DNA of 27,847 nt from NCBI GenBank assembly GCA_045606885.1, contig JAZUSV010000240.1, positions 1 through 27,847 of the forward strand. Reading direction: 5' to 3'. Positions within the stretch are counted from its first letter, which is position 1. Each line of letters begins with the position of its first letter. Below, piece after piece: positions 1 to 27,847 of the stretch. The translations under genes were made by a program, and so were the position numbers. The notes beneath the pieces are model-generated. The model was not told where the DNA came from. It was given only the letters and a program-made list of their open reading frames with translations, and searched no databases. This DNA is from Candidatus Gastranaerophilales bacterium. Lineage in GTDB: Bacteria; Cyanobacteriota; Vampirovibrionia; Gastranaerophilales; Gastranaerophilaceae.

Positions 1-567
1 GTATATCAAAGTTGTTTTTAATTTTTGGTGAAGTTTTTTAATTTCAGCTCTCATCTCACTTCTTAATTTTGCATCAAGATTTGATAAAGGTTCATCCATT
101 AAAAAAACTTTTGGCTCTCTAACAATAGCACGAGCTAGTGCCACTCTTTGTCTTTGTCCACCCGATAATTCTTTTGGTTTTCTTTTTAAATATTCTTCAA
201 GCTTTAAAATTTCAGCCGCTCTTTTAACACGTCTTTCTATTTCACATTTTGGTGTTTTTTTAACTTTTAAACCGAGCGAAATATTTTCATAAACATTAAG
301 GTGAGGATAAAGTGCATAGCTTTGAAATACCATGGCAATATTTCTATCTTTAGGGTGAACTCCATTTGCTAAATCATCCCCAATATAAATATCGCCTTCG
401 CTTTGAGTTTCAAGCCCTGCAACCATTCTAAGCAAAGTTGATTTACCGCAACCTGACGCACCGACAAGAACAATAAATTCACCGTCGTTAATTTCAAGAT
501 TGATATTTTTCAAAATTTCTTTTTCGCCAAAACTTTTAGAAATATTCTTTAAAACAACTTTCGCCAT
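1..567 (-). CDS. ABC transporter ATP-binding protein, MalK/UgpC (sugar/glycerol-3-phosphate import) family; runs off the window edge
   Basis: Manual translation from ATG at 567 gives [53 protein letters not shown] (Walker A), [36 protein letters not shown] (signature and Walker B). A GAGGG RBS lies upstream. Not in the ORF track because it is incomplete. Confidence 0.93.
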
Positions 568-589
568 AAACCCTCAAAATTCATTCCAT

Positions 590-1717
590 CTATTTTAAGG
601 GTAGCACAAATGTGAACATTGTGCCAAAATTTTGTTTTGAATATATCCAAATATCGCCTCTAAAATCATTGATGTATAGTTTTAGCAGATTTAGTGTCGC
701 TTTTAAGCCTATAGGACGCTTTGTTGTGCCTTTATAGTATGTATCAAAAATATTGTCTAATTCTTCTTTAGAAAATACCAAATCGGTAATTTTTGCTTCA
801 AAAAGAACATACTTTTGAGGGTCTAGCGAATCATTTGCTAGAAAGTCATTCGCCCTTAAAAAATCTACAGGTGGATGACCTATGTTTAGCGAGCACTTTC
901 CAAGATTAGAAAATCTTAAAAAGATATCCATTACACATCTTAAAATGTATTCAATTACTTCACCATCCAAGAAACAATCTCTTTGAGAAAGTGTTGAGTA
1001 GTCTAAATTAAAAATAATTTTTCTATCTTGAAAATCTTTTTTATAAACTCTATCAATTGATTTAATCAAACTAATTAAATCAAAGCCTTTGTTATTGTAT
1101 TCAACTTTTTTAGATTCCAATTTGAATAGAGCAAAAAGTTTTTCCAAATCGTAATTTAAATCTTTTGAATTTGTATTAATTATATTCAAATATTTTTGTT
1201 GTTTTTCAGATAAAGCTCCACCAATTCCGTCTAGTAAAGCTCTTGAAAAACCATTGATTGAAACAATGTTTGACAAAATTGCGCCCGATGCTTCAATTAA
1301 AAATTCGTTTTTCTCTTCAATAATTTTTTGAGCAACGACATATTTTTCACTCATTGTTTTGTGTTCAATTTGTCTTCCTGTGATATTTCGAGCACAAACA
1401 TAAACTTTTGAAGTTTCAAGATTTCTTGTAGCAGTAATCTCAAAATAGATGTTTCTTGTTTCTTCGTTTTTAACTAACGCTCTAACAGAAGCAGATGAAC
1501 CGTTTTGAACAATTTTGTTTAAAACCGATGTACCGTTTTCAATAAAATCTGAAAAATAGTGCCCTAGTATGTCAAAACGTGTCAAACCATACATTTCGAG
1601 GATTTTAGTATTTACATCGACAATTTTGCCGTCTTGTTCTAGGGTAAAAATTCCGTCTGGTAGAAGATTAAAATTTATATCTTCTTTTTGGCCTTTAAAA
1701 TAATCTAGTATCTTCAT
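590..1717 (-). CDS. PAS-domain histidine-kinase-like protein with degenerate HisKA/HATPase (probable pseudokinase)
   Basis: N-terminal PAS (LPDGIFTLEQDGKIVDVN...YG...G). A HisKA-like helix pair (KNEFL...INGFSRALLDGIGGALSEKQQKYLNII) lacks the His. C-terminal GDIWIYSKQNFGTMFTFVLP is typical of an HATPase_c end. Confidence 0.8.
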   Translation of the reverse strand: MKILDYFKGQKEDINFNLLPDGIFTLEQDGKIVDVNTKILEMYGLTRFDILGHYFSDFIENGTSVLNKIVQNGSSASVRALVKNEETRNIYFEITATRNLETSKVYVCARNITGRQIEHKTMSEKYVVAQKIIEEKNEFLIEASGAILSNIVSINGFSRALLDGIGGALSEKQQKYLNIINTNSKDLNYDLEKLFALFKLESKKVEYNNKGFDLISLIKSIDRVYKKDFQDRKIIFNLDYSTLSQRDCFLDGEVIEYILRCVMDIFLRFSNLGKCSLNIGHPPVDFLRANDFLANDSLDPQKYVLFEAKITDLVFSKEELDNIFDTYYKGTTKRPIGLKATLNLLKLYINDFRGDIWIYSKQNFGTMFTFVLPLK

Positions 1718-1865
1718 TTCTTAATATATATACTCTTCCCATGCTAATACTATCATGGTTTTTTCTTAAACGAAAGTTGTATATATACTATTCTTTGTAA
1801 TTATTAACATTTGCCCAAAACCCCCGTAAAATTAATATATAGAGTTATATGGATTGTGGATTACT

Positions 1866-2195
1866 ATGCAATTTTTTAAAACACCATACAAAAACGAAGT
1901 AATCTTCATTATCAACCAAAAAAGCGTTGATGACTCTCTTATGCTCGAAATTTTAAAAACCATGCCAAACAATAAAAAAATTGGAATTGACATGACCCAA
2001 GTGCAAAACATAAATAGCCCGATTTTAATAGAATATTTGCTTAAAAACAAAATCAAATTATTCAATCTTCAAAGCGAAATTTTAACTTACTTTGCGCTTA
2101 TTTTAAAAGACGGATTTTTGAAGTCTTATATGAATCATTCGGATTTTAGCAAAAACAAAAGAGAACTTATTAAAAGACGCTTCTTAGTTGCATAA
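1866..2195 (+). CDS. Small STAS/anti-anti-sigma-like protein (divergent)
   Basis: IGIDMTQVQNINSPIL resembles the STAS DLSxVxFIDSSG motif and is followed by IKLFNLQSEILTYF. ATG at 1866 preferred; the ORF track starts at TTG 1854. Confidence 0.5.
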   Translation: MQFFKTPYKNEVIFIINQKSVDDSLMLEILKTMPNNKKIGIDMTQVQNINSPILIEYLLKNKIKLFNLQSEILTYFALILKDGFLKSYMNHSDFSKNKRELIKRRFLVA

Positions 2196-2196
2196 A

Positions 2197-2421
2197 TTAC
2201 CAGCTAAATTTGTCAGGAACAGGGTCATATCCACCTTTAGAAAAAGGATGACACCTTAAAATCCTTTTAATTCCTAAATATATTCCTTTTAGAACTCCAA
2301 ATTTTTCAATTGCAAGATAAGTGTATCTTGAGCATGTGGGCTCAAAACGACAATTTGGCGGAGTCATTTTAGAAAAATATTGATAAATTTTAATTAATTT
2401 TAAACAAATTTTTTTAAGCAT
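2197..2421 (-). CDS. yidD: Membrane protein insertion efficiency factor YidD
   Basis: [33 protein letters not shown] family signature; 74 aa. Confidence 0.95.
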
Positions 2422-2426
2422 TTTAT

Positions 2427-3473
2427 CTAGCTTTTCCAGATTTTTTTCGCTTCTTGGTATTCTTTTAAATCAAAATCTAATTCTTTTAAATATTTTTCCA
2501 AATTATTTTTTGTTTTAGCTGTTATCAAATGAATTTTTTCATTTTGCCTTATTGACAACATATAATCATCTTTTGGCTTAATTTCGTACTTTTGAAAAAC
2601 ATCCCCTACAATTGTGCTATCAAAAACATCAGCCCAATTTAGCTCATAGCCTTTCGTATAAAAATCAACATTAATTTCATCAAAAAAACTATTAAAACCG
2701 AGCAAATATGGCTCATTTTGATAAGTTAAAATTATATCAAATCCTAAAATGCCGATATATTCTTCATCTTGCACAGATAAAGCACTAATTGTAGGCATAA
2801 TAATCGTATTATAAATTTTTTCTTTAATTTCTTCATCAACAAAATCTGGTTCAAATAAAGCAACGTTATTTTGATATTTTGCACTTGTTCCAATAATTTT
2901 TGCGCAATAGCCATCAGATAAAACCCAAACACTGATGTTTTTTCCTTCAACATAGTCTTCGATAACAACTCTTTTATTGCCACATGCAAAAAAGTTATCT
3001 GCAACCATTTTAACTTGTTTTTGAGTTTCGCAAAACTGAGGACATTCCTGATAAGAATTAATATCTGGTTTTAAAACTTGCACAGTGTCAACGGTTTTAA
3101 AATAATCAAGCGCCATTTGTGGTTTTTCTGCAACGAAAAATTTTGGAGTTGGAATTTTATTTTTATGCATAAATTTTTTAGCATAAGACTTACTTGAACA
3201 TATTGAAATAGCGTCAATTGAAGGAGCAAAAGCAGTTATATTAATTGCACTAATTGCTTCTTGTATTCCTTGATTAATCAAATCAATATCTGTAATTAAA
3301 ACCAAATTTATTTCATTTGCGCTACAAAAATCAAGAATATCTTGCACATCATCAAACTGAACACTATTTGAAAGAGTCGATATTGTATTAAAAACAATGT
3401 TTTCCTTGTTTTTGCTGAACAAATTAAAAAATTTCTTTGCGCTATAATCGCTACCTAAAATCAAAATTCTCAT
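2427..3473 (-). CDS. PurD (GAR synthetase)-like ATP-grasp protein with degenerate catalytic motifs
   Basis: PurD scaffold motifs present: [48 protein letters not shown]. The GGREH, GLAAGKGV, DHKR/GPNTGGMG and EFNxRFGDPE motifs are not conserved. Confidence 0.7.
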
Positions 3474-3489
3474 AGTCGTTATTATACCA
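3471..3489 (-). promoter_or_regulatory. Extended -10 (TGgTATAAT) 7 nt before the ATG of the PurD-like gene; leaderless-type
   Basis: The minus strand reads TGGTATAAT-AACGACT-ATG with no SD. Confidence 0.6.
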
Positions 3490-3519
3490 TAATTTTATTT
3501 TATAAATTTTGCCTAAATA

Positions 3520-3551
3520 TGATATAATTGAAATCATCAAACTTAAAGGAG
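3520..3551 (+). promoter_or_regulatory. Extended -10 (TGaTATAAT, 3520-3528) and RBS (AAGGAG, 3546-3551) of the acidic protein gene
   Basis: Direct sequence match; the RBS is 7 nt before TTG 3559. Confidence 0.6.
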
Positions 3552-3558
3552 TTTTGTT

Positions 3559-4446
3559 TTGGCGGACGATAAAAAAAAATTAACAAATTTAGAAGAAGAT
3601 TTTAAAGATTTTAAAGATTTTGAAGAAGAAAACATTGACGACATTGCTCAAGAGCAATATTTTGAAGAAGAAAATGTTTCAAATATAGCTCAAGAAGAAA
3701 GCGAACAAGTCCAAGAAGAACTCAACAAAGAAATTGATGAAAAGCTTGAAACAGAAGAAATTCAGCCCTATGACGAAGGTCAAGGAGATGTTGAAAAAGC
3801 AACATCACAAATTGAAAATATTGAAGAAAATGTTGACAATATAAAACCACAACTTGAAGATTTTAAAGAAGATTTTGAGCAAACCGCAGAACAAACAGAC
3901 TTACAAGCTGAAAATTTTGAAGAAGACTTTGAACACGATTTTTCACACAAATTTGATGATGAACATCAACTAGACGAAATTCAAAAAAAACTAATGGAAC
4001 AATGTGCAAGTCAAGGTTTTGACGAATATAATCAAAGCGCAGATATGGCGCCTTGGCAACAAGAAGACGAGGAAGATGCTGCGGTTAAAAAATACATTTT
4101 TTATGTATCAAAAGATTTTGTTCCATACATAGATGATCTTTCAATGGATGAAAGAAGTGCTTATATCAACGACGCTATTCAAACAAAAATAGACCTAGAA
4201 AACGAAGAAATTCAAAAAGAAAAAAAGAAAAAAGCCTTATCTCATTTGATAATTATGGTTATAACAATGTGTTTATGTGCGCCTGTTGTTTTGTTTTGCG
4301 TACACAAAACAATTATGGCTACTTTTGAAAACTATAAATATTCACAAGAAAACTTTGAAAAATTATACAAATCTCGTTTCGCAAAAGATAAAGCGTATAT
4401 GCGTTCTGTTCAATATAACAAACAAACACACACAAAATCTCACTAA
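3559..4446 (+). CDS. Hypothetical protein: very acidic low-complexity N-terminus, small RHH-like segment, single TM helix, basic C-terminal tail
   Basis: 295-aa ORF with TTG start and AAGGAG RBS. The first ~175 aa are E/D/Q-rich. Hydrophobic stretch ALSHLIIMVITMCLCAPVVLFCV. Confidence 0.8.
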   Translation: MADDKKKLTNLEEDFKDFKDFEEENIDDIAQEQYFEEENVSNIAQEESEQVQEELNKEIDEKLETEEIQPYDEGQGDVEKATSQIENIEENVDNIKPQLEDFKEDFEQTAEQTDLQAENFEEDFEHDFSHKFDDEHQLDEIQKKLMEQCASQGFDEYNQSADMAPWQQEDEEDAAVKKYIFYVSKDFVPYIDDLSMDERSAYINDAIQTKIDLENEEIQKEKKKKALSHLIIMVITMCLCAPVVLFCVHKTIMATFENYKYSQENFEKLYKSRFAKDKAYMRSVQYNKQTHTKSH

Positions 4447-4474
4447 TAATTTAATTGTTTATAAATTTTGTTTT

Positions 4475-4492
4475 TGTTATGATTAAACTATG
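4475..4492 (+). promoter_or_regulatory. Extended -10 (TGtTATGAT) 6 nt before the birA ATG; leaderless-type
   Basis: TGTTATGAT-TAAACT-ATG with no SD. Confidence 0.55.
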
Positions 4493-5056
4493 CGCAGTAT
4501 TAGACATTTTGATGAACTAAACTCGACAAGTGTTTACGCTCATCAACATTTAGAGGAATTAAACAACTTTGAAGTTATTTCTTGCGACCTTCAAACATCT
4601 GGTCACGGACAGTTTGAACGTGTTTGGTATTCTTCAAACAAAAACGGTGGAAATGTTTATATTTCAATCATTTTAAAACCTGAAAATATTGAACACTTAA
4701 ACGAATTAACTCGCTATGTTGCTCTAATTGGAGCTAAAACACTAAAAGAATACGATTTAAATCCTCAATTTAAATATCCTAACGATATATTAATTAACGG
4801 TAAAAAAATTGCAGGCTTTTTGGCTGAAAGCGAATTTCTTGGAGCCACCTGCAAAGGCGTAATTGTTGGTTGCGGAATTAATTTAAATCTTGATAAAGAT
4901 GAATTAAAAAACATTGATATTCCAGCAACATCTATATTTAACGAAACTGCCAAAACCGTTAATAAACAAGAATTTTTAGATAAATTTTTATCTAATTTTG
5001 AAAACGAATATAATGACTTTTTAACAAACGGAATAAAAGGAGAAGTGCTATGTTAA
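4490..5056 (+). CDS. birA: Biotin--protein ligase (class I, no HTH), short form lacking the C-terminal domain
   Basis: LNSTS, QTSGHGQFERVWYS (cf. QTAGRGRxGRxWxS), KYPND, KKIAGFLAE, VIVGCGINL. Overlaps the oadG start by 7 nt. Confidence 0.85.
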   Translation: MRSIRHFDELNSTSVYAHQHLEELNNFEVISCDLQTSGHGQFERVWYSSNKNGGNVYISIILKPENIEHLNELTRYVALIGAKTLKEYDLNPQFKYPNDILINGKKIAGFLAESEFLGATCKGVIVGCGINLNLDKDELKNIDIPATSIFNETAKTVNKQEFLDKFLSNFENEYNDFLTNGIKGEVLC

Positions 5057-5292
5057 ATCCTGAAGTATTGGCAACAGGCGGAACCACTATGGCTGTTGGA
5101 ATGGGAATTGTTTTTTCATTCTTAGTTGTTTTGGTTTTTGCAATGCTAATTATGGCAAATGTGGTTGCGTGGTTAAATAAAGTATGCCCGCTACCAGAAG
5201 TTGCACCAAAAACAGTTAAAAAAGCTGTTAACAATGACGACTCAGCTATCGCTATTGCAATTGCAGCCGCAATGAACGCTTTAAAAAAGTAA
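5050..5292 (+). CDS. oadG: Na+-translocating decarboxylase gamma subunit (OadG family)
   Basis: One TM helix (GMGIVFSFLVVLVFAM), P/A/K linker and AIAIAIAAA tail; lies directly before the alpha and beta subunits. Confidence 0.9.
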   Translation: MLNPEVLATGGTTMAVGMGIVFSFLVVLVFAMLIMANVVAWLNKVCPLPEVAPKTVKKAVNNDDSAIAIAIAAAMNALKK

Positions 5293-5318
5293 ACTACTAG
5301 TATTAAGAGGAAAATAAA

Positions 5319-7124
5319 ATGGCAAAAAAATTAATCAAAGTTATGGATACCTCATTCCGTGACGGTTTCCAATCAGTATACGGGGCAAAAGTTCTAGTTG
5401 ATGACTTTATTCCAGCCCTTCAAGCAGCAGTAGACGCTGGTATCAAACATTTTGAAACAGCTGGCGGTGCTCGCTTCCAAGTTCCAATTTTCTTCTGCAA
5501 TGAAAATGCATTTGAAACAATGGATAAAATGAGAGCAGCTGTTCCATCAGATGTTGTGTTCCAATCATTATCTCGTGGCGTAAACGTTGTTGGTCTAAAT
5601 TCTCAACCTCGTGACGTTATTGATTTACACGCTAAAATGTTTGCAAAACACGGCGTAAACGTAATTAGAAACTTTGACGCGCTAAACGATGTTAATAACT
5701 TAATTGATAGCGCTAAGTCAATTAAAGCACACGGTCTAAAACACGAAGTTACAATCACTATGATGGAACTTCCATTTGGATGCGAAGGTGCACATGACAC
5801 TGCTTTCTATGAAAAAGTTTTAAGAAATATCCTAGATTCAGGTCTTCCATTCGATTCATTATGTTTCAAAGACGCTTCAGGTACATCTAACCCAAGAAAA
5901 GTATTTGAAACAGTTAAAATGGCTAGAGAAATTCTAGGTGCAGACGCTCATATTCGCTTCCACTCTCATGAAACAGCTGGCACAGGTTTAGCTGCATATT
6001 TGGCTGCTTTAGATGGTGGTGCTGATGGTATCGACTTAGCTATGAAACCTGTTTCAGGTGGCACAGGTCAACCAGACATCATTTCTATGTGGCACGCTTT
6101 AAAAGGTACAGAATATGACCTTGGTTTAGATATTAAAAAGATTATGGAAACAGAAGAAATCTTTAAAGAATGCATGAAAGATTATCCTCTTGATCCAACA
6201 TCATTAGCTGTTAACCCAATCTTAATCCAAGCACCACTACCTGGTGGAGCTACAGCTACAACTGTTAATCAATTAAAAGATATGGGTATGATGGATAAGT
6301 TCCCAGCTCTTATCCAATCTATGAAAGAATGTGTTGAACGTGGTGGATTTGCAACATCTGTAACACCTGTTTCACAATTCTATGCTCAACAAGCGTTCTT
6401 AAACGCTACTCAAGGCGATTGGAAAGTTGCTAACCCAGGATATGCCAAGATGTTATTAGGTTACTTTGGTAAAACTCCAATGACTCCAGATCCTGAATTA
6501 GTAAAATGGGCTGAAGAAAAATTAAATATGGCTCCAACTACTGAAAAAGTTGTTGATATTAACGAAAAAGACCCAGAAAAAGGTTTAGCTGCAGCTAAAG
6601 CTAGATTAGAAGCTGCAGGACTTCCTGTAACTGACGAAAACTTATTTATCAGCGCAGCTTGTAAAGATGCAAATGTTGATAAAGGTATCGAATTCTTGTT
6701 AGGAAAAGGCGTTGTTTCAGTTAACAAATGTGCTCAAACAGCAGCGCCAGCCGCAACTTGCGCTACATCTAACGATGGTTACACAGTAACAGTTAACGGT
6801 AAAAAATATTGCGTTAAATTAGATGGCGCTAAAGCTACAGTTAATGGACAATCTTATGATGTTGCTGTTAAAGCAGGTATTGAAGAAACTACTTCTGCAA
6901 GTTCTGGCGAAGGTAAAGCAGTAACTGCAGCTCTACCTGGTAACGTTTTAAGAGTCGAAGTATCTGTTGGCGATGAAATTGCTGAAGGCGACGTACTTTT
7001 AGTTGTTGAAGCAATGAAAATGGAAACAGAAGTTAAATCTCCATATTCTGGTAAAGTAATTTCTGTAGAAGTTGCTCAAGGCGACACAGTTAAAAACGGT
7101 CAAACATTAGTAGTAATCGGTTAA
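5319..7124 (+). CDS. oadA: Oxaloacetate decarboxylase alpha subunit (pyruvate carboxyltransferase domain + biotinyl domain)
   Basis: DTSFRDGFQS, FDALND, CFKDASG and FHSHET metal motifs; A/T-rich linker; C-terminal biotinyl domain with EAMKM; AAGAGG RBS. Confidence 0.88.
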   Translation: MAKKLIKVMDTSFRDGFQSVYGAKVLVDDFIPALQAAVDAGIKHFETAGGARFQVPIFFCNENAFETMDKMRAAVPSDVVFQSLSRGVNVVGLNSQPRDVIDLHAKMFAKHGVNVIRNFDALNDVNNLIDSAKSIKAHGLKHEVTITMMELPFGCEGAHDTAFYEKVLRNILDSGLPFDSLCFKDASGTSNPRKVFETVKMAREILGADAHIRFHSHETAGTGLAAYLAALDGGADGIDLAMKPVSGGTGQPDIISMWHALKGTEYDLGLDIKKIMETEEIFKECMKDYPLDPTSLAVNPILIQAPLPGGATATTVNQLKDMGMMDKFPALIQSMKECVERGGFATSVTPVSQFYAQQAFLNATQGDWKVANPGYAKMLLGYFGKTPMTPDPELVKWAEEKLNMAPTTEKVVDINEKDPEKGLAAAKARLEAAGLPVTDENLFISAACKDANVDKGIEFLLGKGVVSVNKCAQTAAPAATCATSNDGYTVTVNGKKYCVKLDGAKATVNGQSYDVAVKAGIEETTSASSGEGKAVTAALPGNVLRVEVSVGDEIAEGDVLLVVEAMKMETEVKSPYSGKVISVEVAQGDTVKNGQTLVVIG

Positions 7125-7142
7125 TAGAAAGGTTTTTGAAAT

Positions 7143-8321
7143 ATGTCAATTAATATTCAAGAAGCGCTAACCGGACTATGGAATTCTACCGGTATTGTAA
7201 ATTTTGTTTTAGAAAAAGACCCAAATATTGATAACTGCATTGAGCAGTTAATGCACACTCACGGTCAAATCATAATGGTATTCATTTGTATGTTTCTATT
7301 ATGGCTTGGTATTAAAAAACAATTTGAACCACTTTTGTTAGTTCCAATTGCATTTGGTGGCTTATTGGCAAACTTCCCTTGCGACCATAGTTTCCAAGAA
7401 TTTATTTACAAGGTTGGTATCGACCCACAAATTGGTATCTTTCCACTAATCATTTTTATGGGCGTAGGCGCTATGACAGACTTTGGTCCATTGTTAGCTA
7501 ACCCAAAAACAGCTTTATTGGGTGGCGCTGCCCAATTTGGTATTTTTGGTGCATTATTCTTAGCTCTACTTTTGGGCTTCAATTTATCACAAGCAGGCTC
7601 AATCGGTATCATTGGTGGTGCAGATGGCCCTACTTCAATTTTCGTAACTTCAAGATTAGCTCCTGATTTACTAGGTGCAATTGCTGTTGCAGCATATTCT
7701 TATATGGCATTAGTTCCACTAATTCAACCACCAATTATGAGATTATTAACAACTCCAGAAGAACGTAAAATTCAAATGAAACAATTAAGAGAAGTATCTC
7801 AAAGAGAAAAAATCGTATTTCCTTTAATGGTATTAACTCTTTGTGCAATCTTCTTGCCAGACGCTTGTCCTTTGGTTGGTTGCTTGGCATTCGGTAACTT
7901 ATGTAGAGAATGCGGAGTAGTTGAAAGACTTTCAAATACAATGCAAAATGCTTTAATTAACATTGTTACAATTTTCTTAGGCTTAGCTGTTGGTTTAAAA
8001 CTTCAATTTGACCACTTCTTAACCGTTGAAACATTGAAAATCTTGGTTCTTGGTATTTTTGCATTCTCTTTAGCAACTGCAGCTGGTGTATTAATGGCAA
8101 GATTGATGAATGTATTTTCTTCAAAAGACAACAAAATCAACCCACTTATTGGTGCAGCTGGCGTATCAGCAGTTCCAATGGCGGCTCGTGTTGCTAACAA
8201 AGTTGGTTTAGAAGAAAATCCTCAAAACTTCTTATTAATGCACGCTATGGGTCCAAACGTAGCAGGGGTTATTGGTTCAGCAGTTGCTGCTGGGGTATTA
8301 CTTGCAATTTGCCCACACTAA
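7143..8321 (+). CDS. oadB: Na+-translocating decarboxylase beta subunit
   Basis: [71 protein letters not shown]. Confidence 0.96.
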
Positions 8322-8338
8322 TAAGTCAAAACATAAAT

Positions 8339-8374
8339 AAAAAAAGAGTTGGAAATAATCCAACTCTTTTTTTT
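8339..8374 (+). terminator. Intrinsic terminator after oadB
   Basis: 8-bp stem GAGTTGGA (8346-8353) / TCCAACTC (8359-8366), 5-nt loop, 8-T tail and upstream A-tract. Confidence 0.9.
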
Positions 8375-8390
8375 AAGATTTTTTAATAAA

Positions 8391-8420
8391 TTGCCTTAGC
8401 AAAAAATAAAATTATATAAT
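8391..8420 (+). promoter_or_regulatory. Sigma70-type promoter of the fliM/N-O-P-Q-R cassette
   Basis: TTGCCT (8391-8396), 18-nt spacer, TATAAT (8415-8420). Confidence 0.6.
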
Positions 8421-8456
8421 ACACGTGGGGTTTTATAGCCAAAAACGGATATCTTA

Positions 8457-9680
8457 GTGCTTAATAAGACAATAAATATTTTTGAAAATACCGACTTTAA
8501 CACCTTTGCTTCAGAAATTGGTGGAGCAATTAAAGGTGCTTGCGAAAAATTTTGGGAACAAGACATAAAAATCGCAATACAAGCAGTTAACAGCTTCAGA
8601 GAAATCCGTGACGAAAAACTTATTTCAAATATTGATTTTTTCTCAAGCCAAATTAAAGTAGAAAACCACAAGCCTATTTTAATTAGACTAAGCAAAGAAT
8701 TTATTGAATACATCCTAGATTCTAATCTTAGAAGCTCAAACGCCAAATTTGAATTCACAAAATTAACCCCGCTCGAAGTAAAAATTTTGAATGGTTTTTG
8801 CGAATTTTTATACAAAAGATTAAAAGAAGTGCTAATTTCTCCAAAAGAAGCAAAATTAAGCGAAAAGAGCGAAAAATACGTTAATATTGTATTTATTACA
8901 GAACCTAAAAACGAATTATGCTCAAAAATTATGATATCCATACCCCAAGATAGAATTAATTTAGCGCCACTTAAAAAAACGATATCCTTTAAAGATGAAG
9001 ACTTTTTGACTTCAAAAACAACCGTGAAAATTAAAGCAGGTAGCTCAAAAATTACATTTGATGACCTTCAAAACCTTGCACCTGATGACATTATCGTTTT
9101 AGAAGAAAGTGAATTATCGAAATTAACGCTAATTTCAGGAGATGTTGAACAAAAATTCAACATCAAAATTAATCCATCTTTAATTGTTAATCTTAACAAT
9201 GACGAAGATGACGAAGAAGATATACAAAACACTTATGAAGAGGTAACCATGGGAAAAAATTTGTGGGACGATATACAAATTGAAATAGATGCCGAATTTG
9301 ATAAAGTTAAAATGACAATTGGCGAACTAAAACAAATTACACAAGGTCAAATCATAGATTTGGGCTCAATTTTCGACAATGAAATTTCACTATATGTTGA
9401 AGATAGAAAAGTTGCCAAAGGCGAATTGATTATTATAAACGATAGATATGCCGTTAGATTAAACGAAGTGTTAAACTCCAATAGTCAAAGTGCGCCAATT
9501 AACGCAAAAGTTAACGTTGCAGCGCAACCGCAACCTAAACCTCAGGCTGCCACACAAGCAAAACCACAGGCACCTCAAACAAAACCACAGGCACCTCAGG
9601 CAAAACCAACACCAGCCAAAGTGCAACCAAAAGCACAAAATGATACAGAAGAATTTGACTATTCAGACTTTGAAAAATAA
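8457..9680 (+). CDS. FliM/FliN-family C-ring protein: degenerate FliM middle domain + SPOA1 + FliN-like SPOA2 (SctQ-like architecture) + low-complexity tail
   Basis: LTPLE (FliM LTxIE); SPOA1 (TTVKIKAGSSKITFDDLQNLAPDDIIVL); SPOA2 (LWDDIQIEIDAEFDKVKMTIGELKQITQGQIIDL...VAKGELIIINDRYAVRL); first gene before fliO-P-Q-R. Confidence 0.85.
   Translation: MLNKTINIFENTDFNTFASEIGGAIKGACEKFWEQDIKIAIQAVNSFREIRDEKLISNIDFFSSQIKVENHKPILIRLSKEFIEYILDSNLRSSNAKFEFTKLTPLEVKILNGFCEFLYKRLKEVLISPKEAKLSEKSEKYVNIVFITEPKNELCSKIMISIPQDRINLAPLKKTISFKDEDFLTSKTTVKIKAGSSKITFDDLQNLAPDDIIVLEESELSKLTLISGDVEQKFNIKINPSLIVNLNNDEDDEEDIQNTYEEVTMGKNLWDDIQIEIDAEFDKVKMTIGELKQITQGQIIDLGSIFDNEISLYVEDRKVAKGELIIINDRYAVRLNEVLNSNSQSAPINAKVNVAAQPQPKPQAATQAKPQAPQTKPQAPQAKPTPAKVQPKAQNDTEEFDYSDFEK
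9240..9251 (+). promoter_or_regulatory. Putative internal translation start (GAGGT-AACC-ATG, Met265) for a separate 143-aa FliN-like product
   Basis: In-frame ATG at 9249 directly before SPOA2, preceded by the SD-like GAGGT at 9240-9244. Confidence 0.6.
9559..9608 (+). repeat. 21-bp tandem repeat (~2.4 copies) encoding (A/T)KPQAPQ
   Basis: CAAAACCACAGGCACCTCA starts at 9559 and 9580; a partial copy starts at 9601. Confidence 0.85.
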
Positions 9681-9694
9681 GGAACCATTTTAAA

Positions 9695-10240
9695 ATGATG
9701 ACATACGTTACAGCTTTTATTTTCTACACTCTTGCGATGATTGGCATTATGCTAATCGGATTTGTTGTGTATAAAAAAACATACGAAAATGCAAAAGGTG
9801 ACAATAAAGGCTTAATTAAAATAATTGATAGCACCCCAATCGGCAACAAAAAAATGCTTCTTGTAGTGAAAATAAAAAATGAAAAATTTTTAATTGCCTC
9901 AGGAGTTGAGCACACAACATTTTTATCAAAACTAGAAGACGACAATACAAGCGAAAAAGCGGAATTTAGCAAAGAAATAACCAAAGAAGAAGTACAAAGA
10001 AGTGTTCTTGATGAAATCTATGAACAAAATTTTGCACCAACAAAAAAAGAGGTGCGTTTTGATGACCCTCAAAAAGTAAGAGCAGCAAAAATTCAAAAAC
10101 AATTCAAAGAATTATACGAAAAAGACGAAGAACCTCAAATTAAAACAAACAAAGAGGCTAACAATCGCAAAGAAGTAATGAAACAACTGCTTAAAAAATT
10201 AAATTCTGAATCGAATATCAAAAACGGGAGCAATTTTTAA
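9695..10240 (+). CDS. fliO: FliO-like export gate chaperone with charged C-terminal extension
   Basis: N-terminal TM helix, then IKIIDSTPIGNKKMLLVVKIKNEKFLIASGVEHTTFLSKLE (FliO beta domain); sits directly before fliP with a 1-nt overlap. Confidence 0.8.
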   Translation: MMTYVTAFIFYTLAMIGIMLIGFVVYKKTYENAKGDNKGLIKIIDSTPIGNKKMLLVVKIKNEKFLIASGVEHTTFLSKLEDDNTSEKAEFSKEITKEEVQRSVLDEIYEQNFAPTKKEVRFDDPQKVRAAKIQKQFKELYEKDEEPQIKTNKEANNRKEVMKQLLKKLNSESNIKNGSNF

Positions 10241-10881
10241 TGGATAGTTTATTAAAAGACATAAACCCTGTTTTCCAGCTATTAATTACAATGGCGGCAT
10301 TTTCGCTATTGCCATTTATTTTTGTTTCAATGACCCCATTTTTAAGATTTACCGTTGTTTTTTCAATGCTAAAAACCGCAATGGGAACAAATTCTGTTCC
10401 ACCAGCAATAACCTTAATTGGCTTATCTTTAATTTTGACAATTTACACAATGTCTCCAACTTTTGACAACATGTATAAGGCATATCAAGTGCCATATCAA
10501 AAAAATAAAAATGTCGTAGAGGCACTAAACGCAAGCTCTAAACCTCTAAAAGAATATATGCTGAAACAAACACGTCAATCAGATTTAGCGTTTTTTGTTG
10601 AAAAAACAAGGCGTGTCGCTCCTAAAACACCAGATGAGTTAACGCTATGGGAAGTTGCACCTGCATATATTATTTCTGAACTTAAAACAGCTTTTGAAAT
10701 CGGTTTTATAATATATGTGCCGTTTATTGTTTTAGACCTTGTGGTCGCAAACATATTGCTAGCACTCGGTATGTTTATGTTATCTCCTCAAATCGTTTCA
10801 ACTCCGTTTAAACTTTTAATATTTATCGCAGTTGACGGATGGAGCTTAATTGTAAAAGGACTTGTGGAGAGTTTTAATTAA
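10240..10881 (+). CDS. fliP: Type III export gate subunit FliP/SctR
   Basis: LLPFIFVSMTPFLRFTVVFSMLKTAMG, VPP, PAYIISELKTAFEIGF, PFKLLIFIAVDGWSLI. Confidence 0.95.
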   Translation: MDSLLKDINPVFQLLITMAAFSLLPFIFVSMTPFLRFTVVFSMLKTAMGTNSVPPAITLIGLSLILTIYTMSPTFDNMYKAYQVPYQKNKNVVEALNASSKPLKEYMLKQTRQSDLAFFVEKTRRVAPKTPDELTLWEVAPAYIISELKTAFEIGFIIYVPFIVLDLVVANILLALGMFMLSPQIVSTPFKLLIFIAVDGWSLIVKGLVESFN

Positions 10882-11378
10882 TGGAAGCTTTAGTAGAATT
10901 TTTAGGAAAAGGATTTATGGTAATGCTATCAGTTAGCTTACCTTGTGTTCTAATGGCGGCTCTTGTTGGTTTAATTGTTGGTATTTTACAAGCAGTTACC
11001 CAAGTTCAAGAACAAACAATCGCAGCAGCACCTAAAATTATTCTTGTATTCCTTACAATAGTCGTTTTAGGCGGTTATTTTATCAAAATTCTAACAAATT
11101 ATATTTACGAAGGAACAAACCTTGCTTTTAATATAATTCCTAAAAAAGAAGATTACGTTCTTCCGCCTAATTATTACAAATATACTCGTCCGTTTAGCGC
11201 CGAAATGCAAGATAAAATTAAAAATGACAGCTCTTTAAACAAAGCGCTTTTAAACAACGGCAACATCTCTTGGGATAAAAAAGCAACAAAAAGACAAATT
11301 TACATCAACTCTAAACAAACACCAACAGTTGAACCTAATTTCATTGAAAGAATTAAAATTCAACAAAACAGCAAATAG
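10881..11378 (+). CDS. fliQ: Export gate subunit FliQ with ~78-aa C-terminal extension
   Basis: GLIVGILQAVTQVQEQTIAAAPKI signature; 165 aa versus ~89 aa for canonical FliQ. Confidence 0.92.
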   Translation: MEALVEFLGKGFMVMLSVSLPCVLMAALVGLIVGILQAVTQVQEQTIAAAPKIILVFLTIVVLGGYFIKILTNYIYEGTNLAFNIIPKKEDYVLPPNYYKYTRPFSAEMQDKIKNDSSLNKALLNNGNISWDKKATKRQIYINSKQTPTVEPNFIERIKIQQNSK

Positions 11379-11387
11379 GAAATAATA

Positions 11388-12167
11388 TTGGACGAAATTT
11401 TAAAACAGTTTGCTCTTTATTTTCCGGAACTAAACAATGCTTTGGGTGCCGGCATTATGGTGTTTTTAAGACTCGTTGGAATGATGAGATTAGCTCCTGT
11501 TTTATCTAAAAGCGAAATTCCTGCAATGGTAAGATTATCTTTTGCGCTAATTTGTACAGTAATTTTAGTTGGAGTAATTAAGCCCCAGCCACCTGGTCCC
11601 GACACACCAATTTTTATGTGCATGTTTTTAAATTTTATTTTTGGTGCAATCATAGGTTACGTTGCAAACTGCATTTTAGCAGCGATACTTGCTGGCGGAG
11701 ATATGATTAACACGCAAATGGGTATGTCTTCAGCAATGATAATGGACCCAAGCACAAAAAGCCAAGTAAGTATTATGGCAAACTTTTTTTCAGTCTTGAC
11801 TCTATTAATTTTTATTTATTCTGGTGGTGTATATTGGCTATTTAATGCACTTATTAAAAGCTTTGAACTATTTCCTATGTATAGCGTTAATTTCCATTTT
11901 GAAAACATTGTTAATGTCGAATATTTAAGCAAAATTACAGGAAACATTTTATTCACAGGCTTACACATTGCAGGTCCAATTTTGCTTGCAACCTTAGCTC
12001 AAGATATCATTTTAGGGATTATTTCAAAAACAGCACCACAAGTTAACGTATTTTCTTTAAGCTTCTTATTTAAACCTGTAATGGGTGCTTTTATTTTGAT
12101 TGTAATTTTGCCAATGCTAATCAATGTAATAACAGATTATTTAACATCACATGCTAGCATATTTTAA
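11388..12167 (+). CDS. fliR: Export gate subunit FliR
   Basis: FLRLVGMMRLAP, AGGDMINTQMG, ISKTAPQVNVFSLSFLFK; multi-TM; TTG start with AGGA RBS. Confidence 0.95.
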   Translation: MDEILKQFALYFPELNNALGAGIMVFLRLVGMMRLAPVLSKSEIPAMVRLSFALICTVILVGVIKPQPPGPDTPIFMCMFLNFIFGAIIGYVANCILAAILAGGDMINTQMGMSSAMIMDPSTKSQVSIMANFFSVLTLLIFIYSGGVYWLFNALIKSFELFPMYSVNFHFENIVNVEYLSKITGNILFTGLHIAGPILLATLAQDIILGIISKTAPQVNVFSLSFLFKPVMGAFILIVILPMLINVITDYLTSHASIF

Positions 12168-12874
12168 ATTTTAATTTCTTTTTTTATTCTTTTTGGCTTG
12201 TCTGGTTTTGGTTTCATGCATGTCCAAAGAACATTTTTAATGTATGGTGCAATTAAAATAATTAAAATGCTGAAAATAATGTCGTATAAAATATTGCCAA
12301 GACTAATTTCAGTCAAAATTGGAATTACCAAACCAAAGCTGATAACTCTAAATATCGCAAGTAAAATACAGTACAAAAATCCACAAATATGAATTGCTAA
12401 AACACCAAAAACAGCGGCAAGTATTCTATATTTGAAATTTTGAGAAATATTTAAAATATATCCTGCAATTGCAATTGCAAATATAAAACCAAGCATATAG
12501 CCAAATAAATAGTTTTGAAGATAATCAAATCCACCGCCAAAAACAAAAATCGGCCAAATAAAAAAGCCTACTATCATATAACAAGCAAACATCAACGTAG
12601 AATAGCTTTTACCTAAAATATATATGATAAATATCATTGCCGGCAACAATGGGCTGTATGAAACAATTTTTGTAAAACTTACAAATCCTTCCCCTGGCAA
12701 CAATTTAGACCAAGGATGAGAAAAGTTTATTTGTGTAAAAGTTGCTACAATTAAAATTAAAAAGCACAAACCGCACACCACAAGAGTGCCGATTGTTAAT
12801 GGTGTACGCTCACCTTTATGAATATATTGTTGAAAAATATCCTTATAACGTTTGTTTATCATAAACTCTCTCAA
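12164..12874 (-). CDS. bioY: BioY-family ECF S-component (divergent)
   Basis: YMIVGFFIWPIFVFGGGFDYLQNYLFGYMLGF matches BioY YLxxGxxxLPVFAxGGGxxYxxxPTxGYLxGF; ~6 TM helices. The start may be ATG 12862. Confidence 0.75.
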   Translation of the reverse strand: MREFMINKRYKDIFQQYIHKGERTPLTIGTLVVCGLCFLILIVATFTQINFSHPWSKLLPGEGFVSFTKIVSYSPLLPAMIFIIYILGKSYSTLMFACYMIVGFFIWPIFVFGGGFDYLQNYLFGYMLGFIFAIAIAGYILNISQNFKYRILAAVFGVLAIHICGFLYCILLAIFRVISFGLVIPILTEISLGNILYDIIFSILIILIAPYIKNVLWTCMKPKPDKPKRIKKEIKI

Positions 12875-12902
12875 TAACTTAATTGTATCACCACAATAAT
12901 CT

Positions 12903-13406
12903 TTATACGAGGGATTTGTTTAATTCATTATATAAATCTTTATATTTTTTATCAAAAATGTTTTCACTCCACATAATGAGAGCATCTTCGTTGTTATCTT
13001 GATAATATTTTTTTCTAACACCCAAAGATTTAAAACCAAATTTTTCATACAAATGAATAGCTTTTTCGTTAGACACCCTAACTTCAAGAGTAATGTATTT
13101 AATTTTTTCCCTATAACATTCATCAATTGAAGCTAAAAGCAATCTATGCGCTAATTTTTTGTTTTGATAATCAGGATGAACAGACAAATTTGTGACATGA
13201 GCTTCGTCCACAATTTTCCAAATTCCCATGTATCCAACACATTTTTTATCAGAATTTAGCACACAACGATATGTTGAAATTTTGTTTGATAATTCCGTTA
13301 AAAAAGATTCTCTTGACCAATGGTGCGCACCGTAACACATTTCTTCTATTTGAAGAATGTCATCGATATCATCATGGGTCATTTCTCGAATTGTAAAATT
13401 GCTCAT
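12903..13406 (-). CDS. rimI: Ribosomal-protein-alanine N-acetyltransferase
   Basis: HVTNLSVHPDYQNKKLA, ITLEVRVSNEKAIHLYEKFGF, RKKYYQDNNEDALIM. ATG 13406 preferred; the ORF track starts at 13445. Confidence 0.93.
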   Translation of the reverse strand: MSNFTIREMTHDDIDDILQIEEMCYGAHHWSRESFLTELSNKISTYRCVLNSDKKCVGYMGIWKIVDEAHVTNLSVHPDYQNKKLAHRLLLASIDECYREKIKYITLEVRVSNEKAIHLYEKFGFKSLGVRKKYYQDNNEDALIMWSENIFDKKYKDLYNELNKSLV

Positions 13407-13421
13407 GGTTTTATAGTAGCA
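13404..13421 (-). promoter_or_regulatory. Extended -10 (TGcTACTAT) 6 nt before the rimI ATG; leaderless-type
   Basis: The minus strand reads TGCTACTAT-AAAACC-ATG. Confidence 0.55.
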
Positions 13422-13451
13422 TATCAATTTTTTAATAAAATACATTTTTTA

Positions 13452-13488
13452 CAATAAAAAATGCCACCCTATAAAAGAGTGGCATTTT
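13452..13488 (-). terminator. Intrinsic terminator after speD
   Basis: Minus-strand stem AAAATGCCACTCT / AGGGTGGCATTTT (one G-U pair) followed by a U-rich tail. Confidence 0.85.
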
Positions 13489-13503
13489 CAAATTTTATTT
13501 TTC

Positions 13504-13953
13504 TTAAAAACTTTCTGCAATTAAGAAAGATTTTTGTTCAACTTGGTCTGCATCCATCAAACCACGATTTAATTGCGTATATTTTGCGCCTCTAGAATTA
13601 AATTTTCTTTTTAAGAATTCGTATGAAACCTTTGGATCGCATTGCTCACCGCAAGTAAATAAATCTACTGCGGCATATCCAAACTCAGGCCATGTATGAA
13701 TTGCCAAATGACTTTCTGAAATGATTACAACACCTGAAACACCGTGTGGAGCAAATAAATGGAAACATTTATTAACGATTGTAGCGCCACATTCAAGAGC
13801 TGCGTCTAACATATATTTTTCTACTAATGCCGGATTATTTAAAACGTTTGGGTCACAATCAAAAAATTCTGCTAATATGTGACGTCCTAAGTATGCTTGT
13901 TGTTGTGTTTCGGTAGCTTTTTCAGTCATTCCGATAGGTGTCATTACTGCCAA
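13504..13953 (-). CDS. speD: S-adenosylmethionine decarboxylase proenzyme (class 1B, SpeD/SpeH)
   Basis: GRHILAEFFDCD and GVSGVVIISE|SHLAIHTWPEFGYAAVDLFTCG (pyruvoyl-forming ESH site); TTG start with AAGGGGG RBS. Confidence 0.93.
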   Translation of the reverse strand: MAVMTPIGMTEKATETQQQAYLGRHILAEFFDCDPNVLNNPALVEKYMLDAALECGATIVNKCFHLFAPHGVSGVVIISESHLAIHTWPEFGYAAVDLFTCGEQCDPKVSYEFLKRKFNSRGAKYTQLNRGLMDADQVEQKSFLIAESF

Positions 13954-14128
13954 TTCATATTCCCCCTTATGGTTTACTATTACATTTGTTGCAAGAACAA
14001 ATATACACTATAACAAAAAAACATGCAACATGAAAACTTGACTATTTTTACATAAAATTTTAACAAATTTTAATATGATTTCAATTTAGCCTTCTGTTCT
14101 TATTTTTTGAGTGCTAGAATAATTTTAT

Positions 14129-14926
14129 ATGATTAAAGATGTGCAAAATGAAAAAGATTTGAGAAATATTCCAATTCAAAAAGTTGGCGTAAAAGATGTT
14201 GAAATTCCACTAAGAATTGAAAGAAAAACTCAAAACAACAAACCAGAGCTTGAAACGGTTTATGCTAAAGCTAAAATGTCTGTGAGCTTACCTTGCGAAT
14301 ACAAAGGAACTCACATGTCTCGTTTTATTGAAATTTTGCACGATTGCCAAAAAGAAACCCTTGTTTCAACCGATGTTGAGCAAGTTCTTTGCAGTATGAA
14401 AAAAAAATTAGATGCAAAAAGCGCATATTTAAAATTCAGCTTTAAATATTTTCTCAAAAAACAAGCGCCTGTATCTAAATTAAAATCTTTAATGTGTTAC
14501 GATTGCGCTTTTGAAGGCGAAATCGACGAAAATAACGACTATAAATTTTATCTTATTACACATGTTCCAATCACAACTCTTTGTCCTTGTTCTAAAGAAA
14601 TTTCACAATACGGAGCACACAACCAAAGAGCATTATTAAAAATCAAAGTTAGTTATGATAATGACAAACATATTTGGCTTGAAGATTTAATTCAAATGGC
14701 GGAAAATTGCGCTAGTTGCGAAATTTATCCTCTTTTAAAAAGAGAAGATGAAAAATTTGTCACAGAAACGGCGTATCAAAATCCTAAATTTGTGGAAGAT
14801 GTTATTAGGGACATTGTTTCAAAATTAAATTCAAACGAAATAATAAATTTCTACGAAGTTGAAGTTGAAGCCTTTGAATCAATCCACGCTCACAATGCTT
14901 GGGCATATCAAAAATGTGCAAAATAA
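14129..14926 (+). CDS. folE2: GTP cyclohydrolase IB (FolE2)
   Basis: KGTHMSRFIE, TTLCPCSKEIS, GAHNQR, NPKFVEDVIR, ESIHAHNA. Confidence 0.95.
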   Translation: MIKDVQNEKDLRNIPIQKVGVKDVEIPLRIERKTQNNKPELETVYAKAKMSVSLPCEYKGTHMSRFIEILHDCQKETLVSTDVEQVLCSMKKKLDAKSAYLKFSFKYFLKKQAPVSKLKSLMCYDCAFEGEIDENNDYKFYLITHVPITTLCPCSKEISQYGAHNQRALLKIKVSYDNDKHIWLEDLIQMAENCASCEIYPLLKREDEKFVTETAYQNPKFVEDVIRDIVSKLNSNEIINFYEVEVEAFESIHAHNAWAYQKCAK

Positions 14927-14940
14927 GATAAAATAGATGT

Positions 14941-15837
14941 ATGATTGAAATTAAAAATATAGTTTTTACCTCTAACGGTCTAAATTTTATAAAATACTTA
15001 AGGTGTTTTATAAATCATCTTTTGCCTTTAAGAATTAAATTTGCAAACGAAAGTTTTGTGGCACTTGTTGATAATAAAAACACAGCACTAATTACTCTTG
15101 ATAAAGATTCAAAAAGCCACACTCGTTTTAAAATTACAAAATTAATATTAGAAGAACACTCTGCTTCTGTTGCAGTTCAATTGGTTAACTATGTTATTTC
15201 AAAATACGGAGCTCAAGGGGCAAATTCCTTCTATGTTGTGGTAGATGAGCGCCAAGCAGACTTACTAAATATTTTTAAAAACGAAATGAGCTTCAGAGCT
15301 TGCGGATATGAATATTTGTATAAAATTAATTCTATAAACACAACACAACAAATATTTTTAAGTCCATTCAAAAAAGAACGAGTTAACGAAATTTGCAATT
15401 TTTATAATGAAAATATTAATTCATTCAACAAAGTTTTATTTTCAAGACAAAATTATCAATTTTCAAACGGCTTTGAAAAATATGTTTTTTATAATGATGA
15501 TGAAACAAAAATTTTAGGTTATTTTGAAGTAGCAACTAAAAACAATTGCGATTATTACATCAATTTTTCAATAGATTTTGCCTACAATATCTACATCATA
15601 GACGCAATAAAATTTATCTATTTAAAACTAAAACATAAGCAAAAAAACTTCAACCTATACATCAAAGTTAAAGATTATTTCATGAATTCCAAAGAATTAT
15701 TGGCGATTTTAAAAGAAAACAACATTGAATTTACTTCAAAAAGCCAAATTTTAGCAAAAGATTACTATCGAGAAGTTAAAGAAAATAATCTTTTCAAAAA
15801 TGCAAAAATTATCTTCAACGACCCAACAACTGCTTAA
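14941..15837 (+). CDS. Hypothetical protein, possible degenerate tandem GNAT-like fold
   Basis: 298-aa ORF co-oriented 14 nt after folE2; alternating beta/alpha pattern and a ...LLNIFKNEMSFRACG segment reminiscent of GNAT motif B. The family call is weak. Confidence 0.55.
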   Translation: MIEIKNIVFTSNGLNFIKYLRCFINHLLPLRIKFANESFVALVDNKNTALITLDKDSKSHTRFKITKLILEEHSASVAVQLVNYVISKYGAQGANSFYVVVDERQADLLNIFKNEMSFRACGYEYLYKINSINTTQQIFLSPFKKERVNEICNFYNENINSFNKVLFSRQNYQFSNGFEKYVFYNDDETKILGYFEVATKNNCDYYINFSIDFAYNIYIIDAIKFIYLKLKHKQKNFNLYIKVKDYFMNSKELLAILKENNIEFTSKSQILAKDYYREVKENNLFKNAKIIFNDPTTA

Positions 15838-15839
15838 AA

Positions 15840-17198
15840 TTAGACTTTTCTTTTAAACACGCAAACTGTTTCAACATGATGAGTATAAGGGAATAAGTCC
15901 ACTCCTTGAACAAATTGAGGAATAAAACCATCCTCAATTAAATAAGACATATCTCTTCTTAAAGTTTGAGGATTGCATGAAACATAAATTATATTTTTTG
16001 CTAATTTTGAAATAGCTTTTAAGCCTTCTTTTTCACAACCTGAGCGAGGTGGGTCAAGTATGACATAATCAAATGAGCGTTTTTGTTTTTCAAAATTTAA
16101 AAAATGTTTTTTAGCGTCACCTTCTAAAATTTCAAAATTTTCAATATTATTCATTTTAAAATTATCATAAGCCATCGAAATAGCGTTTTCATTTTCTTCA
16201 ACAAGAATGATTTTAGAAGCCTTTTCGCTAACATATATTCCAATCGCTCCAACTCCACCATAGGCGTCTAAAACAGTTGAATTTGGCTCAATATTTTCTT
16301 TTACAATATCAAATAAATTAACTGCTGACTTAGGATTTACTTGAAAAAAGCTTGTAGCTCCAATTTTATAACTTTTATCACCAAGTTTTTCAATTATATA
16401 ATCATTTCCTGCAATTTTTAAAGTATCAAAACCTAAAATTTTATTTGTTTTTTTATCGTTAAAATTAACAAAACCGCCAGCTATAGCCTTGTATTGCGAC
16501 ATTAATTTTTTGAAAAATTTAAAAATTTTACTTTCATAATCAATAAAATTTTCCTGATTACAATTCAGCACCAAAGTCAACAGAATTTCATTACTATAAG
16601 ATGAAATTCTAAAAAGAACATTTTTCAATAATCCCTTGTTGGTTTTTTCGTCATAGCAATCAAGTTCAAAATTGTCTCGAATAAATTGGGCAATATCGTT
16701 AACTATTTCAACTTGCACAGGGCAATATTTGATATTCGTTAAATCATGCGAATTTTCTTTGTAATAACCCAACAATATTCTTTTTGAATTTTTTGTTTGA
16801 GAAGCAGGATATTGCACTTTGTGGCGATAAAATTTATCATCAGGACTTTTTTTACAAGGATATATTTTATCTTCACTTACAATATTTTTAAAAATATCTT
16901 TTAAAATTTCTGTTTTTTGTTCAAGTAAAAAATCATAAGTTGCAATTTGACAATCGCAACTGCCGCAGGCATTATATAGTGCACAAAACGGTTTAATTCT
17001 ATTTGGAGAGTCAAGAATTTCAACAATTTCCCCTCGTGCAAATTTTTTGTTTAAAGAAGTTATTTTGATTTTTAATTTATCTTTCGCAAGAGAATTTTTA
17101 ACAAAAACAACAAACTGCTCATCACCAACTCGAGCAAGTCCATCTCCACCATAAACAGTTTTTTCAATAACAACTTCTAAAATATCGCCTAATTTCAT
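15840..17198 (-). CDS. rlmD: 23S rRNA (uracil-C5)-methyltransferase RlmD/RumA family
   Basis: N-terminal TRAM domain, CALYNACGSCDCQ Fe-S motif, SFFQVN, DAYGGVG, DPPR, YVSCNPQTLRRD, DLFPYTHHVE. Confidence 0.93.
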   Translation of the reverse strand: MKLGDILEVVIEKTVYGGDGLARVGDEQFVVFVKNSLAKDKLKIKITSLNKKFARGEIVEILDSPNRIKPFCALYNACGSCDCQIATYDFLLEQKTEILKDIFKNIVSEDKIYPCKKSPDDKFYRHKVQYPASQTKNSKRILLGYYKENSHDLTNIKYCPVQVEIVNDIAQFIRDNFELDCYDEKTNKGLLKNVLFRISSYSNEILLTLVLNCNQENFIDYESKIFKFFKKLMSQYKAIAGGFVNFNDKKTNKILGFDTLKIAGNDYIIEKLGDKSYKIGATSFFQVNPKSAVNLFDIVKENIEPNSTVLDAYGGVGAIGIYVSEKASKIILVEENENAISMAYDNFKMNNIENFEILEGDAKKHFLNFEKQKRSFDYVILDPPRSGCEKEGLKAISKLAKNIIYVSCNPQTLRRDMSYLIEDGFIPQFVQGVDLFPYTHHVETVCVFKRKV

Positions 17199-17521
17199 CA
17201 GTAAACAAAATACCTATCAAAATCTATATCATCAAACGAACAAAGAAGTTGATAGATTTCATCTTCTTCATCAAGTCTTTGATATTTATATTCGTCAAAT
17301 TTCCAAAATTTAGGATTTATCCCGCTACAGCGCACAATATTATGTTCAGATAATATTTTTAATTTCTTTTTAACTATATCTAAATCAAGCCCAACTCGCT
17401 TGGACAATTCAACAGCCGTAATTCCTTGGGGGTTTGAATGTTTTTCCGGAGTCAAAAACATAAGCTCTAAACCAACGAGCTTCAATGCCTTATCTTCATT
17501 TTCGTAATCATATTCAAACAT
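17198..17521 (-). CDS. Small winged-HTH protein
   Basis: GITAVELSKRVGLDLDIVKKKLKILSEHNIVRC fits an HTH plus wing; its stop overlaps the rlmD ATG. Confidence 0.65.
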   Translation of the reverse strand: MFEYDYENEDKALKLVGLELMFLTPEKHSNPQGITAVELSKRVGLDLDIVKKKLKILSEHNIVRCSGINPKFWKFDEYKYQRLDEEDEIYQLLCSFDDIDFDRYFVY

Positions 17522-17561
17522 ACTACTATAATACCCTAATTTGTGTTATTATTTAAGTATG
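17519..17561. promoter_or_regulatory. Back-to-back leaderless-type promoters
   Basis: Minus: TATTAT-AGTAGT-ATG(17521). Plus: TGtTATTAT-TTAAGT-ATG(17559). Confidence 0.5.
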
Positions 17562-17834
17562 AAAAAGATTTTTTTCATACCTTTAATATTATTGCTTTTT
17601 CAAGCGCCATCAATTGCAGTCACTTTTGGTCATTTTTATTCTGAAACTGATTATGGTTTAATAGACGGCTTTAAATGGAATTTCTTTAATCGTGAAGGAA
17701 AACCTGTTGTTCAAATTAAATCTGAAACAAAAGAAGAACAAGAAAGAATTGAAAGAGAAAAAAATAAGCCTAAAGAAGAACAAGACGACATTAGGCTTTA
17801 CAGATTTATGCTTGATAATACTGTAGCTTTTTAA
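17559..17834 (+). CDS. Small exported hypothetical protein
   Basis: MKKIFFIPLILLLFQAPSIA is signal-peptide-like. ATG 17559 preferred; the ORF track starts at TTG 17541. Confidence 0.7.
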   Translation: MKKIFFIPLILLLFQAPSIAVTFGHFYSETDYGLIDGFKWNFFNREGKPVVQIKSETKEEQERIEREKNKPKEEQDDIRLYRFMLDNTVAF

Positions 17835-20443
17835 TTATTTTTTTCTTTAACTACAGTATAAATATATGGTTTTGAAAAATATTTATTAGCAACCTCAATA
17901 ACATCGCTTTGAGATACTTCAGAAATTAGTTTTTTATATTCTTCAATTGCGTTTAAGTTATACCCTAAAACACTGTACCAATTTAAAATATTTGCTTCAT
18001 CCATATTTGTTTCTAAAGATAACAAAAATTGACCCAAAATCTTATCCTTAGCATCGTTAAGCTCTTTTGTTGTTACCATTTCTTTTTTAATAGTTTCAAT
18101 TTCTTTTAATATGCCTTGTTTTGCTTGCTCAACACTATTTGCGTTTGTTCCAATATAAGCCACAAAAGCACCGTCTAAAATGTTTGTTAATAGGTCTGAA
18201 CCAACAGCATAAGCAAGCCCTTGCTCTTCTCTTAATTTAACAAACAAACGAGAAGACATGCCATCGCCCAAAATTGCGTTAATCACGTTCAAAACCGCAA
18301 TATCTTTTCGATTGTATATGCCTGTTGTTTTAAAACCAAGCGCAAGCCAATTCGCTTGTACTTCATTTTTATATAGCATTGTTTCAATGTTTTTTTCAGG
18401 TTGATATGCACTAAAACTCATATCTTTATAGTTAAATTTTGAACCTTTTTTATTTGGTTTAATAATTTCATCTAATTTTGAAATAACATAATTGTTATCT
18501 ATATCCCCAACAACAGTTATAGCCATATTTTGAGGATTAATAACTCTTGAATAATATTCGACTATATCATCACGAGTAACTTTATTAATATTATTCAAAA
18601 CAAATGTTGAATTTTGCCCATAAATAGTATTTAAAAATGCAAGTTTTTTAAACTCGTCAAAAACATAAGAAGAAGGGCTATCGGAAACACTTTTTAGCTC
18701 TTGAATTTTTCTTTGTTTAATTTTATTTATTTCAAAATCTGAAAATACAGGGTTATTTATCACTTCGTTTAGAACAACAAATGCTTTATCTAAATTATCT
18801 TTTGTTGATTGAATAACGATTGAAAAAATATCATTAGAAGAAGAAACGCTCAATTTTATTCCATTTTCATCTAAAAAAGTTGCAAATTGAGAATTTGTAA
18901 AATTCTTAGACCCCGTTGTAACACTTGACGCTGCTAGTGCTGCGCTTGTTGGTTTCTTTTCAATTGCTTTTGAGCCTTTTATTGAAATATCAATCGCTAC
19001 AATTGAATTTGTTTTTTTCTCTTTTGTAATTAAAGTTGCACCATTATTCAACAAAACTTTTTTTACATTGTCTTTTGCTTCTAAAACCTTAACAGCACCC
19101 CAATTGTGCTTTTCTTCAACGTTAGATACTTTTTTAAACGCCATTGGACGAACCACGCTAAGTGCATATTTATCTAAAGTTAAATATTTTTTAGAAACAT
19201 TAATAATATCTTGAGTGCTTACTTTATCAATGTTTTTCAAATAATTTTCATAGTAATTAACGTCTGTTGAAAAAGTAAAATCATACCCTAAATCTTCAGA
19301 TATATTTGAAATTGATTCTCTTGAATAGTATGTGTCTGTTTTAATTTGGTTTTTTGCTTTAGTTAAAAGATTTTCATCAAATTCACCTTTTTGAATTTTT
19401 TCTAATTCTTCAAACAAAAGTTCTTTTGCACAATCTTCTTTTTGAGGTTCAAGAGTCAAATAAATATAAAACATGCCAGAATCTTTTTGAGAATAATTTC
19501 CCGCAGAAACAGACAACACATTTTGAGTTTCTTCCTTTAATTTTTGATTTAAAATTGAGCTTTTCCCACTTGTTAACATTGTTGATAAAACATCAAGAGC
19601 ATAATTATCTTGGGGTTGAGAGAACTTTGGAGCTAAGAAACCAAACATAATATGAGTTTTGTTTATATCCATGGTTTCTTCTTTAATTTCAATTTTATCC
19701 AATGATTTTATACGTGGATATTTTACTTTTGTTTGTTTTTTCTTTGTTTGTTTAAACGCATTAGCAACGCTTTTTAAGGCTTCTTCCTTATTTACATCTC
19801 CAACAATTACAGTTGTATATGCATCTGGCGTGTAAAATTTATTAAAATAATCTAAAATTTCTTCTCTTGTAACGTTTTCAATAACTTCTTTTGTGCCAAT
19901 TACGCCTCTTTTATATGGGTGATTTGATTTTGAATAAACAACCTCATACAAATTATCAAAAACTCTTCTTGAAGGACTATCTTTAACTCTTGAAATTTCT
20001 TCAATCACAACAGGGCGTTCACGCTCTAACTCTTTTCTTGGAATTAGCGGATTTTGAAGCATATCAGCATGAAGTTCAAGCGCCAAATCAAAATGAGCAG
20101 AAGGAATTTGGATATAATAATGAGTATAATCTTTGCTTGTTGCTGCGTTAACTTGCGCACCTTTTGAATCCAAAATTCTATCCATAGTTCCTGTTGGATA
20201 TTTTTGAGTTCCTTTAAAGAAAAGATGTTCTAAAAAATGACTAATACCTGTTGTTTTATCATTTTCATTGATTGAACCTGTGTTAATCCAAGTATCAATT
20301 TTAACAATATTATTGTCTTTAACTTCTTTTATGATAACTTTTTGACCTGATGGCAAAGTGTTTACGCTTAAGCCTTCTTCAAGCGCAAAAACTGTTGTAG
20401 CGCAAAAGCTCAACACTGTTAAAATTATGGCAACTTTTTTCAT
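17831..20443 (-). CDS. M16-family (pitrilysin/insulinase) zinc peptidase with signal peptide; two fused halves
   Basis: HFLEH (HxxEH) at residues 69-73, NAATSKDYTHYY, ERPVVIEE. The C-terminal half lacks HxxEH but has RLFVKLREEQGLAY. Confidence 0.93.
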   Translation of the reverse strand: MKKVAIILTVLSFCATTVFALEEGLSVNTLPSGQKVIIKEVKDNNIVKIDTWINTGSINENDKTTGISHFLEHLFFKGTQKYPTGTMDRILDSKGAQVNAATSKDYTHYYIQIPSAHFDLALELHADMLQNPLIPRKELERERPVVIEEISRVKDSPSRRVFDNLYEVVYSKSNHPYKRGVIGTKEVIENVTREEILDYFNKFYTPDAYTTVIVGDVNKEEALKSVANAFKQTKKKQTKVKYPRIKSLDKIEIKEETMDINKTHIMFGFLAPKFSQPQDNYALDVLSTMLTSGKSSILNQKLKEETQNVLSVSAGNYSQKDSGMFYIYLTLEPQKEDCAKELLFEELEKIQKGEFDENLLTKAKNQIKTDTYYSRESISNISEDLGYDFTFSTDVNYYENYLKNIDKVSTQDIINVSKKYLTLDKYALSVVRPMAFKKVSNVEEKHNWGAVKVLEAKDNVKKVLLNNGATLITKEKKTNSIVAIDISIKGSKAIEKKPTSAALAASSVTTGSKNFTNSQFATFLDENGIKLSVSSSNDIFSIVIQSTKDNLDKAFVVLNEVINNPVFSDFEINKIKQRKIQELKSVSDSPSSYVFDEFKKLAFLNTIYGQNSTFVLNNINKVTRDDIVEYYSRVINPQNMAITVVGDIDNNYVISKLDEIIKPNKKGSKFNYKDMSFSAYQPEKNIETMLYKNEVQANWLALGFKTTGIYNRKDIAVLNVINAILGDGMSSRLFVKLREEQGLAYAVGSDLLTNILDGAFVAYIGTNANSVEQAKQGILKEIETIKKEMVTTKELNDAKDKILGQFLLSLETNMDEANILNWYSVLGYNLNAIEEYKKLISEVSQSDVIEVANKYFSKPYIYTVVKEKNN

Positions 20444-20459
20444 TATTTATCCTCTGATT

Positions 20460-21569
20460 CTAAATGTCTTTCACTTTTAATTCGCAACACATCTGACAAG
20501 AGTTAAACACCTGCGAATATTTAAGATTTTTTCTAAAACAACAATATTTTGTTGAATTAATTATTTCTTTCAAACTTTGTTCTTTTATATTTCCCATTTT
20601 ATATGATAAACAAGGATAAATATCCCCCATAGGATTTATTATTGTATTTGAATATGGATACAAACAGGGATTATAAATTTCTTTTACGTCTTTATCTTTA
20701 TATTCTGTGAAAAATTTTCTAATTAAAGCAATTTCTTTTTCACTATCTGTGTTATCAAATTTTGGCGAAAAACGAATTTTTGTTTTAGAAAATCTTTTCA
20801 TTTTGCATATTTCACGATAAACCTTTTCAAACTCATCCATATCAAAATATTGCTCAATTGGATATGTTGACTTATAAAAAACTTCGTCAAATGCAGTATA
20901 TAATTTTGAATTTTGTTTTAAATTGTTATTTCTCAAAAAGGAAATAGATAAATAATCAAAACCTTTATTTGTACAATATTGATATAATTTTAAAATATCT
21001 TCCAAATTATCTTTTAAAACAATTGTTTTAATATCAATCATCAACTTAGAACCTCTTTCTCTGCATTGATGTGAAAGATTGTCTAAATTATCGACTATTG
21101 TATTAAAAATTCCTTCTTTGCCTCTATTCTTATCATGATTTTCCTTCCAACCATCTAAAGAAACACTTAAAAGCAACATTTTTGACTCAATAAAGGAATC
21201 AATTATTTTATCGTTAATTAAAACACCATTTGTAACTACATTAACTTTGCCCATTACTCTTTTTGAAGTTTCTTCCAAAATGTCACAAAAATCATTTCGG
21301 ATTAACGGTTCTCCACCAACTAAAGTTACAAAAGAATAAAATGGGATTTGATCAATTATATTAAACCAATCATTTGTACTTAATTCATCTTTAACCCTAT
21401 CTTGTCCTACATAACAATATGGGCAATTCAAATTACACAAATGAGTTAATTCAAAGAAATATCTCAAAGGTAAAATTGCTTTATTTCTTTTTTCCATAAA
21501 GCGACAGTAATTTATTGCGCCATAGGCGTTTCGGACAAAGTCAAAAATTTTAGAAGGGCTTAAATCCAT
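20460..21569 (-). CDS. Radical SAM protein with C-terminal SPASM/Twitch-type auxiliary cluster domain
   Basis: CNLNCPYC (CxxxCxxC), GGEP, TNG, VSLDG; C-terminal CLYPY...GDIYPC...GNI...CQMC. Confidence 0.9.
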   Translation of the reverse strand: MDLSPSKIFDFVRNAYGAINYCRFMEKRNKAILPLRYFFELTHLCNLNCPYCYVGQDRVKDELSTNDWFNIIDQIPFYSFVTLVGGEPLIRNDFCDILEETSKRVMGKVNVVTNGVLINDKIIDSFIESKMLLLSVSLDGWKENHDKNRGKEGIFNTIVDNLDNLSHQCRERGSKLMIDIKTIVLKDNLEDILKLYQYCTNKGFDYLSISFLRNNNLKQNSKLYTAFDEVFYKSTYPIEQYFDMDEFEKVYREICKMKRFSKTKIRFSPKFDNTDSEKEIALIRKFFTEYKDKDVKEIYNPCLYPYSNTIINPMGDIYPCLSYKMGNIKEQSLKEIINSTKYCCFRKNLKYSQVFNSCQMCCELKVKDI

Positions 21570-21581
21570 AGTTTAATTATA
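21567..21581 (-). promoter_or_regulatory. Consensus -10 (TATAAT) 6 nt before the radical SAM ATG; leaderless-type
   Basis: The minus strand reads TATAAT-TAAACT-ATG. Confidence 0.6.
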
Positions 21582-21641
21582 CTCTATTTTTCACATAAAA
21601 GTAAGAGTTATATGATATTATTAATTAAAAAAGGAGTTTAT

Positions 21642-22526
21642 ATGAACCACGAATTTAAAGTTGACTATGAAAAATGTGTAAAATGCGGTATGTGCATTGA
21701 AAATTGCCCAACAAAAGCACTATCACCCGATGATTACAAATCTCCAAAAATGGAACATGCTAAAAATTGTATGTTATGCCAACATTGTCTTGCGATTTGT
21801 CCTGTTGGCGCAATTTCAATTCAAGGAAAAAACCCTGATGAATCTGCACCAATTAAACAAATTAACAGCGACGATATTTTAAATTTAATTCAATCAAGAA
21901 GAAGTATTCGAAAATATAAGCAAGAAAATGTTGACAAAGAAACAATCCAAAAATTAAAAGATATGCTAAATTATGTTCCAACAGGAAAAAATAACCACGC
22001 TCTACATTTTTCATTCATTGAAGATATCAATGTTATGCACGATTTTAGAGCAAAAGTTAACAGCGCTATTATCAACTTTTTAAACAAAAAACCAATTAAA
22101 TATCTATCAGAAAAATTTAATAAATTTGATAAAATGAAAAACACTCTTTTAAAGGGAAATGATGTAATTTTTAGAGATGCGCCTCATCTTGTAGCTGTAA
22201 GCGCTCCAATTGACTCTTCTTGTCCGCAACAAGATGGAATTATTGCACTATCATACTTTGAATTATACGCAAATTCCTTAGGTTTGGGCACTTGTTGGTG
22301 TGGATATGCTCAAGCTGTGCTAAAATTTTTCCCTGAATTTATTGAATACTTACAAATTCCAAAAGGACACATTCCAATTTATGTTATGCTTTTTGGCTAT
22401 AAAAATATTGAATACAAAAGAACCACTCAACCAACTCCATACTCTTTTACAACAGTTGAAAGACACGAAGTTGAAAACAATATTTTCCAAAAATTAAAAA
22501 GAACTTTTTGGAACATTATAAAATAG
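21642..22526 (+). CDS. Nitroreductase family protein with N-terminal 2x[4Fe-4S] ferredoxin domain
   Basis: CVKCGMCIENCP and CMLCQHCLAICP; RRSIRKY; GLGTCWCG. ATG 21642 has an AAGGAG RBS; the ORF track starts at 21612. Confidence 0.92.
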   Translation: MNHEFKVDYEKCVKCGMCIENCPTKALSPDDYKSPKMEHAKNCMLCQHCLAICPVGAISIQGKNPDESAPIKQINSDDILNLIQSRRSIRKYKQENVDKETIQKLKDMLNYVPTGKNNHALHFSFIEDINVMHDFRAKVNSAIINFLNKKPIKYLSEKFNKFDKMKNTLLKGNDVIFRDAPHLVAVSAPIDSSCPQQDGIIALSYFELYANSLGLGTCWCGYAQAVLKFFPEFIEYLQIPKGHIPIYVMLFGYKNIEYKRTTQPTPYSFTTVERHEVENNIFQKLKRTFWNIIK

Positions 22527-22565
22527 CCTAAATTCGTTCATAAATCTTAACAACATTGAAAAACG

Positions 22566-22594
22566 CTCCCAATGATATATTATATTATTGGGAG
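22566..22594. promoter_or_regulatory. Inverted repeat CTCCCAAT-N13-ATTGGGAG overlapping an extended -10 (TGaTATATT) upstream of fliF
   Basis: Perfect 8-bp arms at 22566-22573 and 22587-22594. Confidence 0.55.
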
Positions 22595-22634
22595 TAGTTA
22601 TAACTTTGGATAAAATTAGTATTGGAATAAATCA

Positions 22635-24401
22635 GTGAACGAACACGTTAAATTATTAATTGAGGACATTAAAAAGCTTTGGCTTAAATTAGACATAAAT
22701 CAAAAATTTTCTATTGCGGCATTACTAGTAGCAATGTTTGTCGTGGGCATATTTTTCATCTTTAAAGCAACTGAACCAAATTGGACAGTTTTATATTCAG
22801 ACTTATCTAAAGAAGATGTTAAAGGAATAACCGAAAGCTTGAAAAAAAGCGGTTGGGCATACAAGCTTTCAGAAGACAAAACAGCAATTCTAGTTAGAAA
22901 TCAAGACAAAGAAGACTTAAGACTTTTTGTTGCAGAAAATGACTTAATTAAAGACACCACAGGCGGTTTTGAATTATTAGACGACCTTCAATTAGGTTCA
23001 ACTGATTTTAAAAACAAACTTACAAAACAAAGAATATTCCAAGGAGAATTAACTCGCTCTATTGAAAAAATCAATGGTGTTAAAAAAGCAAGAGTTCAAC
23101 TAGCTGAACCTGAACGCTCAATTTTTTCAGACAACGACGAAGAGCCTTCTGCAAGCGTTGTTTTAATTTTAGAACCAAGCGTTAGATTAAAAGCAAGCCA
23201 AATTCTTGCAATTAAAAATCTTGTAGCATATTCTGTTCCAAGATTAACAAACGACAGAGTGTTTATTACTGACCAATTTGGAAATGTTTTATCTGAAGAT
23301 GTTTCAAAAAATTCTTCAGACATGCAAACATATAGAACAAACTTTGAAAAAGAAGCAGCTAAAAAAATCAAAGATACTCTTGAAACCATCATGGGAAAAG
23401 ACAATGTTTCTGTTCAAGTTTCTTCCGTTATGGATTTTAATCAAACAAGAGCAACAATTGAAAGCTATACTCCAAACAAAGACACAAACGCAGGCGTTGT
23501 TTTAACTCGTCAAGGAGAAAAGGAAGTTTATTCAAACCCTAAGGATTTACCTTCCAACCAAAAACAACAACAAAACCAAGGTGCTGCTCCAACTCAAGCA
23601 CAACAACTAGCGCAAGCTCAAATGAACAATATCGCTGCAGCGCAAAACGAAAATCCGCTATTAAACCAAGCGCAAGGAGCAAGTGCAGCGCAAAATGTGG
23701 TTGAATTACCATTAAACGAAACACCTGCTAAAACAACAAATTATTACGACACTGAATACGGCAAAAATAAAGATGACGTTAAAAAATTAAGCTACGAAAA
23801 AGAAAAATCAGCAACAACTTACGCTGTGACAAAAGAAATCAAGCAAGTAGTTTATGCTCCAGGTTCAGTCATTAGAATGAGCGTTGCAGTTGCCGTAAAT
23901 AAAATTTTAACAGATGCAGAAAAAGATGAAATTAAAAATCTTGTTATGGCAGCAGCTGGTATGGATTCTTCAAGAGGCGATGTTGTAAACGTATCTAGCT
24001 TAAAATTCACAGGCATAGATAAAACTGAAGAACTAGAACAAAGCAAAAAAGAACAACAAGAATTCGTTTTAGAAGTACTAACATTCATATTTAAAAATGT
24101 TTCTCCTGTATTTATTATTCTAATTCTTGGTTTAATTGCGCTACACAACTTTGGAAATATATTCAAAGCTCCAAAACCAGAAGAAGACGAAATTATTACA
24201 GAAGAAGAAACTTTTGACAATCTTCCAAGTTTTGACCCATATTTAGCACTTCAAAACAACCAAACAAACACCGATGATTTCTATCAACAAGAAATTCAAT
24301 TTACTTCTGTTGTAGACAAAAAGAAAAGCGAAATCATCAACTCAATTCTTGAAAATCCTGAAGAAGCAGCAAGAATTCTAACATCATATATTAAAGAATA
24401 A
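22635..24401 (+). CDS. fliF: MS-ring protein FliF
   Basis: TM1, WTVLYSDLSKED, GFELLD, QGELTRSIEKINGVKKARVQLAEPERSIF, PSASVVL, RGDVVNV, TM2 and the FliG-binding C-terminal helix NPEEAARILTSYI. Confidence 0.95.
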   Translation: MNEHVKLLIEDIKKLWLKLDINQKFSIAALLVAMFVVGIFFIFKATEPNWTVLYSDLSKEDVKGITESLKKSGWAYKLSEDKTAILVRNQDKEDLRLFVAENDLIKDTTGGFELLDDLQLGSTDFKNKLTKQRIFQGELTRSIEKINGVKKARVQLAEPERSIFSDNDEEPSASVVLILEPSVRLKASQILAIKNLVAYSVPRLTNDRVFITDQFGNVLSEDVSKNSSDMQTYRTNFEKEAAKKIKDTLETIMGKDNVSVQVSSVMDFNQTRATIESYTPNKDTNAGVVLTRQGEKEVYSNPKDLPSNQKQQQNQGAAPTQAQQLAQAQMNNIAAAQNENPLLNQAQGASAAQNVVELPLNETPAKTTNYYDTEYGKNKDDVKKLSYEKEKSATTYAVTKEIKQVVYAPGSVIRMSVAVAVNKILTDAEKDEIKNLVMAAAGMDSSRGDVVNVSSLKFTGIDKTEELEQSKKEQQEFVLEVLTFIFKNVSPVFIILILGLIALHNFGNIFKAPKPEEDEIITEEETFDNLPSFDPYLALQNNQTNTDDFYQQEIQFTSVVDKKKSEIINSILENPEEAARILTSYIKE

Positions 24402-24414
24402 GAAAGACAGATAA

Positions 24415-25437
24415 ATGGCAAATATACGTTTAGAACAAATGACACCAACACAGAAGGTTGCAGCCCTTTTAATTACCCTAGGGCCAAGCGCAGCCTCTGA
24501 AATTATGAAAAATATCGAAGATGACGGTGCTCTTGAACAAATTACAATCGAAATTGCCGGCTTAGCAAAATTACCACAAGATGTCATTGAATCTATCGTT
24601 GATGAATTCCACGCAGTCTTTCAAGCTTCTTCAATGCTTGCAGCAGGCGGTATGGCGTACGCTCGTGAACTATTAGAAAAAGCTTATGGAGCTAACGAAG
24701 CAAATGACATTTTAAACAGATTAGTTACAATTTTAAACTCTAATCCATTCCAATTTTTTAACGAAGCAGACCCTGTGCAATTAGCTACTTCCTTCCAAAA
24801 TGAAAATCCTCAACTGATTGCGCTAATTTTGGCATATTTAAAACCAGAACAATCTGCAAAAGTTTTAAATTGCTTAGCTCCTAACATTCAACATCGTGTT
24901 GCACTAAAAATTGCACAAATGCAAACAACAAATCCTGAAGTTATTTCAGAAGTTGAAAAAATTGTTGAATCGAGATTTTCTAATGTTGTTGCTTCTGACT
25001 TCTCACAAGCAGGCGGCACAAAAACTCTTGCTAATATCTTAAACAGCACAGATAGGGCAACTGAAAAGAATGTAATTGAAATGATGGAAGTTGAAACCCC
25101 TGAATTAGCAGAAGATGTAAGAAGTCTTATGTTCGTATTTGAAGACATTATCCAGCTTGACGATTCTTCTATTCAAAGGGTTTTAAGAGAAGTTGACTCA
25201 AGAGATTTAGCTACATCTTTAAAGGGTGCTAAAGAAGAAGTTAAACAAAAAATTCTTAAAAACATGTCAGAACGTGCACAAAGCGTACTTTTAGAAGATA
25301 TTGAATACATGGGTCCTGTTAGAACCAAGGAAGTTCAAAAAGCGCAATCAAAAATTGTTGGCGTAATCAAAGCGCTTGAAGCAGTTGGCGAAGTTACTAT
25401 CTACCGTGGTGGTCAAGAGGACGAATTAATTGAGTAA
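24415..25437 (+). CDS. fliG: C-ring/rotor protein FliG
   Basis: QKVAALLITLG, GGMAYARELL, MFVFEDI, LKGA, NMSERA, GPVR. Confidence 0.96.
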   Translation: MANIRLEQMTPTQKVAALLITLGPSAASEIMKNIEDDGALEQITIEIAGLAKLPQDVIESIVDEFHAVFQASSMLAAGGMAYARELLEKAYGANEANDILNRLVTILNSNPFQFFNEADPVQLATSFQNENPQLIALILAYLKPEQSAKVLNCLAPNIQHRVALKIAQMQTTNPEVISEVEKIVESRFSNVVASDFSQAGGTKTLANILNSTDRATEKNVIEMMEVETPELAEDVRSLMFVFEDIIQLDDSSIQRVLREVDSRDLATSLKGAKEEVKQKILKNMSERAQSVLLEDIEYMGPVRTKEVQKAQSKIVGVIKALEAVGEVTIYRGGQEDELIE

Positions 25438-26371
25438 GTTAAAATTAAATAAAATTAATTTTGATGAATCAGATTTTCTTGTTGAGGTAACTAAAGAAAA
25501 AACAAAAGAAACAAAAACAGACAAGCCTTCACAAGTTGATATTGAAATGCAAAAAAAAGCTCAAGATTTATATACTGAAGCCAAGCTTATTTTAAATCGT
25601 GCCAAAGATGAAGCCCAACAAATTGTTGACAATGCAAATAAAGAAGCTCTTGAAATAAAAGAAAAAAACGAAGAAGAAATATTAAAAAGAAAAGAAGAAA
25701 TAATAGAGCAAGCAACTCAAAGGGCAGATGAAATAATTGAAAATGCTCAAAAAAAATCTCAAGAAGATACCCAAAACTTGATAAATTCTTCAAAAGAAAA
25801 TATTGAACAAGAAAGAATAGAAACTATTAAAAATGCCTATGAAGAAGGGCACAGGGAAGGACTTGAGCATATTCAAGAAGAACTTGAAGAAAAAATTGCT
25901 GACTTCAATAACTTTTGCAAAAATCAATATGAAGTAAGAGATAAAATTTTAAAATCAGCAAACAAAGATATCTTGGACTTAGTTATAAATATCTCAAGAA
26001 AAATTCTTTTGAAAGAAATCGATTTCGCTGTGCTTGATAAAATAATTAAAAGCACAATTTCTCTTTTAGAGAAAAAAGAAAATATAAGCATAATTTTGTC
26101 TGAAAAATATGCAAAATTATTATATGAACACCAAAAAAAGAGTTTGGCACAAGATATTGAATTTAATTTTGAAGATTTTAAACAATATGACAACTTCAAT
26201 ATTGTCTACAACCCTTCATTTGACGAAGATACGATTATTGTAGAAAACCTAAAAGAAAGATATGACGCATCAGTTAACTCTCAGCTAGACGTTATTATAA
26301 GAAATATTTATGATAATTCTCAAAATGGAAAACTAGATTTAGAACAATACACGCAAGATGAAGCTGAATGA
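25430..26371 (+). CDS. fliH: FliH/SctL-type ATPase stator protein
   Basis: Long coiled coil with AYEEGHREGL (AxxxG(xxxG) repeat); lies between fliG and fliI and overlaps both. Confidence 0.85.
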   Translation: MSKLKLNKINFDESDFLVEVTKEKTKETKTDKPSQVDIEMQKKAQDLYTEAKLILNRAKDEAQQIVDNANKEALEIKEKNEEEILKRKEEIIEQATQRADEIIENAQKKSQEDTQNLINSSKENIEQERIETIKNAYEEGHREGLEHIQEELEEKIADFNNFCKNQYEVRDKILKSANKDILDLVINISRKILLKEIDFAVLDKIIKSTISLLEKKENISIILSEKYAKLLYEHQKKSLAQDIEFNFEDFKQYDNFNIVYNPSFDEDTIIVENLKERYDASVNSQLDVIIRNIYDNSQNGKLDLEQYTQDEAE

Positions 26372-27665
26372 ACTTGAAAAAATCGTTAATAGCTCTAAAC
26401 CAATTTCAAAAATCGGAAGAATTATTGAAATCATTGGGCTTACAATAATTGCTGATGGCCCTGTTTCTTCCATTGGGGATTTGTGTCACATTGTTCAAGA
26501 CGGAATTAAAGACATAATTTATTGTGAAGTTGTAGGTTTTAGAAAAGATTGTGTTTTATTGATGCCCCTAGGTTCGATTGAAGGACTAAGAGCAGGCGCA
26601 AAAGTAATTAACACAGGAACAAGCATGAAAGTTAAGGTTTCTGAAACTTTATTGGGAAGAGTTTTAGATGGGCTTGGAAACCCAATTGACGATAAAGGCG
26701 AAATCATCGCCGACGAATATTACCCAACAAACGCCGCTATTATTAATCCAATGGATAGAAAACCAATTGATGAACCACTTTCTCTTGGACTTAGAGCAAT
26801 AGATGGATTAAACACTATAGGAAAAGGTCAAAGGGTAGGAATTTTTGCAGGCTCAGGCGTTGGAAAATCAACAACTCTTGCAATGATGGCAAAAAATACA
26901 GAAGCTGACATCAACGTAATAGCGCTGATTGGAGAACGTGGAAGAGAAGTTAGAGAATTTATTGAAAACACCATGGGTGTTTCTGGGATGAAGCGCTCAA
27001 TTGTTGTTTGTGCAACATCTGAACAACCTGCCTTAGTTAAAATTAAAGCAAGCTTTGTAGCTTGCGCTATTGCTGAATATTTTAGAGACAAAGGCAAAAA
27101 TGTTCTTTTTATGCTAGATAGCGTAACTCGTATCGCACTAGCACAAAGAGAAGTAGGACTCGCAGTTGGTGAACCGCCAGCAACTCGTGGTTATACTCCT
27201 TCCGTTTTTGCGCTTTTACCTAAATTTTTAGAACGTGCAGGAGCCAGCAAAACAGGAACAATCACAGGTTTATATACTGTTCTTGTTGAAGGGGACGATA
27301 TGAATGAACCCATTGCAGACGCCGCAAGAAGTATTTTAGACGGTCACATTGTTTTATCTCGTGCCCTTGCTCATAAAAATCATTATCCTGCAATTGATAT
27401 TTTGCAAAGCATTTCTCGTGTTATGAATAACGTTGTAGATGATGAGCATAAAGCTGCAGCAAGCAAAATCAGAAATCTAATGGCAAGTTATGCTAAAAAC
27501 GAGGACCTGATTAGCATTGGCGCATACGCAAAAGGAACGGATGCTTCAACAGACAAAGCTATTGCACTAAACGACAAAATCAATGCATATTTAATTCAAT
27601 CCCTTGAAGAAAACTCTGATTTTGAAATTGCCAAAAATGAATTAATCAATTTATCTAAATTATAA
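26358..27665 (+). CDS. fliI: Type III export ATPase FliI/SctN
   Basis: GQRVGIFAGSGVGKST (Walker A), IGERGRE, LFMLDSVTR, GEPPATRGY, ILDGHIVLSR, YPAIDILQSISR. Confidence 0.96.
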   Translation: MKLNELEKIVNSSKPISKIGRIIEIIGLTIIADGPVSSIGDLCHIVQDGIKDIIYCEVVGFRKDCVLLMPLGSIEGLRAGAKVINTGTSMKVKVSETLLGRVLDGLGNPIDDKGEIIADEYYPTNAAIINPMDRKPIDEPLSLGLRAIDGLNTIGKGQRVGIFAGSGVGKSTTLAMMAKNTEADINVIALIGERGREVREFIENTMGVSGMKRSIVVCATSEQPALVKIKASFVACAIAEYFRDKGKNVLFMLDSVTRIALAQREVGLAVGEPPATRGYTPSVFALLPKFLERAGASKTGTITGLYTVLVEGDDMNEPIADAARSILDGHIVLSRALAHKNHYPAIDILQSISRVMNNVVDDEHKAAASKIRNLMASYAKNEDLISIGAYAKGTDASTDKAIALNDKINAYLIQSLEENSDFEIAKNELINLSKL

Positions 27666-27845
27666 TTAAAATTCACTTAAATTTAGCGCATTAAACACAG
27701 CTTTAACGTTTGCCAAAACGATTGATGTATCAATTGCACGAGCAATAATTTTATTATTTTTATTATCCAGCATTGAAATCTCACTCATAGCTTGAGCCGA
27801 TGAGCCTTTTATGTCACCATCTAGCGAATATTGTTTATAATGTGA
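27666..27845 (-). CDS. 3' end of a LeuA/CimA-family synthase (C-terminal allosteric domain); partial
   Basis: Manual translation gives SHYKQYSLDGDIKGSSAQAMSEISMLDNKNNKIIARAIDTSIVLANVKAVFNALNLSEF*, which fits the LeuA regulatory-domain pattern Y..(H)SL..GS.A.A...D.sIv.A.vkA...AlN. Confidence 0.6.
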   Translation of the reverse strand, partial: SHYKQYSLDGDIKGSSAQAMSEISMLDNKNNKIIARAIDTSIVLANVKAVFNALNLSEF

Positions 27846-27847
27846 AA

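Follow-up and report, generated by a model that had tools for sequence, protein, structure and literature searches.

The window analyzed here, a stretch of 27,847 nucleotides, is the whole of contig C240 in the metagenome-assembled genome (MAG) of a gut Melainabacterium (Gastranaerophilales), a fragmented assembly of 263 contigs with 66% completeness and 3% contamination. Because the contig ends where the window ends, the 28-kb limit on what can be seen of this neighborhood is genuine. Pfam and NCBIfam profiles bore out the coordinates, intactness, and families that a first-pass annotation had given for nine flagellar open reading frames (ORFs). These form two cassettes bounded, as it had also reported, by housekeeping genes (those for oxaloacetate decarboxylase subunits, rimI, speD, folE2, rlmD, and genes for a radical SAM protein and a ferredoxin), and the window contains no flhA, flhB, fliE, flg, mot, or che gene. 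The features are as follows, labeled by the export system (A or B) to which we assign them below.

8457-12167 (+), cassette A, FliM/N fusion-fliO-fliP-fliQ-fliR, system B
8457-9680 (+), platform protein, a FliM/N fusion of 407 aa (FliMN_C matches)
9240-9251 (+), in-frame GAGGT followed by ATG (Met265) at the SpoA2 boundary (sequence reading)
9648-9677 (+), near-invariant C-terminal acidic peptide of the fusion, (E/D)(E/D)FDYSDFEK (alignment)
9695-10240 (+), FliO, system B (PF04347, TIGR03500)
10240-10881 (+), FliP, B-type, 213 aa (PF00813, 224 bits)
10881-11378 (+), FliQ, system B, 165 aa against the usual ~89 (PF01313 at residues 5-75 only)
about 11142-11378 (+), hydrophilic C-terminal extension of this FliQ, ~78 aa
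11388-12167 (+), FliR, system B (PF01311, TIGR01400)
22635-27665 (+), cassette B, fliF-fliG-fliH-fliI, system A
22635-24401 (+), FliF1, MS-ring protein, system A (TIGR00206, 231 bits, above cut-off)
24415-25437 (+), FliG, system A rotor (FliG_N, FliG_M, FliG_C; TIGR00207, 346 bits)
25430-26371 (+), FliH1, system A (PF02108)
26358-27665 (+), FliI1, system A ATPase (TIGR03497 FliI_clade2, 628 bits)

The window likely holds parts of two flagellar-type type III export systems that are paralogous to each other. Other contigs of the same MAG, alike in GC content, encode FlhA, FlhB, rod proteins, FlgK/L, three flagellins, MotA, FliM, FliN, FliL, CheA/W, one protein that is an FlhA C-terminal domain alone, a second FliF (27% identical), and a second FliI (50% identical); FliP-A and FlhA-B are absent from this incomplete assembly. 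Across the 30 relatives compared, which span 11 genera, FliF, FliP, FliI, and full-length FlhA each occur in two copies and FliG, as in the MAG itself, in one. System A genes are dispersed among many loci, one of which reads fliP-Q(89 aa)-R-flhB-flhA in relatives, and system B parts cluster as flgF/G x2-flgB-flgC-SLT-fliE-fliF2-X-X317-fliH2-flhA-fliI2. Beyond cassette A, system B comprises SLT-FliE2-FliF2-X317-FliH2-FlhA-B, FliI2 (Walker A motif retained), FlhB-B (NPTH autocleavage site retained), FlgB2, FlgC2, and two FlgF/G-like rod proteins. Gate genes were sorted between the systems by synteny, co-loss, and score and length classes (B-type FliP at ~220-240 bits with ORFs of 213-225 aa, A-type at ~255-277 bits) rather than by a gate-protein tree.

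Cassette B is part of an ordinary flagellum, system A. Across relatives, FliF-G-H-I is present with, and lost with, FliP-A, FlhA-A, and flagellin. FliF1 orthologs within the genus are 77-89% identical; genome G010 has no FliF1 and keeps only FliF2. FliI1 groups with Firmicute-type FliI in our tree and retains the catalytic motifs noted at first pass (Walker A AGSGVGKS at residue 164, Walker B VLFMLDS at 249).

Cassette A supplies system B with its membrane gate and cytoplasmic platform. The platform protein begins with a FliM-middle-like domain; SpoA1 and SpoA2 follow, separated by an acidic linker, and a Pro/Gln-rich linker leads from SpoA2 to a near-invariant C-terminal peptide. In an AlphaFold model built on a 21-sequence alignment (pLDDT 74-96 at residues 10-175), residues 1-175 adopt a FliM-middle/CheC fold ahead of the two SpoA domains; the model matches Salmonella FliM (chain 8umd_C) at Z 13.2, and its top 11 fold matches are exclusively FliM, FliY, CheC, or CheX, in keeping with the fusion first proposed. 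The GGxG motif is missing. A changed FliG-FliM interface had been read into this locus, and the point is moot because the fusion belongs to system B and contig C151 of this genome encodes a true FliM with GGxG. The fusion is the sole remaining FliMN_C protein in flagellin-less G010 and is encoded in the closed, FliG-less genome G085. By analogy with SctQ, Met265, kept in 18 of 21 aligned orthologs, is a candidate internal start that could yield a SpoA2-only product. The C-terminal peptide, in which F400, D401, and F405 are invariant and E398, Y402, S403, D404, and E406 are kept in at least 90% of sequences, is probably a docking motif.

Of the gate proteins, FliO is syntenic in G003, G010, G026, and G085. 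FliQ is indeed extended, and the extension and its motifs are kept in G003, G010, G026, G085, and L059, against 89 aa for system A FliQ. FliP had been called SctR-like: it does lack the signal peptide and N-terminal region, but in sequence it scores higher against solved flagellar FliP (180 bits) than against SpaP (152 and 140 bits).

In a single draw of 251 genomes from the order, B-type FliP is present in 251 of 251 and FliF2 in 247; FliG (89/251) and flagellin (91/251) are confined to the same genera. Genomes without FliG have B-type FliP as their sole copy, and A-type FliP is restricted to genomes with FliG. Among the 234 high-quality genomes, FliG is missing in 159 and flagellin in 158, while B-type FliP is found in all 234 and FliF2 in 232. 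G010, at 97% completeness, retains system B parts only. G085 carries all system B genes intact, and tblastn there did not find FliG, FliM, FliN, FliH1, FliL, MotA, CheW, FlgI, FlgK, FlgL, or flagellin. System B ORFs are unbroken in three closed genomes. About a third of the order carries the system together with a complete flagellum, and the same coexistence is seen in other families of the class.

System B genes in the window's genus are under purifying selection. Because dS is saturated, the dN/dS figures are approximate: 0.02-0.22 for most system B genes (0.02-0.05 for B-type FliP, 0.03-0.06 for FliR) and up to 0.41 for FliO, against 0.07-0.21 for flanking genes, with pairs involving G010 in the same range as other system B pairs. 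The machine to which cassette A belongs is intact and under such constraint even in genomes lacking FliG, FliM/N, MotA, CheW, FlgK/L, and flagellin.

On sequence grounds, system B is of flagellar type rather than an injectisome: the SctN clade does not include its ATPase, a rod and FliO belong to the system, and a secretin does not. Its proteins find their best NCBIfam matches in FliI, FlhA, FlhB, FliE, and FliF rather than Sct families. In the FliI tree the B sequences form a separate clade, which a branch with 98% SH-aLRT support places on the flagellar side; constraining them to group with SctN costs 62.9 lnL, short of formal rejection in the AU test (p 0.069). The flagellum-injectisome intermediate proposed at first pass is accordingly not favored. 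Each of five genomes has one secretin; that of G085 adjoins a T2SSF platform gene, a type IV pilus or type II secretion context. A needle protein search, run without a positive control, gave no match for system B. Also absent from system B are a FliG_C torque domain, a stator, a hook, a filament, an FlgI (P-ring) homolog, and any link to chemotaxis.

At the fliG position of the system B operon lies X317, an all-helical protein of 317 aa. By language-model features every one of its nearest named families is FliG (scores 0.77-0.78), residues 181-249 give local fold matches to FliG_N and FliG_M at noise rank (Z 5.7-5.8), and hhalign against FliG returns E 0.1; taken singly, each of these links to FliG is weak. 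FliF2 ends in a conserved helix, ...K(I/L)K(S/N)WIE, and a model of the FliF2-X317 complex, with an interface between FliF2 546-577 and X317 183-251, scored 0.64 against 0.00 for the best control, passing a mark that 58 of 80 solved complexes, and 2 of 110 mismatched pairs, also reach. This score may reflect mere likeness to solved FliF-FliG complexes. Modeling supports X317 as a very diverged FliG_N-like adaptor on the FliF2 C-terminal helix.

These data suggest a machine in which an MS-type ring of FliF2, as its sequence indicates, would encircle the FliPQR/FlhB/FlhA gate, and X317, as modeled, would bind the conserved FliF2 C-terminal helix. X317 would in turn carry the FliM/N fusion, a sorting platform that would not rotate and to which FliH2-FliI2 would dock. 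The rod subunits of the system would then pass through the gate while the transglycosylase opens the peptidoglycan. In flagella and injectisomes, NPTH autocleavage serves the switch to a later substrate class; because FlhB-B keeps this site, export of such a class might follow, and the machine would be a rod-only protein-export organelle. In flagellated species, system B might cooperate with the flagellum. RNA runs searched for the sequence gave none containing it. We give a probability of roughly 0.78 to the two-system reading, a flagellum (system A) beside a separate, paralogous system B; for a secretory as opposed to a purely structural role of system B, the odds are about even.

In a structural alternative, the rod-only basal body could itself be the end product, an envelope-spanning tether, polar or division landmark, or nanotube base that the gate only builds. 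The sole recognizable substrates are the system's own rod proteins (FliE2, FlgB2, FlgC2, and the FlgF/G-like pair), hook, cap, filament, needle, dedicated secretin, and FlgI homolog are all missing, and near-universality with strong constraint is what a housekeeping structure should show. Retention of the NPTH site and of a full ATPase complex and sorting platform speaks against this proposal, which we regard as possible but somewhat unlikely. That system B is instead a second true flagellum, borrowing the system A rotor, stator, hook, and filament and dead wherever system A is lost, is very unlikely. Its components are all flagellar in type, with a complete rod set, and partial sets have been published as a non-functional flagellum or genome reduction (PMC4040986, PMC3787301); set against this are the near-invariable retention of FliP-B and FliF2 in genomes without FliG or flagellin, the intact ORFs of the closed genomes, and dN/dS equally low in flagellum-less G010. 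The 27-50% identity and coexistence of the A and B paralogs likewise show that system B is not a remnant of system A.

The first-pass annotation had proposed that both cassettes make up a single self-contained export machine, uncoupled from chemotaxis and intermediate between flagellum and injectisome. The spacing of the cassettes (~10 kb in the window, ~11 kb in G008), the SctQ-like platform layout, and the lack of a signal peptide in FliP lend it some appeal, but we consider it very improbable. G010 and about two-thirds of the order have cassette A orthologs without those of cassette B, the two lie on different contigs in G003, the B ATPase falls outside the SctN clade, and cassette B tracks the flagellum in presence and loss. 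A full flagellar, motor, and chemotaxis set elsewhere in the genome, which that annotation had itself named as telling against its proposal, is present and does so for cassette B. What survives is a chemotaxis-uncoupled export machine for cassette A, which comes without motor parts, hook, or filament; cassette B is flagellar. The fragmentation and contamination of the MAG could also raise the suspicion that a chimeric bin created the second gene set, but both sets share one large contig in relatives (for example contig C1 of G003 and contig C1 of G026), and closed genomes of a single contig, like every genome sampled, contain the B set, leaving this a negligible prospect.

Our preferred reading, a flagellum plus a rod-only export organelle, places system B among known machines as follows. 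It shares with the Salmonella and Bacillus basal body FliO/P/Q/R, FlhA, FlhB with NPTH, FliH/FliI, a full-length FliF with both FliF domains, FliE, FlgB, FlgC, FlgF/G-type rod proteins, a lytic transglycosylase, and the gene order flgB-flgC-fliE-fliF-(fliG position)-fliH. Unlike a flagellum, it has X317 where FliG, undetectable by family models, should be; it has no MotA, FlgI homolog, hook, junction proteins, filament, or CheW; its FliM and FliN are fused, with two SpoA domains, and lack GGxG; its FliQ is 78 aa longer; and its FliP lacks a signal peptide. Like an injectisome, it is non-motile and flagellum-derived, with an SctQ-like SpoA1-SpoA2 platform and an SctR-length FliP without signal peptide; unlike one, it keeps FliO, FliE, and a flagellar rod, lacks a dedicated secretin, and builds its ring from full-length FliF rather than a short SctJ lipoprotein. 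The Abby and Rocha 2012 model reportedly includes a secretin-less early stage of non-flagellar type III secretion, which system B fits.

Buchnera keeps flagellar basal bodies as putative secretion devices. A flagellar remnant in Lysobacter enzymogenes OH11 is reported as a putative secretion device as well (PMC7688988). These remnants resemble system B in pairing export and basal-body genes with the lack of a filament, non-motile cells, and a proposed secretory role, but they are leftovers of a sole flagellum, whereas system B is a separate, old paralog with its own diverged parts. In dual flagellar systems, for example those of Vibrio and Aeromonas, the polar and the lateral flagellum both drive motility, with a separate rotor, stator, hook, and flagellins for each; the present genomes similarly hold two paralogous core sets, but system B has none of these four.

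Partial flagellar gene sets in Melainabacteria have been documented repeatedly (PMC3787301, PMC4040986, PMC5877343, bioRxiv 10.64898/2026.04.24.720558). Di Rienzi et al. listed 13 "MEL-COG" flagellum genes; all except flgE match system B parts, and several lie on one ACD20 scaffold in the local order of system B. The bioRxiv study (10.64898/2026.04.24.720558) found a complete set in ~25% of genomes, with the remainder keeping flhB, fliI, and flgG and secretion "postulated." These papers treat the subset as flagellar residue; we find a separate paralogous system. The literature we searched yielded no report of a second paralogous set in flagellated members, of its near-universality, or of its platform proteins. 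Every member of the order sampled keeps the export gate of system B, a motorless, flagellum-derived apparatus, including members that have lost the flagellum.

The Gastranaerophilales, a sister group of the photosynthetic Cyanobacteria, live in the guts of humans and animals, where they are widespread. The "partial flagellar gene sets" of their genomes have been interpreted as decaying flagella for more than ten years. Our data show that this subset is a distinct paralogous system, nearly universal in the order and present beside a true flagellum in those members that have one. Cassette A of the window (FliM/N fusion-fliO-P-Q-R) is part of this separate flagellum-derived system, which has neither motor nor filament and was previously unrecognised as such; we call it system B. 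The first-pass annotation, which suggested that both cassettes may form one chemotaxis-uncoupled export machine, was half right, in that cassette A does lie in a motorless export system but cassette B (fliF-G-H-I) is that of an ordinary flagellum, hereafter system A.

All nine open reading frames named in that annotation are present, intact and correctly identified, and unrelated housekeeping genes do flank both cassettes. The claim that the cassettes stand alone, however, did not survive an inventory of the source genome (1.44 Mb in 263 contigs, 66% complete, the window being the entire contig C240), which revealed many flagellar, motor and chemotaxis genes on other contigs; the cassettes look isolated because flagellar genes are scattered across the genome. 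The inventory comprises the following:

FlhA: contig C19
FlhB: contig C8
Rod proteins: contigs C243 and C27
FlgK and FlgL: contig C191
Three flagellins: contigs C133, C188 and C77
MotA: contig C104
FliM, carrying the GGxG motif, with FliN: contig C151
FliL and a FliN-like protein: contig C75
CheA and CheW: contig C58

With cassette B itself counted in, one genome has an export gate, an MS ring, FliG, FliM/FliN, MotA, rod, hook-associated proteins, flagellin and chemotaxis proteins. FlhA-A is among the flagellar genes on other contigs; FliP-A is missing from this 66%-complete assembly and was found in 16 of 18 sampled congeners. Two FliN-type (SpoA) proteins, one of 251 aa adjoining FliL (C75:1138-1893, minus strand) and one of 96 aa adjoining a ThiF gene (C250:14995-15285, minus strand), are both lost in the FliG-less congener G010 and therefore go with the flagellum, which in this lineage seems to use several FliN paralogs.

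Searching the same genome by tblastn with the window's proteins recovered a second FliI (C27, 50% identical), a second FliF (C215, 27% identical) and a protein consisting of the FlhA C-terminal domain only (C107). Gene order on C215 is SLT (lytic transglycosylase)-FliE-FliF2-(322-aa ORF whose true protein is 317 aa, without a family; hereafter X317)-(FliH-like). Across 30 relatives from 11 genera, FliF, FliP, FliI and full-length FlhA each fall into two classes, FliG is single, and the two systems are separable by synteny. System A is exemplified by fliP(251 aa)-fliQ(89 aa)-fliR-flhB-flhA in the relative G003, and system B by flgF/G-like x2-flgB2-flgC2-SLT-fliE2-fliF2-187aa-X317-fliH2-flhA-B-fliI2 in the relative G026, with its gate cluster, fusion-fliO-fliP(213 aa)-fliQ(about 160 aa)-fliR, at a separate locus. 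The window's cassette A is this B-type gate. The FlhB on C8 shares 64% identity with the FlhB of a genome that has system B only, but only 32% with FlhB-A. This two-system architecture rests on tool results, and a chimeric or contaminated bin is ruled out by the presence of both sets on single contigs and by closed genomes.

System B has an export gate of the flagellar type, FliO, an MS-ring protein (FliF) and a rod of FliE and FlgB/C/F/G. The FliG_C torque domain (PF01706) occurs once per flagellated genome, always adjoining FliF1, and is absent from 162 of 251 genomes that keep system B. Gene neighbourhoods yielded no assignable FliJ-like, ruler-like or chaperone gene for system B; three small ORFs downstream of FlhA-B in G010 match no family and lack a homolog in the closed FliG-less genome G085. 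In the window's genus, as seen in G003 (L075:8689-18567), fliI2 divergently adjoins a system A cluster, SLT2-flgF-flgG-239aa-202aa-FlgI-like(374 aa)-...-flgK-flgL. The cluster is gone in G010, where fliI2 is kept, and there are therefore two SLT paralogs, one per system. Beside fliR-B in the window, and tail-to-tail with it, lies a 236-aa ORF without a family match (12164-12874, minus strand); it occupies the same place in G003 (77% identity) and G010 (53%), is not found in G085, and is possibly linked to system B.

The distribution of the two systems was surveyed in a single draw of 251 genomes from 53 genera of the order, with 234 genomes of high quality. FliP of any type was present in every genome (251/251; high-quality, 234/234) and FliF2 (E <= 1e-40) in 247 (232/234), as against 89 for FliG (75/234) and 91 for flagellin (76/234). 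Genera in which a B-type FliP is the only copy coincide exactly with those lacking FliG and flagellin. B-type FliP also occurs in most other families of the class, usually next to an A-type copy. One member of the window's genus, G150, lacks FliG and has only B-type FliP yet keeps one flagellin gene, and may represent a recent flagellum loss in progress. An apparent case in another phylum, locus L059 (CAYXRM010000004.1) in a "Gammaproteobacteria" MAG, was rejected: its taxonomic label is wrong, given a GC content of 35% and neighbouring genes whose products share 60-80% identity with Gastranaerophilales proteins. The system B gate cluster at this locus (7974-12011) carries an extra 151-aa ORF between fliQ and fliR.

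Two flagellum-less genomes delimit what system B contains. G010, from the window's genus (97% complete, 20 contigs), is without FliF1, FliG, FliI1, FliP-A, FlhA-A, flagellin, FliM, FliN and the longer MotA-type copy, and its only rod-family match is one small rod protein. It keeps the fusion-FliOPQR cluster between the same flanking genes as in the window, together with SLT-FliF2-X317-FliH2-FlhA-B, FliI2 and the FlhA-C-only protein; a FliE2-sized gap separates SLT from FliF2. Its sole MotA_ExbB match belongs to a shorter class (~220-aa ORF), seen in all five genomes compared alongside the longer MotA-type copy, that is probably ExbB/TolQ. In G085 (1.87 Mb), every B gene is intact, distributed over about seven loci, and tblastn found no match for FliG, FliH1, FliM, FliN, FliL, MotA, CheW, FlgI, FlgK, FlgL or any flagellin. 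Judged by these two genomes and the flagellin counts, system B has no stator (MotA), hook-associated or filament component.

The interpretation of such sets as decaying flagella can be weighed against selection. Among the window, G003 and the flagellum-less G010, dN lies far below dS for all B genes, and no sign of decay was found. The dN/dS values, only approximate since dS is saturated (>1), are 0.02-0.05 for FliP, 0.03-0.06 for FliR, 0.04 for FliI2, 0.06-0.12 for FliQ, 0.12-0.16 for FliF2, 0.13-0.19 for X317, 0.16-0.22 for the fusion protein and 0.15-0.41 for FliO, compared with 0.07-0.21 for the housekeeping flanks. System B is under strong constraint where measured, that is, in the window's genus. 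A look for transcription found no RNA run containing the sequence. A second alternative is that system B is an injectisome or its sister, and one feature does recall one: the platform protein is a single chain with SctQ-type tandem SpoA1-SpoA2 domains. System B differs from injectisomes in its ATPase, secretin and FliF ring. Its proteins score best against flagellar models, and FliP-B is closer to solved FliP than to SpaP. FliF2 (541-577 aa) combines the YscJ_FliF domain with the FliF C-terminal domain and scores 116 bits against fliF versus 60 bits against SctJ, a profile unlike that of the short SctJ lipoprotein. Secretins number one per genome in five genomes; that of G085 adjoins a T2SSF platform gene, a type IV pilus/type II secretion context, and its distance to the closest B locus is about 30 kb. 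No dedicated SctC was found in the five. The needle protein SctF (PF09392) had no matches in these genomes and equally none in control genomes.

In the rooted FliI/SctN tree, the B ATPase forms a separate clade with a long stem. A branch with an SH-aLRT support of 98% puts this clade on the flagellar side, outside the SctN clade and away from the labelled YscN, SpaL and two additional SctN proteins. FliI1 groups with Firmicute-type FliI and is not the sister of the B clade. Constraining B with SctN is disfavoured, though not formally rejected (dlnL 62.9, AU p 0.069), and constraining B with A costs little (dlnL 9.4, AU p 0.40); the tree is compatible both with an old duplication of A and with an origin elsewhere. 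Among the 150 best matches from 1.84 billion proteins, no representative from outside the lineage grouped with the FliI2 clade. Given the family scores, the likeness of FliP, the FliI/SctN tree with its AU tests and the secretin context, system B is, as far as these data can tell, a flagellum-type paralog and neither an injectisome nor its sister.

The 407-aa fusion protein combines a FliM-middle/CheC fold in residues 1-175 (structure model, Z 13.2) with two SpoA domains and, after a variable Pro/Gln-rich linker, a C-terminal FDYSDFEK peptide that is nearly invariant. Two FliMN_C matches fall within its single ORF, it matches the SpaO_YscQ model at 61 bits, under that model's cut-off, and the GGxG motif is absent. 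The C-terminal (E/D)(E/D)FDYSDFEK peptide (window 9648-9677), which follows the highly variable linker, looks like a candidate short linear docking motif. At the SpoA2 boundary (window 9240-9251), a GAGGT Shine-Dalgarno-like site stands 4 nt before an in-frame ATG (Met265), a residue conserved in most orthologs; initiation there may give a SpoA2-only product, as with SctQ. Elsewhere in system B, the NPTH motif is preserved in FlhB-B, and FliI2 retains Walker A and, judged by its alignment to FliI1, also the Walker B Asp. FliQ-B has a hydrophilic extension that is conserved throughout the order, and FliP-B begins at the position of the mature FliP start. The FlhA-C-only protein (C107:5655-7106, minus strand, = L025; ortholog, e.g., G085:1501920-1503398) is soluble, about 485 aa long, and joins a 130-aa N-terminal part to the FlhA cytoplasmic C-terminal domain alone. 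It is present in the source genome and in 30/30 sampled relatives, FliG-less ones included; its gene adjoins a hook-like gene cluster in G026. A role as a regulator of the export gate, or as a competitor there, is conceivable.

X317 occupies the fliG position in the operon. It has no Pfam or NCBIfam match, its homologs listed with a source name are all "hypothetical" and all from this lineage, and its confident model (pLDDT 87.7) is all-helical. Foldseek against PDB returned nothing at E <= 0.001, and a search of the AlphaFold DB clusters retrieved no family except its own, which is unnamed. Four weak lines point to a relationship with FliG: the operon position, an hhalign register with the window's FliG at E 0.1, noise-level local fold matches of residues 181-249 to FliG_N and FliG_M (VIA-align), and language-model features by which the nearest named families are all FliG. 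The C-terminus of FliF2 is a conserved helix, ...K(I/L)K(S/N)WIE. A complex model with controls placed FliF2 546-577 on X317 183-251 (score 0.64 versus 0.00 for the best control, a mark attained by 58/80 solved complexes and 2/110 mismatched pairs), and this supports a predicted binding of the helix to X317. Short paralogs of the N-terminal half of X317, 187-236 aa, lie within the system B cluster of G026 (L067:3843-4406, minus strand) and alone in G085 (L107:2213-2923, minus strand); the protein Atlas includes a matching Melainabacteria cluster of about 190 aa.

Parts of system B have been seen before. Di Rienzi 2013 (PMC3787301) listed 13 shared "flagellum" genes, all of which except flgE correspond to system B parts, and interpreted the filament-less MEL.A1 genome as genome reduction. 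Soo 2014 (PMC4040986) termed the subsets non-functional flagella, Soo 2015 presented a single fliI tree, and a 2026 preprint (bioRxiv 10.64898/2026.04.24.720558) reported about 25% complete sets, the rest keeping flhB, fliI and flgG, "postulated" for secretion. Our literature searches found no paralogous or second system in Melainabacteria.

Taking these data jointly, we infer an assembly order, a role for X317 and an export function, and give a probability of roughly 40% to the reading that system B is a third ancient type III secretion branch: a non-rotating, rod-only organelle with a FliG-derived adaptor and a fused FliM/N platform, which would serve as a motility-independent protein-export device and would have been retained by essentially all Gastranaerophilales and most other Vampirovibrionia families. 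System B offers testable parts in the C-terminal helix of FliF2 together with X317, in the fusion protein's FDYSDFEK peptide and in the extension of FliQ. The prediction of motility from Gastranaerophilales genomes needs changing, and system B confounds "flagellar assembly" calls of the KEGG style. As a natural, independent case of a flagellar core in non-motile use, system B bears on injectisome origins; if the joint reading is true, the stage without secretin or motor that has been postulated between flagellum and injectisome would have in system B a living counterpart, one that evolved independently. For this uncultured gut lineage, it points to a probably important envelope or secretion function.

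Follow-up and report, generated by a model that had tools for sequence, protein, structure and literature searches.

An SctQ-like gene with a probable internal translation start in a second, flagellum-derived type III secretion gene set of Gastranaerophilales

Introduction

A single gene in a Gastranaerophilales genome, judged by the conservation of its nucleotide sequence, very probably makes two proteins: a long one with the architecture of the injectisome platform protein SctQ, and a short, FliN-like one initiated internally at the boundary between its two SPOA domains, SPOA1 and SPOA2. The gene is part of a second type III secretion system (T3SS) gene set (set 2), which coexists in some genomes of the order with the canonical flagellar genes (set 1). 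We consider it likely that this gene (the target) is the SctQ-type platform gene of set 2, with one mRNA and two starts giving the long and the short product. Injectisomes are characterised by internal initiation in their sctQ genes; to our knowledge, only preliminary hints of internal initiation existed before in flagellar-type systems.

The target lies in contig C240 of a MAG (1.44 Mb, 66% complete, 31.8% GC). The term window is used here for the whole stretch of this contig that was analysed, 27,847 nucleotides in length. The Gastranaerophilales are a non-photosynthetic group of uncultured gut bacteria, related to cyanobacteria, within the Melainabacteria/Vampirovibrionia.

Gene and domain organization

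The features of the target and its surroundings are collected in Table 1. When checked against the sequence, the original prediction was correct in all its coordinates, namely the open reading frame (ORF), the GAGGT at 9240–9244, the in-frame ATG at 9249 that encodes Met265, and the length of 143 residues for the internal product. It was also correct in noting that only one of the five glutamate codons of the linker is GAG, at E262, the other four being GAA. The proposed layout of SPOA1, acidic linker and SPOA2 is borne out by Pfam matches and by an AlphaFold2 model, for which 33 homologs were used. SPOA2 is matched by the Pfam family FliMN_C at residues 271–339 with 77 bits. The match of the same family to SPOA1 is weak (DNA 9009–9140, residues 185–228, 19.7 bits), and in the model this region forms a SPOA-type β domain with strands at 187–237. 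The model comprises an N-terminal domain (residues 10–170, pLDDT ∼90) and two SPOA-type β domains, with the linker and the tail disordered.

Table 1. Location of the target gene, its predicted signals and products, and adjoining set-2 genes in the window.
Feature	Position	Strand	Evidence and remarks
Terminator-like hairpin	8339–8373	+	15-pair stem, then T run; ends the OAD_beta gene and separates the operon
Promoter-like site	8391–8420	+	TTGCCT-18-TATAAT; TATAAT..GTGGGG block conserved among orthologs
Full-length SctQ-like ORF	8457–9680	+	407 codons, 46.2 kDa product; GTG start with average Shine-Dalgarno (SD) sequence
N-terminal CheC/FliM-middle-like domain (residues 10–170)	8484–8966	+	AlphaFold2 model, Foldseek; CheC phosphatase motif, EIDAL and GGxG all absent (motif search)
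SPOA1 (residues 185–237)	9009–9167	+	Weak FliMN_C match, AlphaFold2, Foldseek, TIGR02551
Acidic linker (residues 245–264)	9189–9248	+	Variable sequence, disordered in model
Internal SD sequence GAGGTA (codons E262-V263)	9240–9245	+	Conservation, spacing, pairing
Internal start codon ATG (Met265), in frame with the ORF	9249–9251	+	Conservation across orthologs
Predicted short product, SPOA2 and tail	9249–9680	+	143 residues, 15.9 kDa; putative translation
SPOA2 (residues 271–339), FliN-like	9267–9473	+	FliMN_C match
Pro/Gln/Lys/Ala-rich low-complexity spacer (∼residues 345–395)	9489–9641	+	Sequence, model; disordered
C-terminal acidic-aromatic motif EEFDYSDFE (residues 398–406), in both predicted products	9648–9674	+	Conservation; E398, F400, D401, Y402, S403, D404, F405 and E406 invariant among homologs
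fliO' (set 2)	9695–10240	+	Pfam, NCBIfam
fliP' (set 2)	10240–10881	+	FliP and SctR model scores about equal; below FliP cut-off
fliQ' (set 2)	10881–11378	+	Pfam, NCBIfam; 165 residues, ∼85-residue C-terminal extension
fliR' (set 2)	11388–12167	+	Pfam, NCBIfam; last gene of the operon, convergent BioY gene next

The FliM-like middle domain claimed for the N-terminal part holds at the level of the fold and not at that of the sequence family. Foldseek matches this domain to FliM middle domains, CheC and FliY in the PDB (probability 1.0, TM-scores by target of 0.5–0.6). PF02154, the Pfam FliM family, has no match in the ORF, and its sole match in the genome is on contig C151. Despite the CheC-like fold, motif searches of the protein did not detect a CheC-type phosphatase motif ([DS]xxxExxN...P), nor did they detect an EIDAL CheY-binding peptide or a GGxG motif. 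The part of the protein spanning SPOA1 and SPOA2 aligns to a FliM(SPOA)::FliN fusion (PDB 4yxc/4yxb) over ∼166 columns. In a comparison of the whole model with the Swiss-Prot models, ranks 1–10 are all occupied by SctQ proteins (Y4yK, Spa33, YscQ, SpaO, SsaQ), which align over residues ∼18–346, and B. subtilis FliY and FliM follow directly after these ten.

The NCBIfam SctQ model TIGR02551 aligns with residues 189–337 at 61.3 bits, below its cut-off of 100.8, and the FliN model TIGR02480 reaches 67.2 bits against a cut-off of 84 and covers only the last domain. The FliY models of NCBIfam match the C-terminus alone. A precomputed Pfam match on the protein is to PF28396, named SepQ_C.

As modelled, the architecture of the target is that of SctQ, with an N-terminal domain followed by SPOA1 and SPOA2. 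FliN is a small protein with one SPOA domain that scores at least 84 bits with TIGR02480, a description that does not apply to the ORF of 407 residues; it is solely the predicted internal product of 143 residues that is FliN-like. FliY combines the phosphatase motif with one SPOA domain, and the target has two SPOA domains and no such motif. A prediction of the complex between residues 180–345 and two copies of residues 265–345, run without controls, scored 0.01 and speaks neither for nor against such a complex.

A second, paralogous type III secretion gene set

The target was originally placed in an operon with flagellar fliO. The fliO neighbour is indeed there, but fliO, fliP, fliQ and fliR beside the target are members of the paralogous set 2. 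By its genomic linkage and the sequence relationships of its partners, the target itself belongs to this flagellum-derived T3SS gene set, and not to the swimming flagellum. Set 2 consists of fliOPQR', flhA', flhB', fliE', fliF', fliH', fliI' and flgB'C'; the loci that partner the target operon are flhB'-SLT-fliE'-fliF'-ORF316-fliH'-flhA' and flgB'-flgC'. Two near-complete relatives, G001 and G007, each encode two copies of FliP, FlhA, FlhB, FliF and the T3SS ATPase (FliI). The set-1 copies pass the flagellar equivalog cut-offs (FliP 276, FlhA 827 and FlhB 362 bits), whereas the set-2 copies reach neither the flagellar nor the Sct cut-offs (209 bits with the flagellar and 205 bits with the Sct model for FliP'; 683 and 596 bits for FlhA'). 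The fliP adjoining the target is of the set-2 type. The window also contains a fliF-G-H-I cassette (22635–27665), which is set 1; its fliG (24415–25437), which the original prediction had cited, is thus part of the canonical set.

To describe the distribution of the two sets, 151 Gastranaerophilales genomes with a completeness of at least 85%, representing 43 genera, were surveyed. The target occurs as a single intact copy in all of them and FliM in 48, so that the co-occurrence with the flagellum that would mark a FliM is not seen. The scores of full-length FHIPEP proteins are bimodal: a protein of ∼720–736 bits is present in every genome, and one of ∼857–890 bits only where FliM was found. 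Thus, the FlhA of the set-2 type is found in all 151 genomes and that of the set-1 type only alongside FliM. One genome (G009, 97% complete) has FliP, FlhA, FlhB, FliF and FliI in single copies, always of the target-linked set-2 type, with the target included, and searches of it found no FliM, FliN, FliG or flagellin.

The FliG position of set 2 is taken by ORF316, which shows 64–89% identity among homologs. It has no match in Pfam or NCBIfam, its BLASTP comparison with FliG gives an E-value of 0.01 over 43 residues, and its model is all-helical; neither Foldseek nor VIA yielded a convincing match. Its identification as FliG or SctK is unsupported by Pfam, NCBIfam, BLASTP and Foldseek.

Set 2 could be a second true flagellar basal body that borrows the distal rod, hook and filament of set 1 and survives as a decaying relic in aflagellate lineages, in which case the target would merely be an odd C-ring protein of set 2. 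The flagellar-type FliE, FlgB and FlgC and the long FliF of set 2 are in keeping with this explanation, and the linked genes identified so far include neither a secretin nor a needle gene. We nevertheless regard it as unlikely, given the single intact copy of the target throughout the 151 genomes and 43 genera, two thirds of these genomes being without a FliM match, the conservation of ORF316 among its homologs, and the internal SD sequence and ATG (described below) that are kept in the target ortholog (L042) of the aflagellate genome G009. Intact copies and a retained signal in aflagellate genomes indicate purifying selection rather than decay.

Conservation of the internal ribosome-binding site and start codon

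An SD core is present in ∼5% of random 16-nt windows of the genome (4.8% background), and a single SD-like motif in front of one ATG is therefore not significant. For comparison with this background, among 691 long ORFs the SD core is found upstream of the start in 40%. The original prediction had named conservation of the SD sequence and Met265 in orthologs as a check, and both are conserved far beyond chance, as described in the following.

E262, V263 and M265 are each retained in 118–119 of 120 homologs, right after the hypervariable linker. DNA was read for 48 species-level loci, 37 of which are close orthologs (50–65% identity). Codon 262 is GAG in all 37 close orthologs. GAG accounts for 0–33% of the codons at 13 other conserved glutamate columns and for 16.8% of glutamate codons gene-wide. 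Codon 263 is GTA in 36 of the 37, and other conserved valine columns have mixed codons. An unbiased scan for rare codons over every column of the gene gave codon 262 the top rank and codon 1 the next. Codon-context bias was considered as a source of the GAG-GTA pair and ruled out by the genome-wide figures, which are 9.5% GAG before a G-initial codon and 2.7% GAG-GTA among 1171 Glu-Val dicodons.

Pairing energies, calculated with an anti-SD tail assumed to have the canonical sequence, single out the same site. In 48 of 48 species loci, no other in-frame internal ATG pairs as well with the anti-SD as the boundary ATG, which has a mean of −7.1 kcal/mol versus −0.68 kcal/mol for 192 other internal ATGs, of which 2.6% reach −5 kcal/mol. 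The spacing of GAGG genome-wide peaks at −11 to −9, and the GAGG of the target begins at −9 from the ATG.

The signal is found again in more distant relatives, encoded by other residues. Divergent orthologs (36–40% identity) have AAGGAGA, AGGAGGA or TTGGGAGC/TTAGGAGC, each in front of an ATG. To widen the sampling, 20 further orthologs were taken; they represent eight other families of the order and five other genera of the family to which the window belongs, and 19 of these were readable. In 18 of the 19, GGAGG, GGAGA or GAGG is followed by an ATG or GTG that lies 6–12 codons upstream of the conserved Trp270; the residues encoded by the SD sequence are GGN, NGD, QED, KED, SGGN and EGED, among others. 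The remaining one, L097, is the only ortholog of the order that is ambiguous at the boundary. In total, 66 of the 67 Gastranaerophilales orthologs carry the SD and start signal at the SPOA1/SPOA2 boundary, and every ortholog has an uninterrupted frame through the junction. Thus, the start signal remains constant in function while its sequence, its position and the start codon drift, as one would expect of a genuine site of initiation. This comparative evidence strongly supports a functional internal ribosome-binding site and start codon at the boundary.

Three orthologs from Vampirovibrionales have no distinct SD sequence and ATG at the boundary; their genomes have the same operon of target, fliO, fliP, long fliQ and fliR. 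The internal start is therefore not universal to the family of proteins, and a design with two starts may be confined to Gastranaerophilales.

The constraint on synonymous sites demonstrates selection on the nucleotides and does not by itself identify what is selected. The purine-rich motif could accordingly belong to some other RNA or translation element, for example an SD-like pause that aids folding, with the full-length protein alone being made. This possibility seems quite improbable to us. A start codon would be superfluous at a pause site, and yet nearly all orthologs of the order have an ATG or GTG at an SD-appropriate spacing while position and residues drift; the spacing agrees with that of the real starts of the genome; and the RNA around the internal start is mildly more open than elsewhere in the gene (mean z +0.78), although this last point is not decisive.

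Two further candidates were rejected. A programmed −1 frameshift, with an SD sequence, ∼8 nt and an A-run as in dnaX, does not agree with the alignment, since orthologs do not share the A-run that follows the ATG: they continue with AGC AAA AAT, GAT AAA AAT or AAT AAG AAC, and distant clades lack an A-run. Seven short database proteins begin near Met265 and might suggest split versions of the gene. The two of them whose contigs were looked up are truncated by the end of the contig, and none of the seven was counted as a split-gene version.

Predicted strength of the two starts

The start codon of the full-length protein in close orthologs is GTG (28), ATG (5) or TTG (3). Its anti-SD energy in the target is −3.4, compared to a genome median of −3.8. 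The internal start uses ATG and has an anti-SD energy of −7.0, which ranks it in the top 16% of the starts of the genome.

The gene upstream of the target (7143–8321) encodes the oxaloacetate decarboxylase β subunit (OAD_beta, Pfam), with the terminator-like hairpin and the promoter-like site of Table 1 following it. A weak consensus scan of the + strand between 9000 and 9249 found no promoter-like site. From these sequence features we infer that both proteins would be translated from one mRNA, and that the short form would be at least as abundant as the long form. Such a ratio fits the 1:2 complex of full-length and short form that has been reported for SctQ proteins (PMC4832279, PMC8553256), among them Spa33 (PMC4832279).

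Relationship to flagellar motor proteins and injectisomes

The genome that contains the target also has a canonical fliM (334 residues, PF02154 and FliMN_C), followed by fliN (107 residues) and a receiver-domain gene, on contig C151. Two more SPOA proteins are encoded elsewhere in the genome, one of 251 residues after fliL on C75 and one of 96 residues, which is FliN-like, on C250. The original prediction read the target as a fusion of the FliM and FliN of the motor and named a separate canonical fliN, present and in use, as a finding that would speak against it. The presence of fliN on C151 matches this in part; together with fliM, it contradicts the motor fusion. The other part of that reading, an SctQ-style architecture with an internal start, is upheld by the fold matches and by this conservation. 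That the target is the FliM and FliN of the motor in one gene, replacing separate fliM and fliN, is suggested by its location directly upstream of fliO (the position of fliN in the E. coli fliLMNOPQR operon) and by a FliM-middle-like fold combined with SPOA domains, but is highly improbable in view of the canonical pair in the same genome, the intact target in the 103 genomes, among the 151, that gave no FliM match, its persistence in G009 without FliG and flagellin, and the missing EIDAL peptide and GGxG motif.

The relationship to injectisomes is less direct than the architecture implies. By sequence, SPOA2 scores higher with flagellar FliN (39.7 bits) than with SpaO (26.4) or HrcQB (20). 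A tree of 15 FlhA/SctV sequences recovers the SctV clade with a support of 100/100 and places FlhA' on a long branch outside it, and also outside the group of flagellar and set-1 proteins (83/88); with such thin sampling (n=15) and possible long-branch attraction, the tree cannot settle the origin of set 2. Its position outside both groups suggests that FlhA' is neither a recent copy of set 1 nor a member of the Sct clade. The partners identified beside the target and at the other set-2 loci are FliO/P/Q/R, FliE, FliF and FlgB/C, none of them specific to injectisomes; FliE, FlgB/C and the long FliF are flagellar traits. Because SPOA2 is nearer to FliN, FlhA' falls outside SctV and set 2 has flagellar traits, we do not file the target as an SctQ. 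It probably works like SctQ, either by convergence or by deep common descent, and the likeness may be convergent.

Proposed model and implications

By analogy with SctQ, the 46-kDa and 16-kDa products most likely form an SctQ-like platform. One mRNA would begin at the promoter-like site near 8391–8420 and be translated from two sites. The weak site (GTG 8457, average SD) would give the 46-kDa protein, consisting of the CheC/FliM-middle-like domain, SPOA1, linker, SPOA2 and tail, and the strong internal site (GAGGTA 9240–9245 and ATG 9249) would give the 16-kDa FliN-like protein, consisting of SPOA2 and tail. If the products behave as in SctQ, SPOA1 of the long form would associate intramolecularly with its SPOA2, and the short form, as a dimer, would dock onto the pair so formed. 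The resulting assembly could hold the FliH'-FliI' ATPase complex beneath the FliPQR'-FlhB'-FlhA' gate.

More tentatively, set 2 as a whole could be an unrecognised type III export machine with no part in motility, ancient in Vampirovibrionia and present in every sampled Gastranaerophilales genome. It might have been derived independently of injectisomes or be their deep sister, and a platform of two SPOA products would have arisen there too. We view this wider proposal as plausible, though somewhat doubtful. If true, it would offer a second natural experiment on the conversion of a C-ring into a sorting platform. In these gut commensals of a different phylum, clear selection acts on the two-start solution within an apparatus derived from the flagellum, and this provides a testable case for the transition from FliM and FliN to SctQ. 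Earlier genome reports had read the apparatus as an "incomplete flagellum"; it is a separate gene set, and the "partial flagellar sets" of Gastranaerophilales are worth re-reading as a dedicated export system. For annotation, gene callers give one product for this gene, where two are probable.

Comparison with known systems

Internal initiation is established for YscQ, SsaQ, SpaO, Spa33 and HrcQ. In SctQ, an internal SD sequence and start between SPOA1 and SPOA2 give rise to the FliN-like SctQ-C (PMC4832279, PMC8553256). The target shares with these proteins (YscQ, SpaO, Spa33, SsaQ, HrcQ) the N-terminal domain, SPOA1, SPOA2 and the internal SD and start, and they provide the best structural matches to its whole model. 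However, it differs in its flagellar-type partners (FliO, FliE, FlgB/C and the long FliF), in its score with the SctQ model (61 versus a cut-off of 100.8 bits), in the addition of a PQ-rich tail with the invariant EEFDYSDFE end, and in its host, a non-proteobacterial lineage of gut commensals.

HrcQA/HrcQB of Pseudomonas syringae represent the same outcome of two proteins, one being the long N-terminal part and the other an SPOA protein of its own, but are encoded by two genes, whereas the target is one gene with two predicted starts. The Salmonella FliM(SPOA)::FliN protein (PDB 4yxb/4yxc), which aligns with the SPOA1-SPOA2 part of the target, is an engineered motor protein, in contrast to a natural gene outside the motor.

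Partial flagellar sets have been described in most Gastranaerophilales, and a secretory function has been postulated for them (bioRxiv 10.64898/2026.04.24.720558; PMC5877343). As in other reduced flagellar exporter sets, genes for the basal body and for export are retained without the filament. However, these surveys read them as an incomplete flagellum, whereas here a separate paralogous set stands beside a full one in flagellated members of the order; we found no description of such a set in Gastranaerophilales in the literature searched.

The nearest flagellar parallel is FliY of T. maritima, for which an apparent short product, FliN*, arises from an internal start after a purine-rich stretch (McDowell et al. 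2016, PMC4832279). FliN* was seen only upon expression in E. coli, and the authors considered the result preliminary; E. coli fliN is another hint of internal initiation in flagellar genes (PMC4832279). Both FliY and the target are flagellar-type SPOA genes with an apparent or predicted short FliN-like product from an internal start. FliY, however, combines a CheC phosphatase domain with a single SPOA domain, whereas the target has two SPOA domains and no phosphatase motif, and the case for the target rests on the comparison of 67 orthologs.

Gene context of sets 1 and 2

Downstream of the operon headed by the SctQ-like gene (set 2), 10 kb away, is the canonical (set-1) fliF-fliG-fliH-fliI cassette, and the same distance separates the two in G007, a relative carrying both sets. 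No match to set-1-type fliF, fliG, fliH or fliI was found anywhere in the genome of aflagellate G009, which has set-2 copies only. In set 2, ORF316 occupies the place where fliG would be. This all-helical, 316-residue protein, whose homologs share 64–89% identity, has no match in Pfam or NCBIfam and no convincing match by fold comparison; it may be an adaptor that links the ring to the SctQ-like protein.

The window's genome (G000) contains four SPOA genes in total, counting those for the 251-residue and 96-residue proteins; other families of the order have in their stead FliM and an adjoining gene with an open frame of 338–403 aa. A third FHIPEP protein (∼485 aa), found in all four genomes checked, the aflagellate one included, corresponds to the cytoplasmic domain of FlhA alone (model positions 321–655).

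Coordinates of features in the window and fetched loci (L). Primes denote set 2.
Feature	Location	Context
Leader block GTGGGG..TATAGC..AACGGAT	window 8427-8456	5' leader of SctQ-like gene
EEFDYSDFE motif	window 9648-9674	C-terminus of SctQ-like protein
FliQ'	window 10881-11378	
Set-1 fliF-fliG-fliH-fliI	window 22635-27665	
251-aa SPOA protein	L009:1138-1893 (G000 C75)	after fliL
Lone FliN-like SPOA gene, 96 aa	L010:14995-15285 (G000 C250)	
Third FHIPEP protein	G000:C107:5688-6722; L078:4645-6096 (G009)	
ORF316	L070:11296-12246 (G007); L075:9378-10331 (G009)	between fliF' and fliH'

Conservation of the SctQ-like gene and its operon

The C-terminal motif of the SctQ-like protein is invariant, follows a variable PQ-rich spacer and has the appearance of a docking peptide; in more distant homologs it is lengthened to ...FDYSDFELEDEDI. 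The block in the short leader, conserved among close orthologs, may tune the weak GTG start.

In three Vampirovibrionales loci (L099-L101), the operon of the SctQ-like gene, fliO, fliP, long fliQ and fliR is conserved, preceded by rpsT and two glycosyltransferase-9 genes; in these loci neither the internal Shine-Dalgarno sequence nor the ATG is evident. Their FliQ' orthologs (166–174 aa) also carry a C-terminal extension, which in the window's FliQ' is hydrophilic and ∼85 residues long, giving a protein of 165 residues compared to the usual ∼89 of FliQ.
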